A stretch of DNA of 64,000 bases from assembly GCA_963693365.1 (NCBI GenBank), contig CAVNZM010000003.1:12987252-13051251 (forward strand). The letters are read 5' to 3'. A program made the translations under genes and the position numbers. A model generated the notes under the pieces. It saw only the letters and a list, made by a program, of their open reading frames with translations, was not told the origin of the DNA and searched no databases. This DNA comes from Amoebidium appalachense. Taxonomy: Eukaryota > Protista > Ichthyosporea. Shown here piece by piece: positions 1-64,000 of the stretch (position 1 is its first letter; every line of letters starts with the position of its first letter).

Positions 1-1136
1 CCCACACACAGAGGAGTACAAGACAGAAGTGCCCAGCCTTGTACGCCAGGATGCCGTAGACCAGTTCCTGTGGGCAGTTAAATCACAGCGAGCAAAGCGC
101 AGATATGCGGCCGGCAGAGCACCCGGACGACCAATAGTGGTGCGCTTTCGCAGCAAGAAGTGGGGCGACCAGTCGATCCTTGCTCCTCGTGCACTCCTCA
201 AGGTAGCCGATGGGTGTGTAGTGTTTACCCCACGCAGGTGTCCGGATGGAGGCCGGCTTAAGGCGGCAGAGCCGTTGACAATGACTGAAGTTACAGGTGA
301 CTGTCGCATGGTTTTGACACAGGATGGCAGAGTGTATCTACGAGTCACCACCAGCAAGCCCAGGGGCGACAACCAAGCCCCTCGTGGTGCTGCTGGCGAC
401 CAAGCTCCTCCACGGGTATGCTCACTCGATCCCGGTGTGCGCACCTTCCAGACAGTGTACGACCCTGCCTCCAGTACTGCAGTCCATGTGTGCAGAGGCG
501 ACATAGGCCGTATTTGCCGTCTACTCAAGCACATGGACACGTTGCAAGCCAGGGCTGCCAGCAAAGAAGTGGGGCACAAGCGGCGTCGCAGGATGAAGCG
601 GGCACTTGTGCGCATGCGCCGCCGCGTGCAAAACCTTCAAATGGACGCCCACTGGAAGACAGCAGGCTGGCTGACAGATGCATATGACGTGATTGTGCTT
701 CCATGGGTGGACACCACACGGATGACCATGAAGTCCACAAGAAAGCTCTCAAGCAAGGCCGTCAGAGCCATGGCCGGCTGGGCACACGGCAAGTTCCGGG
801 AACGCCTTGTGTACAAGGCCGAGGAAAAGGGCAAGACCGTCGTGTTTGTGGGCGAGCAATACACAAGCAAGACGTGTGGGCATTGTGGCGCCATCAAGAC
901 AAACCTGGGAGGGAGCAAGGTGTACAACTGTGCTGCTTGTGGCACAGTCTGTGACCGCGACATCAACGGGGCAAGAAACATCCTTCTACGTTCTTGCTCC
1001 CAGCGGCTGGGTACCCCCCAGCCTTTGCCTGTACCGGCCTAATGCTGGCGGACATCGAAGCATGGCTCTAGACGCTCTGTAGGGTTCTATAGGGTTGTTT
1101 ATTGTTATGTATAGATGTCATGCTAAACGGTATCAG
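1..1136 (+). mobile_element. IS607-Fanzor2 element copy 1 (5' part outside window; right end ...ctaaacggtatCAG)
   Basis: Near-identical inverted copy of 11678-12813; homology among three right ends stops after tatcag at 1136. Confidence 0.9.
29..1042 (+). CDS. Fanzor2 (TnpB-like RNA-guided nuclease), C-terminal part, frame intact
   Basis: RuvC-I SLDPGVRTF, VIVLP with relocated Glu in VGEQYTSKTC, Zn finger CGHC..CAAC, RuvC-III DRDINGARNI; true start is upstream of the window. Confidence 0.93.
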   Translation: MPSLVRQDAVDQFLWAVKSQRAKRRYAAGRAPGRPIVVRFRSKKWGDQSILAPRALLKVADGCVVFTPRRCPDGGRLKAAEPLTMTEVTGDCRMVLTQDGRVYLRVTTSKPRGDNQAPRGAAGDQAPPRVCSLDPGVRTFQTVYDPASSTAVHVCRGDIGRICRLLKHMDTLQARAASKEVGHKRRRRMKRALVRMRRRVQNLQMDAHWKTAGWLTDAYDVIVLPWVDTTRMTMKSTRKLSSKAVRAMAGWAHGKFRERLVYKAEEKGKTVVFVGEQYTSKTCGHCGAIKTNLGGSKVYNCAACGTVCDRDINGARNILLRSCSQRLGTPQPLPVPA

Positions 1137-1156
1137 TGCTTGCATTGTTGATTTCC
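1004..1156 (+). ncRNA. Predicted omega-RNA scaffold plus guide (tgcttgcattgttgatttcc); 5' boundary approximate
   Basis: Conserved 3' end with stems ggctggg/cccagcc, agcatggc/gtcatgct and ctctgtag/ctataggg; position is typical of TnpB/Fanzor omega-RNA. Confidence 0.65.
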
Positions 1157-1171
1157 AGGTTGACGTTGTTG

Positions 1172-1208
<37 letters not shown>

Positions 1209-1361
1209 TGGGCTGCTATGTTGTACATTGAGGCAGCAAATGTGCTGGTACGGCTTTTATATACACCATATGCTCGATAAAAGCGCCATAACGTCCACGG
1301 AGACCTTGTGAGTGCTGCCGACCATGTGGACGTTTTGGTGCTCTTTATGCCCCCACCAGGA

Positions 1362-1467
1362 CCAATAAAACCTTTCCTCTATGGTAGAGAGGAAAGTAGT
1401 GATGTCATTTGACACATTATGGGCCAATTAGAAAGTACCTCTCTGGTAGAGGAACTTTTTTGATTGA
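1362..1467. repeat. Two CCAAT-initiated hairpin units (second is a 44-bp CCAAT..ATTGA palindrome)
   Basis: Stems ctttcctct/agaggaaag and aaagtacctct/agaggaacttt. Confidence 0.6.
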
Positions 1468-1653
1468 ATAGACGGCCTTTATTGCATGCCAAAAAAAGCC
1501 AATAACGTCCACAGAGGCTTTCTGGGTGCTAACGTCCTCATTGGCGCTTTTGTGCAGGGTGGCTTTTTGGATGTTGAATGGATTTCAATTTTCATTGGCA
1601 AACCCCGCTGAGTTGTGTGCATGCGGCAAAGGCCATATCATTACTCCCATTGG

Positions 1654-1742
1654 TCTCTCCCCCCCCCTCCCCCCCCCCCCTCCCCCCCCCCCCCCCCCCC
1701 CCCTCCCCTCCCACCCCTCTCTCCCTCTCCTCTCTCTCTCCC

Positions 1743-1797
<55 letters not shown>

Positions 1798-1818
1798 CCT
1801 CCCTCCCTCCCTCCCTCC

Positions 1819-1901
<83 letters not shown>

Positions 1902-1983
1902 CCTCCCTCCCTCCCTCCCTCCCTCCCCCTCTCTCTCTCTCTCTCTCTCCCTCCCTCCCTCCCTCCCTCCCTCCCTCCCTTTC

Positions 1984-2038
<55 letters not shown>

Positions 2039-2066
2039 GCCTCCCTCCCTCCCTCCCTCCCTCCCC

Positions 2067-2103
<37 letters not shown>

Positions 2104-2219
2104 CCTCCCTCTCTCTCTCTCTCTCTCTCTCCTCCCTCCCTCCCTCCCTCCCTCCCTCCCTCCCCCCCTCTCTCTCTCTCTCTCTCTCTCCCTCCCTCCC
2201 TCCCTCCCTCCCTCCCTCC

Positions 2220-2274
<55 letters not shown>

Positions 2275-2310
2275 CTCCCCCCCCCCACCTCTCTCTCTCT
2301 CCCTCTCCCC
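1654..2310. repeat. Polypyrimidine (CT)n/(CCCT)n/poly-C microsatellite
   Basis: Directly visible. Confidence 0.97.
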
Positions 2311-2473
2311 CATCTACACACATGCTGCACATGCCCAGAACCATGCTTTATTGTTTCCTTTTCAGTATTACACTTGCTCACAACAAATGGGAGCAAACTC
2401 TTGCTGCTTTCATTCACACTTGGTTTGGCCATCCCTTGTGCAACCTTGTGCAAAAAGTCTACTACGTGTACAG

Positions 2474-3673
2474 TCAGCAGCCACTCGTTGACTCTGCATG
2501 CTGCTGCTGTGGCGCCGGGGAGGCCCCTCCCACCACCAACTTCAGGCCATCCGCCAGCTCCTCCCTCCCCAGCCGGTGCATGTGCGCTATGCCATTCCAC
2601 TCTGTGTTGCTCTCATTGTCGTAGAACAGCCGAAACACGGCCATGCGCTCGTCGCCAAAGAAGACGTTGTCATACTTCCTGCATGCCTCCACTGCCGCTG
2701 CGAGTGACTTCAGGCGGTCACCAAAATTGGCCTTTACAAGCTGCCCGTCTATGCGGAAGGCGTGCGGGTTGAAACGTAGGAAGGCCACCGGCAGGCCATA
2801 TGCCAACGCCTGGTTGTACATGCGCGCCCACTCGCACGTGCTGGAGTAGTCTCTGTGCTGGTTCTCATCCACTTCCACTATGACCACGTGTGTCGCCATG
2901 TCGTAGTACAGGTCCGGCCGTGTTTTCTCCTGGCACTCGTTATGTACCTGCCTGTTGTGGCCGGCGGGAGGGCCAATGTGCACGGACAGGTGCTTGAGGA
3001 CTTTGATCTCGGGGCGGGCGTCGCTCCACCGCTTGCGTCTCGTGGACTCGGGGTCGCAGTGGCTGCACAGCCTATTTTTGCCACCTGTGAATGTCAACGT
3101 ACACCCAATGCAGAAATACCTTGTGTCGCAGAGTCTGCACTGCGGTTTTCGCTTGCCGTGCACGCAGATACGGCTGCCATTGCACTGGACACAAATCGAT
3201 TTGTTTTTGTTGTGACAGCAAATGCCTGTCCCGTGACAAGCCTTGCAGTAATATCGTATCACGTCGTGTGGGCATATAGAACTGCCCTTGCACGACTTGC
3301 ATCGTGCTTTTTGTATGTTGTGTGGGCACACCTGGCTACCTCCGCAAGCTCTACAAATGCTTTTTTGCCTGTTGTGTGGGCAGAGCCTTATTTTACCGCC
3401 GTTGCAGGCCCGGCGCTGTGCTTTTTGTTTTTTCGGAGCCTTGGAGCAGATACTGCTCCCCGTGCACCTCTTGCAATCGGCTTTTCGCCGGTTGTGCGAG
3501 CAGACTCCCGATCCATGGCAGTCGATGCAAGTTTCCTTTCGCCGTTTGTGTCTACACATCTCTGTCCCTAGGCAGTCGATGCATCGGCTTCGGCGCCGCT
3601 TGTGTTGGCATATGCCCTTCCCACCACACAAAACACATCTGTCTGGTCTGCTACGGCCATGAGGGCAGGCCAT
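2474..3673 (-). CDS. Cys/His zinc-repeat protein with C-terminal PD-(D/E)XK-like endonuclease
   Basis: About 9 CxHxxxKxxCxxCxGxxIC repeats followed by RPDLYYD..VIVEVDENQH and FLRFNP, an architecture common in NCLDVs. Confidence 0.8.
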   Translation of the reverse strand: MACPHGRSRPDRCVLCGGKGICQHKRRRSRCIDCLGTEMCRHKRRKETCIDCHGSGVCSHNRRKADCKRCTGSSICSKAPKKQKAQRRACNGGKIRLCPHNRQKSICRACGGSQVCPHNIQKARCKSCKGSSICPHDVIRYYCKACHGTGICCHNKNKSICVQCNGSRICVHGKRKPQCRLCDTRYFCIGCTLTFTGGKNRLCSHCDPESTRRKRWSDARPEIKVLKHLSVHIGPPAGHNRQVHNECQEKTRPDLYYDMATHVVIVEVDENQHRDYSSTCEWARMYNQALAYGLPVAFLRFNPHAFRIDGQLVKANFGDRLKSLAAAVEACRKYDNVFFGDERMAVFRLFYDNESNTEWNGIAHMHRLGREELADGLKLVVGGASPAPQQQHAESTSGC

Positions 3674-3753
3674 GACTACTTCCAGCAACCGTGCGGTCTA
3701 CACTCAGGCACAGAAAAAAAAAAGATATATAAGTTCGCCCCTTCAAAATAGGG

Positions 3754-4240
3754 AGATTGTACCTACTAGTACACACTCCCTCCCTCTGTGTGTCCCTTTT
3801 TGACAAGTTTACTGTAATCTACAAGTTGGACGAGGACAGACCCCGAATGGTGCTTTTTCAACCAATCAAAAGTGAGATTGCACCTACTAGTATACCCTCC
3901 CTCCCTCTGTGTGTCCCTTTTTGACAAGTTTACTATACTCTACAAGTTGGATGAGGACAGACCCCGAATGGTGCTCCCTCGTCCAATCAAAAGTGAGATT
4001 GCACCTACTAGAATACCCTCCCTCCCTCTGTGTGTCCCTTTTTGACAAGTTTACTATACTCTACAAGTTGGATGAGGACAGACCCCGAATGGTGCTCCCT
4101 CGTCCAATCAAAAGTGAGATTGCACCTACTAGTATACCCTCCTCCCTCTGTGTGTCCCTTTTTGACAAGTTCACTATATTCTACGAGTTGGATGAGGACA
4201 GACCCCGAATGGTGCTTTTTCAACCAATCAAAAGTGAGAT
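3754..4240. repeat. Tandem repeat, 4 x ~121 bp, between divergent genes
   Basis: Units start near 3754, 3874, 3995 and 4116; each has ccaatcaaaagtgaga. Confidence 0.95.
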
Positions 4241-4381
4241 ACACCCCTGTTTGCTTGAGGGTGCTCCCTCGTCCAATGACGTTTTTGCCTGCAAAGGCTG
4301 TATTTTTCCCTCCAGGCAGACACGCTGTAACTTTTTTCTAGCCGATAGTACCGAGGCTGTGTTTTTACACACGGCTTCTGC

Positions 4382-5980
4382 ATGCTAGGCGCACCAGTGC
4401 TCCGCAACAAATGGATGTGCGTCGCAGGCAGTGCAGATGGTGCAGATGGTGGCTCTGCCAAGAAGCCCCTTGTCACTGGTTATACTGAAACACAGATACA
4501 ATGCTTTGCAAACGCAGACACGCACACACCCCCACACAAATTCTTTATTGCAGAAGACTGCTGGAAAAAGGGCGTGGTAAAGAAACGATTCCGCTCGGCG
4601 GCAACCGTGGAGGACTTCATCTGCGCGCTGACTGACCTGTGCCGGCAAGGCGGCCGCCCCCACTGCTACGAGCTGTGCCGCACAGAGGCCGAGCTGAGCT
4701 TCTTCCTCGACATCGAGGGGGTACACGAGAGCCCGGATGGGCGTTCCGAGGTGGACAGTGCGCGCGATGCGGTGGTGGCATGTGTGCAGCAGTTGGCCAT
4801 ACACGAGCTTGGCATTCCTGCGTGGGCCTCCAGCACGGTGGTGGTCAGCCAGGGGCACCGGACCGTGGTCAAGGACGGCGACACCAAGTACAAGACGTCC
4901 TACCACGTCATTGTGCCGCACCTGAGGTTCGCGGACATGGACGCACTCCGCGCGTTCATACACGTACTCCATGCCGTTCTCCCAGACCCGCACAGGCAGT
5001 ATGTGGACTGGGGTGTCTACACAAACAATCGCATGCTACGCACCATCTTTTTGAGCAAGTTGGATGACCCGACACACACGCCGCTGTTGCCCGTGGACGC
5101 CACCCCTTATCCGTTGCCGCTGTACTTTGCGTCACGTGCGAGGGTGCCAGGGGACGTTGTGGTGCGCACACAGGCCATCCTTGACGCTGCCGTTCGCGTG
5201 GCACCGGAGGCAGATTTGGCGAGCAAGAAGCCCGGTGCCGCTGCCGCCCCCTCCAGGAAACGCAAGGCCAGCAGTGATGCTGACACCGACCATCATGATC
5301 CAACGCCGAGCAGGGGGGCACATGTGGCCGTCACGGTTGACAAAGTCGACGAGGAGGCCATCCTTGCAGCAGTTAACCTCCTTGTTGACAGTATTGACGA
5401 GCACCACAAGGGCATCGGGGTTGCAAGGGGGAACAAGCCAGGCCTGTACATTTCCAGGCGCAAGGGGCAGCGCATATGCCTCTTTGGACCCAGGCATGAC
5501 AGCAACGGCTTCTACATCACCATCGAAAAAGACGGCTCGGTAATCTACCGGTGCCATTCCCAGTCCTGTCACGGCAAGCAGCAGTGTATTGGGGTGGTTG
5601 CATGCGGAGAGGCCCACACACTCTTCCAGTTTGCCGAGCCCACGGTGCAGCAGGTCGCGGCGATGCAGGTGCTGCTGCTGCAGGAGAACGTCGTGGACAG
5701 CACGCTGTTGCGCTTCTGTGGGGCACAGACTCGGGAGGGGGCGTTGGCCCTGGGGTATGCCATGCGCAGCTCCATCACCCCGCTGCTCAGCGGAGCAGAC
5801 AAGCAGATGGTGTGGCTCGCGTGGCTGCAGACGCACACCGACCCGGAGCAGTATGGCGCAGAGGGTGCGCGTGTGTGGGGGCAGCGGCAGTGGGCATTGA
5901 TGAACACCTCGAGCGGCGGCGGGGTGAAGGGCTACTCCTATGCCACGGTCGCGTGGGTTGCGCACAAGACCGCCCCGTAA
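4382..5980 (+). CDS. AEP primase (PrimPol/UL52-like) with Zn finger and PriCT-like tail; N-terminal half of a split fusion
   Basis: Motifs FFLDIE, SYHVI, DWGVYTNNRMLR and C..HDSN..YRCHSQSC. Confidence 0.85.
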   Translation: MLGAPVLRNKWMCVAGSADGADGGSAKKPLVTGYTETQIQCFANADTHTPPHKFFIAEDCWKKGVVKKRFRSAATVEDFICALTDLCRQGGRPHCYELCRTEAELSFFLDIEGVHESPDGRSEVDSARDAVVACVQQLAIHELGIPAWASSTVVVSQGHRTVVKDGDTKYKTSYHVIVPHLRFADMDALRAFIHVLHAVLPDPHRQYVDWGVYTNNRMLRTIFLSKLDDPTHTPLLPVDATPYPLPLYFASRARVPGDVVVRTQAILDAAVRVAPEADLASKKPGAAAAPSRKRKASSDADTDHHDPTPSRGAHVAVTVDKVDEEAILAAVNLLVDSIDEHHKGIGVARGNKPGLYISRRKGQRICLFGPRHDSNGFYITIEKDGSVIYRCHSQSCHGKQQCIGVVACGEAHTLFQFAEPTVQQVAAMQVLLLQENVVDSTLLRFCGAQTREGALALGYAMRSSITPLLSGADKQMVWLAWLQTHTDPEQYGAEGARVWGQRQWALMNTSSGGGVKGYSYATVAWVAHKTAP

Positions 5981-8188
5981 ACTGTTGGACGGTACGGCAC
6001 CGAGGCTGTGGGGAGGGCCATCGAGTCCCTGTTTGGCTTTCAGAATTTCACAGAGCCCGACAGCGGCTATGACTTGCATGCATACCACACGGAGGGTGCT
6101 ACAGGGAGGCACCCACCCTCCACCACGGACATACCCGGCCACCCCGAGTCGCCGCCCCCCTACGTCTACCCGCTGCAGCAGTATCTGCTCAAGTATGCAT
6201 ACAGCGTCATCGTGCTCCAATCCGGCCTGGGCACGGGCAAGACCACCCGGTCACTGGAGGTCATCCGCAGCAAGGTGGCTGCCGGCGGCAGCGTGGTGAT
6301 TGTGTCCCCGCGCGTGTCCTACAGCAACACCATTCTTCAGGTGGTGTATGACGCCATGCCTGATGCCCGTATCGTCGACTACCGCAAGGCCAACAAGGCC
6401 GTCATGCAGGCCGCGCAGATCCTTGTTGTGCAGGTCGAGTCCCTCCACCGAGTCGCGGCTGCCGGTGTCCCCAAGCCGTCGTTGCTGATGCTGGATGAGT
6501 GCACCTCAATCGCGGCGGAGTGCAGCTCCCTCCAGACACACCGGACCAAGCTGGAGGCCAACATGAACGCGCTGATGTGGTTGCTGCAAAACAGCCAGAC
6601 CGTCATTCTTGCCGACGCCTTCGTCGACGGCCGCGCCAAGGTGTTGGCCGACATAGCCCGGAACGGGCCCGGGGAATCCGATGGCGGGAGCGCTGCAACG
6701 CCCAAACGGGCACTGTTTGCCTACAACGGCGGGGTTGGCGAAAAACGGTGTGTTGTGCGTCTCCCAGCGCGCATTCCCGGGGCGCCGGCGGGTGTGACCC
6801 CCTTGGAAGTGGAGGCCGTGAAGCTACTGGATGAAGGGTTGCGGGTGTTTGGGGTGGCAACTGGAGTGGACACCATTGGCCGCCTGCTGCAGTACTGCAT
6901 GGAGCACGTCCCCTCGGTCAAGGAGCATCACATCGTCTACACCGGCAACGGCAGGGTGCTCCAGGGTGCCAACCACGGCCAGATCAGCAGCAAGACCAGT
7001 GTCAATCAGCAGTGGGGAGAAAAGCAGCTGGTGCTGACTACCCCCACCATCACCGTCGGCCTCAACTACGACTCAGACAAGCTGTTTGACGCTGTGTTGC
7101 TGAACACGTCCAACGAGAGCTGCACGGCGCGAGACATTGCGCAAACACTCATGCGTGTCCGCCGCCTCACCTCCGGCATCGTGCTGTGGAGGCACCTGTA
7201 CATGCCCAAGCCCGGCGCCCCTGTGTCCCTGCATCCCAGCGTGGTGCGGCGCGACACGCTGAACGACGCCATCATCAACGGCTACAAGTGGATAAACGAC
7301 TCGCCGCTGCTGCCCCTCTTTGTGCTCAACAGGACGGAGGTGTGCATCAACAGGGAACGCTTCGACCTTGCACTGCTTCACCATGTCGAAACGATGGGAT
7401 GGACGGTCGAGGATAGGCGGGGAGAGAAGCGCGACATGCTCGCAGCAACGGCAGCACAGATGCTTGACGGCCTTCAGTGTCCTCCTTTCGACTCTATACC
7501 GGACGTGCCCCCTGAGGTTGTCGCGAGAATGGATCGGAGCCGCCTGACCCCAGAAGAGAGCCTTGCCGTCGTGAAGTCTGCTGTCATCGAGAGGTGCGCA
7601 GCTATCAATCCGGCATTAATAGACAGCGTTGGAGCGGCGAGAATGCTCTACAACGGCTCGTCTGGCCACCCTATTCGCATGCTGAAAGCGTTGAATGTGG
7701 CCGAAACACCGGTGATGATAGCCAATGGGTGCCAACCCGGTAACCCCGAAGCGCATGTCGTTTGGAAAATACTTTGCATGTTTGATTCGCTGACTGACCA
7801 GGGCAGCGGCACGAAAGTTCGCCCAAAGTGGCGTGATGTGGAGCTCAATCCCAGCTGCATAACACCTGGATTCATGGGCAACATGGCTGCACTTCTCAAC
7901 CACCTGTCTGTGTTGCGAGGCGGCCGCGAGGCCGCTGTACGGGTTGAAAAAACCAAGGACGCGCATGGAAACGACGTGGTGACATACAATTTGGGTGAAT
8001 TAATGGAACTTGCTAGTCGATACCTCGAGGAGCACACTGGTGGTTCTATTATCGGATCCCGCACAAAGAAGGTTAGTTTGTACAACGGCAAACGGAGAAA
8101 TGTGTGTGTTGGGTATCGCCTATCCATGTGCAGCGAAGAACTTGCCGTGCCTCTGAATATGCTGATGGATGGTCTGGTTTTGGTTTGA
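5981..8188 (+). CDS. UL9/origin-binding-protein-like SF2 helicase; in-frame continuation of the primase after one TAA
   Basis: Motifs SGLGTGKTT, SPRVS, VESLHR, LDECTS, TPTITVG and QTLMRVRRL; same frame as the 4382 ORF. Confidence 0.85.
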   Translation, partial: TVGRYGTEAVGRAIESLFGFQNFTEPDSGYDLHAYHTEGATGRHPPSTTDIPGHPESPPPYVYPLQQYLLKYAYSVIVLQSGLGTGKTTRSLEVIRSKVAAGGSVVIVSPRVSYSNTILQVVYDAMPDARIVDYRKANKAVMQAAQILVVQVESLHRVAAAGVPKPSLLMLDECTSIAAECSSLQTHRTKLEANMNALMWLLQNSQTVILADAFVDGRAKVLADIARNGPGESDGGSAATPKRALFAYNGGVGEKRCVVRLPARIPGAPAGVTPLEVEAVKLLDEGLRVFGVATGVDTIGRLLQYCMEHVPSVKEHHIVYTGNGRVLQGANHGQISSKTSVNQQWGEKQLVLTTPTITVGLNYDSDKLFDAVLLNTSNESCTARDIAQTLMRVRRLTSGIVLWRHLYMPKPGAPVSLHPSVVRRDTLNDAIINGYKWINDSPLLPLFVLNRTEVCINRERFDLALLHHVETMGWTVEDRRGEKRDMLAATAAQMLDGLQCPPFDSIPDVPPEVVARMDRSRLTPEESLAVVKSAVIERCAAINPALIDSVGAARMLYNGSSGHPIRMLKALNVAETPVMIANGCQPGNPEAHVVWKILCMFDSLTDQGSGTKVRPKWRDVELNPSCITPGFMGNMAALLNHLSVLRGGREAAVRVEKTKDAHGNDVVTYNLGELMELASRYLEEHTGGSIIGSRTKKVSLYNGKRRNVCVGYRLSMCSEELAVPLNMLMDGLVLV

Positions 8189-8272
8189 TGTAGTCTTATT
8201 GTAGCTTTTAGTGTCGCGAGTGCAACCCAAACTTTTTTCTGCGCCATATGTGTATCGGAAGTCAAGCCAAGA

Positions 8273-8872
8273 ATGGCCATGCCAAAACATCCCAGTTCCC
8301 CTAATGTGCATGCTGACGACTTGGCCAAGCTGCACCCCGACGATGCCCGTTTCTACAACGGCCTTTTGGAGATTGATAAGGAGTTTCCGGGCGCTATGAG
8401 CCACCCCGTTGTAATGCGGATAGTGGCTTTGACACTGGCCTGCAACCACCTGGACCGCCTTCCGCGCCGCAAAGCCACGGACAGCCATGTAGGGCCCATG
8501 ACAGCCTACCTGTGGGCACGTCTGCTGTTTGCCGGGGCAGTGGCATTGTTACATGAAAAGGACTTGTACACCCCTGTGTCTGTCCCCCTACTGACATTTG
8601 CGTGCTCGTCGTCTGTGCATACCATCATCTGGACAGCATGTGACTTGGCTCACGAGGAGGGCTTCGAAGAGCTTGAGACTATTCTGCGAAACCCGTCGCA
8701 CACAGACGTGGAGCACCTCGATTGTATCCTGCGCCTCTCGTTTGGTGGGCATGCCAAAGAGCAGCAGGACGGCACGTGTGTGGTCCAGTGGTTCACAGCA
8801 CCGGGGGCACCCAGTAGGCCATATGCCACCAGGCGACGTGCCTTCTTGGTTGCTGCCAAGTTCCGCGAGTGA
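8273..8872 (+). CDS. Hypothetical protein
   Basis: 199-aa ATG ORF, gene-like composition. Confidence 0.55.
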   Translation: MAMPKHPSSPNVHADDLAKLHPDDARFYNGLLEIDKEFPGAMSHPVVMRIVALTLACNHLDRLPRRKATDSHVGPMTAYLWARLLFAGAVALLHEKDLYTPVSVPLLTFACSSSVHTIIWTACDLAHEEGFEELETILRNPSHTDVEHLDCILRLSFGGHAKEQQDGTCVVQWFTAPGAPSRPYATRRRAFLVAAKFRE

Positions 8873-9527
8873 GCTCCGGGCCGCGCAGCACCAGCAAAGC
8901 CCTTCCGAGTTTAAATTTGATTTTGTTTTGTCTGAAATAAACACCTACAGCTGCTAAAGGCACTTTATGCACCTATTTGAGAATAATTCGATTGTGCACT
9001 TTTCTATGCCATGTATAGGCATACCCAGTCTCCTTCCCCCTCCCTCCCTCCCTATATTCTCTCTATTTCACTCGGGATTCGACAATGCCTATAGGGGAGG
9101 CCATCACAGTGTATCCCTATCTCTCTATTTCACTCAGGAATTTGACAAAGTCGACCCCCTGCCAATCCTAGATTTGACAGAGTCGACCCCTTGCATATAC
9201 GTGCCCCCCCCTCCCTCCATCCCCCCTCCCCTGTAGGTCTGGATACCCCATGCCCACCCCATGCCCACCCCACGTCCCACCCCATGTCATTAACAGTTGG
9301 CCCAAGGGGCCCGAGGCTGTGAGGGCCGTGGAGGTCTGGCGGTGGGGGTGTGGGCCTGGATATGACGGTGGACAAGCTGGGATGTGCGTGGATAAGGCGG
9401 TGGATATGCTGGGATCTGCCTAGATAGGAGTGGCCGGCGTGGATATGCCGGGATATGCCGGGAGAGGTCTCGATGCGGCCTGTAACTGTGCTCTGGTGTC
9501 AAGCCAGCCACTTTTGCAGTGGTCCCA

Positions 9528-9561
<34 letters not shown>

Positions 9562-9564
9562 CCC

Positions 9565-9595
<31 letters not shown>

Positions 9596-9707
9596 CCACA
9601 AAAAGGGGGGAGGGGGGCATCCCATGCAGCTAGCCACAAAACCTGCACATACACACAAGTTTCTTCCGTCCACATGCTTTTTTATTTGGATCCAGTGTAA
9701 TTCAACC

Positions 9708-10508
9708 ATGGAGCCCGCCCCAACAAATGCCACCGAAAGCGCGAGTATGGCCCCGCTTCCCGTCTCGAGCGGCGAATTTGTGCTGAGCGCCGACAGCGAC
9801 AGGCTGCTCGTACCGCATGGCGATGAAGAGGCCTGGCTGAATCTCGTGCCCCAGACCGTGGTGCTGGTGCCGGGTGTAGGGGTGTTCTTTGTGGCAACAC
9901 AGAACAAAGAGAGTGGATTTGTCACCGTGCACCCAGTCCCCCAGGCCGACTACATGGGCAGGCTGTGGTTCTTGCCTTCGCTGTTTCTGGTGCGGGACCC
10001 ATTGGGCCGGGCCGTGTTGCAGACGGGTGCAGACGGCAATGTATACACGCTCAGGGGCACATTGGCCACATTGGGGGACTTGTCGGAGCTTGCGAACCAA
10101 ACCCAGAAGGACCTGGCAAAACTGGAGTCGAAGCTCGAGTCTGGATGCACAAGCCAAACACAAGAAAACTTGGCTACAATAGCAGCACTGGAGGGCCGGC
10201 TGCTGGCTGCATTGGCAAACACCAAACAGCAGGTCTTAGCCCAGATCATGCAAACATTGTCCGTGCTTCCAGACTCCATCCGAAAACAGCTCCAGGTAGA
10301 CCTTGCACCTGTCATCCACGACCAGGTACAGGATGCGGTGGCCACGGTGTTTGAGGAGGTGGTTCGTGATGCAGTTGACAGCAAAGTTACTGACGTGGTT
10401 CCCCAGGCCGTCCAGTCTGCCGTGTCCCCTCTTAAGACAGAGCTGCAAACCATCACGGCATCGATGCAAAGTCTGTGTGTATCGGCCCCTGGTCTGTTCA
10501 ACACGTAA
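9708..10508 (+). CDS. Hypothetical protein with coiled-coil; N-terminus resembles that of the 14142-16454 protein
   Basis: LVRDPLGRAVLQTGADG versus TLYDPMGQPVFVLDGDG; helical heptad C-terminus. Confidence 0.65.
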   Translation: MEPAPTNATESASMAPLPVSSGEFVLSADSDRLLVPHGDEEAWLNLVPQTVVLVPGVGVFFVATQNKESGFVTVHPVPQADYMGRLWFLPSLFLVRDPLGRAVLQTGADGNVYTLRGTLATLGDLSELANQTQKDLAKLESKLESGCTSQTQENLATIAALEGRLLAALANTKQQVLAQIMQTLSVLPDSIRKQLQVDLAPVIHDQVQDAVATVFEEVVRDAVDSKVTDVVPQAVQSAVSPLKTELQTITASMQSLCVSAPGLFNT

Positions 10509-10869
10509 GTACACATAAACCGATATTTGAAATGAAAATTTGAATTTTGGTCGATCAGGGTCTGCAGGGTTCGAATCTGTGATATTTATTCAATCAAAAG
10601 CATTGAATTACGCCCGTATTCGATTTTGATTGGGTTTTCGTGATTTTGATCTCGGATAGGCAGGAACGAAATTCCAATTGAAAGACCGGCCTTTCGTGTG
10701 ATTGTTTTTGGGATTTTGATTTGATCCTTTTTTGATCGGTGGAGTTTGTGATTCAAATGCAAATCAAAAATTGTTGGTATAAAAATCAAATTTGCCGTTC
10801 AACAGCTTATGGTCGATAATTTTGATGTCACTATTGTATAAGTGTGAAGGTCTCAATTATTTTTTTGTA

Positions 10870-11570
10870 TGATGAGTAGCTCACATGGGTCACATGGATA
10901 AAAGGGGTCAACTTTGAAGGGCCATATCTCGGCTCCCAGTGGGCCGTTTTTCTTGAAAAAAAAAACCAGATAAAGCTCACATCGAGCTCTTTTAGAAAAC
11001 GTTGTTTACATGCTTCCGGCATGCCGTCTACGTACTACACAGCAGCGATCGGCGGCGCGCAGGCCGGATTCGCGCATATGGACAGCCTGAAACTGCTGAG
11101 CCACATTCCTGAGTGATAAGCCGTATGGGCCAAAACATGGTCCTTTGATATCTGATCAAACCGAGCCTTGTACAGCCTCTGCAATTATATATAAATAGCA
11201 TATAGAATATATACACTGCATGTACATAGGCTCCTCCATTTAAGATAGCTCATCCAATTGGTTCCAAACCACGTCTCCTGTCACCTCAGGAGCAATTTTT
11301 GCGCACCACCAGAAGAATCGAGTTTGCCCGTCAATGTTGGTGACGTCATATGGTGTTGAATTTGCCAATGCTCACGACCATATCGTACTATGCATTTTAG
11401 TACGTGATATATAGCATACAATATTGCATATAAAATGCTATATATATAATATCGTACAATTATCGTATATCATTATTATATATAATAGCATATAAAATAT
11501 ATACACTGCATGTGTATGTACATACGTATACACTCCTCTATTTACGGTAACTCATCTGATAGGCTCCGGA
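10870..11570. repeat. Diverged copy of the modules that form the 36716-39540 foldback structure
   Basis: Shares gagtagctcac..aactttgaagggccatatctcggctcccagtgggccg and cctgtcacctcaggagca. Confidence 0.9.
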
Positions 11571-11657
11571 TCAATCGTGATTGGGGTGGCACGAAAGGAC
11601 TGGGTTGTCTCCGCCCAGGAGTTTCCTCAAAGTTGACGTGGCTCTGGGCAGATATGA

Positions 11658-11810
11658 AGGTGCACAATCATTGTCGACTGATACCGTTTAGCATGACATC
11701 TATACATAACAATAAACAACCCTATAGAACCCTACAGAGCGTCTAGAGCCATGCTTCGATGTCCGCCAGCATTAGGCCGGTACAGGCAAAGGCTGGGGGG
11801 TACCCAGCCG
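11658..11810 (-). ncRNA. Predicted omega-RNA of copy 2 (guide tcgacaatgattgtgcacct)
   Basis: Same scaffold as copy 1, different flank. Confidence 0.65.
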
Positions 11811-13163
11811 CTGGGAGCAAGAACGTAGAAGGATGTTTCTTGCCCCGTTGATGTCGCGGTCACAGACTGTGCCACAAGCAGCACAGTTGTACACCTTGCT
11901 CCCTCCCAGGTTTGTCTTGATGGCGCCACAATGCCCACACGTCTTGCTTGTGTATTGCTCGCCCACAAACACGACGGTCTTGCCCTTTTCCTCGGCCTTG
12001 TACACAAGGCGTTCCCGGAACTTGCCGTGTGCCCAGCCGGCCATGGCTCTGACGGCCTTGCTTGAGAGCTTTCTTGTGGACTTCATGGTCATCCGTGTGG
12101 TGTCCACCCATGGAAGCACAATCACGTCATATGCATCTGTCAGCCAGCCTGCTGTCTTCCAGTGGGCGTCCATTTGAAGGTTTTGCACGCGGCGGCGCAT
12201 GCGCACAAGTGCCCGCTTCATCCTGCGACGCCGCTTGTGCCCCACTTCTTTGCTGGCAGCCCTGGCTTGCAACGTGTCCATGTGCTTGAGTAGACGGCAA
12301 ATACGGCCTATGTCGCCTCTGCACACATGGACTGCAGTACTGGAGGCAGGGTCGTACACTGTCTGGAAGGTGCGCACACCGGGATCGAGTGAGCATACCC
12401 GTGGAGGAGCTTGGTCGCCAGCAGCACCACGAGGGGCTTGGTTGTCGCCCCTGGGCTTGCTGGTGGTGACTCATAGATACACTCTGCCATCCTGTGTCAA
12501 AACCATGCGACAGTCACCTGTAACTTCAGTCATTGTCAACGGCTCTGCCGCCTTAAGCCGGCCTCCATCCGGACACCTGCGTGGGGTAAACACTACACAC
12601 CCATCGGCTACCTTGAGGAGTGCACGAGGAGCAAGGATCGACTGGTTGCCCCACTTCTTGCTGCGAAAGCGCACCACTATTGGTCGTCCGGGTGCTCTGC
12701 CGGCCGCATATCTGCGCTTTGCTCGCTGTGATTTAACTGCCCACAGGAACTGGTCTACGGCATCCTGGCGTACAAGGCTGGGCACTTCTGTCTTGTACTC
12801 CTCTGTGTGTGGGATGGTGGTGTTGTTGATAAATCGCTTTCGAAACACCGTTCTGTTAGTCTCGCCGGTCTCGGCAAACAACCCCACACACTGATTGAAT
12901 ATTTTGCGAACGACACCAAACGTCTTTCGCAGCCACAACATCTGCGCTTTGGTGGGGTGTAGACGTATGGACCGGCACCGTGTCAGCCCCTCTGCATTGG
13001 CTTTGAGAGATGCCACATCCACCCCCATAGCCTCATAATCCTCCAGCGTCGAAGGCCGTGTCTCCCTGGCCTTCATCTTCTTGGTCACCCGCTTGCTGGC
13101 GGTCGTCTTCAGGCGCTTTGTGTGGTTTGCGGCGTCTCTTTTGGCCAGTTTGGTGCTTTCCAT
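11772..13163 (-). pseudogene. Fanzor2 with nonsense mutation CGA>TGA at 12471-12473 (start codon inferred, MESTKLAKR)
   Basis: RSIRLHPT..LRKTFGVVRKIFN N-terminal motif; copy 1 reads VYLRVT where this copy reads VYL*VT. Confidence 0.88.
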
Positions 13164-13755
13164 ACTTGCGACGTCCGTGATGTTTACAGATGAAATGGGT
13201 GGTGACAGCAATGAGGTCTTCCGCGAGCTCTTCATGGTCGGGGCCGTCACTACCACAGAGAACCACGACCTTGACGCCATATCGCTCAAGGAGCCACCAG
13301 AGAAGGTCGCCGGCGAGTCTGCAGAGTCGGTCTTTGTAGGTAACCACAACCTCTGCGACAGCTCCCTCGCTTGCTCGTTCCAAAAGGGACAACAGGCCTC
13401 GCCTCTTAAAGTTGACACCACTCCCGACATCCGAGATGACCTCGTGACTGGGATACCGTGCACGGATAAAGTCAATCTGTCGCTGGAGGTCCCCTTTCTG
13501 CTTTGCAGAGGAGACCCGTGCATAGGCAATGTGGGCTCTTCGTCTGGGTGTGGTCTCTTCACTCCCCGATAGCTTTGCCACGTCATTCCAGAGGTACAGA
13601 CGGGTGTTTGCCGGGGTCCGAACGGAGCCAATCCTCCTGGTGTCTGCCCACCGTCTGAGAGTGGCAGTGGTGACACCAAGCCGCTCCCTGACGACGCCGG
13701 CTGGGACATACTTTGCGTCCTCGGGTGTGCCCGGGGAGTACCTGTGTCCGCCCAT
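13033..13755 (-). CDS. tnpA: IS607-family serine recombinase TnpA (MerR-like HTH plus SR domain)
   Basis: LGVTTATLRRW, IAYARVSSAKQKGDLQRQ, DVGSGVNFKRRGL, VVVTYKDRLCR, ELAEDL. Confidence 0.95.
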   Translation of the reverse strand: MGGHRYSPGTPEDAKYVPAGVVRERLGVTTATLRRWADTRRIGSVRTPANTRLYLWNDVAKLSGSEETTPRRRAHIAYARVSSAKQKGDLQRQIDFIRARYPSHEVISDVGSGVNFKRRGLLSLLERASEGAVAEVVVTYKDRLCRLAGDLLWWLLERYGVKVVVLCGSDGPDHEELAEDLIAVTTHFICKHHGRRKYGKHQTGQKRRRKPHKAPEDDRQQAGDQEDEGQGDTAFDAGGL

Positions 13756-14141
13756 AGCTGCATCAACCAGCGACTCTTTACATATGCCCCGATTATTTTT
13801 CTGACAACATCCAAAAGTTGCAAAATTGGCCAGTTTCGCTCCGTAGATATGGCCATGTTTATTGTAGTTTGTGTGTGGCTGGCCATGTCAAACCGGTGAC
13901 ATGGACTGCATTTTGTCATGTATGTGGTCGTTGAAAGCTTTTTACACAAATGCACAATTGCAGTGTCCACTGAGAATATATTGTCATTGTTGGTTAGAAA
14001 TGTTATAAATGCCATAAGCTGTGCGCCGGCTGTCGCCGGCGCCAAAACATAACGAGACAGTTATTGATGTTGGGTTGTGTGGTTGTTACCTCCCAGGCCT
14101 CCCCCCCTCCCCCCCCCCCCCCCTCCCCCCCCCCCCCCAGC

Positions 14142-16454
14142 TTAAAAAACCTTGACCAGCACCAGCTTTGAACCTTGTGCATCTACTGGTGTGTGTGTTT
14201 CCATGGCTCTTGCCACTACGTTAGCCTGTGCCCGGGGCACACCGGAGTGTGCAATGGTCTGTAGAGTACCACTTGCGGTGGTGACGAGTTCTTCACCGGG
14301 AAGGCAAGGCCCAGCAACCAGTGCACGTAGCAGGCCTGTGCCGGGAACAGTGGGGCTGGCTGTGGTCTGCACCCCTGCAAACCGTGGGCTGTTGGCTGTG
14401 TCACAGACAGTGCACATCATTGCACCATCTTCTAACTCTAGTGCGGAGCCTACGGGGGGCTGTGCCTGTGTGCTGCTGGCTGCCCTCTGGGCCAGTGACA
14501 TGTCTACCAGCTGTCTGCCCTTTCCGCTCACCTGTTCCGCAAACAGCCGGTCAAGCTCCGCTATGGCCTCTGTCACAAGGGGCAACACGGCCTGTATGAC
14601 TCTGTCTGCATTGGTCTCGCCGGCGGCTGCAAGTGCCTGTGCCCTGGCTTGGATCTCGGCCTGTGGGCGCTCACCGACCTTGTTCGCCATCCACACATAG
14701 ATGGACTTGCCATATTCCACGAGCCAATTGGCTGCGGCAGGTAGAACCACATCCTTCATTGCAGCCATCGCCTGCTCCGCAGCCTCCTTCCCTGCCGCCG
14801 CCGCCGCCTCAAACAATAGTGACTTGAAACTCTTGAATTCTCCTTTGATTATTTTTTCAAAAAACACCTTTGCTGCAGTCTTCAGCACAGCTAGCAGCCC
14901 GGTTTTTGCGCGCGATTCGATCTCCGACGTCAGGGAACGTGCTTGCTCTGGAGTCATGCCACATTTGAGAGCCTGGAATACTGGGGTTTTGCCAAAATCA
15001 GTCTCAGGCACATCTTGCTTCTTCTCCATAGCAAGCGCAAATCTCGCCGCTTCGAGAGCAAGCTTCGTGCCAGTCAACATAACAATTACGGCTGGGTGCC
15101 ATGCAAGGGGTGTAATGGTGTCAACCAAGTTGGCCAGAAACCCCACCAATTTCTCTGTGTCTGTCAGCTTGCGCTGGTAGTTTGCATCTACGTAACCCGC
15201 AGTGGCAAACTCCCCTTTTGAAACTGCGCCGATCTGCTGTTTTGTGGTAATCATTTCTGTGTCAACCCACCCACAATAGGGGATACCCTTTGCATTGGGA
15301 GCCATGGTAAGCAGCACATTTTCCCCCTTGCCAAACCTCACGGATAGACTCTGGTTCACCACAGCCAGATCAGTCATTAAATCACGGGCCTTTGTGGGCC
15401 CATCCAGGAATATGCGACTGCCCCCCACAGTCACATCCCCTGTTGCTTCCATCTTCACATTTGTACCCCCCAGTTCAAGTGTTTGCTCCCCCACAACCTT
15501 TGTGCTGTCCCCCGCGAGCATTGCATCGCCATTTGCCACAATGTTAAGGTCGCTGTCTGTGTGTACCGACAGATCGTCTTGTGCAGCGATGGCCAAATCC
15601 TCGCCCGCTTTGATAGATACTGTCCTCCCTGCTTCCACCACGACGTGTGTGCCTGCCCTGGTCACTGCCTCTCCCTGTGCGGTAAACGTGGTGCCTTTCG
15701 CCGATATTGTGGCACTGTTACCCGCAAGAACACTCATGTTGTGTGCCGCTGCTATGTCAACATCATGCCCGGCCGTGGCCCTTATGTCCTGGCCAGCCTG
15801 TGTACCCGCGTCGGAACCCGCAACCACACACACGTGTCTGCCTGTGTCGATGTGTACATCCTGTCCTCCTCTGGCTGCAATGTCTTCGCTGGCTTGTAGT
15901 GTTATTTTTTTGGCTTCTATATTCGCTGTCTGTGGGGAGAAAACGTCCACCCTATCGGTCGCTGCGATTGCAGCCCGGCTTGTGCCTGCCACAGCCGCGT
16001 GTTTTCCCCGTATCTGCACACCCTCCCCTTGTGACCCAGGGAACACAAGCATTCCACTTCCTCCAGCGCGTCCCCTGAGTGAGCCGTCTCCATCCAGCAC
16101 AAAAACGGGCTGCCCCATTGGATCATAGAGAGTGAGCACACGCGCCGCCAACAGATGGGCCTTCACCATCGGAGCATCGTGCTCATGGTCACGTCCCTGG
16201 CTAGATGGGTCAAACACCACTCTCCAGTATCCCATTTCAGGCTCCCCAGAGACCACGCGCAATGTGACGCTGCCTGTGTGGAACACTGTGCCCGAGGGAA
16301 CAGCCAATAGCAGGTGCCGGTCTGCCTCATCTGGGCTCACAGTTTGCGCCAGAAAGTCAATAGTGGCAGGGGCCTTGGTTATCTGCCAAAGCCCTAAGGG
16401 TCCGATGAGCTTTGTCCACTCACCTGTGTTGATCAAATCTGGAACTGTTGTCAT
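14142..16454 (-). CDS. Putative virion spike/fibre protein with gp5/VgrG-like beta-helix repeats
   Basis: Many 8-residue repeats (AGQDIRAT AGHDVDIA AAHNMSVL AGNSATIS); C-terminal GPCLPGEELVT..VVARAME resembles fibre C-terminal domains. Confidence 0.6.
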   Translation of the reverse strand: MTTVPDLINTGEWTKLIGPLGLWQITKAPATIDFLAQTVSPDEADRHLLLAVPSGTVFHTGSVTLRVVSGEPEMGYWRVVFDPSSQGRDHEHDAPMVKAHLLAARVLTLYDPMGQPVFVLDGDGSLRGRAGGSGMLVFPGSQGEGVQIRGKHAAVAGTSRAAIAATDRVDVFSPQTANIEAKKITLQASEDIAARGGQDVHIDTGRHVCVVAGSDAGTQAGQDIRATAGHDVDIAAAHNMSVLAGNSATISAKGTTFTAQGEAVTRAGTHVVVEAGRTVSIKAGEDLAIAAQDDLSVHTDSDLNIVANGDAMLAGDSTKVVGEQTLELGGTNVKMEATGDVTVGGSRIFLDGPTKARDLMTDLAVVNQSLSVRFGKGENVLLTMAPNAKGIPYCGWVDTEMITTKQQIGAVSKGEFATAGYVDANYQRKLTDTEKLVGFLANLVDTITPLAWHPAVIVMLTGTKLALEAARFALAMEKKQDVPETDFGKTPVFQALKCGMTPEQARSLTSEIESRAKTGLLAVLKTAAKVFFEKIIKGEFKSFKSLLFEAAAAAGKEAAEQAMAAMKDVVLPAAANWLVEYGKSIYVWMANKVGERPQAEIQARAQALAAAGETNADRVIQAVLPLVTEAIAELDRLFAEQVSGKGRQLVDMSLAQRAASSTQAQPPVGSALELEDGAMMCTVCDTANSPRFAGVQTTASPTVPGTGLLRALVAGPCLPGEELVTTASGTLQTIAHSGVPRAQANVVARAMETHTPVDAQGSKLVLVKVF

Positions 16455-16556
16455 GTTTTGTGGTCTTTGATCCCAGAAATATGTTGCTATATCGCACAAG
16501 GATCGAATTTGGCGTGTTCTGTGTGTAGTACACTCCCCCCTCCCCCCCCCATGGAT

Positions 16557-16925
16557 TTATTTTGTTATGAACCACACATACAGCAACACACCGATGATAA
16601 GCCCAAGTAGGCCATATTTGTAAAGTTGGCATGACCTACAAGGAGCAAACAAATTCTCCTCTAATGGGAACAATTCCCTTCTAGGAGAGTTTGGGGGTGT
16701 TGTGATGGTGTTGCTTGTGTCATTTTGTATGGTTACAGTTTTGCGTGCCGGAACAGCTCGTTTTTTAATTGCTCTTGGTGCCTTTGGTGGTGACTTTTCA
16801 GGCACAGACTGTTTCACCCGGGTTTGAACCTGTGTGTTTTTTGAAGATGATCCTGGTGGACTAGCTTCATCTTGTGTATCAATGTTTGTGTCTTCCCTGG
16901 TACCAACGGTCTCTATATCAGACAT
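16557..16925 (-). CDS. Small protein with C-terminal transmembrane helix
   Basis: YGLLGLIIGVLLYVWF. Confidence 0.6.
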   Translation of the reverse strand: MSDIETVGTREDTNIDTQDEASPPGSSSKNTQVQTRVKQSVPEKSPPKAPRAIKKRAVPARKTVTIQNDTSNTITTPPNSPRRELFPLEENLFAPCRSCQLYKYGLLGLIIGVLLYVWFITK

Positions 16926-17053
16926 CTTGTGTCACAGTCTCCTAACATACGACAGGAAAAAAAAATCACCACCACCCATTATCGTGCTAAGTTGTATCAT
17001 TTACCTCCCCCCAGCCCCCCCTTCAAGACAAAAGCAAAAACACATTGTGTAAA

Positions 17054-18004
17054 CTAGTCCTCCATCATTAAGTACAGCTTCAGGTGCCCTAGATCTGAGA
17101 CCTTGTGCTCCACACAGAGTGGTTGTCCCTGTGCCATGTACACAGTCATGTACGGCGACATATTGTATGCTTTACAAAAACCCATAAGGTACTTCAGCAG
17201 AAATGTCCCCGATATTTCTATGTCCAGGTCCATTTCATATTTGTGAAACCAAATCCGGCAGTTACGGTAAGCTGTGCGGTTTTTTCTTGCAGCAGAAGGT
17301 GTCATGACGGCACGAGTGGTTGTGGGGGCCGGTGGGGGGTTTTCCGTGTCCTCATTAATAGTGACGCTGCAGCTCCCAACACTGCCCTTGCCCCGCAAGT
17401 ACAGCCGCCGACCACGAATAGCCACCTGGGCCTCCTCGGCTACGTTGCAGACATCTCGCAGAAATTTAGAAAAATCCTGTGTGTTGACCTGGAAGACCAC
17501 AGGGTACTCTTGCACGCACAGTGAGAATCGCACAGGTGAAAGGTCCAGTAGCTTGAGGGTGTATGCAATGGTGTTGCCCGTGGCCAGGTTGGAGATCTCC
17601 AGGTTGAGCCTATCGCTTTGTGGTGTGTCGATGGACATGGCCAAAAAGTCTGTGTTTGCACCAGTCACATTGCGAAGAGCCTTGTAGAGTGCATGTACGT
17701 TGATGGATGCAGCTGTTGGTGCGGAGCAGTCGTACTCCTCCATGGCCATTGGATCAATGATGAACTCAACAAAACAGCGCTCTGCCTGGTCCACTGCTTG
17801 GATGTGTATACTGGATGTATCGAATGTGATAGTGGTGTCCTCCAAAAGCTCTCGTAGAACCTCCACAACCATTCTCAGAGGCATGATCTGCACAGTTTTC
17901 ATGGCCATGCAGGGTGTCGGTGCCAGGGCGGCGTTGGTTTGATGGGAAGCCATGTTGGAGGGTGTCGTGGTTTTATTTTGCCAATATGCAGGATCTGGCA
18001 TCAT
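17054..18004 (-). CDS. PCNA: Viral PCNA (sliding clamp)
   Basis: KTVQ..EVLRELL..ITFD..IQAVD, EEYDC, GTFLLKYL..FCKA, HKVSDLGHLKLYL. Confidence 0.88.
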   Translation of the reverse strand: MMPDPAYWQNKTTTPSNMASHQTNAALAPTPCMAMKTVQIMPLRMVVEVLRELLEDTTITFDTSSIHIQAVDQAERCFVEFIIDPMAMEEYDCSAPTAASINVHALYKALRNVTGANTDFLAMSIDTPQSDRLNLEISNLATGNTIAYTLKLLDLSPVRFSLCVQEYPVVFQVNTQDFSKFLRDVCNVAEEAQVAIRGRRLYLRGKGSVGSCSVTINEDTENPPPAPTTTRAVMTPSAARKNRTAYRNCRIWFHKYEMDLDIEISGTFLLKYLMGFCKAYNMSPYMTVYMAQGQPLCVEHKVSDLGHLKLYLMMED

Positions 18005-18245
18005 GGAAAGCAGTGTGCCGAATATATACCGTGGGGTGGGTCAAGGCATCACTGGAAAAATTGGGTCTGTCAGGACGTTGGACCTTGCAAGCGAACTAAA
18101 GGGCGTTTTTTTGATTGGTATATTGCTGTGGGTGGTGGGCATCGGCTTTATGGCCGCTAATGAGGATATCCGTTCATCTGTTACATCTGTGTTCAAGGGA
18201 TTCCGCGTATTAGGCGGAAAAGCACAAAAAAGTAGCACACCTTAA
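18003..18245 (+). CDS. Small membrane protein
   Basis: Single hydrophobic segment. Confidence 0.45.
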   Translation: MESSVPNIYRGVGQGITGKIGSVRTLDLASELKGVFLIGILLWVVGIGFMAANEDIRSSVTSVFKGFRVLGGKAQKSSTP

Positions 18246-19275
18246 GGCTCATTTGGACGTTCCAGTGCCTTTGTTTTTCTTGTGTGTGGGCAACACAGCC
18301 GCGGCAGCGCCCCATAGGACGCTGGGAATAGCTGTAAGTTGCAGCGTCCAAAATAGCCACCTGTTTGTGCTTCCCATTCGACAACAGGCGGTGTATGTAG
18401 CAGCAATTGTGTCTGGAGTGTCCAAAGGGACGGTAATCCTGTTTGTGGTCATGTGGTATATGACGTGCTGTAGCTGATGGGGACGCTGCTGGTTTGTGTG
18501 GACATAAATTTTGTGGTTACCCAGCAGCACTACCAATGCGCGGTAGGCCAGGGGGGTAGCAGGCTCCACCAGGAAATATGAATGTTTTGTGCTAGATGTG
18601 CCCGGACAGAGCCCAGTATCCAGCTCGCACAAGCCCTTTCCGCAACGTGGAGGTCCATCAGCAGTGCAAGGTCCTCGAGGACCAGTTGATGAATCAGCTG
18701 GGTTGCAGTGTCTGCTGTTCCAGCTTCTGTGGGGCCAAGCAGGTCGGTGGACCCCGCGGGATGCCCCAGGTGGAGTACAATATCAGCAGCAAGGCCCCAG
18801 CGGCAAGGGAAGCTGGGCATGATTGCATACACAAGCCTTATGAGCAGGGCCACCACTACACAGTGCATGGCCAAAGCAAGCCATTCCCAGCCTGCCATTC
18901 TTGCCAACGTCTGAAACGATTTGACGGGCTTTGGCTTGCGACCACGGTTTTTATTCGCTGTGGTACACCCAAGAGCGCCCAATTTGACGATGAGCAGCGA
19001 GGCAGGTTCCCGGCCTGAGCGCAACTCGTTTGACCTCAACCCATGCCAGTTTCCCGATGTGGACGATCCCTGCTTTCAGCCGCAGATTTGCATGCCTACG
19101 GTGGTCTACCCGGTGGTGATGGGTGCCTTCAAGAACCCCAATCTGCAGCCACGCCCAGAGCCCGCAATTCCACAGCGCCAGCACCCTGGCACTATTGTGG
19201 CCGCACAGACGTCCTCCATTGTTGACCGTGACCCCAGTCGTGGGTTTGGGGTGCGCACCCACTACCGCTATTAAA

Positions 19276-19310
19276 CAGCTTATGGCATTTATAGCATTAC
19301 TAACCAACAA
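19276..19310 (+). mobile_element. Orphan 35-bp left-end tip of the IS607-Fanzor element
   Basis: cagcttatggcatttatagcattactaaccaacaa, one mismatch to the 29167 left end. Confidence 0.8.
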
Positions 19311-19428
19311 CGTGAAATAATAAACAAAAATGCATTGATTTTTTGTCCTGTGTGTATTGCACATGAGCACGCACAGAGTGTACACGTGTATTTTTTTCTG
19401 TTGTGGTAGAGAAATCTCTGGGCATGCA

Positions 19429-20379
19429 ATGGCCCTATGCATCAATGTTACCGGGTTTTGCAAGTTGGCACAAACCAGAGTTTATCCAACAGACCGGTGC
19501 CTGACTGGGTTGGTCCATGGAGGCAACCGTGAGCTGCTGCGGATGCACTTCCCAGGACTACACCAGCAGGTTGTGTACAATGACCTGAAAAACAACTGCT
19601 ATGTGGTGGCAAGGCATGTGACACGCTATATTCGTGACCGTGTGATTGACGAGGGGGCCACACTGCTCCTCAACGATGTGCCTGCAGGCAGGGGTGTGTG
19701 CCAGGCACGGGCCCTGGCATATGGATACACGCGTGAGTGGGCGCTGAGACGCAACGAGTATGAGCAGCTGTTTGAAAGACTGCTGCGCAGTAGGAAGTTT
19801 GTGTTCTTCGAGCCGGGTGAGAGGGAGGACCAGTCATGTGGGAAGCTTGCCGGAGCCCTCCGCTCTCTGCGCTGGATGGCACGGTTTGGAGAGTGGGGAA
19901 ATGAGCGAAGTTTTGCTGCACTGGGCTGTGTGACAGAGGACCCCGAGGCCCTGTTTGATGCCATGGTACGGATGATGGGGGTGAAGGGTGAGCAGGCCGC
20001 ACTGGATCTTTTTGAAAGGGAGCACGGCGCAAAAATAGTTAGCCGACATGCAAGTGTGGACACGAAATTTCTGTGGAGGGTGCGCGGGTGTGCACCGGTC
20101 AAGCTGGTAGGGCAAATTGATGGCGTGAACTGTGCAGCCGAGGATTTGCGTTTGGTGGAGGTCAAGTGCCGCCTGTACGGATTTCTCAGCATGCCACACG
20201 AGAAAGAATTGCTCCAGGTGCATGCATACATGTATGCAACCAAAATGTGGGCGTGTGACTTTGTGCAGTTTTACCAGGGCCAAATCAAAGTCATCAAAGT
20301 TGAGTTTGACAAGGTGTTTTGGGAGAGGGGGGTGCAACGTGGCCGAGAACGGTTGTGGCGGATGTTAGAATGCCCATAG
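19429..20379 (+). CDS. YqaJ/lambda-exonuclease-like PD-(D/E)XK nuclease, divergent
   Basis: GQIDGV..LVEVKCR..ELLQVHAYM..CDFVQ..FDKVFW. Confidence 0.75.
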   Translation: MALCINVTGFCKLAQTRVYPTDRCLTGLVHGGNRELLRMHFPGLHQQVVYNDLKNNCYVVARHVTRYIRDRVIDEGATLLLNDVPAGRGVCQARALAYGYTREWALRRNEYEQLFERLLRSRKFVFFEPGEREDQSCGKLAGALRSLRWMARFGEWGNERSFAALGCVTEDPEALFDAMVRMMGVKGEQAALDLFEREHGAKIVSRHASVDTKFLWRVRGCAPVKLVGQIDGVNCAAEDLRLVEVKCRLYGFLSMPHEKELLQVHAYMYATKMWACDFVQFYQGQIKVIKVEFDKVFWERGVQRGRERLWRMLECP

Positions 20380-20386
20380 GGCCAGC

Positions 20387-21160
20387 CTATGTGGATTCTG
20401 TTTCCGTTCCAAACAGCACCATGGGTGCGTCTGTTTGTATATCACTGAGCTTTTTGAGCGTGGCTGCGAGGATGGTTGCGTCACTGGGCCGTCTGTCTGA
20501 TGGGAGCACCAGTGTAGAGTTGATTTCATTGGCCAATGCAGTCAGTTTGTCTGCTGTGGTCTTGTGTGCAACCCGCAGGCCCCCAAAATCAAAAAATGTG
20601 GAGAGACTTGCCGTAATTGCTGCCATAGCAGATATGTATGTGATGAAATGTTGCAGGGTTTCATTGTTAGTGTTGGCAATGACCGTGCTTGCGGTGCTGA
20701 GCACGATGGTGGGCACACCAAAGAGGTAAAACAACATGCTTTGACGAGTGGCCATGTGCATGTGGCGTTTGGCCTTCCTCTTGCACGAATGCATCCACTC
20801 TTTCAGCAGACCGTCTGTGGTCCGGATGGTCTCCGTTTGTTTGGCCTGCAATGGGGGGTGCTGGACATCCTCGTCTGGTTCAGGTGCTGGTGCGTGGCAC
20901 TGTGCAACACTTGCGCTTCTGCGGCGAAGGCCGCCATCAAATATGGGACCCTCACCCAGGAGGGCAGCTGAGCTGGAAAGTCTGACGGAATCTCCAGCCA
21001 TACTGGTGCGCGAGCTGTGGGCAGTGCGCTCGGTCGGTATCGCAGACATGTCTAGCTTCCAGCTGCTTGGGGTGCGGCTGTTGGTGCTCCCCAGGGTGGG
21101 AGTGGCTTGCTCTTCTGTGCGCAACATGTGGCTGTTTGCACCTACCCAGAAAATGTCCAT
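20387..21160 (-). CDS. SLATT-like two-TM protein
   Basis: W..H..FGVPTIVLST..LSTFFDF..AH..EI..L..RR pattern with two hydrophobic helices. Confidence 0.7.
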   Translation of the reverse strand: MDIFWVGANSHMLRTEEQATPTLGSTNSRTPSSWKLDMSAIPTERTAHSSRTSMAGDSVRLSSSAALLGEGPIFDGGLRRRSASVAQCHAPAPEPDEDVQHPPLQAKQTETIRTTDGLLKEWMHSCKRKAKRHMHMATRQSMLFYLFGVPTIVLSTASTVIANTNNETLQHFITYISAMAAITASLSTFFDFGGLRVAHKTTADKLTALANEINSTLVLPSDRRPSDATILAATLKKLSDIQTDAPMVLFGTETEST

Positions 21161-21246
21161 GGAAGACTGTGGTGATTTGCGTTGTGGTGGGCTTTTGGGG
21201 GAGCTGCGAAAAATTATGTGGGCACGTGTATATGTGTATTGTGGGC

Positions 21247-22545
21247 ATGGCAGACAGTGACTATGGGGGCAGCATGGACGAGTCCGTGTTTGAAGCCATG
21301 CAGAACAAGGACGTGGCTCGGCAAGAGGCAGCGGAGGGACTGGGTGGCCACGAAGACAGTCTTGATGGTGGACATGATAACAGGGGCTCAAGCCCTGTGC
21401 CGCGGATTTTGCGAGGAGCGGAGCTGCGTGTGCACCCTGATGTGCGGCCCCCCAGCCCCCCAGCGGAACAGGAGCTGGCAAAGCGCACGTATGAGCCCAA
21501 TGGGTCAGAGGGGTGGGCCAGTGAGAACGATGAGCCACAGCCCCCTCCTGCAAAGCGGCGGAGAGAGCAGGAATGGGCACCGGCAGGTGGTCGCCGTAGC
21601 AGGGACGACGACGCTGCGAGTGCTTTTTCTGTGGGAAGCATGGATTTTCGCGGGAACGAGGGCAGGAGGGGTGCGGGGAAGGAGAGGAGGGGGCAGCACA
21701 ACAAAGTGGGCATCGGGGCAGACGGACTGGCCTCAGTAGAGAATGAGGCTGTCAGACGACAGGCTGTGTGGGAGAAGCTGTTGCTGAAGAAGGCACGAGG
21801 TGCTGTGGTTGATCCGCTGTTGTACAACAGCAATACACCGGTAGAAGTGCTCGAGTCCAAGCTGGAGGAACTGACCGTGATTGAGAATCAGAAACGGGGG
21901 GCCCAGTTTATGCGATACGCACTGTTTATGGGCACCACCGGTGTGGAGCGAATGACCAGCCGGTTTCTCAGCAACGTGTATCTGGACGGTTGGACCGAGA
22001 GCATGATGAAGAACGAGGCGCAATTTGACGAAGTGCTGCAGCGTTTGGCAGAGAGGTACAAAATGGGCATGGAGGTGCACCCAGCTCTTGAGCTACTGGC
22101 CCTGTTGTGTGTGAATGCAGTGGTGTACCATTCCACGACCGGGTCCAAGCGTGCGCATGAGAAAGAGGAGGGGAATGTTGCACAGGCACAGGGGAATGCG
22201 AATGAAACCAGGCAGGTGGGTACGGCACCGACAGCAACCAGCACAAAGGCCACATCCCAGCCGCAGCAGGTGCTTTTGGGTGGCAACACTCAGGCCGGAT
22301 TGCGGCCCCAGCCGGCAGTCCCTGGGATTGCACCCCGCCCACAGGTGCCCTTCACAGGCCCCAAAGAATTTGGGACTCGGCCTACGGGGGCAGACCTGAA
22401 TGATGCTGCGGGGCTGGCTGTGGGGGCTGGGGCAACGGGAAAGAGCAAGGGCAAGGGTGGGCGGGGCAAGAAAGGGGATAAGGGTGGGGAGAAGGGGCAG
22501 GGGGATGGGGAGGGAGGGTCACAAGCCACATTGAATCTGTTTTAG
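21247..22545 (+). CDS. Conserved NCLDV protein (DUF5767-like)
   Basis: TTGVE..LDGWTESM..FDEVLQRLAERYK..PALELL..YH. Confidence 0.7.
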   Translation: MADSDYGGSMDESVFEAMQNKDVARQEAAEGLGGHEDSLDGGHDNRGSSPVPRILRGAELRVHPDVRPPSPPAEQELAKRTYEPNGSEGWASENDEPQPPPAKRRREQEWAPAGGRRSRDDDAASAFSVGSMDFRGNEGRRGAGKERRGQHNKVGIGADGLASVENEAVRRQAVWEKLLLKKARGAVVDPLLYNSNTPVEVLESKLEELTVIENQKRGAQFMRYALFMGTTGVERMTSRFLSNVYLDGWTESMMKNEAQFDEVLQRLAERYKMGMEVHPALELLALLCVNAVVYHSTTGSKRAHEKEEGNVAQAQGNANETRQVGTAPTATSTKATSQPQQVLLGGNTQAGLRPQPAVPGIAPRPQVPFTGPKEFGTRPTGADLNDAAGLAVGAGATGKSKGKGGRGKKGDKGGEKGQGDGEGGSQATLNLF

Positions 22546-22562
22546 GTCGTTTTATTGCCTGG

Positions 22563-22799
22563 TCACAGCATTGGCCCCAGCATGTAGACACGCCGGTATT
22601 GCTCCTCAAGACCCCGTACATCGCGAAACGGTGGCAGCACTATAGGTGCGGGTTTTGTGGTAGGGGCTGGGCCTGCACTTTTTGCGGCCAAAACACCCCT
22701 GGCTGTGCGTGCCCTTTCGGTAATTGCTTGTAGACCCTTTTTGAGTGTGTCGCTGAGCACTACGGGCTCTTCTGGTTGGGGCTGGGGAATCGCTGCCAT
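22563..22799 (-). CDS. Small hypothetical protein
   Basis: ATG ORF preceded by AT-rich leader. Confidence 0.45.
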   Translation of the reverse strand: MAAIPQPQPEEPVVLSDTLKKGLQAITERARTARGVLAAKSAGPAPTTKPAPIVLPPFRDVRGLEEQYRRVYMLGPML

Positions 22800-22850
22800 T
22801 TTTGATATAAATAAAGACAGGAAAAAACTTTCTTGGCTGGGTGTGTGTCC

Positions 22851-23285
22851 CTACTTGGCAAAGACCAGGTAGAGCAGCAGAAGAATGCAGAGGACCTGCA
22901 GTCCTGCTGTGATGATGGGCAGATTTTTCACAATACTGTCCACTGTGAACCCCGCACCAGTTTTGAGGGCATCCAATGGGGCGGCTGGTTTTGTACAGCC
23001 ACAGCCAGCTGAAGTGGGTATGTCCTTGCTGCAGCCACACGACGTGGGGGGGCCAGCTGCTGCGCATGGCTGGGGGGGAGAAAGGTCCCAGGGTGTGTGT
23101 CTCTCCCGCACAGGTCGTACATGTGGACGGGTACACTGCTGGGGGGGCCTGCTTGCATTGCTGTAGGTGTCGCTGGTAGAGGGCTCATCCCATGTGCCAT
23201 ATACATCCTGCACCCGGGAATAGGGGGGGCCCAATGGGATAGCATCGATAGGGGTAATCATTGTTTCAAGGTACCTTTGGCGCAT
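22851..23285 (-). CDS. Hypothetical protein with C-terminal TM
   Basis: LQVLCILLLLYLVF. Confidence 0.55.
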   Translation of the reverse strand: MRQRYLETMITPIDAIPLGPPYSRVQDVYGTWDEPSTSDTYSNASRPPQQCTRPHVRPVRERHTPWDLSPPQPCAAAGPPTSCGCSKDIPTSAGCGCTKPAAPLDALKTGAGFTVDSIVKNLPIITAGLQVLCILLLLYLVFAK

Positions 23286-23379
23286 GATGGCGGATGGGGG
23301 GGCTTTGCCATGTGCGCAAAAAGTCGGGACGGTGGCGCATGGTGGGAAGGAAAATGTGGGCTAAGTTATTGACATTAAA

Positions 23380-24156
23380 ATGGCACGGCCGGTAGCTGTG
23401 CCACCTATGCCTGAGTGGGAGATGATTGGCCCCAATGCAATGGACCGGGAAACGGCAGAGCGGGTAAATCATGTGCGAAGGGTGATGTACACCAACAAGC
23501 AGCTTCTGGTGAAACTAAGTGATATGGCCCACAATGCCGTACTGGTGCCCCCTCCAGAGCTGGCCACTGCGCTGATGGGAATCCTGCGCTTGCAAGAGAA
23601 GGCACAGCACCCCTCGCTGGTTGGTGGCCTCTTGGTAGAGGAGCTTCTGTATGGGCCCTCCCTGGAAAATGCGGTTGTGAAGTGTGGGGCACATGAAAAA
23701 AGACGGGAGCTGCGTGTGGCATGCACCGAGGCAGCACAACTCGGGCTGTGGTTCTTGCTGGAGGAAATGCTGGGCCACATTCATGGCCAGCTGTGGCATG
23801 CGGGTGTGTTTGAAAATGCAGCTGTGTTGATGGACTGGGTGCAGCCACGCGTGCGGTCACGGTCTGACCTTGCAGTCATCAAGCATGCGCGTGTGTACAT
23901 GCTCCTGCGCCAACTGGCGCATGGTAAGATCATGGGTGATGAGGTGAGCCTGGCTGACCGTTTGACTATGGCCGACTTTGCGGATGCCAAAGAGCTGACT
24001 CCGTGGGAGATGAAGATGATGAACAAGTTCTTTGGCCCACAGGCCATCGCAACTTTGCCATTGGGCCCCAAGAACGTTGCTCCGCATCTGACGGTGCCCG
24101 ACGAGGACAAGGGCGTGCGCAGCGAGCACGTGTTTGCGGGGATAGAATGGCTGTAA
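23380..24156 (+). CDS. Hypothetical protein
   Basis: 258-aa ORF with aaaATG context. Confidence 0.6.
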   Translation: MARPVAVPPMPEWEMIGPNAMDRETAERVNHVRRVMYTNKQLLVKLSDMAHNAVLVPPPELATALMGILRLQEKAQHPSLVGGLLVEELLYGPSLENAVVKCGAHEKRRELRVACTEAAQLGLWFLLEEMLGHIHGQLWHAGVFENAAVLMDWVQPRVRSRSDLAVIKHARVYMLLRQLAHGKIMGDEVSLADRLTMADFADAKELTPWEMKMMNKFFGPQAIATLPLGPKNVAPHLTVPDEDKGVRSEHVFAGIEWL

Positions 24157-24265
24157 TAAGAGTAAACTTTGAAGCTTTGAACTTCCCCCCCCCCTCCCTG
24201 TGCCCTTCCCATGAATCAAAATATGAACACATGTGAGTGCCTGTTTATTGCAGTCCAAGGTTGTC

Positions 24266-24874
24266 TTAGTTTGCCACAGGCTGGCTGCGGCCCGCCACTA
24301 GTTTAGTCAGAACGTCCAGGTCACTCGGGCTGATGTCAGAAAGCAACTGCTCACCCAGAGACCTGATCTGGTGCAGCTTTTCAGGGGTCATGGTAGTTAC
24401 AATCTTGGAGGCCATCTCCATGATCTGCTGGGAATTGGCCAGCTCCATCATACCAGCCAGGTCAATATGTGCGTTGTTTGTGGTTGGCGCAATAGTTGGA
24501 CGAGAGTGTGAAGGTTGGAGTGGGGTCATCTGGGTGTGGGTGGGTAGATCAAATGCGATTGCCGCAAGTGCCTGCAGGTACTGGAAAATGGGCTGTTTGA
24601 TGGAGAAGTCGAGGTTGGGCCAGAGCTTGACAAAGCCAAAGGGGCCATCAACGGGCATCTGGGCAGCAAATGAGTCGTCCCCGGCCAGCAGCTGGTGGAG
24701 GTGTGGGGCCATGTGCTCGCGGAATGTTTCAATGCCGGCGCTCTTCTGTGCGAGGGCAAGTGTCTCGTACACGGGCTTTGCGGCTCCCAGCTCCTGTGGA
24801 AAGCTGGCACCAAGCTTGCCCAGGAACTCGACCATCATGGCGTTGAACGTATCTGCAGGGGTAGGGCATGCCAT
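24266..24874 (-). CDS. Conserved NCLDV hypothetical protein
   Basis: FNAMMVEFL..L..SFP and LW..K..IFQYLQAL pattern resembling phycodnavirus/mimivirus-type proteins. Confidence 0.6.
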   Translation of the reverse strand: MACPTPADTFNAMMVEFLGKLGASFPQELGAAKPVYETLALAQKSAGIETFREHMAPHLHQLLAGDDSFAAQMPVDGPFGFVKLWPNLDFSIKQPIFQYLQALAAIAFDLPTHTQMTPLQPSHSRPTIAPTTNNAHIDLAGMMELANSQQIMEMASKIVTTMTPEKLHQIRSLGEQLLSDISPSDLDVLTKLVAGRSQPVAN

Positions 24875-24979
24875 GGCGGTGGCTACAGACAACCCGCTGT
24901 TGCTGAATGCACAGAAAAAAACGCGGCGCGCTGCTTAAACCATCAAAAGCAGACAGGACAGGGTCCCAATAGTGTGCAC

Positions 24980-25010
<31 letters not shown>

Positions 25011-25089
25011 GGCAGCCAGTGTTTTGTGCCCCAGAAGATTTCTTTCCACCCTCGCTCTATTTAAATTCTAGGCACCACAAACAAACAAC

Positions 25090-25401
25090 ATGGGGCTCGA
25101 TTCACTCAATGTTTCTGACATGTTGGTCATTGTGGTGTTTTTGCTCGTCGTTGTGGTCGTCATTATGTACATTGTACGTAAACGCAGGAGAAAAACGAGA
25201 AGGGCACAGACTGAAAAAAACGACTCCTTGCACCCAGGCCATGCCAGCCGTCACCCCGGGGACCACAGTGCAGGCATACAAGAAGAGTATGATGAGACTA
25301 TTGACGGCGATGACATGCTGGCGGATTTGAGCTATGTGTTCCACAAAGGCGAAAAGTTTCTGACCTGGTTCTTTGAAAACCTGATTGGGGGAACCGGCTA
25401 G
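25090..25401 (+). CDS. Small membrane protein
   Basis: Val-rich TM followed by RKRRRK. Confidence 0.6.
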   Translation: MGLDSLNVSDMLVIVVFLLVVVVVIMYIVRKRRRKTRRAQTEKNDSLHPGHASRHPGDHSAGIQEEYDETIDGDDMLADLSYVFHKGEKFLTWFFENLIGGTG

Positions 25402-26612
25402 ATGGGTCGTTTTGGCACCCGCACCACTGCCGGGGCGTCCTTGGGGCCGCGTATGGGCACACCCAGACCCGTGGTAGGGGCAATCCTGTGCTCGGGACGT
25501 GTGTGCACACGTTGCCCATATGGCTTGGCATGGTGGGGGTGTGTCTCCCTGGCCGCACTGGGGCCCCCACCCGCCATGGGGTTGCGGGGAACAGGCCGGG
25601 CTTCGTCTGCGAGTGTCCTCACTTTTCCAGCGGATGCCCCCCCTGTGATGTGGGGGGTGTCCGTGGCCATGTACCCCCCCACCGGCTGCAGCGGGGGCAG
25701 TGCTATGCCGGCGGCCCGGGGCAGGGCCAGCGTGCGCTCTTCCCCCACGCGTGCGGGTGGCTGGGCACGGCTCGTGTGTCCCACTCCGCTCAGACTGTCC
25801 CCTGCAAGAGGCATGCGGGTGTTGGGGGCGACCCGGCCGGCTGCCATCAGCGGCGGTGCCACGCGCGCGTTTGGGTTGCTCTGGGGGTTCGGCTGGGACA
25901 GGTGTGGCTGTGGGGGACGGCCTGGGCCAAGCAGGGCACCGGCCTCCTTGGCAGGAGGGACAGAAAAAACGACCTCCCTGCCCCTCTGTGGCCCAAAATC
26001 TGCGGTGTCTGCATTGTACCCGCGCATAGGAACTGCGACCTGGTCCTCCCTGCCAACCGTCAGGCGCACCGGAAGTCGGCCGCGGTTCACGTTGGGCAGC
26101 TCCCGGGCCTGCCGCACGCGGGTGTCTTCGCGTGCGCGTTCCAATGGGGTGGCCTGGCCACTGCCCCGGAGCACGCGCTTGGTGTGTAGGCCACGCACGT
26201 CAACCTGCGGCACGTGCGGTTCTGGGCATCCGGCCACCTCGTTTCTAAGACGGTCACGGGCTGTGGAGGGGTCGCAGGCGATCTGCATGGCACGGTCCCT
26301 GCCTGTGTATGGCGGGGGGTCTGTGCAGTCGGCGGCCTGTGTGTTTGCGGCACGTGCCAGAGCGGGCCTGTCCGGGCCCATACAGGCATCGGTGGGGTCC
26401 ATACAGGGGTGCGGGTGGGGGGCCCCGTCCGCTGCCGGGGGCGGCTGGGTGGCACTCCGGGGCGGGCATGCTGCCTGTGTGGCACCGTCATCAATGGATT
26501 GTGAAACTGTTTGCGGCCTTTTATTGTCCTGGTGGATGCTGTACCCCAGGGCGACGCCTGTCAGAGCCACCACACCGACGCTGGCCAATAGAAGGAGGGG
26601 ACCCGCGGACAT
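25398..26612 (-). CDS. Pro/Arg-rich hypothetical protein with N-terminal TM
   Basis: 404-aa ORF with hydrophobic N-terminus. Confidence 0.55.
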   Translation of the reverse strand: MSAGPLLLLASVGVVALTGVALGYSIHQDNKRPQTVSQSIDDGATQAACPPRSATQPPPAADGAPHPHPCMDPTDACMGPDRPALARAANTQAADCTDPPPYTGRDRAMQIACDPSTARDRLRNEVAGCPEPHVPQVDVRGLHTKRVLRGSGQATPLERAREDTRVRQARELPNVNRGRLPVRLTVGREDQVAVPMRGYNADTADFGPQRGREVVFSVPPAKEAGALLGPGRPPQPHLSQPNPQSNPNARVAPPLMAAGRVAPNTRMPLAGDSLSGVGHTSRAQPPARVGEERTLALPRAAGIALPPLQPVGGYMATDTPHITGGASAGKVRTLADEARPVPRNPMAGGGPSAARETHPHHAKPYGQRVHTRPEHRIAPTTGLGVPIRGPKDAPAVVRVPKRPI

Positions 26613-26623
26613 GGCTGTCCCAA

Positions 26624-27238
26624 TCAGTTCCCAACCTGCACATTTTTTGCGTGGGGGGTGTCTGGGGGGCACACATTGGCGGTGCCAGCCGCCGGTGGGG
26701 CCAGGACTGGGATGTCTGCCATGTGCCGCAGGGTGATCCTGCGGCGGTTGTCCTTTGCACAGGCATCACCCGCAATGTCGAGGAGCCTCTCGGTGAAGAC
26801 CTGGATGGCGCAGGCAGCGGCTATGCACGCCCCCGCACTGATGCGCAAGTGGGGCATGCGGCGGTAGACAAAGGTCTTCATGCGGGAGGGGGGCATCACA
26901 AGCCCGCTCTTGAGGGCCTGTGTGGTGCGGGGCTGGCTGGGGGCAGCGACAAACGCGCGTGCACGGGCCAGTGCATGGCGGATGCGGGCAACACACTCGG
27001 CTCCCCGGGGGCCGGGATCCAGCACCTTGACGGCGAGCTCCACAAGGTGGGGCCGCAGGGTGCTTCTGTGTGCGTTGGAGCACACGTGCAGCATGCAGTT
27101 GACCAGACGCCGCTGGTATTCCTGCTGTTGGCCCACCACAAATGCCAGGGCTGTGCGGGACATGGCCAGCGGGTGGCGCTGCTTCAGCAGGCGGTAGGTG
27201 TATGTGCTGAACGAGTTGTACTTCTGTGCGGACCGCAT
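26624..27238 (-). CDS. Viral histone doublet H2B-H2A, divergent
   Basis: H2B-like SFSTYTYRLLKQRHP..RSTL..VELAVKVLDPG fused to H2A-like KSGLVMPPSRM..RISAGA..LLDIAG..DNRRRITLRHM. Confidence 0.85.
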   Translation of the reverse strand: MRSAQKYNSFSTYTYRLLKQRHPLAMSRTALAFVVGQQQEYQRRLVNCMLHVCSNAHRSTLRPHLVELAVKVLDPGPRGAECVARIRHALARARAFVAAPSQPRTTQALKSGLVMPPSRMKTFVYRRMPHLRISAGACIAAACAIQVFTERLLDIAGDACAKDNRRRITLRHMADIPVLAPPAAGTANVCPPDTPHAKNVQVGN

Positions 27239-27293
27239 GGTGCATGTGCACTGGCAGGAGTGCTTGGCTACCCATTGCACAGAAAAAAATTTG

Positions 27294-27324
<31 letters not shown>

Positions 27325-27467
27325 GCAATGGGAGGAATCCCTCACATGCGGGATTTCATGGGGTGCTGAACGGTGGGAAAGGAGGGAGGGAGGGGAGGGT
27401 CCTGAAACATGCAATGCACATTCTGTTGGCGTATTTTTTTCATCTGGTTCCAAATCGTTTCAGTAAC

Positions 27468-28205
27468 ATGGCGGCCCCACCAGATCCCCGTCGGTTTGCG
27501 GATGCATACAACCAGTTGTACACACAGGCACGGCGGTTCACACTAAAGCAGCCCGATCATGGGTTTCACCATGCTCACATGCGGCGGATGTATGTGGTCA
27601 ATCCTGACACACAGGTGGTTGTCAACGGAATCTCTCCGTTTGTGCTCATGTGTTGCCGGTGCGTGTCTTTGAAGCGCGATGGTACCCACTGCATGCACCG
27701 CACGTGCAAGTCGGTCCCACATTGTGCCCAGCACCTTGCAATTGACCTCAACCTGAGGATTATGCGAACCACCTTGGTCGATCCTGCAACAAACAACCCT
27801 TACACCTTCAATGGGTTGTATGCCTACAGACCAGGAGCCCCTGCTGACGAAATCGTATTCAGGCCTGGAGATTGGATTTGTGTGTACCTGGGTGAGGTGC
27901 TCACTGGTCAGGAGTCGGCGGCCTTGTACAATGACCACTCCGTTCCTGCAAAGGTCCCCCCCTACCAGATAGGCATCAGCGGCAGCAGGCTCGTTGATGG
28001 GCTTCGTGTCCGGGCTGCGGCTGCATACGCAAACACGAAGACCCCAAAGAGAATGTGCAATGCCAAGTTTGGAACTCGGAGGATCACGCCAAACTGGGCC
28101 TGGTTGCGTGCTACAAAGGTCATTCGCAACGGTCAGGAGATTTTTGCAGAGTACAACGACGAGTCAGTGGCAGACTACCTTAAGGACGTGTACCACGTAG
28201 TCTAA
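27468..28205 (+). CDS. SET-domain protein with N-terminal CCCH-type Zn motif
   Basis: GLYA..FRPGDWICVYLGE, AAYAN..CNAKF, LRATKVIRNGQEIFAEY. Confidence 0.82.
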   Translation: MAAPPDPRRFADAYNQLYTQARRFTLKQPDHGFHHAHMRRMYVVNPDTQVVVNGISPFVLMCCRCVSLKRDGTHCMHRTCKSVPHCAQHLAIDLNLRIMRTTLVDPATNNPYTFNGLYAYRPGAPADEIVFRPGDWICVYLGEVLTGQESAALYNDHSVPAKVPPYQIGISGSRLVDGLRVRAAAAYANTKTPKRMCNAKFGTRRITPNWAWLRATKVIRNGQEIFAEYNDESVADYLKDVYHVV

Positions 28206-28231
28206 AACACACAAACACGTACACACATCCA

Positions 28232-28410
28232 TGGGCTTCTTGTTGGCATTGGTGGTGTCAATGACGTCATCAATGGTCAATGGACCAATGGGAGGAATGT
28301 TGCCACCCCCCCCCCCCCCCCCCCCCGCCCCGAGCATAAGCTTTTGCACATTCAACTGGCCAATGGGAGGAATCCTGTCATTTGCAAGGATTCTTCTGTC
28401 TGGCTTTTGT
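28232..28410 (-). pseudogene. KilA-N gene fragment containing the hairpin-encoded variable segment
   Basis: PDRRILANDRIPPIGQL..IPPIGPLTIDDVIDTTNANKK, homologous to 32625-32780. Confidence 0.75.
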
Positions 28411-28462
28411 GCTGCACAATGTTGTATTGAGAAGTCACGTGACCAGTGCAAAGAGGGAATTC

Positions 28463-28548
<86 letters not shown>

Positions 28549-28595
28549 GCTGGGGGTCCGCTTATTTTGCCGCCAATTGTGTTGCCTGTTTGGGC

Positions 28596-28832
28596 TCATA
28601 CCCAGCCAGCCCTCTGCAGTGTATAGCAGACAATAAACATGAGCGGGTAATTGAGAAGTGTGAATATCACTAAACCGGTAAAAAACTGTAGTTGCATTTT
28701 TTCGAAATCTTCTAGCGACACAGGGTCTGGTTTTGACATATTCGCTCCAAGCAACACAAAACACCCAACCATCAACACGGCCGTAACTAGTGTTAATATC
28801 GCTGCTGAGTAAGCTTTTGACATGGCTGCCAC
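28596..28832 (-). CDS. Small two-TM protein
   Basis: Two hydrophobic segments. Confidence 0.4.
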   Translation of the reverse strand: MAAMSKAYSAAILTLVTAVLMVGCFVLLGANMSKPDPVSLEDFEKMQLQFFTGLVIFTLLNYPLMFIVCYTLQRAGWV

Positions 28833-28951
28833 CTAACAAGTAATCGAGGGGACAAAAAAAACCCGCATGAAGGGCTTGCGCGCAGCCTATTCAAATTCAT
28901 GTGCCCCCCCCCCCCCCCCCCCCCCCAGTGGTACATGGATGTTGGGGGACT

Positions 28952-29167
28952 AACATCCAAAAGCTGCAAAATTGGCCAGTTTCACTCCGTAGATATGGCC
29001 ATGTTTATTGTAGTTTGTGTGTGGCTGGCCATGTCAAACCGGTGACATGGACTACATTTTGTCGTGTATGTGTTCGTTGAAAGCTTTTTACACAAATGCA
29101 CAATTGCAGTGTCCACTGAGAACATATTGCCATTGTTGGTTAGTAATGTTATAAATGCCATAAGCTG
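28952..29167 (-). mobile_element. Orphan 216-bp left end of the IS607-Fanzor element
   Basis: Colinear with 13806-14021, mostly transition differences. Confidence 0.92.
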
Positions 29168-29260
29168 CTTTTGCCTATGCTCAGAAAAAACGTGCCGGTC
29201 ATTGGAACGAGTGAAGGGCCTGTGTGTGTGTGTGTGCGTGTGTGCGTGTGTGTGCGTGTG

Positions 29261-29306
<46 letters not shown>

Positions 29307-29485
29307 GGGGGGGGGGGGGAGGGGGGGGGGGGGGGGGGGGGGGCTCATTCATGCTGGCACTGCTAGTCTCACACCGTCATTTGTAGGTTTTCTTATATTG
29401 TGCAACATTGTGCCAATCTGCTTTCGGCCCCTTGTGGGCAGCAGCAGCTAAATGAATGTGCGATACTGCCAACACTACACCTGCC

Positions 29486-30047
29486 CTAAACATTGCGCTC
29501 TTTGGAGACCAGAAGCCAGTGTTGCCAATTGAAGTTTGACTCACACTGGGGCCTGGTGGCCTTCTTGGCCCGGGCCTTCTTGGACCGCGTGCGGCGCCCA
29601 GCCATGCCAGGCACCAGTTCCAACTCGTCACCCAGCTCGAGAGGGGAGACCCCGGGAAATTCCCTCTCAAACAGCATCTTGGTGCGGTAGAAGTTGGCGT
29701 ACTTCTTGGCTTCGGGCATGTTCTCCGCAAACCAGCCCTCGGTGTTGCGCATGATGGTTTAGGCCTCCTCGGCCGAAATCTCCGTGCAGTAACGCACCTT
29801 GTGCCCCCACCAGGCGGCCCGCAGCTTGATAGCGGCTGCCAGTGTGGCCCTGGCCGTGACGCTGTTGACGCGGTCCTCGGTGAGGTGGCCCAGCACGTTG
29901 ACGTTGAGCACACTCGAAATAAACTGCTGCAGCAGGGTTGTGGGGCCCACAGTGCTGCCCTTGAACAGGGCAGAGACAATGCTGTAGGCCAGGTTGAGCA
30001 GACGCACGCGCAGGTGGGGAAACCCGTCAAGGGTGCCCTCCTCGGAT
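29486..30047 (-). pseudogene. C-terminal domain paralog of the 51088-53623 gene; in-frame TAA at 29759-29761, 5' end replaced by a palindrome array
   Basis: TLDGFPHLR.RL.NL..SIV.ALF.G..VRYCTEI shared; Tyr codon of the paralog is a stop here. Confidence 0.85.
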
Positions 30048-30378
30048 CCAATCAAAAGCTGGTGACCCGCGAGTAACCAGCTTCTGATTGGCCGGCGGAT
30101 CTGTATGCAGTGGTACGATCCAATCAAAAGCTGGTGACCCGCGAGTAACCAGCTTCTGATTGGCCAGCGGATCTATATGTAGTGGTACGATCCAATCAAA
30201 GCTGGTGACCCGCGAGTAACCAGCTTCTGATTGGCCAGCGGATATATGTGTAGTGGCACAATCCAATCAAAAGCTGGTGATCCGGGAGTAACCAGCTTCT
30301 GATTGGCCAGCGGATATATGTGTAGTGGGACAATCCAATCAAAGGCTGGTGACCCGGGAGTAACCAGCTTCCGATTAG
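30048..30378. repeat. Tandem array, 5 x ~72 bp, each with a 44-bp CCAAT..ATTGG palindrome
   Basis: ccaatcaaaagctggtgacccgcgagtaaccagcttctgattgg. Confidence 0.95.
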
Positions 30379-30557
30379 CCGTCACCAGCAACGCCCAATG
30401 GGAAACTGGGACTGTGGGTATATTCTGATTTTATGAGTCCAGTCTCAGAAATTCCTGATTGGTCTGCGAGGGGAACATGGCGACTCTCAGGACGTGTGTT
30501 GTATATTTGCCGTTTGGTGTTGCCGATGAACCTAACAACATATGTGCAAATACACAG

Positions 30558-30660
30558 GGGCAAATTTAGCAACACCAACGAGCTCTTCTTCACCCCCCAC
30601 GCCTTCAAGACCATGCTCATGGCTGTCCTCACACCTGTTGCCCATACATACTTACAAGCG
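30558..30660 (+). pseudogene. Orphan exon of an antirepressor/MSV199-like gene
   Basis: ctaac branch point and cacag acceptor followed by GKFSNTNELFFTPHAFKTMLM..T.VA. Confidence 0.45.
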
Positions 30661-30689
30661 ACTGGCTTTTGATTTGTTAGTATTACACG

Positions 30690-30890
30690 CCAAGAGCAAA
30701 CCAGGCACTGACGAGGGACTAGTTTTTGATTGGCTAGTATGTTTAGCGCACCACTAGAAAACCAGTCACCGACGAGGGACTGGTTTTTGATTGTCTAGTA
30801 TGCTAAACGCACCAACAGAAAACCAGTCACCGGCGAGGGACCAGTTTTTGATTGGCCCCTATAATTAGCGCACCAATAGAAAACCAGTCA
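30690..30890. repeat. Tandem array, 3+ x 61 bp, each with a 44-bp CCAAT-like palindrome of a different stem
   Basis: Stem aaaaccagtc/gactggtttt; units at 30690, 30751 and 30812. Confidence 0.88.
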
Positions 30891-30894
30891 CAGT

Positions 30895-31136
30895 GGGGGA
30901 GGGAGAAATGCATGCTAGTAGATGGGGGAGGGGGGGGGGGAGGGAGAAATGCATGCTAGTAGATGGGGGGAGGGGGGGGGGGGAGAAAGGCATGCTAGTA
31001 GATGGGGGGAGGGGGGAGGGGGGGAGGGAGAAAGGCATGCTAGTAGATGGGGGGAGGGGGGAGGGGGGAGAGGGAAATGCATGCTAGTAGATGGGGGGAG
31101 GGGGGAGGGGGGAGGGAGAAATGCATGCTAGTAGAT

Positions 31137-31207
<71 letters not shown>

Positions 31208-31262
31208 CCGTAAAGAGTCGAGTAGAGAAAGAAATACGAAGAGAGAGAAAGAGGGAGAGAGA

Positions 31263-31307
<45 letters not shown>

Positions 31308-31370
31308 GAGGGAGAGGGAGAGGGAGAGGGAGAGGGAGAGGGAGAGTGTGTGCGTGTGTGTGTGTGTGTG

Positions 31371-31405
<35 letters not shown>
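30895..31405. repeat. Six gggagaaatgcatgctagtagatg units with poly-G spacers, then (GT)n/(GA)n microsatellites
   Basis: Directly visible. Confidence 0.9.
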
Positions 31406-31406
<1 letters not shown>

Positions 31407-31752
31407 CAAACCAAGTCACGATATGTATCCAATCAATTAACTTCCGGCACCATGCCGGGACTTTTCATTTGCTCTTATGGCACCAAATGACGTGGTGCTA
31501 TGACATTATTGGGTGGAATCAAAAGTCCCGGCATGCCCCCCCCACCCATACTTTTGAATGACTTGGCCCTCTTGTATAGTAAGTTAGCATTCACCCTCTC
31601 CCCCTCCTCCCCCCCCTCCCTCCCCCTTCCCTGGTACATGATCTGGTTCCAACACACACACACACACGCACACACACACACACACACTCTAGATGTACAC
31701 CACATCAGAACGTTTCCCCTTGAAGTTCTACACACACACACACGTGTTTGGC

Positions 31753-33117
31753 CTACTCAAACCTAAACCGAGCACGCAGGTCCTGCACCCTAGACTCGAG
31801 TTGTGTGGAGCCAGCAGACGCCGTCATCTCGTTGAACCTGTTGAGCACCAGGTAGAACTGCCGCCACGTGAGGTGTGTGGAATTGCGCAGGGACCAGCGG
31901 ATCTTGCATGCGGCAAAGATGGCCGTGAGAAACGTAATTGAGCTCCTGCCACGTATCTTGAGGTCGAAGCACTGTGCCTCCTCGAGACCCATCAGCAAGC
32001 CGATGTGCAGCTGGATTTCGTTCACAGACATGTTCTTGAGCCACGGGGTGAGGATTTTGGCCATGTCGTCAAACGTGTGCTTGACCAGTGTGCGGCCATA
32101 CTCGGTGCCGGCACAGCTGTCGTCGGGCATGATGTAGGTGGGGAGGGCAAGGGCGCGCTGGGGGTAGGGCTCCTGGTAGAGGGTCTTTGCCATTTCCAGC
32201 ACACGGGTGGCCATGTCCTCGTACTTGGCAACCACCCCCACGATCTTGTTGGTGAGTGTCATGTTGTGCTGCATGAGCTCCATGTTCTGCTGGGTGAGCT
32301 CCGTGTTCTTGGCCACGACCTCTGCGACTGTGCGCTGCACCATGCTTGCCACCTGTTCGGCCATGTCGGTGTCCGTGTGCGCAGGGGCCTCCCTAGAAGC
32401 GCGCACCTGGTCCATGTCGATGGCCATCTTGCTGGTGGTGTGGCCCGTGTAGCCGTCACACAGGTCAATCACGTCCGCCACCACAGCATAGTCGCCGGTG
32501 AGCATGCGGGAGAGGAGGGTGTCGGTGTGCACGGCAAAATCCGTGGACACGTGGCGGGCCAGGGCGGGAAGCAGGGCAATGTGCACGAAGGTGCCGCGCA
32601 GAGCCATGTCGCCGGACTTCTTTTTGGCATGGGTGGTGTCAATGACGTCATCGATGCTCAGCTGGCCAATGGGAGGAATACTGCCCATGGGCAGTTTCCC
32701 TTGTGTGACGTCATTGGTGCTGTCTGAGCCAATGAAAGGAATGTGGATGTGGTTCCACATTCCTCTGATTGGTTGGTTGATCTTGGCCACTACTTTCTGT
32801 AGAAGCTCCGTGTTACTCTTGCTCCAGTATTGCACCTTTTTCTCGGTCCCATCCCCATGCTTCTCGGTGTTGTACTGGCGCCCGACGTTGCACAGCATGG
32901 TGGCGTTAAAGTAGACGTGCCCATTCTCGTAGGTGGTGGCGATGGTGAGCACGCGCTCCCCAAACCCCATCTCAGCGGGCGCACGGATCTCCTTGTAGGC
33001 AGGGTAGAGGGGGGTGGCCATGGCGGGCTCGGGGGTAGGGGCAGCAGGGGCAACGGAAGCGGCAGGGGCGGGCACCAACGAGGGCGCGGAGGGAGAGAGA
33101 GAGGGAGCAGTAGACAT
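31753..33117 (-). CDS. KilA-N domain DNA-binding protein, full length, with coiled-coil
   Basis: NGHVYFNATMLC, RGTFVHIALLPALARHVSTDFAV. Confidence 0.88.
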   Translation of the reverse strand: MSTAPSLSPSAPSLVPAPAASVAPAAPTPEPAMATPLYPAYKEIRAPAEMGFGERVLTIATTYENGHVYFNATMLCNVGRQYNTEKHGDGTEKKVQYWSKSNTELLQKVVAKINQPIRGMWNHIHIPFIGSDSTNDVTQGKLPMGSIPPIGQLSIDDVIDTTHAKKKSGDMALRGTFVHIALLPALARHVSTDFAVHTDTLLSRMLTGDYAVVADVIDLCDGYTGHTTSKMAIDMDQVRASREAPAHTDTDMAEQVASMVQRTVAEVVAKNTELTQQNMELMQHNMTLTNKIVGVVAKYEDMATRVLEMAKTLYQEPYPQRALALPTYIMPDDSCAGTEYGRTLVKHTFDDMAKILTPWLKNMSVNEIQLHIGLLMGLEEAQCFDLKIRGRSSITFLTAIFAACKIRWSLRNSTHLTWRQFYLVLNRFNEMTASAGSTQLESRVQDLRARFRFE

Positions 33118-33564
33118 CTTGGCGGTTGTGTTGGGCGGCTGGTCAGGCTCGAGCATTTGAGTTGTGATGTGCCTGTGTGTGGTGTACTTTTATATGCAGC
33201 GGCTGCCCGGATCACGCCCAGAGAGGCCCCAATCAAGCACAGGATTTGCACCACCTGCGGCCTTGGGGGCGCTGAGCAGTCAACAGCCAATCAGATTGCG
33301 GTTGTGGTTGGACCGTGACGACCTGTGGGACGCAACAGGTCCGTTTCATTGACCACCAGCTTGTCGCATATGGCTGTAATGAGCTCCTTGTGTGACGTCA
33401 TTGGTGCTCTCTGAGCCAATGAAAGGACAGTGCCCTGGGCACTTTCCTTGTGTGACGTCATACACTCAAAGCGCCTTTATTATGCTTGTCGTCGAGACCT
33501 GCTCGATAGGCAAATCTCTCAGACTGTACCTGTTATCGGGGCCCAGGCAATATTTGATGCCTAC

Positions 33565-33912
33565 TCACTCAAATGTTACCCTAATCCCCTTGGATTCGAG
33601 CCGGGCCCGAACATATGCATAATAATCTGGAGGTGCTTGTCCAAAAAGATGGATGCGTGGTGTTCTATCACGAAAGAAATCCCTGTACATCTGTATCTGG
33701 CCATATGCATGTTTCCAAGCTCTGACGCGCTTTACCTCGATGATTTCCGAGGTGGTCAGTACATCAAACCCCATCTCAGCGGGCGCACAGATCTCCTTGT
33801 AGGCAGGGTAGAGGGGGGCGTCCATGGCGGGCTGGGGGGCAGGAGCAGCAGGAGCTGCGGGGGCGGGCACCAACGAGGGTGTGGGGGAGGAGAGAAATGG
33901 GGCAGTAGACAT
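33565..33912 (-). CDS. Chimeric/deleted gene: KilA-N leader fused to a PD-(D/E)XK-like C-terminal domain
   Basis: Leader and upstream region duplicate 32970-33210; DVLTTSEIIEVKRVRAWKHAYGQIQMY. Confidence 0.65.
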   Translation of the reverse strand: MSTAPFLSSPTPSLVPAPAAPAAPAPQPAMDAPLYPAYKEICAPAEMGFDVLTTSEIIEVKRVRAWKHAYGQIQMYRDFFRDRTPRIHLFGQAPPDYYAYVRARLESKGIRVTFE

Positions 33913-34319
33913 CTTGGCGGTTGTGTTGGGCGGCTGGTCAGACTCGAGTATTTGAGTTGTGATGTGCCTGTGTGTGGTGTACTTTTATATGCAGCGGCTG
34001 CCCGGACCACGCTCGGTGAAGCCCGAGTCACGCACAGGAATTTGCACCACCTGCGGCCTGGTTCAGGCGGTATAGGGGGAGCGCCCAGGAGGGCGTTCGA
34101 CGGCTGGGTTGGGCTTTGTGATGGCATGCGGAATAGCTTTATTTGGCTAGCATTTTTAGCCTTAGATGGGTTGACTGTTGATTGCCAGCCAATCGCATTA
34201 AGGGAAGGGTGTATATCAGCTCTACGATGCCAAATAATGTTTTTTTTTTTTTGCAAGTTTTCCCGGGTACAGAAACTTTTTGTGTTTGTTGTATGTATAT
34301 AAGCCATACCAGGTCCAAG

Positions 34320-34736
34320 ATGAGGCAAAACCAGGACATTATCAGCGAGGGGCCGGATAAGATGGCAAAGTTAGCCTGCGAGTACATTCGTCTTAGAAAG
34401 CTGGGCAGAAACACAACGACGTACAGGGACACAGAGAAGAAGCGTGTATATTCCCGTCTGCTGATTAAATACATGCGCAGCCACCGGCTGCTCACCTTGC
34501 AAATCCCAGGTGTGGAAGATAAGGCCATTTCATTGCAAAAGGTGAGGGGGAAAGCTGCAATGTCTCTAAAACGCATTGAGCAAGCATGCAAGGAGTATTG
34601 CGATGCAGTGAAGGGAGGTAAACTTGAGCTCTCTCCCGAGACTATGATGGCGTTCATAACCACAAAGCAGCCTGAAACTACCAACTGGAAGCTTGCAGTC
34701 CAAGAGAAGTCTTCAGATTCGTGGTTTGAGGCATGA
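34320..34736 (+). CDS. Small basic NCLDV protein (possibly DUF5760-like)
   Basis: Helical N-terminus then LIKYM..LQI..ISL.K pattern. Confidence 0.5.
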   Translation: MRQNQDIISEGPDKMAKLACEYIRLRKLGRNTTTYRDTEKKRVYSRLLIKYMRSHRLLTLQIPGVEDKAISLQKVRGKAAMSLKRIEQACKEYCDAVKGGKLELSPETMMAFITTKQPETTNWKLAVQEKSSDSWFEA

Positions 34737-34769
34737 CATAAATTAATTTTTGGGGGTGGGAGGTAATCA

Positions 34770-35227
34770 TGACTGGTTCAATGCTTCTCTTGTTTGCGTT
34801 ACGGGTGTCAATGACGTCATCAATGGTCAAGGGAGATCCGGTTGCTTTTGCAACTTGATCTCCATAGACTTGCAGAGAGCCATTGGTAGTCAGGGGGGAT
34901 CCGGTAGCATTTGCTACTTGATCTCCATAGACTTGCAGAGGGCCATCGTTGATCTTGCCTAAAAGGGTCTCAATTAGCTTGGCATGTCGGTCTTTCCAAA
35001 CAACTACCATCTTCTCGGCTCTTTCACCCGTCTTGGTGCTGTTGTACTCGCGCCCCACACTGCACAACATGGTGGCATTGAAGTACACGTGTCCATTGGG
35101 GTAAGTGGTGGTTGACAGTCAGCACCTTCTCCCCAAAGTCCATGGCAGGCGAGGCACACATCTCCTTGAATGCCGGGTAGGCAGGGGTGCCCAGTGTAGG
35201 GCCTTGGATGGCAGGGGCTGCAGACAT
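34770..35227 (-). pseudogene. Truncated, frameshifted KilA-N paralog with two tandem hairpin segments
   Basis: YFNATMLC..KIN..LTIDDVIDT; frameshift near 35110; stems ggagatccggttgc/gcaacttgatctcc. Confidence 0.85.
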
Positions 35228-35499
35228 GACAGTGCTTGGTAGTGACAAATGTGTTTTGTAATAACCGTCGGTAACATTGGTAGCCAACTGAGGTTTGCTG
35301 TCTCAGAGCATGGCTTTATATAGCTTTCAGAGTGCCACTGTGTACACCACAGATTGGCCTACTACTGGTACTTGTGGTTTCTCGGGGCAGAAGTGGATTG
35401 GCTGATGACACGTCATTGATGACTGTGTGGCTCAGCAATTTTTGTGTGCTGGAATGTCTGTACGAGCGCACTACTGCTGCAGACAGAGACGGTGTGCCA

Positions 35500-35606
35500 C
35501 AATCATAAAAAAATATATTAGAAAGGGCTTGATGGGGACTACAGCTGGGTTTTTTAAAAAACAGCCCACTGGGGGCTGAGATATGGCCCTTCAAAGTTGA
35601 CCACTT
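35500..35606 (-). repeat. Short copy of the aactttgaagggccatatctc dispersed module
   Basis: Homologous to 36827-36910; a more diverged copy lies at 44260-44365. Confidence 0.7.
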
Positions 35607-35619
35607 TTTGTGCTGGTGG

Positions 35620-36301
35620 ATTCTTGGGCATACACTTTCGAAGTCTTTTTGTACACACAAACATGAACACACATAGCCTGCTCCTTCCCAATCCTCTCTC
35701 ATTCTTGGGCATACACATTTGAAGTCTTCTTACTCCCCCCCCCCCCCCCCTTCCCAATCCTCTCTCATTCTTGGGCATACACATTCGAGGTCTTCTTCCT
35801 CCTCCCCCCCCCTCCCCCCGCCTTCTCAACCCTCTCTCATTCTTGCGCATACAATTTCGAAGTCTTCTTGACATACACACAAACATGAACACACCTAGTC
35901 TGCTCTTTCCCATTCCTCTCTCATTCTTGAACATACACATTCAAAGTTTTCTTCCTCCCTTCCCCCCTTCATTCTTGGGCATACACATTTGAAGTCTTTT
36001 TACTCCCCCCCCCCTCCCCCCTTCCCAGTCCTCTCTCATTCTTGGGCATACACATTCGAAGTCTTCTTCCTCCCCCCCCCCCCCCCCCCCCCCCCCCGCC
36101 TTCTCAATCCTCTCTCATTCTTGGGCATACACTTTCGAAGTCTTCGTGTACACACAAACATGAACACACCTAGCCTGCTCCTTCCCAATCCTCTCTCATT
36201 CTTGGGCATACACATTCGAAGTCTTCTTACTCCCCCCCCTCGCCCTCCCCCCTTCCCAATCCTCTCTCATTCTTGGGCATACACATCCGAAGTCTTCTTC
36301 C

Positions 36302-36342
<41 letters not shown>

Positions 36343-36550
36343 CCTTCTCAATCCTCTCTCATTCTTGGGCATACACTTTCGAAGTCTTCGTGTACACACA
36401 AACATGAACACACCTAGCCTGCTCCTTCCCAATCCTCTCTCAGTTGGGCATACACATTTGAAGTCTTCTTACCCCCCCCCCCCCCCCTCCCCCCCCCCCC
36501 CCTTCCCAATCCTCTCTCATTCTTGGGCATACACATTCGAGGTCTTCTTC
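35620..36550. repeat. Satellite of ctctctcattcttgggcatacac(a/t)ttcgaagtcttc units with poly-C spacers
   Basis: About 14 units visible. Confidence 0.92.
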
Positions 36551-36551
36551 C

Positions 36552-36715
36552 GAGGCCGAGCAGAAGGTGGTTTGGTGGAAAGAGGCCAACCTTGCCCTGC
36601 TTGTCAAGGTGCTGGATAAAATTAACGAACCAATCAAAGGAAAGGTGGGAATTCCCACTATTCCTCCCATTGGCCAACTGAGCATCGATGACGTCATCGA
36701 CATCACCAACGCCAT
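36552..36715 (+). pseudogene. KilA-N gene fragment with 44-bp palindrome
   Basis: AEQKVVWWKEAN..KINEPIKGKVGIPTIPPIGQLSIDDVIDIT. Confidence 0.82.
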
Positions 36716-39540
36716 AGATTAGCATATAGAATATATACACTTCGTGCATATACACTCCTCTACTAGTTACGATAACTCATCCGTATGTGTATGAGTAGCT
36801 CACACGGGTCACATGGATACAAGGGGTCAACTTTGAAGGGCCATATCTCGGCTCCCAGTGGGCCGTTTTTCTTGAAAAAAAAAACCAGATATAGCTCACA
36901 TCGAGCTCTTTCAGAGCAAGTTGTTTACCTGCTTGCGGCATGCCGTCTACGCACGTACACAGCAGCGATCGGCCGCGCGCAGACCGGATTCACGCATATG
37001 CACAGCCTGAAACTGCTGAGCCACATTCCTGAGTGATCCGCCAACATTGACGTGCAAACTCGGTTCTTTCTGGTGGTGTGCAAAATGCTCCTGAGGTGAC
37101 AACTTCAATATGCAAAATGCTCCTGAGGTGACAACTTCATTATGTAAAATGCTCCTGAGGTGACAGGTCACATGTTCGTAACCAATCGGATGAGTTTACT
37201 TACATTGCAATACAAAACGAGTGTACGTGTTTGCTTGATATGTATAATATATTATTTACACACATGCTTATTATGCACCAATATATATATATATATATAT
37301 ATATATTTATTTGGCATTGCAAGTACCAATATGCCTAACATACACTCCATGCACATACACTCCTCTACTTTCGATAACTCATCCAATTGGTTACGAACAT
37401 GTGACCTGTCACCTCAGGAGCATTTTACATAATGAAGTTGTCACCTCAGGAGCATTTTGCATATTGAAGTTGTCACCTCAGGAGCATTTTGCACACCACC
37501 AGAAAGAACCGAGTTTGCACGTCAATGTTGGCCGATCACTCAGGAATGTGGCTCAGGAATGTGGCTCAGCAGCTTCAGGCTGTGCATATGCGCGAATAGT
37601 GTTGTATATAACAATGAATATAATATTGCGTATAATATTTTATATAGTATCGTACATTTATCGTACATAGTATAATATATAATAGCATATAGAATATATA
37701 CACGTCGTGCACATACACTCCTCTGTTTACAATAACTCATCCGTACGTGTAGGAGTAGCTCACACGGGTCACATGGATAAAAGGGGTCAACTTTGAAGGG
37801 CCATATCTCGGCTCCCAGTGGGCCGTTTTTCTTGAAAAAAAAAACCAGATATAGCTCACATCGAGCTCTTTCAGAGCAAGTTGTTAACATGCTTGCGGCA
37901 TGCCGTCTACGCACGTACACAGCAGCGATCGGCGGCGCGCAAACCGGATTCACGCATATGCACAGCCTGAACTGCTGAGCCACATTCCTGAGTGATCGGC
38001 CAACATTGACGTGCAAACTCGGTTCTTTCTGGTGGTGTGCAAAATGCTCCTGAGGTGACAACTTCATTATGTAAAATGCTCCTGAGGTGACAACTTCATT
38101 ATGTAAAATGCTCCTGAGGTGACAACTTCATTATGTAAAATGCTCCTGAGGTGACAGGTCACATGTTCGTAACCAATCGGATGAGTTATCGTAAATAGAG
38201 GAGTGTATATTAGGCATATTGGTACTTGCAATGCCAAATAAATATATATATATATATATATTGGTGCATAATAAGCATGTGTGTAAATAATATATTATAC
38301 ATATCAAGCAAACACGTACACTCGTTTTGTATTGCAATGTAAGTAAACTCATCCGATTGGTTACGAACATGTGACCTGTCACCTCAGGAGCATTTTACAT
38401 AATGAAGTTGTCACCTCAGGAGCATTTTACATATTGAAGTTGTCACCTCAGGAGCATTTTGCACACCACCAGAAAGAACCGAGTTTGCACGTCAATGTTG
38501 GCCGATCACTCAGGAATGTGGCTCAGCAGTTTCAGGCTGTGCATATTGTGAATCCGGCTATCGTAAATAGAGGAGTGTATGTGCACGACGTGTATATATT
38601 CTATATGCTATTATATATAATACTATGTACGATAAATGTACGATACTATATAAAATATTATACGCAATATTATATTCATTATCATATACAACAATATTCG
38701 CGCATATGCACAGCCTGAAACTGCTGAGCCACATTCCTGAGTGATCGGCCAACATTGACGTGCAAACTCGGTTCTTTCTGGTGGTGTGCAAAATGCTCCT
38801 GAGGTGACAACTTCATTATGTAAAATGCTCCTGAGGTGACAACTTCATTATGTAAAATGCTCCTGAGGTGACAGGTCACATGTTCGTAACCAATCGGATG
38901 AGTTATCGTAAATAGAGGAGTGTATATTAGGCATATTGGTACTTGCAATGCCAAATAAATATATATATATATATATTGGTGCATAATAAGCATGTGTGTA
39001 AATAATATATTATACATATCAAGCAAACACGTACACTCGTTTTGTATTGCAATGTAAGTAAACTCATCCGATTGGTTACGAACATGTGACCTGTCACCTC
39101 AGGAGCATTTTACATAATGAAGTTGTCACCTCAGGAGCATTTTACATATTGAAGTTGTCACCTCAGGAGCATTTTGCACACCACCAGAAAGAACCGAGTT
39201 TGCACGTCAATGTTGGCCGATCACTCAGGAATGTGGCTCAGCAGTTCAGGCAGTGCATGTGCGTGAATCCGGTCTGCGCGCCGCCGATCGCTGCTGTGTA
39301 CGGCGTAGACAGCATGCCGCAGGCAAATAAAGAACGTGTTCTGAAAGAGCTCGATGTGAGCTATATCTGGTTTTTTTTCCCAAGAAAAACGGCCCACTGG
39401 GAGCCGAGATATGGCCCTTCAAAGTTGACCCCTTTTATCCATGTGACCCGTGTGAGCTACTCATACACATACGGATGAGTTATCGTAACTAGTAGAGGAG
39501 TGTATGTGCACGAAGTGTATATATTCTATATGCTAATCTA
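36716..39540. repeat. 2.8-kb non-coding foldback structure of nested direct and inverted modules with ~480-bp terminal inverted repeats
   Basis: 36720-37200 is the reverse complement of 39060-39537; internal modules repeated in both orientations; 30-bp aaaatgctcctgaggtgacaacttca subrepeats. Confidence 0.92.
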
Positions 39541-39762
39541 TATAATACTATATACGATGATTGTAAGATAATATTGTACGCAATATTATATAAACTATTA
39601 TATACAATACCATATACAATATTGTATGCTATATATCACAAGACAAAATCAACACCGTATGACGTCACCAACATTGACGTGCAAATGGTGTGAAGGCACA
39701 CCTTTGTCATTGCGCCATTTCACGGGCTAAGCATGTGTGTGTGTGTGTGCAGCTCGACAGAG

Positions 39763-39796
<34 letters not shown>

Positions 39797-39889
39797 TTAT
39801 CGAGACACAAAGCCATATCTTTGTCTGTACAAAAAACGATCCGGTTGGTGCGCCACACCAAAAAGTGTACCAGAACTGTTAAGCCTAGA

Positions 39890-40231
39890 ATGATTGCAAA
39901 CTTGATTGTGTCAGCCTTGCTAACTCATAAAGCTTTGTTTGTTCTGGGTCCGTTGTTGATTGTGTCAATATGGGTCTGTGTGGCACTTTACAAACAATAC
40001 AACTTGAACAAAGAGCCAAAGGGTATCTCGCCACACGAAGATGCCAAACAGATGGCCACACATAATCACGCAAACACGGTCAGGCAAGATAATGTGCCAA
40101 ATCAAGGGCTGGAGTCTGTGGATACAAACATAGCCAAGCCCGGAACCACACCCAAGCATAGACTGTCTATGAATTCGGCTCTAAATTTGACCACTAGAGA
40201 ATTATTGGATAGAGTAAATGTCATGTGCTGA
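39890..40231 (+). CDS. Small membrane protein
   Basis: N-terminal hydrophobic segments. Confidence 0.5.
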   Translation: MIANLIVSALLTHKALFVLGPLLIVSIWVCVALYKQYNLNKEPKGISPHEDAKQMATHNHANTVRQDNVPNQGLESVDTNIAKPGTTPKHRLSMNSALNLTTRELLDRVNVMC

Positions 40232-41953
40232 GCTGATTCGTATTAGTTTGCTTCTATATTTCGTGTTTTGGTGAGTGCATTTCGGGGGTTTTCTTGCATA
40301 GTGATGCCGGGGTCTAAATGGGGTATGAGGAGATTAATCAGTGGTATGGGGAGAATCTGATGCAGCGGCGGCTGATTGTTTGGTGCGCGCGTGCATGCCC
40401 GATGCCTCTGCGTACTCTCCATGTTATATGTTGTATTGCTTCTTGCTGTGTGCTTGGCGAGACCCATGTTGCCTGCTCGCGTGTGTGTATGCTTATATGT
40501 ATTGTGAGTAAAGGTGTGTACGTGTTGTAGTGCTGTAGGTGTCTCAGGTGGCGGTAGCCAATGGTGTGGAGTGCGTGTAGTCTGTGGGGGTGTAGCTTGT
40601 CGTGGCGTGGTGTAAACAGCCCCGTCGTGGGGGACGTCGGTGACCGTGTTGCAGGTATGAAGGTTTTATTAGAGGGTAGGCCGTCTCTTGGGTTGTTGTT
40701 GTTGTATGGGAGTTGTGTGGTGTTTTATTTTGCTGAGTTTTCTACTGGTGCCTGGCGTTTTCGACGTGTGTATGAGTCCTGTGTTGGCGACGTGTGTGGT
40801 TAGGGTCAGTGGAATAGAAAGTCCTGCTGCTGTCTGGGAGCTCGGCCCTCTGACGAGGGGGCTGGGGGGGGATCGAGGTGTAGTCATGGCAGTGGAAGGC
40901 CCCCACTGTTGTGAACCCCCGTCGTCAAAGGGCCTGGTGCTGAGGCCCCTTGGAGTGGCTGCCCTGGGCCTGGTGTTGAGGCCCTTTGGAGTGGCTGCCC
41001 GTAGTGTTGTTGAGTAGTGTTGTGGTGCCCAGTGCAGCAGTAGGCCTTAGACACACCGCTGGGTAGGGCACGGTTGGGGCGGAGGCATTCCCAAACCACC
41101 GGGACCTACGTAGTAGGAGTATTTGTCGGGTAGAGGAATGGCCAGCAAGAGAGTCTGGAGGTGTACGTCACATGAGTCTGGAGGTGTTCGTCACGGCATG
41201 TTTGGTTGTGTTAGGAATTCTTTGTGGATGCTGAGTGTGGTTGTATGGATGGGGTCTGTTATCATGTCTGTTGCTATGTTCCACTCGATATAACATTGTG
41301 CCAGGGGCATGGGGTTTTGGGTGCAGGTTGTGGACGGGGGCAGAGGTGCATCTACAGGGCAACGTCAGGGGCGGTTCATATTATCCTTGTTTTGGGGTTG
41401 GGTTGGGTATTAACCATGGTGGGGTGGTGTGTGGATGCATGTATATGTTTTATGTTATATGTTATATGTTGCTTCCTGCATGGTTAGCGGTAGTTGTAGT
41501 CGCTCAGCACATAACTTTATTTTGTTTTTAGGTAGTTTTTACTGAGGTGGAACTCAGTTATTTTCTGTGCGAGGGGGGAGTTGTCATGTGCTGAGCTGAT
41601 TCGTATTAGTTTGCTTCTATATTTCGTGTTTTGGTGAGTGCATTTCGGGGGTTTTCTTGCATAGTGATGCCGGGGTCTAAATGGGGTATGAGGAGATTAA
41701 TCAGTGGTATGGGGAGAATCTGATGCAGCGGCGGCTGATTGTTTGGTGCGCGCGTGCATGCCCGATGCCTCTGCGTACTCTCCATGTTATATGTTGTATT
41801 GCTTCTTGCTGTGTGCTTGGCGAGACCCATGTTGCCTGCTCGCGTGTGTGTATGCTTATATGTATTGTGAGTAAAGGTGTGTACGTGTTGTAGTGCTGTA
41901 GGTGTCTCAGGTGGCGGTAGCCAATGGTGTGGAGTGCGTGTAGTCTGTGGGGG
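40219..41953. repeat. 372-bp direct repeats (40219-40590 and 41582-41953) flanking a GT-rich non-coding segment
   Basis: Apparently identical copies offset by 1363 bp. Confidence 0.9.
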
Positions 41954-42220
41954 AGGGAGTGTTGTGATTGGCTGAATGTCACTGTGGTATTTGTCTGGCC
42001 AGTGGGCCGCGTGTCTGTGAAGTGTCTCGCGGGGTCGCGGGCTTTTCGAAGTTCTTCGGAGAACACGAAAAAAAGCTCGCTTCCCGCCCAACTCAAAGAA
42101 AAGTTTATACGTATACACAGTTTCGAGCCCCTTTAAGCGTGCAGATAGTTAGAGTAGTTTGTATACACTCTGTTTGATGCCACGACAGTAAACGCCGAAT
42201 ATCCAGAGCGACACATAACC

Positions 42221-42847
42221 GTGGCACCAATTGGCAAGAGCAGGACTTGGCAGGACGTTCTGGATGGTGTGGGCGAAACCCCGGAAGAGACAAGAACGAT
42301 CCAGGCAGAGAGAAGGCAACTAGATGCACGCATGAAGAGCAACAGAGCCCTGGCAATGAAGGAGCGCGATCGCTTTGGGATTGCCGGGGTGCCAGCAGAT
42401 TTATCAGAACCCAAGGCAGGTTATCTAAAGGAGTTCCCTCCCCAGATACAAAAAACCATGGTTTGGTGTGCATATTTGAAGAAACACGAATCTGTGTTTG
42501 ATCCAAGTCACAGGGAACAGCTTTCGTCCTTAACCAAATACACTATGGAACAACGGGCATGTTGGAACATGTTGGTGGATAAGTATGCCGCTGAATATCG
42601 TGAGGGTAACTTGGATGTAGATGATTCGGAGTGGATAGAACAGGAAGTACGAAATAGTGCTGAAAGTTTCAAAAAAGTCCTCCCTCTGGTGGCTGACCAT
42701 GAAGGTGTTCCGAGTATTTCTAGTCTTCTGTCATATGGAGATCTGCTGATTTTTGCTACAGGCCTATTTGAGAGACACATTACGATCTTGCAAATTAAAC
42801 TTGTGACACTGGCAGATACATACCACCTCAGACTGCCGGTTTTGTGA
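42221..42847 (+). CDS. Hypothetical protein (start uncertain)
   Basis: 208-codon open frame, helical charged composition. Confidence 0.45.
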   Translation: MAPIGKSRTWQDVLDGVGETPEETRTIQAERRQLDARMKSNRALAMKERDRFGIAGVPADLSEPKAGYLKEFPPQIQKTMVWCAYLKKHESVFDPSHREQLSSLTKYTMEQRACWNMLVDKYAAEYREGNLDVDDSEWIEQEVRNSAESFKKVLPLVADHEGVPSISSLLSYGDLLIFATGLFERHITILQIKLVTLADTYHLRLPVL

Positions 42848-42849
42848 CC

Positions 42850-43080
42850 CTGATACCGTTTAGCATGACATCTATACATAACAATAGACAACCCTATAGA
42901 GCCCTACAGAGAGTCTCGAGCCATGCTTCGATGTCCGCCAGCATTAGGCCGGTACAGGCAAAGGCTGGGGGAACCCAGCCGCTGGGAGCAAGAACGTGGA
43001 AGGATGTTTCTTGCCCCGTTGATGTCGCGGTCACAGACTGTGCCACAAGCAGCACAGTTGTACAGCTTGCTCCCTCCCAG
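42850..43080 (-). mobile_element. Right-end-only Fanzor remnant retaining the omega-RNA scaffold (guide ggtcacaaaaccggcagtct)
   Basis: Homologous to 11678-11909 with several substitutions. Confidence 0.92.
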
Positions 43081-43192
43081 CCCCCCTCCCCCCCCCCCCC
43101 CAAAAAAAAAACAAAAAAAACAAAAAACACACACACACACACACACACAGCTGCACGAGCACACCAGCCACCCATACCCAAATTCGCCAAAG

Positions 43193-43239
<47 letters not shown>

Positions 43240-43322
43240 ACCTCCCAAAAAAAAAACAAAATAAAACACACACATGGCTGCACGAGTACACCAGCCACCC
43301 ACACGCAAATTCGCCAAAGCCT

Positions 43323-43354
<32 letters not shown>

Positions 43355-43444
43355 CAAAAAAACTAAAAAATAAAACACACACACATGGCTGCACGAGTAC
43401 ACCAGCCACCCACACGCAAATTCGCCAAAGCCTCCCCCCCTCGC

Positions 43445-43475
<31 letters not shown>

Positions 43476-43654
43476 AAAAAAAAAAAAAAACACACACCCA
43501 TGGCTGCACAAGTACACCAGCCACTCACACGCAAATTCGCCAAAGCCTCCCCCCCTCCTCTCCCCCCTCCCCCCCCTCCCCCCCAAAAAAAAACACACAC
43601 ACACACACACGGCTGCACGAGTACACCAGCCACCCATACCCAAATTCGCCAAAG

Positions 43655-43688
<34 letters not shown>

Positions 43689-43779
43689 AAAAAACCTCCC
43701 AAAAAAAAACAAAATAAAACACACACACGGCTGCACGAGTACACCAGCCACCCACACGCAAATTCGCCAAAGCCTCCCC

Positions 43780-43812
<33 letters not shown>

Positions 43813-44008
43813 CAAAAAAACTAAAAAATAAAACACACACACATGGCTGCACAAGTACACCAGCCACTCACACGCAAATTCGCCAAAGCCTTTCCCCCCC
43901 CCCCCTCCCCTCCCCCCCCCCCCCCCCAAAAAAAAACAAAACAAAAAAAAAACAAAAAAAAACACACACACACACACGGCTGCAAGAGTACACCAGCCAC
44001 TCACACGC

Positions 44009-44047
<39 letters not shown>

Positions 44048-44135
44048 CTGCACGAGTACACCAGCCACTCATACCCAAATTCGCCAAAGCCCCCCCCCCC
44101 CCCCCCCCCCCCCCCCCACCCCCCAAAAAAAACAT
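43081..44135. repeat. Array of 9 x 44-bp ggctgcacgagtacaccagccaccca(t/c)ac(c/g)caaattcgccaaag units with Cn-An-(CA)n spacers
   Basis: Directly visible. Confidence 0.93.
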
Positions 44136-45238
44136 ATGTCTGGCACCTAATTGTCCTGCAGGTTGCACGTGCATGTGGCTGTACAGGCGCCGGGTTTCGA
44201 TCGCCGCGGCGGACTAACGGAGTCTCAGAAGGGCACACAATTTGCATATTCTAAAACTAGAGGTCAAGGGCTGTGTCTGGTTTTTTTGTTGGAGAAAAAC
44301 GGACCACAGGGAGCCGAGATATCGCGCCGCAAAGGTGCACCCCTCTGGGTACCCGTCACCCATGTACCAGATCTGACCCAAACAGGGGTGCGCAGCCAGC
44401 CAATCACAGCAGGAGGGGACTCGTGGCTCCCGGATGCAGAATTGGCCAATGGAATCCTGCTGCCATCCTTTGAGCTGCTCAGAGCACCCCCAGACCGCAC
44501 ACGAAATCGAGACCCCCACAGGGCCTAAAAGTGCAGCCCGTGAACCGTGCACACGAGTTATATGCCAGTGCTATCTGGGCGTGCAGAGCAACGCGGGTTG
44601 CCACTGCAAGAAAATGCACACAGATCCGGGCATTCCGGGCTGTGTGGTGGATTTTGGAGTGTTGTGGGGAGGCCAAATTTCGGCACAGTCCTGGTCCATG
44701 AGCCCCCGCCGGCTCACAGGGGATTCCATTCGAGCAGCTCAGTGTGCAGATCCAAACAGCAGCCGGTAAACAGTATTAAATCGATCTGGGGCCTGCCAGA
44801 AGGGCACAGTCTGCTCTATGGTGCACACTGTATACTATTTTCTCGCTTCCTTCAGCTTCTGTGGCTTCCTTCTACAAAGATCTGAGGTACTGGTGGTGCA
44901 CGAACGTCAAGTTGGGGCACTGTGGCTCTGTGGCACCGTGGCAGTACTAATGTGTGCAACGACTGTGTGTCTGATGTGTGTGTTTGTGAATTGGTTGAGT
45001 GGGTGACTTTGGCTGTGTGACACAGTAGCAGTACTGGTGTGTGCATTGAATGTGTGTAGATGTGTGTGTGTGTGTGAATTGGTTGAGTGGGTGACTTGGC
45101 TGTGTGTAGTTTGTGCATGAAGTAGCTGAGTGGGTAAACTGGTTATTGTTCGGTTATCACGGCAGTGTATGTGTGTTTGTAGCCTGGGTGTGTGCCTCCA
45201 CCCCCCCCCCCCCCCCCCCCCCTTGCAGACCCACCACC

Positions 45239-47546
45239 ATGGACGGCTTTGCAATCTACGAGCGCCTGGGCATTGACAACGCCCGGGAGTGTGGCTTCCC
45301 CGCCATCTCACCGGAGCTTGAGACCCTGCTGGGCACTCTGCGGGACGACGTGGTGATTGATGTGCTGAGCTGCCTCGACCCCCTGCTGGGCGACAGCGAC
45401 AAGACTGTCTCTGGGCGCGACGTCTACAGGGTGCTGGGTTATGGCAACTACAACGAGTTTGCCAGAGCCATGTTCAAAGGCCGAGACGGCAACCCTGGCT
45501 GTGTTCCAGTGGGGGACTACACTGCGGTGCGACTTGAGGTGAGCGGTCCTATGTTAATAGCCACGGTTGCAAGAAGGTCTAGGTTGGTCTTTGGTGGCTG
45601 GAGGTACCGTAACAATAGTTCTTGGTTGATTCGCTCAAAGTCACACTCCCCAGGTTCAACTGAGACACGGACACCGCACCTCATTAGACAGCAGGGGCTT
45701 GTTGGTTAGCAATCTCAGCCCCACGGGCTGAGAAGTATGGTTACTAATAATAGTGTGACGTAATAGTGACGTCATAGTGGTAGGTTAGCTTCTCAGCCCC
45801 GCAGGCTGAGAAGTATGGTTACTAATAATAGTGTGACGTAATAGTGACATCGTAGTGGTAGGTTAGCTTCTCAGCTCCACGGGCTGAAAAGTATGGTTAG
45901 TAGTGTGACGTAATAGTGACATCGTAGTGGTAGGTTAGCTTCTCAGCCCCGCAGGCTGAAAAGCATGGTTACTAATAATAGTGTGACGTAATAGTGACAT
46001 CGTAGTGATAGGTTAGCTTCTCAGCTCCACGGGCTGAAAAGTATGGTTAGTAGTGTGACGTAATAGTGACATCGTAGTGGTAGGTTAGCTTCTCAGCCCC
46101 GCAGGCTGAAAAGCATGGTTACTAATAATAGAGTGACGTAATAGTGACATCATAGTGGTAGGTTAGCTTCTCAGCCCCGCAGGCTGAGAAGTATGGTTAG
46201 TAGTGTGACGTAATAGTGACATCGTAGTGGTAGGTTAGCTTCTCAGCTCCACGGGCTGAAAAGTATGGTTAGTAGTGTGACGTAATAGTGACATCGTAGT
46301 GGTAGGTTAGCTTCTCAGCCCCGCAGGCTGAAAAGCATGGTTACTAATAATAGAGTGACGTAATAATGACATCATAGTGGTAGGTTAGCTTCTCAGCCCC
46401 GCAGGCTGAGAAGTATGGTTAGTAGTGTGACGTAATAGGTTTCCAGTCCGCCAACAGCCAAGCGGTAAAGATTGTTTGGAAGTGTAGTGGTGTATCCTTC
46501 TCTTATGTAATTGCTAACAAATTGTGTTTCCACAGAGCACTGGTGGTCGTCCTGGCATTGACCACCTGCTGACCCCCAAGGGCTTCCGGCTGGCTACGTC
46601 TGCAACCCTGGGCCCGCTTGGCTACCTGGTGCGTGTGTGGGCCTTCAACGTGGCCGAGGCCTTTGCCCGCCTGGCCGCCAGCAACAAGGAGGGGGCCATC
46701 ATCGCCCTGCGTGAGACCCTCGCCGCTGCCGAGGCCCGAGCCGCCGCCGCCGCGACCGAGGCCCGTGCTGCCGCCCTTGAGCGCGACCTTGCCCTCGAGG
46801 GCAAAGAGGCTGCCCTGGAGGCCCGCGACGCCGCGACATCCCTGCTGATGGAGGCGGCGGCCCGTGCCAACAGGGAGCTGCGCAAGTGGGGCAGTGACAT
46901 GCCCAGCATGGCGAGCGGCAACTTTGCCAACAACAAGGCCTTCAAGCGGATCACCCGCTCGTTTGCGTACGGGGCGACCGATGCCATCTACGCGCTGGAT
47001 GAGCACAACGCCAACACCTACACCGACATGATTATGGCCGTCACCGGCGTGTGTGTGCTGTTTCCCACCGCTGAGGTGTCCAACATTGTGGCCACGACCG
47101 GCCTGCAGCGCGCCATGAAGGAGCGCATCCGCATCTGGACCGGGATGGAGCCCGCCTACTCGACCGACATGACCACCAACCAGCTGTACACGTTCATCCT
47201 CAACTACGTGGACTGGTTTGTGAAGCACTACAACGAGCGCTCGCTGCAGTCCATGCTGGACGGCGGCATTGCCATGCCCGCTGCAAAGGACGTGCCCGTG
47301 GAGATGGCGGTGTGGCTGGACGCCATCCATGACAAGTTCCCCGACATCTGCCCCCTGGAGCTCGGCAAGACCGTCAGCCTGGACGCCCCGCTGGCCGACC
47401 GTGGGGAGCAGCTGTCCGGCCAGACCATTCTTGACCTGTACGTGCGTAAAGGCAGGCTGGGGCGCAAGCGCAAGGTTGCATCTCTAGAGCATACGCCCAA
47501 GGGCGCGGATGTGATTGTTATTGAGGTGGACAGTGAGAACGAGTAG
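45239..47546 (+). CDS. AntA/MSV199-like antirepressor protein, 2 exons (45239-45538, 46536-47546)
   Basis: Phase-0 intron gtgagc..gctaac..cacag joins VSGRDVYRVLGY..GDYTAVRLE to STGGRPGIDHLLTPKGF. Confidence 0.85.
45704..46437. repeat. Intronic tandem array, 10 x 72/78 bp hairpin units
   Basis: Stem cttctcagcc/ggctgagaag plus tgacgt motifs. Confidence 0.95.
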
Positions 47547-47829
47547 GGTGGGTAGCTAGTGGGCGTGTGGGTTAGTATTGTTTGCCTCGGGTACTGGCAC
47601 TTATGTAATCCAACTATGGTACCGTAGTCTGGCCTTGCAATGAAGGTGTTGGCGCCCTGGAGGCACAACGCTGTGAACTAAATAGACCCCGTTTTTGCGC
47701 CCAAACCTGACCACGCAATCCCAAATTGCAATGAGTCTGATGTGTATGCTGATATGCCGAATCTCGTTGATGACGATGAGGACAGCCACTCTGGTGACCA
47801 GGTTGTGCCCAACCAAGATGGGTGCGCAT

Positions 47830-47834
47830 GCCCC

Positions 47835-47882
<48 letters not shown>

Positions 47883-47934
47883 AAACACAAAACTAAATTC
47901 GCCAAGTTCATACACCCGTCCACCTGTGAATGCT

Positions 47935-47965
<31 letters not shown>

Positions 47966-48159
47966 AAAAAAACAAAAAACAAAATAAAACACACACACAC
48001 GGCTGCACGAGTACACCAGCCACCCACACGCAAATTCGCCAAAGCCTCCCCCCCTCCCCCCCCCCCCCAAAAAAAAAAACAAAAACAAAAAAACACACAC
48101 ACACACACACACACACGGCAGCACGAGTACACCAGCCACCCATACCCAAATTCGCCAAA

Positions 48160-48199
<40 letters not shown>

Positions 48200-48700
48200 A
48201 CCAAAAAAAAAACAAAAACACACACACACACACACACGGCTGCACGAGTACACCAGCCACCCATACCCAAATTCGCCAAAGCCCCCCCCCAAAAAAAAAA
48301 CAAAAAAAAAACAAAAAAAACACACACACACGGCTGCACGAGTACACCAGCCACCCACACGCAAATTCGCCAAAGCCTTCCCCCCCCCCCCCTCCTCCCC
48401 CCCCCCCCCTCCCCCCAAAAAAACCCAAAAAAAAACAGAAAAAAACACACACATGGCTGCACGAGTACACCAGCCACCCACACGCAAATTCGCCAAAGCC
48501 TCCCCCCCTCCCCCCCCCCCAAAAAAAAAAAAAAAAAAAAAGAAAAACACACACACACACACGCACACACACACACACACGGCTGCACGAGTACACCAGC
48601 CACCCATACCCAAATTTGCCAAAGTCCCCCCCCCCCCAAAAAAAAAACCAAAAAAAAAACCAAAAAAAAACCAAAAAAAACACACACACACGGCTGCATC
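47830..48700. repeat. Second array of the 44-bp ggctgcacgag unit (6 full copies)
   Basis: Same unit as 43081-44135. Confidence 0.93.
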
Positions 48701-48754
48701 CGGCTCAATGGAAACAGCCACTCTGTGTTCCCACAATGACTGCATGACAAACGC

Positions 48755-49050
48755 CGAGAGCTGACACGTGTCATTATGACGTCACAGCTTCAAGAGCTGA
48801 AATGCGTCATTATGGTGTCACAGCTCGTAGAGGTGACATTGATTGTAGCAGCAGCATTGTGATATTACAGCCCGCAGAGCTGACACGCGTCATTATGATG
48901 TCACAGCTCTGAGAGCTGACACGCGTCATTATGACGTCACAGAGGTGACATTGATTGTAGCAGCAGCATTGTGATATTACAGCCCGCAGAGCTGACACGC
49001 GTCATTATGACGTCACAGCTCTGAGAGCTGACACGCGTCATTATGACGTG
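48755..49050. repeat. Tandem agagctgacacgcgtcattatgacgtcacag repeats
   Basis: About 6 copies with palindromic tgacacgcgtca and tgacgtca. Confidence 0.85.
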
Positions 49051-49142
49051 TCCAACAAGCAACACAGAAGACGGGTGCTAAAAATAGAACGAACACCATA
49101 ATACCGTCACAGCTTCGGCAAGACCGTCAGCCTGGACGCCCC

Positions 49143-49255
49143 ATCTATGACGTCATCGATGCGCAGCCGACCAATGGGAGGAGACTTGGCAAATGCCAAC
49201 TCTCCTCTGATTGGCTGTTGATTGATCTTACCCAACACCTTCTCCAAAACGTTGG
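49143..49255 (-). pseudogene. KilA-N gene fragment with 44-bp palindrome
   Basis: VLEKVLGKINQQPIRGELAFAKSPPIGRLRIDDVID. Confidence 0.8.
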
Positions 49256-49264
49256 CGTGTCTCT

Positions 49265-49503
49265 AGCCACCCATACCCAAATTCGCCAAAGCCCCCCCCC
49301 CCAAAAAAAAAAAAAAAAAAAAAAAAAACACACACACACGGCTGCACGAGTACACCAGCCACCCACACGCAAATTCGCCAAAGCCTCCCCCCCCCTCCTC
49401 CCCCCCCCCCCCAAAAAAAAACCAAAAAAAACAAAAAAAAACACACACACATGGCTGCACGAGTACACCAGCCACCCACACGCAAATTCGCCAAAGCCTC
49501 CCC

Positions 49504-49534
<31 letters not shown>

Positions 49535-49660
49535 AAGAAAAACACACACACACACACACACACACGGCTGCACGAGTACACCAGCCACCCATACCCAAAT
49601 TTGCCAAAGTCCCCCCCCCCCCCCCCCCCCCGGGGCCCCCCCCCCCCAAAAAAAAACACA
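49265..49660. repeat. Third array of the 44-bp ggctgcacgag unit
   Basis: One partial and three full copies. Confidence 0.9.
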
Positions 49661-49744
49661 CGTCGTGCAAACACCCCAAACAGCAGCCCTGGAGCGCGCA
49701 CAGCAAAAATTTTTTCTGGCCATAGGCAAAGCAGCGCAGACACC

Positions 49745-50143
49745 ATGAGTCCCCGCCAAGCCAACGCATACATTCTGTGCTGGGCCCGCAGCTTGGAGAT
49801 TGCAAAAGAACAGCTGGCGCAGGAGTGGGACCGTGCCCACAAGCCAGACCCGCGTGCGGCTGCCATTGGCGAGGGAGAGGCTGCCGCGCCCGCACCCCCC
49901 AAGAACCCATACAGGGGCATGGCCAAGCCCCGCAAGCCCGGTGACAATGTACCTGCGGACTCTCCAGGTGCCCTGCTCTACAACCTGACAAGTGCCATTT
50001 ACCGGGCCAACAAGGACAGGGTCAAAGAGGTTCTGGATGCGCGCAAGGGCCAGCCAGCCGAGGAGACATCCATTGCGGCCCTGCGCAAGGCTGTGACCTT
50101 TCTCCAAGCCCCAGAGGCATCCGCTGTGACGGCGGCTGCGTGA
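49745..50143 (+). CDS. Small hypothetical protein
   Basis: caccATG context, GC3-rich codons, followed by aataaa. Confidence 0.55.
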   Translation: MSPRQANAYILCWARSLEIAKEQLAQEWDRAHKPDPRAAAIGEGEAAAPAPPKNPYRGMAKPRKPGDNVPADSPGALLYNLTSAIYRANKDRVKEVLDARKGQPAEETSIAALRKAVTFLQAPEASAVTAAA

Positions 50144-50743
50144 AAATAAAAATTCTGTGTCAAATACGAGCAACATGACGTGTGTCTGTGCGAGTGTTTA
50201 TTTTCTGCTTCTGGTATACCGAATGGCGCCCCAAGCCGACGGCAGTGTGTCTCCGTGGCTTATTCTGAAGGCTGGCCACCGTGCCCTGATGTTGGCAGCA
50301 TGGACACACTGCCTGGCGGGAGGGTGCCCCGGAACACCCCTGGCTCTGTTGGCGAGTGCAGCCTATGTTGGCTGTCTACCATCCAGCATGTCCAGGACAA
50401 CAGACACGGGCACAAGGCCAGGTGCCTCGGTGGGGGAAACAGAATGAGCCGGAATGTTGTGAGAACTGGTGACTTCGAATTCCGATTGGGGCTGGGCTGC
50501 TTCGATGTGTGTTTCAGGGTCCTCCGGCAATGGGGAGGGAGGGGGTGTAGGGGCAGCAGGCCGGGACTTGGCCGAATGCACAGCGAGCGTGCGTGCGTCT
50601 GTAAATATGTTGGGCTTGCCGGGCATCTTGAGGCGAACCGGCGGTGCTTTCATGGTGCCAGATAAAAATCGGTGTGTGTGTGTGCAGAGGGCAAAAATAG
50701 GTGCGGGTTCTAAAAATAGACACGGACACAGCAATAGAAATCT

Positions 50744-50900
50744 CTATCCTGGTGGCCAGCTGGGCCAAAGACAGAAGAGTGGGGAGAAGAAGATGGTGCT
50801 GTGGAAAAACAAGCACAACAGCCTCATTGAAGCGATCCTTAGGAAGCTATGGTCAGACAAAACAGCAGGAGCGGTTCCTTTTGGAACCGCTCGTCACGTG
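50744..50900 (+). pseudogene. Internally deleted KilA-N fragment with hairpin agcggttcc/ggaaccgct
   Basis: YPGG..EKKMVLWKNKHNSLIEAILRKL resembles the 34678 paralog EKMVVVWKDRHAKLIETLLGKI. Confidence 0.55.
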
Positions 50901-51087
50901 ACCGAAATAGGTGCGGGTTCTAAAAATAAATACGAACACGATTGGAATGTGAACAAACCCTGTCTTGTGCGAGAGCCGGATAAGTTTGGTGCGTGATCCG
51001 GGCATGCCCTGAGCCACGCACGTGTATAAGAACCGGGCTCCGTGCCTGTAACTCTCACTTCAGCACTTTGCCAATTGCACAAACAAG

Positions 51088-53623
51088 ATGTCTTCTTCCA
51101 CCCCCTCTCTCTCAGCCGCCAACTATGGCGAGGCCCCCCCTGCCTACGAGACCCTTCTGGCTCCCCATGTGCGCGCCCCCACCGGCAACTATGTGCGCCA
51201 GTATGTGCTTGTGTTCAGCGACAAGGCCCTGCCCAACAAACTCCCCACCGCCTTTGCCGACCTGCGCACCGTTGATATGCGTGAGCTGCCCGAGTCTGTC
51301 TTTGTCGCCAACTGCCGCTTTGCCAACAAGACCAGCCCCCTTGCCATCCGCCGCTCACTGCTGGACTCAGGTGTGGATGCCCCTGTGTGTGACGCCGTGC
51401 GCATCTACATGCCAGAACCCTCGCTTCATGAGTTCCTGTCGCGGTTCCCTGTCACCGACAAGGAGGCAAGCAAGCTGGCCACCTACCTGTTTCCGGCGGG
51501 GAGTGGCTATGATGGCAAGATGGTCCGCACTACCAGCACCAAGCCACGCAAAGTGTGCGTCTATGATGTCTTCAGCGCTATGGGGTAGGTGTCATGTGGT
51601 GTGCATCTCTATTCTTTTTAGCATCCCCTTCTGTGTTGCTTGTTCAAGTTGGTCATTTTTAGCATCTTGGACACAAGGGTCACTCTTTGTATTGTGGTGT
51701 TCATTCTATTTTTAGCATCTTGGACACAAGGGTCACTCTTTGTATTGTGGTGTTCATTCTATTTTTAGCATCTTGGACACAAGGGTCACTCTTCGTATTG
51801 TGGTGTTCATTCCATTTTTAGCATCTCGGACACAAGGGTCACTCTTCGTATTGTGGTGTTCATTCCATTTTTAGTATCTCGGACACAAGGGTCACTCTTC
51901 GTATTGTGGTGTTCATTCCATTTTTAGCATCTCGGACACAAGGGTCACTCTTCGTATTGTGGTGTTCATTCCATTTTTAGCACCTTGGACACAAGGGTCA
52001 CTCTTCGTATTGTGGTGTTCATTCCATTTTTAGCATCTTGGACACAAGGGTCACTCTTCGTATTGTGGTGTTCATTCCATTTTTAGCATCTTGGACACAA
52101 GGGTCACTCTTCGTATTGTGGTGTTCATTCCATTTTTAGCATCTTGGACACAAGGGTCACTCTTCGTATTGTGGTGTTCATTCCATTTTTAGCATCTTGG
52201 ACACAAGGGTCACTCTTCGTATTGTGGTGTTCATTCCATTTTTAGCATCTTGGACACAAGGGTCACTCTTCGTATTGTGGTGTTCATTCCATTTTTAGCC
52301 TCAAATATCTATATTTAGCCACTTTGCGCTGTGTGTGTTCTGACTTTATCTCGACCCTGCAGATACTCAAATCCCAGCAAGACTTGGAGCGACTTGATCG
52401 GCCGCCATCCTGACCTGGCCACAGCGGTGGCACTCGATTATCTCAGCGGCCAGTCCGCTGGAAAGATGGTCAAGCTGCTGGTGTGCGACGTCACCACCCT
52501 CGTCACTATCATCATGTCTTTGTCGGGCCGCAAGGCTTCTGTATTCCGTTTCAGTGCTGCCGAGCTGCTGGTGCGCTACATGGGGGGTGATGAGTCCCTT
52601 GTCGGCGAGATCCGCACCAACCGTCGCGTGCAAGAGACCCTGCCTGAGTCGCACCCTGCACGCATGTTCGGCGAGTCCGTCGAGTCCGGCAGCCTGCCCA
52701 CCAACCAGAACCACGGCATCCTGGATGCCATGCGCAGCTTCTTCGAGACCACGGTCAAGCCCATCATCGAGGACAAGGACAACACCATTCGCCAGCTCAA
52801 ACGCAGCTTCGAGGACATGCAGGAGGGGCAGGCCCAGGCCTTGGCCACGATGCAGGAGGGACAGGCCCTGGCCCTGGCGATGGTGAAGGAGGCACACGAG
52901 AAGCAGCTCCAGGTGTACAACGCCACCATGCGCGAGAAGGACATCATGCTGCAAGAGAAGTCCCTTATGCTTGCACAGGCAAACCAGGCCATCGCCGAGC
53001 ATACCCGCATCACCCAGGCCCTCATTGAGCAGATGGAGTCCGACCCCACCAACATCAACACCCGTGTCCTTCCCAGCGACCCCGACAAGTCGACGCTCGA
53101 CGGCTTCCCCCACCTGCGTGCCCGGCTGGTCAACCTCCCCATCAGCATCGTTGGTGCCCTGTTTGAGGGTGAGACCAAGGGCCCCACCGAGTTGGTGCAG
53201 CAGTTTACCAACAGCGTGCTCAACGTGAACGTGTTGACTTCCAACACCTGCCGCACCATCAACACGCTCACCGCCCGGGGTGTCATTCAGAACGCCATCA
53301 AGCTGCGTGCCGAGGCCTGGGGCACACCTGTGCGCTACTGCACGGAGATCACCGCACGTCAAGCATACACGGTCATCTGCAACACGGAGAAGTGGGTTGC
53401 CGACAACATGCCCCACATCCTCGGTACCCACGGCTACGGCAACTTGCGTGCTATCATGGCGCGGCAGTTTCCGGGTATCACCCCCCTATCGGTGGAGGGC
53501 ACAACCCTGGAGGTTGTCCCCAAGCCCAGACAGCACAGGAAGGCAGGAAGGGGTAGCAAGAAGGCAGGCAAAAAGGGCAACAAGGCCCCATCCAGGGTGA
53601 TGACCGACTACTTCGGTTGCTAA
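51088..53623 (+). CDS. Bro-N/antirepressor-like DNA-binding protein with coiled-coil, 2 exons (51088-51584, 52363-53623)
   Basis: Phase-2 intron gtaggt..ctgac..ctgcag gives VYDVFSAMG-YSNPSKTW..LSGRKASVFR..LVRYMGGDESLVGEI. Confidence 0.85.
51661..52298. repeat. Intronic tandem array, 12 x 53 bp
   Basis: agcatcttggacacaagggtcactcttcgtattgtggtgttcattccattttt. Confidence 0.96.
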
Positions 53624-53924
53624 ATGGTGGGAGCGGGATATAACATTGGTTCCGTTGTGTATGAATGTTTTAGTGTACAATTCTGAATGAAAGCTTGTAT
53701 GAATGAGCCGATGTATGACATGTACAGTTGCGTATGAATGTTGTAGTGCACATTTCTGAATGAAAGCTTGCATGAATGAGCCGATGTATGACATGTACAA
53801 ACCATTAACAGCACCACACATCTGAACGAATGCCTACACTTTGACTGAATCATAAAAAATTGGTATGAATGATGCTCGAATAAACCGAATGAATGGAAAT
53901 CTGGGATTTGACAAGTGCTTGGTG

Positions 53925-54691
53925 CCCCCCCCCCCCCCTCCACCCCTACAAACACACACATACACCCTCCCCCTCCACTTTCCACCCCCCCCCCCCACCT
54001 CCTTCCAAACACACACACACATATACACCTCCCACCCTCAGAGGCTCCCCTCATCCCTTCCAAACACACACACACAGACACACCCACCCTTCCAAACACA
54101 CGAAAACATCCCCCCCCCCCCCCTCACTCCCCTCCAAACCCCCCCCCCCCCCCCCCCCCTTCAAACACACACACACACACACACCTCCCCCCCCCTTCCC
54201 CCCCCCCCCCCCCCCTTCCAAACACACACATATACACCTCCCACCCTCAGAGGCTCCCCTCATCCCTTCCAAACACACACACACACACACACACACCCTT
54301 CCAAACACACGAATACCCCTCCCCCTTCCCAACACACACATGTACACCTCCCCACCCTCAGAGGCTCCCCTCATCCCTTCCAAACACACACACACACACA
54401 CACACCCACCCTTCCAAACACACGAATACCCCTCCCCCTTCCCAACACACACATATACACCTCCCCACCCTCAGAGGCTCCCCTCATCCCTTCCAAACAC
54501 ACACACACACACCCACCCTTCCAAACACACGAAAACATCCCCCTCCCCCTCACTCCCCTCCAAACACCCCCCCCCCCCCCTTCAAACACACACACACACA
54601 CCTCCCCTTCCCTCCCCCCTCCCCCTTCCAAAACACACACATATACCTCCCACCCTCAGAGGCTCTCCTCATCCCTTCCAAACACACACAC

Positions 54692-54748
<57 letters not shown>

Positions 54749-54946
54749 CCAAACACACGAATACCCCTCCCCCTTCCCAACACACACATATACACCTCCC
54801 ACCCTCAGAGGCTCCCCTCATCCCTTCCAAACACACACACACACACACACACACACCCTTCCAAACACACGAAAACATCCCCCCTCCCCCTCACTCCCCT
54901 CCAAACACACACACACACACACACCTCCCCCCCCCCTCCCCCCCTT

Positions 54947-54981
<35 letters not shown>

Positions 54982-55130
54982 CCCCCCCTCCCCCCCCCCC
55001 CTTCAAACACACACACACACACACACACACCTCCCCCTTCCCCCCCCCCCCCCCCTTTCAAACACACACACACACCTCCCCCTTCCCTCCCTCCCCCCTC
55101 CCCTACAAAAACACACACCTCCCCCCCCTC
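53925..55130. repeat. C/A-rich compound satellite (cccttccaaacacac; cctcagaggctcccctcat)
   Basis: Directly visible. Confidence 0.9.
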
Positions 55131-55216
55131 CTGGGAAAACTGTGTGTGAGGGGGGGGGGGGGATTCACAAATGCCACCCAATTCAACACATTGCTGAATT
55201 TATTTGCCACCGCAGC

Positions 55217-56029
55217 CTAAAAGGCTGGTATCACACACGAAGTGAGTGGCTCCTGATCTGATTCTCGCGAACGCTTCCTGTTGTTGACAGCCCCACGTAG
55301 AGCCTCCGTGTAGGTTGGTGTGTCACGGTGCTCGTTGCGCCAGGCCACCACCTTGCGCCAGAAACGTTCCATGTGGGGTAGTTTTGCGGCAAACCATGCA
55401 CGGTCGCGCTTGACTTCGACAATCATCATCTCTTCTTCTTGTGCACACGTCTGTGGCTTGTAATCGACAAAGTCGCAGACTTCTAGGTCCAACACCTCCA
55501 TCAAAACCTGCACCTGGGCCATATAGTGCGGCGGCACCTCTCCTGTGATGGGGCGTGTGACCGGGCATTTGATTTCTACCAGCCGTCCGCATGTCGTGAC
55601 TCGGTCCGGGGAACCAGCCAGGAAGTCTATGGTCAGGTGCTTGCACAATCCAAATGACAACAGTGCACGGCCGGTGGCCTGTGCGTATCTTGCAGCAGCC
55701 ACCGGTTCGTATTTGTGGCCATGCTGAGTGAAGACACCAAAGTCGTTTGTTCGCAGGCCCACTTTCAGCTCGAAGGCCTTCTCGTTGCTGCAGTACTTGT
55801 TCTCGCCGATAACGGAGCCCACATCGGATGCAGTCAGATGGTTCTTACGCTGCTGCAGCCACTCCTCCGTGCCCTGCTCGTTCGACAATCCAGCCTGTCG
55901 CTGGACAAGGGCCTGCACGTTGGGATGTAGGGGCACCTCGCTCAGCAGGAGGGGGGCCAGCACGCCGACGTGGTGGGGTATGGCAGAATGGTCCGGGCGG
56001 CGAGGGGACAGGCAGAGAGTCGCCTCCAT
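55217..56029 (-). CDS. YqaJ-like viral recombinase/lambda-type exonuclease
   Basis: QGTEEWLQQR..LTASD, HGHKYEPVA, AGSPD, EIKCP, YMAQVQVLMEV. Confidence 0.92.
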   Translation of the reverse strand: MEATLCLSPRRPDHSAIPHHVGVLAPLLLSEVPLHPNVQALVQRQAGLSNEQGTEEWLQQRKNHLTASDVGSVIGENKYCSNEKAFELKVGLRTNDFGVFTQHGHKYEPVAAARYAQATGRALLSFGLCKHLTIDFLAGSPDRVTTCGRLVEIKCPVTRPITGEVPPHYMAQVQVLMEVLDLEVCDFVDYKPQTCAQEEEMMIVEVKRDRAWFAAKLPHMERFWRKVVAWRNEHRDTPTYTEALRGAVNNRKRSRESDQEPLTSCVIPAF

Positions 56030-56369
56030 GCTGCATGTGCACGAATGCACCTGTTGTGGACATGCTGTGTGTATTTAACATGCAATTGGCACAGTGTGTG
56101 TGTTTTGTATGCATGTTTGTTGAGTGCAAACAAGACCTGTTTGGACGCGGGTGCACTTTAGCGCCTCTTGGGGCGCGACTTTCGGCGCTTTGTTTTGGAG
56201 AGGAAGGGCACAAGAAATTTGAGTGAACCGGACCGCTTGGACCTGTGTGAGCGCCGTCCCTTTCTGCGTGGAGCCATTTTGGGGTTGGATAGTTAACTTT
56301 GTAGTCAATATATTTCCGCGCTACTCCAAAAAGCCGCTATTTGCCTTTGTTTATCTCGCACCCAGCGCC

Positions 56370-56693
56370 TTAAATGGCGCGCAGATATGTCCGCACACGG
56401 GCCTCGGCGATTGCTGCGGCGCTCTGAGATGAACCAGGAGCGCCCTGATTGCCGCTGGCAAATGCTGCTGCAATGCTCCGCTCAAGGTCCATACGTACGG
56501 TGCATGCCTTTCTAATGAGGCCGGGTGTGGGTGTTCGGACGGGGAGCAGAGTAGATGTGCGCAGGTCAATTAGCAAAGTGGGACGGACAGAAGGAAGCCG
56601 TGGGTGGCCCTGGCTAACTTGAAGTGGGGGGAGGGAAGGGAGGGAAGAGAGGGGAGCAGGTCTTATGGGTATGGTATTGGCTGGTTCAGACAT
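56370..56693 (-). CDS. Small hypothetical protein
   Basis: ATG ORF divergent from the SSB-like gene. Confidence 0.4.
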   Translation of the reverse strand: MSEPANTIPIRPAPLSSLPSLPPLQVSQGHPRLPSVRPTLLIDLRTSTLLPVRTPTPGLIRKACTVRMDLERSIAAAFASGNQGAPGSSQSAAAIAEARVRTYLRAI

Positions 56694-56871
56694 TTGTGGT
56701 TTTGTGTGGGATTAAAAAAAACGCCAATGTGGACCGGGAATGTGTAAAAGGCCATACTGGCCAAATGGACGTTGTTGTGTAGCTTGGGTGGTCCAAGACC
56801 GTGTATAAAAGCAGTCACACCAAGCAATTACCGACACAGTCGCAACAGAAGCCTGCAAGGCAAGCATCAAA

Positions 56872-58006
56872 ATGATCACAGTCATCAACGAAGAAAACTG
56901 CATTGTCGAGTGGAAGGACATTGACCCTGAAAATGGCCAAGACATTACTTTTGCACAGGTAGTGCCCCCCCCCCCCCCTCCCCCCCCTCCCCCGGGTCCC
57001 TTCTAAACATATACACTTGTGTCCTTGTGGTTAGTTTTGATTGGATGGCACCACCGTAAATCCCATGCAGTTGCTGACACAGCCCACACAGCCCATCCGT
57101 CCCAAGCAGGGCTCGCTGGCAAACCCCAAGAACTTCTCTCTGCCGCTGCGGGTGCTTGTGCGCGGACAGCCCGTGGCCCTGCGAGTGATTACCCCTCCCC
57201 TTCGTGTGGTTGGCAAGACAAGCTGGCAGAACCGCTGGACCCACCTGGACATGTCTACCCGTGGCGACCATGACGTGTTTGCGTTTGTCTCCATGCTGGA
57301 AAACCTGGAGAAATTGGCCCTCAACACGGTGCTGCAACGGTACACCAGCCTGTTCCCGCTCAAGAACAAGGTGCCTACGTTCGAGGCCCTGAAAGAGGAC
57401 AAGTTCAGCTCTGCCGTACGTGTGGAGTACTCCATCCTCAAGCTCAAGATGCCTGATGTGGTTGACAACGTGCCCTCTTCACCCCTGAGGGGGAGAGGAT
57501 TGTGGACATGGACCAGGTAACTTGCCCCCCCCCCCCCCCCCCTCCTACCCTGTTCCTACCCACATGTCCCCCCCCCTCCCTGGCTCTTCTATCCTCTGTC
57601 CCCCCCCCCTGCCTTCCTACCCACATGCCCCCCCCCCCTCCCCCCTCCTTCTACCCTGTTCCTACCCACATGACCCCCCCCCTCCCCGGCTTCCCCCTGT
57701 TGCTAACCTTGCACCCTGCAGCTGGAAGGCACCATTGCCCGGCGCCCCTATGCCCGTCTGGCCATCGAGTTTGCCGACATCTACTTTGACGCCCAGAGAG
57801 ACATCTTCCGCACCCGCCTCTACGTCAAACAGGTGCGCTTTATGCGCGCACAGCCCGCCACCCAGGGCGGCTACTTCCTCACAAGCCTGGTGGTGCCGGG
57901 GGAACCCGATGAAGACGAGGCCATGGCCACTGAGGACGTTCACCCTGCTGATGCTACGGCCGTTATGTCAGAGGCCACCGAGGACGCTGAGGGGCACCAC
58001 GAGTAG
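56872..58006 (+). CDS. Putative OB-fold ssDNA-binding protein (DUF2738/gp2.5-like), 3 exons (56872-56958, 57071-57516, 57722-58006), one apparent frameshift near 57475
   Basis: LRVITPPL, LAIEFADIYF, LYVKQVRF, acidic tail; GT-AG introns with gctaac branch site. Confidence 0.6.
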
Positions 58007-58192
58007 TGTTTTGTGTGTGTGTGTGAGTGTGTGTCTGAGCGCCAAATTGTTCAGTGGCAGACTAATGTTATATAAACGTCCATATTGCCGTTGGCAGGCC
58101 CAACCATTGTTTTTTGTTCGTGTATTTACTTGAATAAAAAGGCACTTCACGCAAATTATATGGGATTATTTGCAGCAACTCTGTTCACAACA

Positions 58193-59263
58193 ATGGCTAC
58201 AGTTGCTCGCCTACCCTCTGGCCGTGTGGGTAAACGCAGGCTGCGCCAAAAGTATGGCACCAAAGGCCGTGACCCCTTGCACAAATATCGCGAGAAGTAT
58301 ATCTTCATAGAAGACTATGTCATGCAGCACATCGAGGGGAGTGCGGCCGGTGACCCTGAGTTTCTACTGGACATACTCCCCCACATGTCGAAACACTACT
58401 GCGACAAGGTGCCCATGTGCTTCCATGAGGAACTGGGATTTGTGCCAGTCAGCACCACTACTGCGCACACCCGACCAGCCTTCCAGTTTCAGGCCGTGTC
58501 CCCGGTGGCCTCCGATGCCGAGCAGGAGCCCAGCGACCCCGACTCACAGGGCAGCTACGAGCCCCCTGACAATCCAGACTCACCCATCCGCAGACGTACA
58601 CCTGCAAGACTGTCTACTCTGGTGGAGCCTGCACCTCTCGCAGAGGCAGACACGGGCCCAACCCCGGAGGAGGAGGATGAGTGGACCCGCCAGCGCACCC
58701 ACCCCCCCGAGTACTGTGACCACGTCACCCTGCGGCGCAACCAGCCATACCTCGTGCAGAACCACTTTGTGGAGGGCCTTGCGTGCCTGCAGGCAAAGGA
58801 GACACTGGTGGTGCCCCGGAAGGTACTTGACATTGTGAGCGAGGAGCTGGGCAGCCTGTGTCGCAGCCGGGCAGACCTGACCCTGTATGGCAAGGTGCGG
58901 CGCTGCCTTCAGACACACCGCCAGTCCCGGTACTACCGCAACATCCCGCAGATCTGCGAAAAGGCCCTGCAGTGCCAGGTGCCCAAGCTCACACACGAGC
59001 AGGAGGTGACCGTTCGGCGGTATTTCAGCGACACGTTCCGTGCCTTCATGGAGGCCAACACACAGCGGATAAACTTTCTGAGCCTGAACTATGTGCTCTT
59101 CAAACTGTTTGAGCTTGCCGGCTTGAAGGACTACACTGCTCTTGTTCCCGGCCTTCGCAGCCGGGAAAAGGTTGCGGAACACGACAGTGCGTGGGAATCT
59201 ATCTGCAACATAAATGGCTGGCGCTTTGTCAAGACCGCACCGATCCCCCGGTGCTTCCAGTGA
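58193..59263 (+). CDS. VLTF3: Viral late transcription factor 3 (A2L-like)
   Basis: NHFVEGL..LQAKE, YYRNIPQI, RINFLSLNYVLFKLFEL, LRSREKVAEHD..W..IC..GWRF. Confidence 0.92.
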   Translation: MATVARLPSGRVGKRRLRQKYGTKGRDPLHKYREKYIFIEDYVMQHIEGSAAGDPEFLLDILPHMSKHYCDKVPMCFHEELGFVPVSTTTAHTRPAFQFQAVSPVASDAEQEPSDPDSQGSYEPPDNPDSPIRRRTPARLSTLVEPAPLAEADTGPTPEEEDEWTRQRTHPPEYCDHVTLRRNQPYLVQNHFVEGLACLQAKETLVVPRKVLDIVSEELGSLCRSRADLTLYGKVRRCLQTHRQSRYYRNIPQICEKALQCQVPKLTHEQEVTVRRYFSDTFRAFMEANTQRINFLSLNYVLFKLFELAGLKDYTALVPGLRSREKVAEHDSAWESICNINGWRFVKTAPIPRCFQ

Positions 59264-59656
59264 TTTGAACTTGTAAAGGCAAGATCATGGCAACGTGTTT
59301 GTGTTCATGTTGGTTGTATTCAACAATAAAACAACTCGGAGAACCTACAGAGTTAAAAGAGCGAAATTAGCACCACAAGCACGCACAGGGCCACTCCCCT
59401 GCAGTCAATGCAATCGACACACAAGTTTATACTAACACAATGAAAGCAGACAAGGCATGGGCGCCATTGTGGCGGTGCGGGTGTAGTGCCTTTTGCTTTT
59501 GCCCCCGCCGGCGACCTCGTGTTTCTGCTGGGGTGCGGCGACGGCATCCGCAGACGATTTCAACGAATAAATCTGCCCCAAAGTGCATCAACCATTGATA
59601 CCGACACACTGGTTGTAATTCTTTTTTTTATCGAACCATCAAAAGCAGACTGTAAC

Positions 59657-59974
59657 ATGGGAGAAGACTTTGCAAGCAGTTTTGGCAGTGCCGTGTCATC
59701 CCCAGGGGCCAGCATGGCAGATACCAGTGTCTACGAGGAGCCGGCAGAGGTGTGGTGGGTGCTGCGGATAGCCCCTTGGCTGGTGGGTGGTGGGTGCATG
59801 GCACTGGCGATTGCCATGGGGCTGAGCGCCGTTGTGCAGCGGCTGTGGTACCAGGACAGGCCCCTGCCCTTGTCGGTCAAGGGGGGCTTGACCATTGTCG
59901 GTGCCGTGCTGGCGGGAGTTGTGCTGTGGTGGCTGGGTGTGATTGCACCTGGGCCTAGGGTGTTTGCCTGGTGA
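59657..59974 (+). CDS. Small two-TM protein
   Basis: Two hydrophobic helices. Confidence 0.5.
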   Translation: MGEDFASSFGSAVSSPGASMADTSVYEEPAEVWWVLRIAPWLVGGGCMALAIAMGLSAVVQRLWYQDRPLPLSVKGGLTIVGAVLAGVVLWWLGVIAPGPRVFAW

Positions 59975-60103
59975 CATGGACCCCCTCCCCCCCTCCTCCT
60001 CTAACCCCCCCTCCTCCAACCCCCCCCCTCCTCCAACCCCCCCCCTCCTCCAACCCCCCCCCCCCCCCCCCTCCCCCCCCCCCGGTGGTGCGCAATGTGA
60101 GCC

Positions 60104-60787
60104 CTACTGGCTCACCAGCCGCCGGGCCTCGTCGACAAGCTGTCGGGGATAGCTGTGCAGTGCCGTCTGGAAAAAGGCCTCTCCCTCGGCAACATACCGC
60201 TTGTAATAGTAGCCCAGCACCAACCCCGCAGATGCCGTTGTCAGTGTCAGCTTCTCCGGGCTGGCTGGGTCCAACACATACACCTTGTTCGACGACACAT
60301 GCAGCCCCAACACAAACCAGCGGGCCTGCAGCACGTGTGTCCCCCAGGCGCTCCGTGTGCACCGCACGGCCACAAAGCCGTGCTTTTTTGCGGCCTGTAG
60401 GGCAGCCACTATGTTGGGGTCTGTGTGGGCAATGAGGTTCTTGGCATCATGCACGTCCACGTGGACCATCATTGCCAGACTCGCAGTGATAGGGGCTGCC
60501 ATGGGCCACGACAACACACCGTCGTGGCTGAGGGGGCTGCATATGGCCTCGGCTGCCTCTCTCACACCGGTGTGTGCAAGCAGGGCCTGTGCGGCTGCTA
60601 GGCCCCCCCGGTCATACTTCATCATGTCTATCCTGTCTTCGGGGCCACGGCCTGGCACCGAATTCAGAGCGCTGACCAGAAACCAGATGCTGTTGTACAC
60701 AGCTGCGGCAGCCGTGTCTCGGGCCTCGGCAGGCACCCTCTTGGGCAAAACCTCCATGAACAGAGACTGGTCATTTGTGGCGGGCAT
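60104..60787 (-). CDS. Hypothetical protein
   Basis: 227-aa ATG ORF. Confidence 0.55.
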   Translation of the reverse strand: MPATNDQSLFMEVLPKRVPAEARDTAAAAVYNSIWFLVSALNSVPGRGPEDRIDMMKYDRGGLAAAQALLAHTGVREAAEAICSPLSHDGVLSWPMAAPITASLAMMVHVDVHDAKNLIAHTDPNIVAALQAAKKHGFVAVRCTRSAWGTHVLQARWFVLGLHVSSNKVYVLDPASPEKLTLTTASAGLVLGYYYKRYVAEGEAFFQTALHSYPRQLVDEARRLVSQ

Positions 60788-60834
60788 GGTTGTGTCTCAG
60801 AGGTGCGCAGAAAAAAAGTGAGTGCCTCTTTCAA

Positions 60835-61704
60835 ATGTACCCTCTGCCACGCGTAATACCCGCCGGGGTGATGGAGCTGGTGCAGGCTGGCGGCAAGGAG
60901 GAGGCACGTGGGGTGTTCATGCCGCGCCGCCCGCCAGACTACCCGGAGGATGTGTGGGAAACCAAGCAGCGGATCAAGGCGATTGTGGATGTGCCTGTGT
61001 ATTGGTTTGTGTGCCAGGAGGGGCGCCCGTTTACCCTGGGCAGCCTGCTACACGTGGCTGGCTTTGAAGACACGGGGAAAATGGCGCTGTTCATATGCGC
61101 ACAGCGGGCCTGGGGGTTTGTGTTCACCGAGGGGATAGGCCGTGCATATGCCCAACAGAGGCAGGCACGCAAATGTGAGCGGCTCACCTGGGACACGTTC
61201 CTGCGGCTGACTCTGCGGCCCAGACTGGCAAAACTGCAGGGTGTGCGAGACGCACGGACGCTGAAGGGGGGGATGGCACGTCTGGCCATACATGCCGTGG
61301 AGTATGTGCGCGACGGTGACCAGCTGGTGGTGAAGGACAGGCGCGACCTTGAGCCGCGTGTGCTGAGACTGGTGCGAGCCATCGGGGAGGACGGCGATTT
61401 GGACGTTGACGGTGCGAGCGAGGGGCCATCGCAGGCGGCTGTAAGCCAACAAATCCGCGAGGGCAGACACCGGTGGCCCATGAGGCTGGCGGGGGTGCTG
61501 TGGACGTCCGGCCAGCCACCCGCCCCGCCCCGCCCCTTTGCCCAAGCCCAGCTGCATCTGGACCTGCTGCCCGCACGCACAGACGGTGCTGGTGCGGACC
61601 GGGGCCTGCAGTACCAGCCCGAGGGCCGCGAGGACCCGGTGCAACTGCAAACAGGAGGGGCTGGTGCCGATTTAGAGATGCAACCGGGCTTTTTTTCACC
61701 CTAG
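60835..61704 (+). CDS. Hypothetical protein
   Basis: 289-aa ATG ORF. Confidence 0.55.
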   Translation: MYPLPRVIPAGVMELVQAGGKEEARGVFMPRRPPDYPEDVWETKQRIKAIVDVPVYWFVCQEGRPFTLGSLLHVAGFEDTGKMALFICAQRAWGFVFTEGIGRAYAQQRQARKCERLTWDTFLRLTLRPRLAKLQGVRDARTLKGGMARLAIHAVEYVRDGDQLVVKDRRDLEPRVLRLVRAIGEDGDLDVDGASEGPSQAAVSQQIREGRHRWPMRLAGVLWTSGQPPAPPRPFAQAQLHLDLLPARTDGAGADRGLQYQPEGREDPVQLQTGGAGADLEMQPGFFSP

Positions 61705-61722
61705 GGGCACCCACACGCGACT

Positions 61723-62625
61723 ATGATGGCCAACTTTGCGGAGACAACAAAGGAAGAGAGGGCAGACATGCTGCGCCTGCAGCTTCCCCTCTTTGGTTTC
61801 CGCACCCTGCAGCGGCTGGGTGAGCAGTGTGGCATGGACGTGAAGTTCATGCCCAGGCATGTGCTGTTGGAGAGCTTGAAGAGCAAGGTGGAGACCTGCC
61901 CGGTGCTGGACACGCTGGGGCTCGTGAGTATGCCTGCAATGTTGGTGGTGGGACCAGTGGTCTACACCATGGGCCACTACCTGGTCACCACTGTTGGGGC
62001 CATGATCCGGTGGACTGGGCAGTTGACAATCGGGATCATAGCGGATAGGCTGATTGTGCCATGGTTATCGGCTAGCTCGATACTGACCCAGGTGACAATG
62101 GGAGCCGGATTTGTACCAGGCGGAAAAGGAAGGGGCAGCGGTCACGGTGGCCAGGCCAAAAGCCCTGCCACCAATTTAGGGGGTGCCACAGATGCCCGCG
62201 GACCCAGCCTGGCCCGGACAGTATGGGGAGTTGTGAAAGACGTCAAAAACATGCTGTTCCAGAGTGTGGGCAGGGGTTGCGAGGCTGTTCCTGGGGTCTC
62301 AATGGGCAGGCTGGGCGGGGTTGTGATGCTGGTTGCCGCCAGTGCACTCGTTCCGCGGTTTCCGTTTGCGCAAATTGCACGGATGGTGCTCACCACCGGT
62401 GCGCTGCCATCCCCGGCTGGTGCAGCAGCAGGCGCCAAAGGGGCCGGTGCACGTGCCCCAGGTGCTGACAGAAAGCGGGGAGGTGGGGAAAAGAGAGTCC
62501 GTTTGGACGCTACATGGGACTCGTTCGAAGACAACGTCCCAGATGGCTTTTTGCACTTCCCATCCACGGAGCAATGTGCCGCGTGCAGCAGCGGAGCCAA
62601 GCGGCGCCGGGTGGGGCGCGTGTGA
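61723..62625 (+). CDS. Hypothetical protein with hydrophobic segments and basic C-terminus
   Basis: 300-aa ATG ORF. Confidence 0.55.
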   Translation: MMANFAETTKEERADMLRLQLPLFGFRTLQRLGEQCGMDVKFMPRHVLLESLKSKVETCPVLDTLGLVSMPAMLVVGPVVYTMGHYLVTTVGAMIRWTGQLTIGIIADRLIVPWLSASSILTQVTMGAGFVPGGKGRGSGHGGQAKSPATNLGGATDARGPSLARTVWGVVKDVKNMLFQSVGRGCEAVPGVSMGRLGGVVMLVAASALVPRFPFAQIARMVLTTGALPSPAGAAAGAKGAGARAPGADRKRGGGEKRVRLDATWDSFEDNVPDGFLHFPSTEQCAACSSGAKRRRVGRV

Positions 62626-62714
62626 TGGGAACGCCAATATGGACACCGGACGCTATTTGGTGCCCTTGTACATAAGCCCTGCACACGTCGGGTGTGTGCC
62701 AGTCCAACACCGTC

Positions 62715-63500
62715 ATGCAAATCACCAGCAGACACAGGTACATAGGCAGCGTGGGTGGGCCCATCACCCGCCGCGGGCCGCGCCCACTGCCCGACCCAGT
62801 CCACCTGCCAGGCAGTGGCCGTCATGCCCCCATGGTAACCGTTACGCCGCCGGCCACGCACTGCTGGCACTGCACGTACCCCTTTGACACAGACCCAATC
62901 GGTATCCCCTCGAGTATAAACGGTGGAGTGCTCCGTGTCACAGGCAGCTTCTGCTCTTTCAACTGCGCAGCCGCCCACCTCAAATACACGCTGCGGGCCC
63001 GCTCTCGCAGTGGCTACCTGCTGGCATACATGTACAAAAAGATGACCGGCCGCAACCTGGAGCGGGTACGGGAGGCCCCGCCCATGCAGATGTTGCAGCG
63101 TTTTGGCGGGCACATGACCATCGAGGAGTTTCGGCGGGACTCCACCGTGCACCCTGGGCTGGTATACGATTCTGTACCGTTCAACTGCATTCCGATGAGC
63201 TACAATGGCCATGTGTATGACCTGGTGGACAACCTGAACATGCCACCTACCACCAACCAGCCAGCAGCGGCAGCTGCTCCTTGCCCACGGCCAGCAGCCA
63301 TGGAAAACAAAGGGATGAGGCGCCGCACAAAGCCTGTGACTGCCCCAGCAGAGACACCCGCACTGGTGGCAGACGAGGAAAAAGGCACACAAAGCCACCA
63401 CACAAAAGGAGGGCGGCAGCGGAAGTGCACAGACCACCCGCCGGAGGCAACCAGTCCAGCACATGCGCTCGGACGGGAGGTTCCGCAGCTCGATTTCTAA
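62715..63500 (+). CDS. VLTF2: Viral late transcription factor 2 (A1L-like)
   Basis: CWHCTYPF..GIP, GSFCSFNCA, AP..LQRFGGHMTIEEFR. Confidence 0.92.
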   Translation: MQITSRHRYIGSVGGPITRRGPRPLPDPVHLPGSGRHAPMVTVTPPATHCWHCTYPFDTDPIGIPSSINGGVLRVTGSFCSFNCAAAHLKYTLRARSRSGYLLAYMYKKMTGRNLERVREAPPMQMLQRFGGHMTIEEFRRDSTVHPGLVYDSVPFNCIPMSYNGHVYDLVDNLNMPPTTNQPAAAAAPCPRPAAMENKGMRRRTKPVTAPAETPALVADEEKGTQSHHTKGGRQRKCTDHPPEATSPAHALGREVPQLDF

Positions 63501-64000
63501 ATTTGTGAAAATAGACAACGGCCAGCCACCAGCCAGCTAAAGACGTGCCTGCACCAGGCAGTGTTGAGGGCATACAACAGCGCTTGGACGGCGGCAACCG
63601 ACAAATAATAAAATAATACCAATATACACTTCAGAAATGTCTGGGTTATACACCACAATGGTGGCTTGTGTTGTTGTGTGCGTCTGGGCCCTTCTCTATC
63701 TGCAGGTGTTGGGCTCTGAAAGATTTGACGGTGTATTGGACCCAAAGTCCATCACTGAGCGGTTTATCCCCGCCAACTTGTATTAGCTTACAAACCCCCC
63801 CCCCCCCCCCTCTTACCCTCACTCCCACCTCCACTCTCCTCCTCCCCCCCCCCCCCCATCCCCCCCCCCCCCAACCCCAACCTCCCGTGTCCCCTCCCCG
63901 TACCTGGCTCTTGGCTCTTGTGACATTTTTAGAGCCAAACACCACACACCTAGATTTTTATTCCCCCTTTCTAAACGCCACCATGAACACCCTTGCACCC

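What the first reader, a model, noticed from the sequence alone, without database searches (positions are those of the whole stretch)
1..43080. IS607-Fanzor2 family with CAG-bounded ends and three different omega-RNA guides in one viral region
Seen: three right ends finish at tatCAG and diverge into different flanks (tgcttgcattg, tcgacaatgat, ggtcacaaaac). Three left ends begin CAGcttatggc after unrelated flanks (gca, aag, aaa). The ends share imperfect inverted motifs (atggcatttataacat versus atgacatctatacat). Established: IS607 TnpA is a serine recombinase using a short core, and TnpB/Fanzor guides derive from the right flank with a TAM matching the insertion motif. Inference: TAM is CAG, the crossover core lies within CAG (likely AG), and copy 1 may encode an active compact (~460 aa) nuclease usable by all three guides.
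Basis: partly seen in the sequence, partly recalled or inferred. Interest (0 to 1): 0.7.

Follow-up and report, generated by a model that had tools for sequence, protein, structure and literature searches.

The report
Giant-virus jumping gene with guided nuclease
A small jumping gene in giant-virus-like DNA encodes a transposase and an RNA-guided-nuclease protein of an already known family (IS607/Fanzor2); its copies sit after the letters CAG, and it likely needs the four-letter signal ACAG to cut empty sites without cutting itself, which would be a new targeting signal for these compact gene editors.

Summary
The element is real and belongs to a known kind: an IS607 serine transposase plus a Fanzor2 nuclease (closest solved structure: mimivirus ApmFz2), among giant-virus genes. 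The window holds one two-ended copy (with a premature stop in the nuclease), one copy cut by the window edge and three fragments. All window junctions read CAG. Sequencing-run contigs add further CAG junctions and an element-free form with a single CAG. An RNA pseudoknot that covaries in 12 of 16 related families supports AG as the crossover core.

(1) The right end itself ends TCAG, so a plain CAG TAM would cut every filled site. Left junctions read ACAG (5) or GCAG (1), so the TAM is likely ACAG/RCAG.
(2) The 463-aa protein lacks the conserved RuvC-R segment; the nuclease is at least 502 aa, likely 552 or more.
(3) The inverted end motif is no better than chance.
(4) The third guide's scaffold has a weakened pseudoknot, and no guide has a target in the window.
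(5) Copy 2's two flanks appear to come from different sites.

Several guides per family is the default for these elements. Activity and expression are untested.

The parts
11678..14021 (-). Copy 2: the only two-ended element in the window, 2344 bp from left CAG to right CAG
13033..13755 (-). tnpA: IS607 serine transposase, 240 aa (MerR-type HTH + resolvase domain)
   Evidence: Pfam PF00239/PF00376; NCBIfam NF033518 156 bits against cut-off 110
11772..13430 (-). Fanzor2 gene, 552 codons from the ATG at 13430, overlapping tnpA by 398 nt in another frame; premature stop at 12473-12471 in this copy. Other possible starts: 13763 (663 aa), 13280 (502 aa). The start at 13163 (463 aa) lacks RuvC-R
11678..11812 (-). 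Predicted omega-RNA scaffold of copy 2 (about 135 nt, overlapping the last codons of the nuclease gene); pseudoknot between 11804-11799 and 11685-11680; the last two bases (AG) unpaired
   Evidence: fold z = -4.7, 0 of 200 shuffles as stable; covariation in relatives; 5' end inferred
11658..11677 (-). Guide 2 (right flank of copy 2)
   Evidence: guide length assumed 20 nt
1..1136 (+). Copy 1: 3' 1136 bp of the element, cut by the window start; nuclease frame open (2-1042); 2 differences from copy 2
1137..1156 (+). Guide 1 (right flank of copy 1)
42850..43080 (-). Right-end fragment RE3, 232 bp, 96.6% identical; holds the whole scaffold length but the pseudoknot partner is altered; abuts a tandem-repeat array
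42830..42849 (-). Guide 3 (right flank of RE3); the same junction is present in runs X4, X6 and X18
28952..29167 (-). Left-end fragment LEc, 216 bp, 96.3% identical; junction G-CAG
   Evidence: same flank in run X16
19276..19310 (+). Left-end fragment LEb, about 36 bp; junction A-CAG; no right end downstream in the window
   Evidence: same form in run X1
14022..14049 (-). Left flank of copy 2 with an 8-bp hairpin (14023-14042); seen without the element in runs X16, X18 and X19

Best explanation
This is an IS607-family transposon encoding a serine transposase and a Fanzor2 protein among giant-virus genes; it likely excises and inserts by crossing over at the AG of a CAG site, and its nuclease, loaded with an RNA predicted from the right end plus the flank, would cut empty sites carrying a likely ACAG (RCAG) signal so that repair copies the element back. 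Shown from sequence: gene identities, catalytic residues, CAG at the junctions, an element-free CAG form, several insertion sites across samples. Inferred from covariation: the six bases before the final AG pair in the RNA pseudoknot, so the right end's C and T are fixed scaffold bases and AG is the core. Inferred from self/non-self logic: filled sites present TCAG+guide and empty sites (A/G)CAG+guide, so the nuclease should read position -4. Inferred from the family: homing. The window shows a decaying state: one copy with a premature stop, one-ended fragments and a copy whose flanks appear to come from two sites. Confidence about 0.95 for the family, 0.85 for the AG core and 0.6 for a 4-nt TAM.
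For: TnpA passes the IS607 cut-off. The nuclease has DPG D349, the shifted E491, a C4 finger and RD D526; best PDB match is ApmFz2 by sequence (E 3e-28), profile (E 6e-80) and fold (E 7e-23). Left junctions: 6 of 6 distinct flanks read CAG, with A at -4 in 5 and G in 1 (3 in the window; 2 read directly and 1 inferred from a mixed consensus); chance of 5 or more A in 6 is 0.004 on window frequencies. Right junctions of close copies: 5 of 5 CAG (3 in the window, 1 read in X16, 1 inferred in X4/X6). Element-free form: X19 record 11 continues copy 2's left flank through ACAG into other sequence. Relatives: in 16 of 16 families (41 loci) the left junction differs from the right end within the last 4 bases; 11 differ at -3, 2 at -2 and -4, and 3 only at -4 (purine versus T) as here. 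Pseudoknot: 12 of 16 families have a 5-bp or longer partner exactly 42 nt after the RuvC-III Asp codon that changes with the tail; ours has 6 bp at +51; foreign tails pair in 27 of 228 trials. Precedent for self-avoidance and homing: PMC10690162.
Against: No cleavage, excision or expression data. Characterised Fanzor2 TAMs are 3 nt, and ApmFz2 makes only minimal contacts upstream of its TAM (PMC11832414; PMC13565253). The -4 tally is small and biased: loose ends at place 14022 are A by construction, 34 and 12 loose-end rows were not shown, and X18 record 7 breaks at 14021 with its flank not shown. Absence of T at -4 in 6 sites has chance 0.39. No contig skips the element precisely in the 8 runs laid. 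The element-free continuation is not copy 2's right flank and rests on a 40-nt contig with 9 loose letters. A diverged sister right end (28 of 32 identical) breaks one base before the final G. In the tree the protein lies on a long branch and not with the '-4 only' families (one of the three had no row). Four of 16 families lack the pseudoknot partner in the window searched, and that window was chosen. Junctions of relatives were read by eye from pairs of loci.
Confidence: 0.7

Rival explanations
1. The TAM is simply CAG. Filled sites are spared by something else (transposase or RNA polymerase covering the right end, silencing), or are not spared, and self-cutting just outside the right end produces the fragments and mismatched flanks.
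For: All tested Fanzor2 TAMs are 3 nt. One left junction has G, not A. The A bias could be a transposase preference only. The window is rich in one-ended copies, and copy 2's flanks appear to come from two sites.
Against: 16 of 16 related families keep a left/right difference within 4 bases. CboTnpB and ISXfa1 discriminate TAM from right end by sequence. Right-end junctions here are intact in 5 of 5 close copies, one of them shared between samples.
Confidence: 0.2
2. The crossover core is CA, the TAM is RCA, and the G after it is the first, usually fixed, base of the guide.
For: This would restore discrimination at -3 as in known systems. The sister right end reads CA then C, and a paralogue of copy 2's left flank reads CAT.
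Against: The pseudoknot register puts the C in the scaffold stem and leaves exactly two unpaired terminal bases in 12 of 16 families. Across families those two bases vary (AG, GG, TG, AC) and match the left junction.
Confidence: 0.05
3. The family is a silent relic in this host: copies were brought in with viral DNA and are now decaying by CpG mutation, deletion and recombination, so the guides do nothing today. This is compatible with the best explanation as the past mechanism.
For: Both differences between copies 1 and 2 are CpG transitions (2 of 2), window CpG observed/expected is 0.63, and four of five window pieces are broken or partial.
Against: Copies 1 and 2 are 99.8% identical. Contigs of X2, X4, X6 and X9 read through the stop position, and insertion sites differ between samples. 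CpG changes are a minority in the older fragments (2 of 8, 0 of 7, 0 of 2).
Confidence: 0.3
4. The three guides form a small defence or inter-viral targeting repertoire used in trans by one nuclease.
For: Three different flanks behind near-identical scaffolds; RE3 is a scaffold without a gene, like described 'ghost' loci (PMC10432273).
Against: No CAG+seed target for any guide in the window at 8/0, 12/2, 16/4 or 20/6 length/mismatches. The guides are ordinary flanks. The RE3 pseudoknot is weakened. The rest of the genome could not be searched.
Confidence: 0.04

Closest known systems
ApmFz2 / ApmFNuc of Acanthamoeba polyphaga mimivirus IS607 (PDB 9B0L; PMC11832414, PMC10530073)
   Same: IS607 TnpA + Fanzor2 in giant-virus DNA, several copies, shifted RuvC-II glutamate, N-terminal domain with RuvC-R, pseudoknotted omega-RNA from the right end.
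   Different: About 20% identity in the fold alignment. TAM GGG (3 nt) versus CAG junctions with a likely fourth base here. Predicted scaffold about 135 nt versus over 200 nt. The copies here lie in repeat-rich, apparently decaying DNA.
CboIStron IS607 TnpAS/TnpB (PMC10690162) and ISXfa1 (PMC10711439)
   Same: Serine-recombinase crossover at a core dinucleotide, scaffold ending in the core, nuclease cutting the empty site, self-avoidance by a TAM/right-end mismatch.
   Different: GG core and discrimination at -3 (TGGG vs TCGG; GGG vs CGG). Here the core is AG and only -4 differs. No group I intron was found here (no Rfam match).
Bacterial pro-Fanzor IS607 elements (loci L079-L158) and viral-contig relatives (L001-L078)
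   Same: Same gene order and overlap (conserved FW..LW motif inside the tnpA match in 85 of 95 open frames), same right-end type (TCAG/TCGG/TCTG), same pseudoknot position.
   Different: At most 36-37% protein identity. Cyanobacterial families with the same TCAG right end insert after GAG/AAG/TAG, not CAG. None characterised in the papers read.
MmeFz2 (TAM TAG) and NlovFz2 (TAM CCG) (PMC10432273)
   Same: Fanzor2 nucleases with short TAMs; MmeFz2 also ends in AG.
   Different: Reported TAMs are 3 nt. Mollusc Fanzor2s sit in TIR/TSD elements without TnpA.
Fanzor families in the Chlamydomonas endogenous giant virus (10.1101/2024.09.03.611062)
   Same: Multi-copy, near-identical Fanzor elements plus fragments and guide-only pieces in integrated giant-virus DNA.
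   Different: Those are Fanzor1 with Mariner-type transposases, and they are shown to be expressed.

Membership tests
IS607 | TnpA serine recombinase with N-terminal HTH | tested here: met
   NF033518 above cut-off; MerR + Resolvase
IS607 | tnpB-type gene downstream of and overlapping tnpA | tested here: met
   NF040570 142 bits against cut-off 100; 398-nt overlap
IS607 | Matching core dinucleotide at both ends and in the target | tested here: met
   AG at 6 of 6 left and 5 of 5 close right junctions; single CAG in the element-free form; one diverged sister end is ambiguous
IS607 | No terminal inverted repeats and no target-site duplication | tested here: inconclusive
   No significant inverted repeat. 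CAG on both sides versus once in the empty form looks like an invariant 3-bp duplication; the pseudoknot argues that the right-end C belongs to the element
IS607 | Short repeated transposase-binding motifs near the ends | tested here: inconclusive
   ACAA/ACAT words recur at similar distances, but the similarity is at chance level
IS607 | Precise excision through a circular intermediate | not testable with these tools
   No joint skipping the element in 8 runs laid; contigs drop rare forms
Fanzor2 | RuvC-I DPG, glutamate shifted next to the C4 zinc finger, RuvC-III RD | tested here: met
   D349-P350-G351, E491, C498/C501/C516/C519, R525-D526; aligned to ApmFz2
Fanzor2 | N-terminal domain with RuvC-R segment | tested here: met
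   SWF (55-57 of the 552-aa frame) aligns in the profile to ApmFz2 residues 75-88, within RuvC-R 65-91; met only for a start at or before 13280
Fanzor2 | Pseudoknotted omega-RNA ending at the right end | tested here: met
   Computational only; weakened in RE3; RNA not observed
Fanzor2 | RNA-guided dsDNA cleavage next to a TAM | not testable with these tools
   Needs a TAM library assay
Fanzor2 | 3-nt, G-rich TAM (as summarised in PMC13565253) | tested here: inconclusive
   Junctions point to ACAG/RCAG; an inference, not a measurement
Fanzor2 | Encoded in a eukaryote or eukaryotic virus | tested here: met
   Neighbours VLTF3, YqaJ, PCNA, KilA-N, AEP, UL9-like helicase, DUF5767; virus lineage and host not identified

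The most novel reading that the evidence does not exclude
A Fanzor2 with a four-base, non-G-rich TAM (ACAG/RCAG). The omega-RNA pseudoknot fixes a C three bases from the right end, so an IS607 element that targets C-AG cannot tell self from empty site at -3 and must read -4. The same solution recurs in three bacterial families, giving a rule that predicts TAMs of this clade from the two ends alone. In addition, the nuclease frame stays open across the whole tnpA gene here and in most relatives, so both proteins may be read from one fully nested, dual-coding stretch.
Probability: 0.45. Interest if true: 0.55.

Novelty: new member of a known kind. Interest (0 to 1): 0.36.

Why it matters
IS607-Fanzor2 elements are known, so the element as such is ordinary. 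Its value is as a candidate compact RNA-guided nuclease with at most 37% identity to anything found, natural uninterrupted alleles, and a predicted TAM (ACAG/RCAG) not among the reported Fanzor2 TAMs I read (GGG, CCG, TAG). A longer TAM would test the view that Fanzor2 reads only three bases. The left/right comparison gives a cheap way to predict TAMs across the clade. Anyone testing the protein must start it upstream of 13280: the 463-aa form would likely be dead.

Tried and rejected
Whole-genome search: no genome is held for this window, so copy number, guide targets and empty sites outside the window were not searched. Close relatives: none in viral contigs by protein or left-end pattern or in metagenome contigs. 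No RNA holder listed among 24 runs; this says nothing on expression. Depth over the element was 3-4 times that of the flank in X2 and X4, but the tool warns that depth is no copy number, so it is not used. No Rfam match at E up to 1 over 11500-14100. Inverted end motif: rejected as chance. A 747-codon frame from the ATG just inside the left end: not conserved, since LEc and most run contigs have a stop at its codon 60, though one X9 contig matches copy 2. The N-terminal 143 aa alone found no PDB relative; only the profile did. Continuations seen in runs are not in the window. A partner right end for LEb: none at up to 8 mismatches in 30. Virus lineage: two VLTF3 searches found nothing; the profile-free HMMER search found 1778 relatives at up to 41% identity, and the 8 looked up carried no names. 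The Atlas gave no hit for ORF 14142-16454. The idea that the nested frame is a eukaryote-specific adaptation was rejected: it is as common in bacterial relatives (30 of 41) as in others. Inheritance of the -4 rule from the bacterial '-4' families was not supported by the tree. Earlier findings of this scan: three look-ups, none returned.
Full report
WHAT IS THERE. Mapping with the element as query gives five pieces: copy 1 (1-1136, +, cut by the window start), copy 2 (14021-11678, -, 2344 bp, the only one with both ends), a 232-bp right-end fragment (43080-42850, -), a 216-bp left-end fragment (29167-28952, -) and a left-end fragment of about 36 bp (19276-19310, +). Copies 1 and 2 differ at 2 of 1136 positions, both transitions at CpG sites; one makes a premature stop at 12473-12471 in copy 2. 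Neighbouring ORFs match giant-virus families: VLTF3, YqaJ, PCNA, KilA-N, AEP, UL9-like helicase and DUF5767 (46 ORFs scanned). Microsatellites, long G runs, CpG observed/expected of 0.63 and DNA runs of 137-205 million contig letters that hold the stretch suggest viral DNA integrated in a eukaryote. That is inferred; neither host nor virus lineage was identified.

THE GENES. tnpA (13755-13033) passes the NCBIfam IS607 transposase cut-off (156 bits against 110). The second gene, read with X at the stop, has the DPG aspartate, the glutamate shifted next to a C4 zinc finger and the RD aspartate, all conserved in a 40-row alignment. Its best solved relative is mimivirus Fanzor2 by sequence, profile and fold (model pLDDT 78.8; Foldseek E 7e-23). 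The best sequence relatives are only 23-41% identical over the aligned parts.

Upstream of it lie W17 (35 of 39 relatives), LWLP and SWF. The profile aligns the SWF segment to ApmFz2 residues 75-88, inside the RuvC-R subdomain that completes the RuvC fold and contacts the pseudoknot (PMC11832414, passages). The working protein must therefore start at 13280 (502 aa) or earlier, likely at 13430 (552 aa) or before. Part of this conservation could be a shadow of the overlapping tnpA; against that, the motif persists in 8 of 21 frames without a same-strand tnpA match and in P0010. Contigs of X2, X4, X6 and X9 read through the stop position while X1 has the stop, so uninterrupted alleles exist in nature. 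No single contig spans the whole gene.

THE JUNCTIONS. I laid 8 of the 24 listed runs; X1 may be the window's own source.
- Left junctions: three in the window (A, A, G before CAG), two more read directly (X9; X18/X19; both A) and one inferred from a three-contig consensus in X4/X6 (A). That is 6 of 6 CAG, 5 with A. Rows at that place are A by construction and 34 + 12 loose-end rows were hidden, so the tally is biased.
- Right junctions: three in the window, one new in X16 and one inferred in X4/X6, 5 of 5 ending TCAG. A diverged sister end (28 of 32 identical) breaks one base early and is ambiguous.
- Empty form: in X19 a 40-nt contig continues copy 2's left flank through ACAG into non-element sequence; paralogous forms read CAT (X16, X18, X19) or CTG (X19). 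This continuation is not copy 2's right flank and is not in the window, so copy 2 appears to join the left flank of one site to the right flank of another, by recombination or misassembly.
- No contig skips the element exactly.
The proposed inverted end motif is at chance level.

THE RNA. The last 135 nt fold well (z = -4.7, 0 of 200 shuffles) and match no Rfam family. From 158 related loci, pairwise alignment gave both ends for 16 families (41 loci; read by eye). In 12 of 16 the bases just before the last two pair with a stretch exactly 42 nt after the RuvC-III aspartate codon, and that stretch changes with the tail. Foreign tails pair in 27 of 228 trials; four families miss; the search window was set. 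Here the partner is at 11804-11799 (6 bp, 51 nt after the codon). This is the pseudoknot that IS607 TnpB needs (PMC10711439, passages). It leaves AG unpaired, supporting AG as the crossover core, and it fixes the T and C before it as scaffold. In the third right end the partner is altered to 3 contiguous pairs, so that guide is likely impaired. No guide has a CAG+seed target in the window.

MECHANISM. By family knowledge, IS607 TnpA excises the element as a circle, leaving a scarless joint, and TnpB cuts that joint to drive reinstallation (PMC10690162, section 6 and passages; GG targets without duplication in PMC6188088, passages). Those nucleases spare the filled site because the right end differs from the TAM at -3 (TCGG versus TGGG; CGG versus GGG). 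Here both junctions share CAG, so a 3-nt CAG TAM would make each right junction a perfect target. The only difference is at -4: A/G at empty sites, T at the right end. All 16 related families keep a difference within four bases, and three do so only at -4, purine versus T. The tree does not group this protein with them (126 rows, FastTree, long branch), so this would be convergence. I therefore predict a TAM of ACAG/RCAG (about 0.6). Against this, ApmFz2 makes few contacts upstream of its 3-nt TAM, a review gives Fanzor2 TAMs as 3-nt and G-rich (PMC13565253, passages), and the sample is small. Five-base TAMs do occur in another IS607 TnpB group (PMC11061315, passages).

COMPARISON AND NOVELTY. 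IS607-Fanzor2 elements in giant viruses were described in PMC3627910 (passages). Three mimivirus copies with flank-derived guides are in PMC10530073 (passages). Multi-copy Fanzor families with fragments in an endogenous giant virus are in 10.1101/2024.09.03.611062 (passages). Reported Fanzor2 TAMs are GGG, CCG and TAG. Searches listed no paper giving CAG or ACAG for a Fanzor2; 'ACAG' had 0 occurrences in the 16 listed. PMC10691335 (passages) added only classification. I saw no supplements; their locus tables could hold this protein. The element is thus a new member of a known kind, and 'three guides' is the default for such a family.

Two points go slightly further: the pseudoknot-forced reading of -4, and a nuclease frame that stays free of stops across the start of tnpA in 46 of 70 relatives against 0 of 70 for the third frame (open at or above the HTH start in 50 of 76). 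The second leaves the true start codon open.

VERDICT. Real, ordinary in kind, with a testable and somewhat unusual TAM prediction. Interest 0.36.

Noticed in passing
window 13763-13430 (-) and loci L001-L158: The nuclease frame is open across all of tnpA, with an ATG 8 nt before the tnpA ATG. Over the first 270 nt of tnpA the nuclease frame has no stop in 46 of 70 distinct relatives versus 0 of 70 for the third frame. Relatives are not independent. No paper with 'overlapping reading' among the IS607/Fanzor hits. P0008 has the TnpA HTH fused in frame to the nuclease.
   Followed up: partly
runs X1, X2, X4, X6, X9, X16, X18 on window 11679-11799, 12853-12944, 13235-13420: A diverged sister element (about 86-89% identical in the pieces laid) is present in the same samples; its right end breaks one base before the final G.
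   Followed up: partly
runs X6, X16, X18, X19 on window 13733-14022: A roughly 290-bp left-end variant with a 5-nt insertion continues into non-element sequence and sits behind two different flanks in different samples; possibly a mobile non-autonomous derivative.
   Followed up: no
window 14023-14042: A perfect 8-bp GC hairpin lies directly before copy 2's left junction. The flank occurs in several element-free variants reading CAG, CAT or CTG at the insertion point, like the end of another repeat.
   Followed up: partly
window 10803-10812 (+): A fourth CAGCTTATGG preceded by A, with no further similarity to the left end; chance or a remnant.
   Followed up: partly
window 1136/19276 (+) and 42850/29167 (-): On both strands an orphan left end follows a right end (18.1 kb and 13.7 kb apart), the arrangement expected if segments once lay between direct copies.
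   Followed up: no
window 10870-11560 and 36714-39613: A family of palindromic repeats; 36714-39613 forms a large inverted structure, and a member lies about 120 bp from copy 2's right end.
   Followed up: no
window 14142-16454 (-): 770-aa ORF with short G/A-rich repeats and a weak DUF2345 match, resembling a beta-helical spike (recalled likeness); no Atlas hit.
   Followed up: partly
window 2474-3673 (-): 399-aa ORF with many Cys/His repeats and a C-terminal 'EVDENQH' motif, like giant-virus zinc-finger endonucleases (recalled); no Pfam match.
   Followed up: no
window 4382-5980 and 6356-8188 (+): An AEP primase ORF followed by a herpes origin-binding (UL9-like) helicase ORF, possibly one split gene.
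   Followed up: no
window 19363-20379 (+): A 338-aa ORF with a weak PD-(D/E)XK match (E 0.011) starts 53 bp after the 36-bp left-end fragment.
   Followed up: no
window 43068-44140, 45701-46438, 47831-48698, 51654-52302, 53926-55118: Several tandem-repeat arrays with long G or C runs; the first truncates RE3.
   Followed up: no

Follow-up and report, generated by a model that had tools for sequence, protein, structure and literature searches.

The 64,000-nucleotide stretch of Amoebidium appalachense DNA analyzed here (the window) contains palindromes of 44 bp in which the length is fixed and the stems vary in sequence yet remain self-complementary, and several of these units lie in the codons of a DNA-binding domain. 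The question raised by this locus is what maintains such an arrangement. Every unit start listed in the sequence-only reading was present in the sequence. Exact CCAAT-N34-ATTGG units were found at 30048, 30120, 30263, 32729, 36630 and 49171, units with variant ends at 1424, 28360, 30335, 30690, 30751 and 30812, and the unit at 30192 is 43 bp long. The proposed enrichment of the N34 spacing over shuffled sequence was borne out: with both arrays collapsed, four exact units remained (0.083 expected), three of which are paralogous KilA-N copies and hence non-independent, while 200 block shuffles yielded at most one exact N34 unit, and no other spacer from 0 to 200 gave more than two units in the window.

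The claim that the stems vary yet pair holds for 11 of the 12 units tested, in which 9–14 of 17 inner positions pair in register (null approximately 4.3, p≤0.013). It fails for the unit at 1424, where 5 of 17 positions pair in register (p=0.47) and the stem pairs solely with a bulge. The covariation among the stems of the window units was matched by none of 500 shuffles, and pairing drops off abruptly beyond 22 bp per arm. CCAAT-like ends had been taken as characteristic of the units; they are exact in six and variant in others, but three further in-frame 44-bp units, at 32666 (CCAAT..GTGAC) and at 34826 and 34889 (GTCAA/GTCAG..TAGAC), end differently. The CCAAT..ATTGG ends were therefore rejected as a defining feature, since the ends change while the 44-bp length and the symmetry persist. 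In the public runs (4 of 24 examined), which may include the window's own source, more cores were found between the same arms, each totalling 44 bp, and two of them are set apart by a mirrored double change, which alters two codons.

Seven units are gene-coded, and all of them occupy one position, the variable loop, of one gene family, KilA-N; the remainder are non-coding (Table 1). The four in-frame peptides reported earlier were correct, but only the unit at 32729 resides in an intact gene, and those at 28360, 36630 and 49171 belong to gene fragments. Of the seven gene-coded units, five are in broken genes, and units are tandemly duplicated within two genes. The region holding the KilA-N copies is giant-virus-like and resembles the giant endogenous viral elements of Amoebidium, which, according to the main text of PMC11244446, comprise extended blocks of giant-virus genes, VLTF3 among them, at many divergent insertions. 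That main text does not contain the terms "palindrom", "inverted repeat", "APSES" or "KilA".

Table 1. Palindromic units and associated features in the window.
Feature	Position	Strand	Basis
Intact KilA-N family gene, 467 aa, two units in variable loop	31753..33156	-	PF04383 match, model
Predicted DNA-reading helix codons (KKVQYWSKSNT) around family-invariant Trp	32809..32841	-	alignment, model
44-bp unit 1 of intact gene, in frame (PIRGMWNHIHIPFIG)	32729..32772	-	exact N34 ends
44-bp unit 2 of intact gene, ends CCAAT..GTGAC	32666..32709	-	12/17 inner pairs, p=0.00015
Shorter second palindrome, TGACGTCA core, encodes IDDVID	32638..32655	-	motif list
Two tandem 44-bp units (34826, 34889), GTC-type ends	34826..34932	-	broken KilA-N copy
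44-bp unit in KilA-N fragment (~36558-36720)	36630..36673	+	pairing, translation
44-bp unit in KilA-N fragment	49171..49214	-	pairing, translation
44-bp unit in decayed KilA-N fragment (~28221-28403)	28360..28403	-	pairing, translation
Five-unit array, 72-bp period, one unit 43 bp	30045..30380	.	repeat structure
Non-coding array, three units and partial fourth, 61-bp period	30690..30891	.	repeat structure, pairing
41-bp variant unit ~260 bp upstream of intact gene, in copied loop-region piece	33416..33456	.	motif list
Degenerate non-coding cluster including 1424 unit (bulged stem)	1286..1545	.	motif list, pairing
Non-coding 44-bp unit, same outer arms, weak inner stem	10590..10633	.	motif list
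Degenerate non-coding 43-bp unit	31429..31471	.	motif comparison

Every one of the five KilA-N copies that retain this part has the palindrome with the TGACGTCA core immediately downstream of its unit. The broken copy with the tandem units spans approximately 34740–35230, with a frameshift near 35.1 kb. The five-unit array adjoins a broken copy of the KilA-N-family C-terminal domain (similar to 53093–53413), and a high-depth contig from the runs connects the KilA-N region with 30036. A single resolvase was found in the scan of 38 ORFs, and it belongs to an IS607-like element; assignment of the 1424 unit to that element was rejected because the element ends at 1137.

The product of the intact gene matched the PF04383 profile (E 1.3e-6, 28.6 bits against a curated cut-off of 23.8), and its top matches in the atlas were KilA-N proteins. 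The structural model predicts a winged-helix APSES fold, with Mbp1 (Z 5.8, rmsd 3.1, 90 aligned) and Bqt4 as the best PDB structure matches, at a pLDDT of only 60.6 overall and below 50 in the variable loop, which is disordered in the model. The named top rows in BFVD were KilA-N/p28 proteins, none at E≤0.001; Foldseek on the PDB gave nothing at E≤0.001, and the sequence search of the PDB gave a single weak, misregistered Mbp1 match. Because the PDB searches were weak, the predicted DNA-reading helix is matched with helix B of APSES proteins through its fold and its location, not residue by residue. The KKVQYWSKSNT segment is helical in the model, and its Trp is the same in every one of 32 aligned rows, which comprise bacterial, viral and window domains. 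By analogy with helix B of fungal PCG2, which lies in the major groove (PMC4333399), this helix would contact DNA, and the APSES proteins Mbp1 and PCG2 share the fold. They differ in that they recognize a short ACGCGT core that is read chiefly by the wing, which in PCG2 makes most of the base contacts in place of helix B (PMC4333399 and PMC4862756). The latter source describes the recognition sequence of viral KilA-N domains as little known.

A palindrome is also present in the kilA gene of phage P1, in the same loop as the window units. Among bacterial KilA-N loops (80, less 7 without anchor and 5 duplicates, leaving 68), 43 of 68 contain a 22-bp palindrome of fixed length, compared to 4 of 68 controls elsewhere in the domain, and 40 of 68 exceed what synonymous recoding yields (p<0.05). 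The arms pair at positions 1–11 in 40–54 of 55 sites, and position 12 pairs in 15 of 55, against 14 expected. The centre is even in 57 of 57 palindromes, two reading frames are used, and 52 of 60 bacterial sites keep a symmetric central A/T pair, although a hairpin could not pair these two bases. A Bro-N comparison covered 29 of 30 loci fetched, among the 55 matches listed, with one genome excluded. This palindrome is fixed in length, symmetric and placed at one position in the gene, and it occurs in KilA-N genes of viruses ranging from phage P1 to those of eukaryotes; the window units carry the longest arms among the KilA-N palindromes seen.

These properties bear on whether the palindrome acts as a folded structure, as the sequence-only reading had suggested. 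An mRNA hairpin under selection, serving as a pause, processing or polyadenylation signal, would be in keeping with the folding energy of the units (-4 to -15 kcal/mol, DNA parameters), but the retained central A/T pair and the scarcity of G-U relative to A-C mismatches on the sense strand (5 against 12 in window units and 9 against 23 in bacterial sites) make this the least probable of the explanations weighed, and it is disfavoured. The same two observations weaken the case for selection on DNA structure. A hairpin-driven diversification hotspot also lost ground, as no excess change was detected in the palindrome among 35 distinct P1-like sequences; a hypermutable hotspot in P1-like phages was rejected because the palindrome changes no faster.

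That the palindrome promotes domain shuffling among KilA-N genes, as an attC-, REP- or RPE-like site for recombination or diversification recognised by its structure, is very unlikely. The window copies are strongly rearranged, one array adjoins a truncated family gene and units are duplicated in tandem inside two genes, all of which could be expected of such a site. It would not predict a domain position fixed across phages and viruses, a symmetric yet unpairable central pair, or the helix covariation described below; neither insertion at unrelated positions in unrelated genes nor an integron-type recombinase or RAYT (38 ORFs scanned) was found, and the earlier suggestion of an attC- or RPE-like site is not supported.

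In bacteria, the inner bases of the palindrome change jointly with residues of the predicted helix. For W-1, the residue preceding the conserved Trp of that helix, base 7 of the arm was G with Gln (42/42 half-sites), C with Tyr (18/18), T with Asn (6/6), G with Glu (6/6) and C with Lys (20/24). The link holds when permuted within loop backgrounds (0/5000, in a set from which 14 duplicates and 6 of 66 sites with fewer than 8 of 11 pairs had been dropped) and persists after collapse to 31 rows. The outer bases, which are nearer to the helix codons, are unlinked to the helix residues (p 0.35–0.92, 31 collapsed rows). In bacterial sister genes the flanks and the middle are kept (43/54 and 44/54 nt) while helix and core are switched jointly. 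Tree-based independent pairs (5:0, 4:0 and 3:0) all point in the same direction, none reaching p<0.05 as they are too few, and at one bacterial locus (L130) helix and core are mismatched.

It was of interest whether a palindrome could persist with no reader protein, if template switching during replication uses one arm as the template for the other within a permissive protein loop. This neutral, self-repairing palindrome is consistent with the loop disorder in the model, the lack of RNA-strand bias in the mismatches, the mirrored double changes between close copies, the number of units in broken genes and the poor helix-to-base fit in the window. It would leave unexplained the covariation with a helix 50–90 bp away that skips the codons between, the validity of part of the code in eukaryotic viruses and the subfamily-fixed lengths with their sharp edge, and the site occurs in P1-like phages without excess change. 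We regard it as improbable, though less so than a recombination site.

A palindrome was found in 29 of 67 eukaryotic-virus loops (left from 154 matches once 58 duplicates, 2 short sequences and 27 lacking the wing motif had been removed), compared to 4 of 66 controls; the site is absent in 37 of 63 domains, many of them poxvirus-like. The bacterial table predicts eukaryotic-virus bases for W-1/base 7 (p=0.001) and for W+2/bases 9–10 (p=0.002 and 0.001), in a test of 56 cells whose rows include paralogues and whose best p is approximately 0.06 after Bonferroni correction. W-1/base 7 was the top bacterial cell before that test. The rule of T with Asn was right in 14 of 14 eukaryotic-virus cases, while the Gln, Leu and Ile rules fail. 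The window's own copies appear to fit the bacterial code only partly: in the three copies with a helix, W+2 roughly agrees (Glu with GG, Asp with G, Lys with C in one of two units), and the intact gene, the one gene testable at W-1, has Tyr there but carries G at base 7 of both units, where the code calls for C.

This imperfect fit leads to the question of whether the site in this lineage is uncoupled from the helix and serves, above all in the tandem non-coding arrays, as an enhancer or origin like the baculovirus hrs, with host CCAAT- or CRE-binding factors or some other viral protein as its reader. The hrs are 64-bp repeats with 24-bp palindromes that act as enhancer and origin (PMC4535591). 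The window resembles them in its tandem imperfect palindromes at several loci (30045–30380, 30690–30891 and 1286–1545) with array periods of 61–72 bp, hrs being tandem 60–70-bp repeats with imperfect palindromes bound by the dimeric viral protein IE-1; they differ in that hr palindromes are 24–30 bp, near-identical per genome and outside the binder's gene (PMC4535591 and PMC6669502). The CCAAT ends are constant across window copies whose helix residues differ, TGACGTCA is enriched (14 occurrences vs 0.76 expected), the window encodes an origin-binding-protein-like helicase, and the loop peptides of named homologues hint at CCAATCA encoded in other frames. Against this, the gene-coded units occupy the position used throughout the family and have a centre like that of other members, their cores differ among copies (1 of 44 columns invariant among nine units), and the arrays are without the high depth in the runs that the KilA-N pieces have. 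An hr-like role is unlikely, albeit the least so of the alternatives.

The 44-bp units are probably the long-armed giant-virus form of the KilA-N loop palindrome, likely an operator of the protein encoded around it. An operator within the gene of its own binder was one suggestion of the sequence-only reading, and it is the one that the helix-to-base covariation in bacterial and eukaryotic-virus genes argues for. A dimer would read both half-sites, and a change in a helix residue would need matching in both arms, which may give rise to stems that are variable yet symmetric; the paired mutations themselves may come from template switching. With the site 50–90 bp from the helix codons, lock and key would be co-inherited in mosaic genomes. 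The likely role would be negative autoregulation, or sensing of genome copy number through titration. A promoter-operator role is weakened because no second cognate site was found in the 400-bp flanks of the bacterial loci or elsewhere in P1. The non-coding copies may be added docking sites or decayed, slippage-amplified relics, and the CCAAT/GTCA ends with the adjacent TGACGTCA may add putative host-factor sites.

Helix-turn-helix repressor/operator pairs are known to diverge in specificity, and operators inside coding sequence exist, such as lac O2. The KilA-N palindrome resembles these pairs in its fixed-length dyad, symmetric half-site change and recognition-helix covariation. Unlike them and lac O2, the only KilA-N site found is formed by the codons of the binding domain itself, beside those of the helix, and the same arrangement is seen from phages through to viruses of eukaryotes. 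A closer comparison is BstA, a KilA-N-like protein with a cognate DNA element, aba, that overlaps its own gene; protein and element are paired, BstA variants have variant elements, and aba acts as DNA in a copy-number-dependent manner. Located at the gene start, the aba element measures 63 bp and has direct repeats at its ends; the term "palindrom" is absent from the text (all from Owen et al. 2021, PMC8585504). The window element is instead an inverted repeat deep in the domain codons with no indication of a defence role, and no 63-bp direct-repeat element over the start codon was found.

The literature search, made at the level of titles and abstracts, returned no account of KilA-N, Bro-N or Rha genes with palindromes in their codons, and none of a self-encoded operator for KilA-N or for a eukaryotic virus. 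Searches of viral contigs, metagenomes and phage records turned up no DNA relative of the window gene or motif, word-indexed protein searches gave no match, P1-seeded viral scans recovered near-identical P1-like loci only, a HMMER library search gave five matches, one of them spurious, and no PHROGs family was found for 10 proteins.

KilA-N is among the most widespread viral DNA-binding domains and is the ancestor of the fungal APSES cell-cycle factors. We put forward tentatively, as a proposal that could well turn out otherwise, that viral KilA-N proteins of phage P1, poxviruses and giant viruses encode their own operator beside the helix codons with a residue-to-base code partly shared between bacterial and eukaryotic viruses, and that in this giant-virus lineage the site became twice as long, at 44 bp, lock-and-key pairs diversified among many paralogues, and non-coding arrays were planted for docking or titration. 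If each gene holds its own site, the coding sequence of any KilA-N member would reveal its target, and a recognition code could be drawn from natural protein-site pairs numbering in the hundreds. If true, this would account for the hypervariable loop in KilA-N genes, would explain how regulators retain specificity despite heavy genome recombination, and would provide a testable DNA target for this widespread viral family.

The 44-bp units are a real feature of the window, and all of those named in the sequence-only reading were found in place. With arrays collapsed, CCAAT-N34-ATTGG occurred four times compared with 0.083 expected, three of the four exact units being paralogues of each other. 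No other spacer of up to 200 occurred more than twice in the window, and 200 block shuffles gave a maximum of one CCAAT-N34-ATTGG. In-register pairing of the stems far above shuffles held for 11 of the 12 units tested and failed for the unit at 1424. A gap-free alignment of nine units contained a single invariant column, and the claim that the stems vary yet stay paired was upheld, with both sides changed at 17 of 20 pairs. None of 500 shuffles reached the observed pairing or covariation, a test that is inflated by related rows, and the units were 79% paired in the true register compared with 30-49% in slid registers. Pairing of the arms stops past base 22.

Judged from its sequence, the window reads as a giant-virus (Nucleocytoviricota-like) region, probably part of a eukaryotic assembly. 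It encodes PCNA, VLTF3, a YqaJ nuclease, an origin-binding-protein-like helicase, an AEP domain, DUF5767 and an IS607-like resolvase/TnpB pair, with microsatellites and poly-C runs interspersed among the genes, and a single 183-kb contig from an assembly of Daphnia sinensis carries the closest named homologues of its KilA-N protein. Four units had been assigned in frame to KilA-N sequence; the assignment stood, and the count was too low, as KilA-N sequence carries seven. All seven sit after the helix ending KIN and before the IDDVID motif; just two belong to the intact gene, and the others are in fragments or a frameshifted copy. In the predicted structure of the intact-gene protein, the units fall in a disordered loop following a helix, and the top PDB matches of the KilA-N model were Mbp1 and Bqt4, with modest Z. 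The IDDVID codons form a TGACGTCA-centred palindrome, and TGACGTCA occurred 14 times in the window compared with 0.76 expected.

Units, genes, repeats and mobile elements in the window
Positions	Feature	Remark
1-1137; 11677-14045	IS607-like element (serine resolvase, TnpB/Fanzor-type nuclease), two copies	99.8% identical
1286-1545	Non-coding units	degenerate cluster
3753-4240	121-bp repeat, four copies	single CCAATCAAAAG arm in each
10590	Non-coding unit	
31429	Non-coding unit	
	Non-coding unit	about 260 bp upstream of intact KilA-N gene
	Non-coding units	two tandem arrays
31753-33156	Intact KilA-N gene	minus strand
32666; 34826; 34889	Three additional in-frame 44-bp units	different ends; from palindrome scan
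33385-34059	Duplicated KilA-N promoter and leader	KilA-N core absent; joined to apparent second domain of homologous protein P0002 (by eye)
37079-39175	32-bp repeat, six short arrays of alternating orientation	AT-rich stretch that also has larger blocks in duplicate; candidate origin or terminal structure
42850-43080	End fragment of IS607-like element	232 bp
45539-46535; 51585-52362	Two genes, DNA-binding-domain-like by eye, apparently interrupted by GT..AG introns; presumably spliced	tandem array inside each putative intron: 72-78-bp units with imperfect palindrome and TGACGT; 53-bp units
48757-49049	TGACGTCA-rich repeat array	immediately after KilA-N fragment of unit 49171

In phage P1 kilA (L002), the homologous loop contains a palindrome of 32 bp, the only strong one in this gene. 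Among bacterial KilA-N loops (68 distinct loops, 80 loci), 43 reached a score of at least 8 compared with 4 in other parts of the domain, and 40 of the 68 distinct loops beat synonymous recoding. The bacterial core is a fixed 22 bp, with positions 1-11 paired in 40-54 of 55 sites and position 12 at chance; the centre is even in 57/57 sites, and two reading frames are used. Strong palindromes occurred inside the domain in 18/20 KilA-N, 20/29 Bro-N and 5/11 Rha-like loci, compared with 23/140, 29/226 and 8/132 flanking windows, respectively; most of these loci were sampled evenly from one bacterial class, and three KilA-N loci were from a genome chosen via the P1 seed. Palindrome length is characteristic of each subfamily. 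The length classes were about 25-31 bp in Bro-N (L292-L321), 26-34 in Rha-like (L281-L291) and 32-34 in a second KilA-N subfamily (L322-L338). Eukaryotic-virus KilA-N loops (IMG/VR) had at least 9 of 11 pairs in 29/67 cases compared with 4/66 control stretches, and the arms reach 18-19 bp in several sites. The window has the longest arms in the comparison (22 bp), and its Trp and wing Gly fall in invariant alignment columns of the family. Poxvirus-like N1R/p28-type paralogues (L351, L357, L367, L368, L415) retain palindromes that are close to perfect and up to 38 bp long; the palindrome has been lost from other paralogues on those contigs. A dyad of fixed length, at a fixed gene position and present across the family, is established.

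At the level of sequence, the site covaries with helix residues in relatives of the window genes: in 60 bacterial sites, the residue preceding the invariant Trp of the predicted DNA-reading helix (W-1) predicts arm bases 6-8. The link holds if permutation of the cores is restricted to sites that share frame and spacing (0/5000). With 31 rows, one per background and residue, bases 6-8 were still linked (0/20000) and bases 1-3, which are nearer the helix codons, were unlinked. Two bacterial pairs (L116/L133 and L128/L132) are 88-92% identical in the upstream flank and 80-81% in the middle segment, and only 52-59% in the helix codons, with 0-1 of 5 core bases shared per arm. Of the same-background pairs with flank identity of at least 70%, 32 matched in both W-1 and core, 60 differed in both, and 4 were discordant; independent pairs on the poorly resolved flank tree gave 5:0, 4:0 and 3:0, numbers too small in each case to reach p<0.05. 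In the bacterial locus L130, helix type and core type are mismatched, and it is likely a recombinant.

The bacterial table also predicts bases in 26 eukaryotic-virus sites (W-1/base 7, p=0.001; W+2/bases 9-10, p=0.002 and 0.001), with 56 cells tested and viral rows that include paralogues. Asn corresponds to T at base 7 in 6/6 bacterial and 14/14 eukaryotic-virus half-sites, and W+2 Arg, in bacteria and eukaryotic viruses alike, to C followed by A. His acts like Tyr; for Gln, Leu and Ile, the table disagrees with the eukaryotic-virus sites. By analogy with the fungal APSES protein PCG2, the predicted helix would contact the major groove; in PCG2, according to PMC4333399, the wing is responsible for most base contacts.

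Within the window, the code was compared in three copies only, with the central 22 bp taken as the family site. The W+2 residue is in rough agreement with the code: Glu goes with GG, Asp with G and, in one of two units, Lys with C. In the intact gene, W-1 is Tyr and base 7 is G in both units, contrary to the bacterial rule, and the outer CCAAT arms are constant among copies whose helices differ. Because of this misfit and these constant arms, the window lineage may have its own way of reading the site, or may have added boxes for host factors. Homologue peptides suggest that the same outer-arm letters may be encoded in other frames.

The KilA-N gene region was present in 11 of 24 listed sequencing runs (three studies), which may include the window's source. 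In four runs, the summed depth of contigs matching KilA-N pieces (32254-33186), which is not equivalent to copy number, was tens to hundreds of times that of neighbouring sequence, and the 30048 array had no such elevation. This suggests a large family of KilA-N copies in the same DNA. Run contigs have loose ends at 32677-32679 and carry further cores between shared arms, 17 letters at one joint and 12 at another, each making 44 bp with the arms by our own count. One pair of cores, GGTGGG..CCCACC and GTTGGG..CCCAAC, shows a mirrored double change that alters two codons. By eye, contigs continue from GTGGGAA-type cores to EAN-type helix ends and from TGTCA-type cores to RHA-type ends, matching the window copies, an association that represents linkage only.

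An RNA hairpin was considered and rejected. A-C is more frequent than G-U in the sense strand, and the unpairable central A|T is retained in 52/60 sites, so a double-stranded dyad is favoured. The suggestion of a hairpin-driven diversification hotspot was not borne out in P1-like phages (35 distinct of 80), where the site was no more variable than its surroundings. A search for a second cognate site gave none in the 400-bp flanks of bacterial sites or, with up to three mismatches allowed, in the whole P1 record.

For the double-stranded dyad, a KilA-N dimer would bind the site, and the bound site would serve autoregulation or titration by genome copies, as described for BstA/aba in PMC8585504. 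Paired changes in the arms may arise by template switching, and the non-coding arrays could be additional docking sites or relics. The recognition sequence of viral KilA-N is little known according to PMC4862756, and a self-encoded palindromic site in KilA-N genes was not found described in the accessible portions of the literature. Operator-regulator pairs are already known; new here are KilA-N, the eukaryotic viruses, the cross-domain code and the 44-bp form. The window units are moderately likely to be an operator encoded inside the gene of its own binder, and the KilA-N family in bacteria probably carries such an operator.
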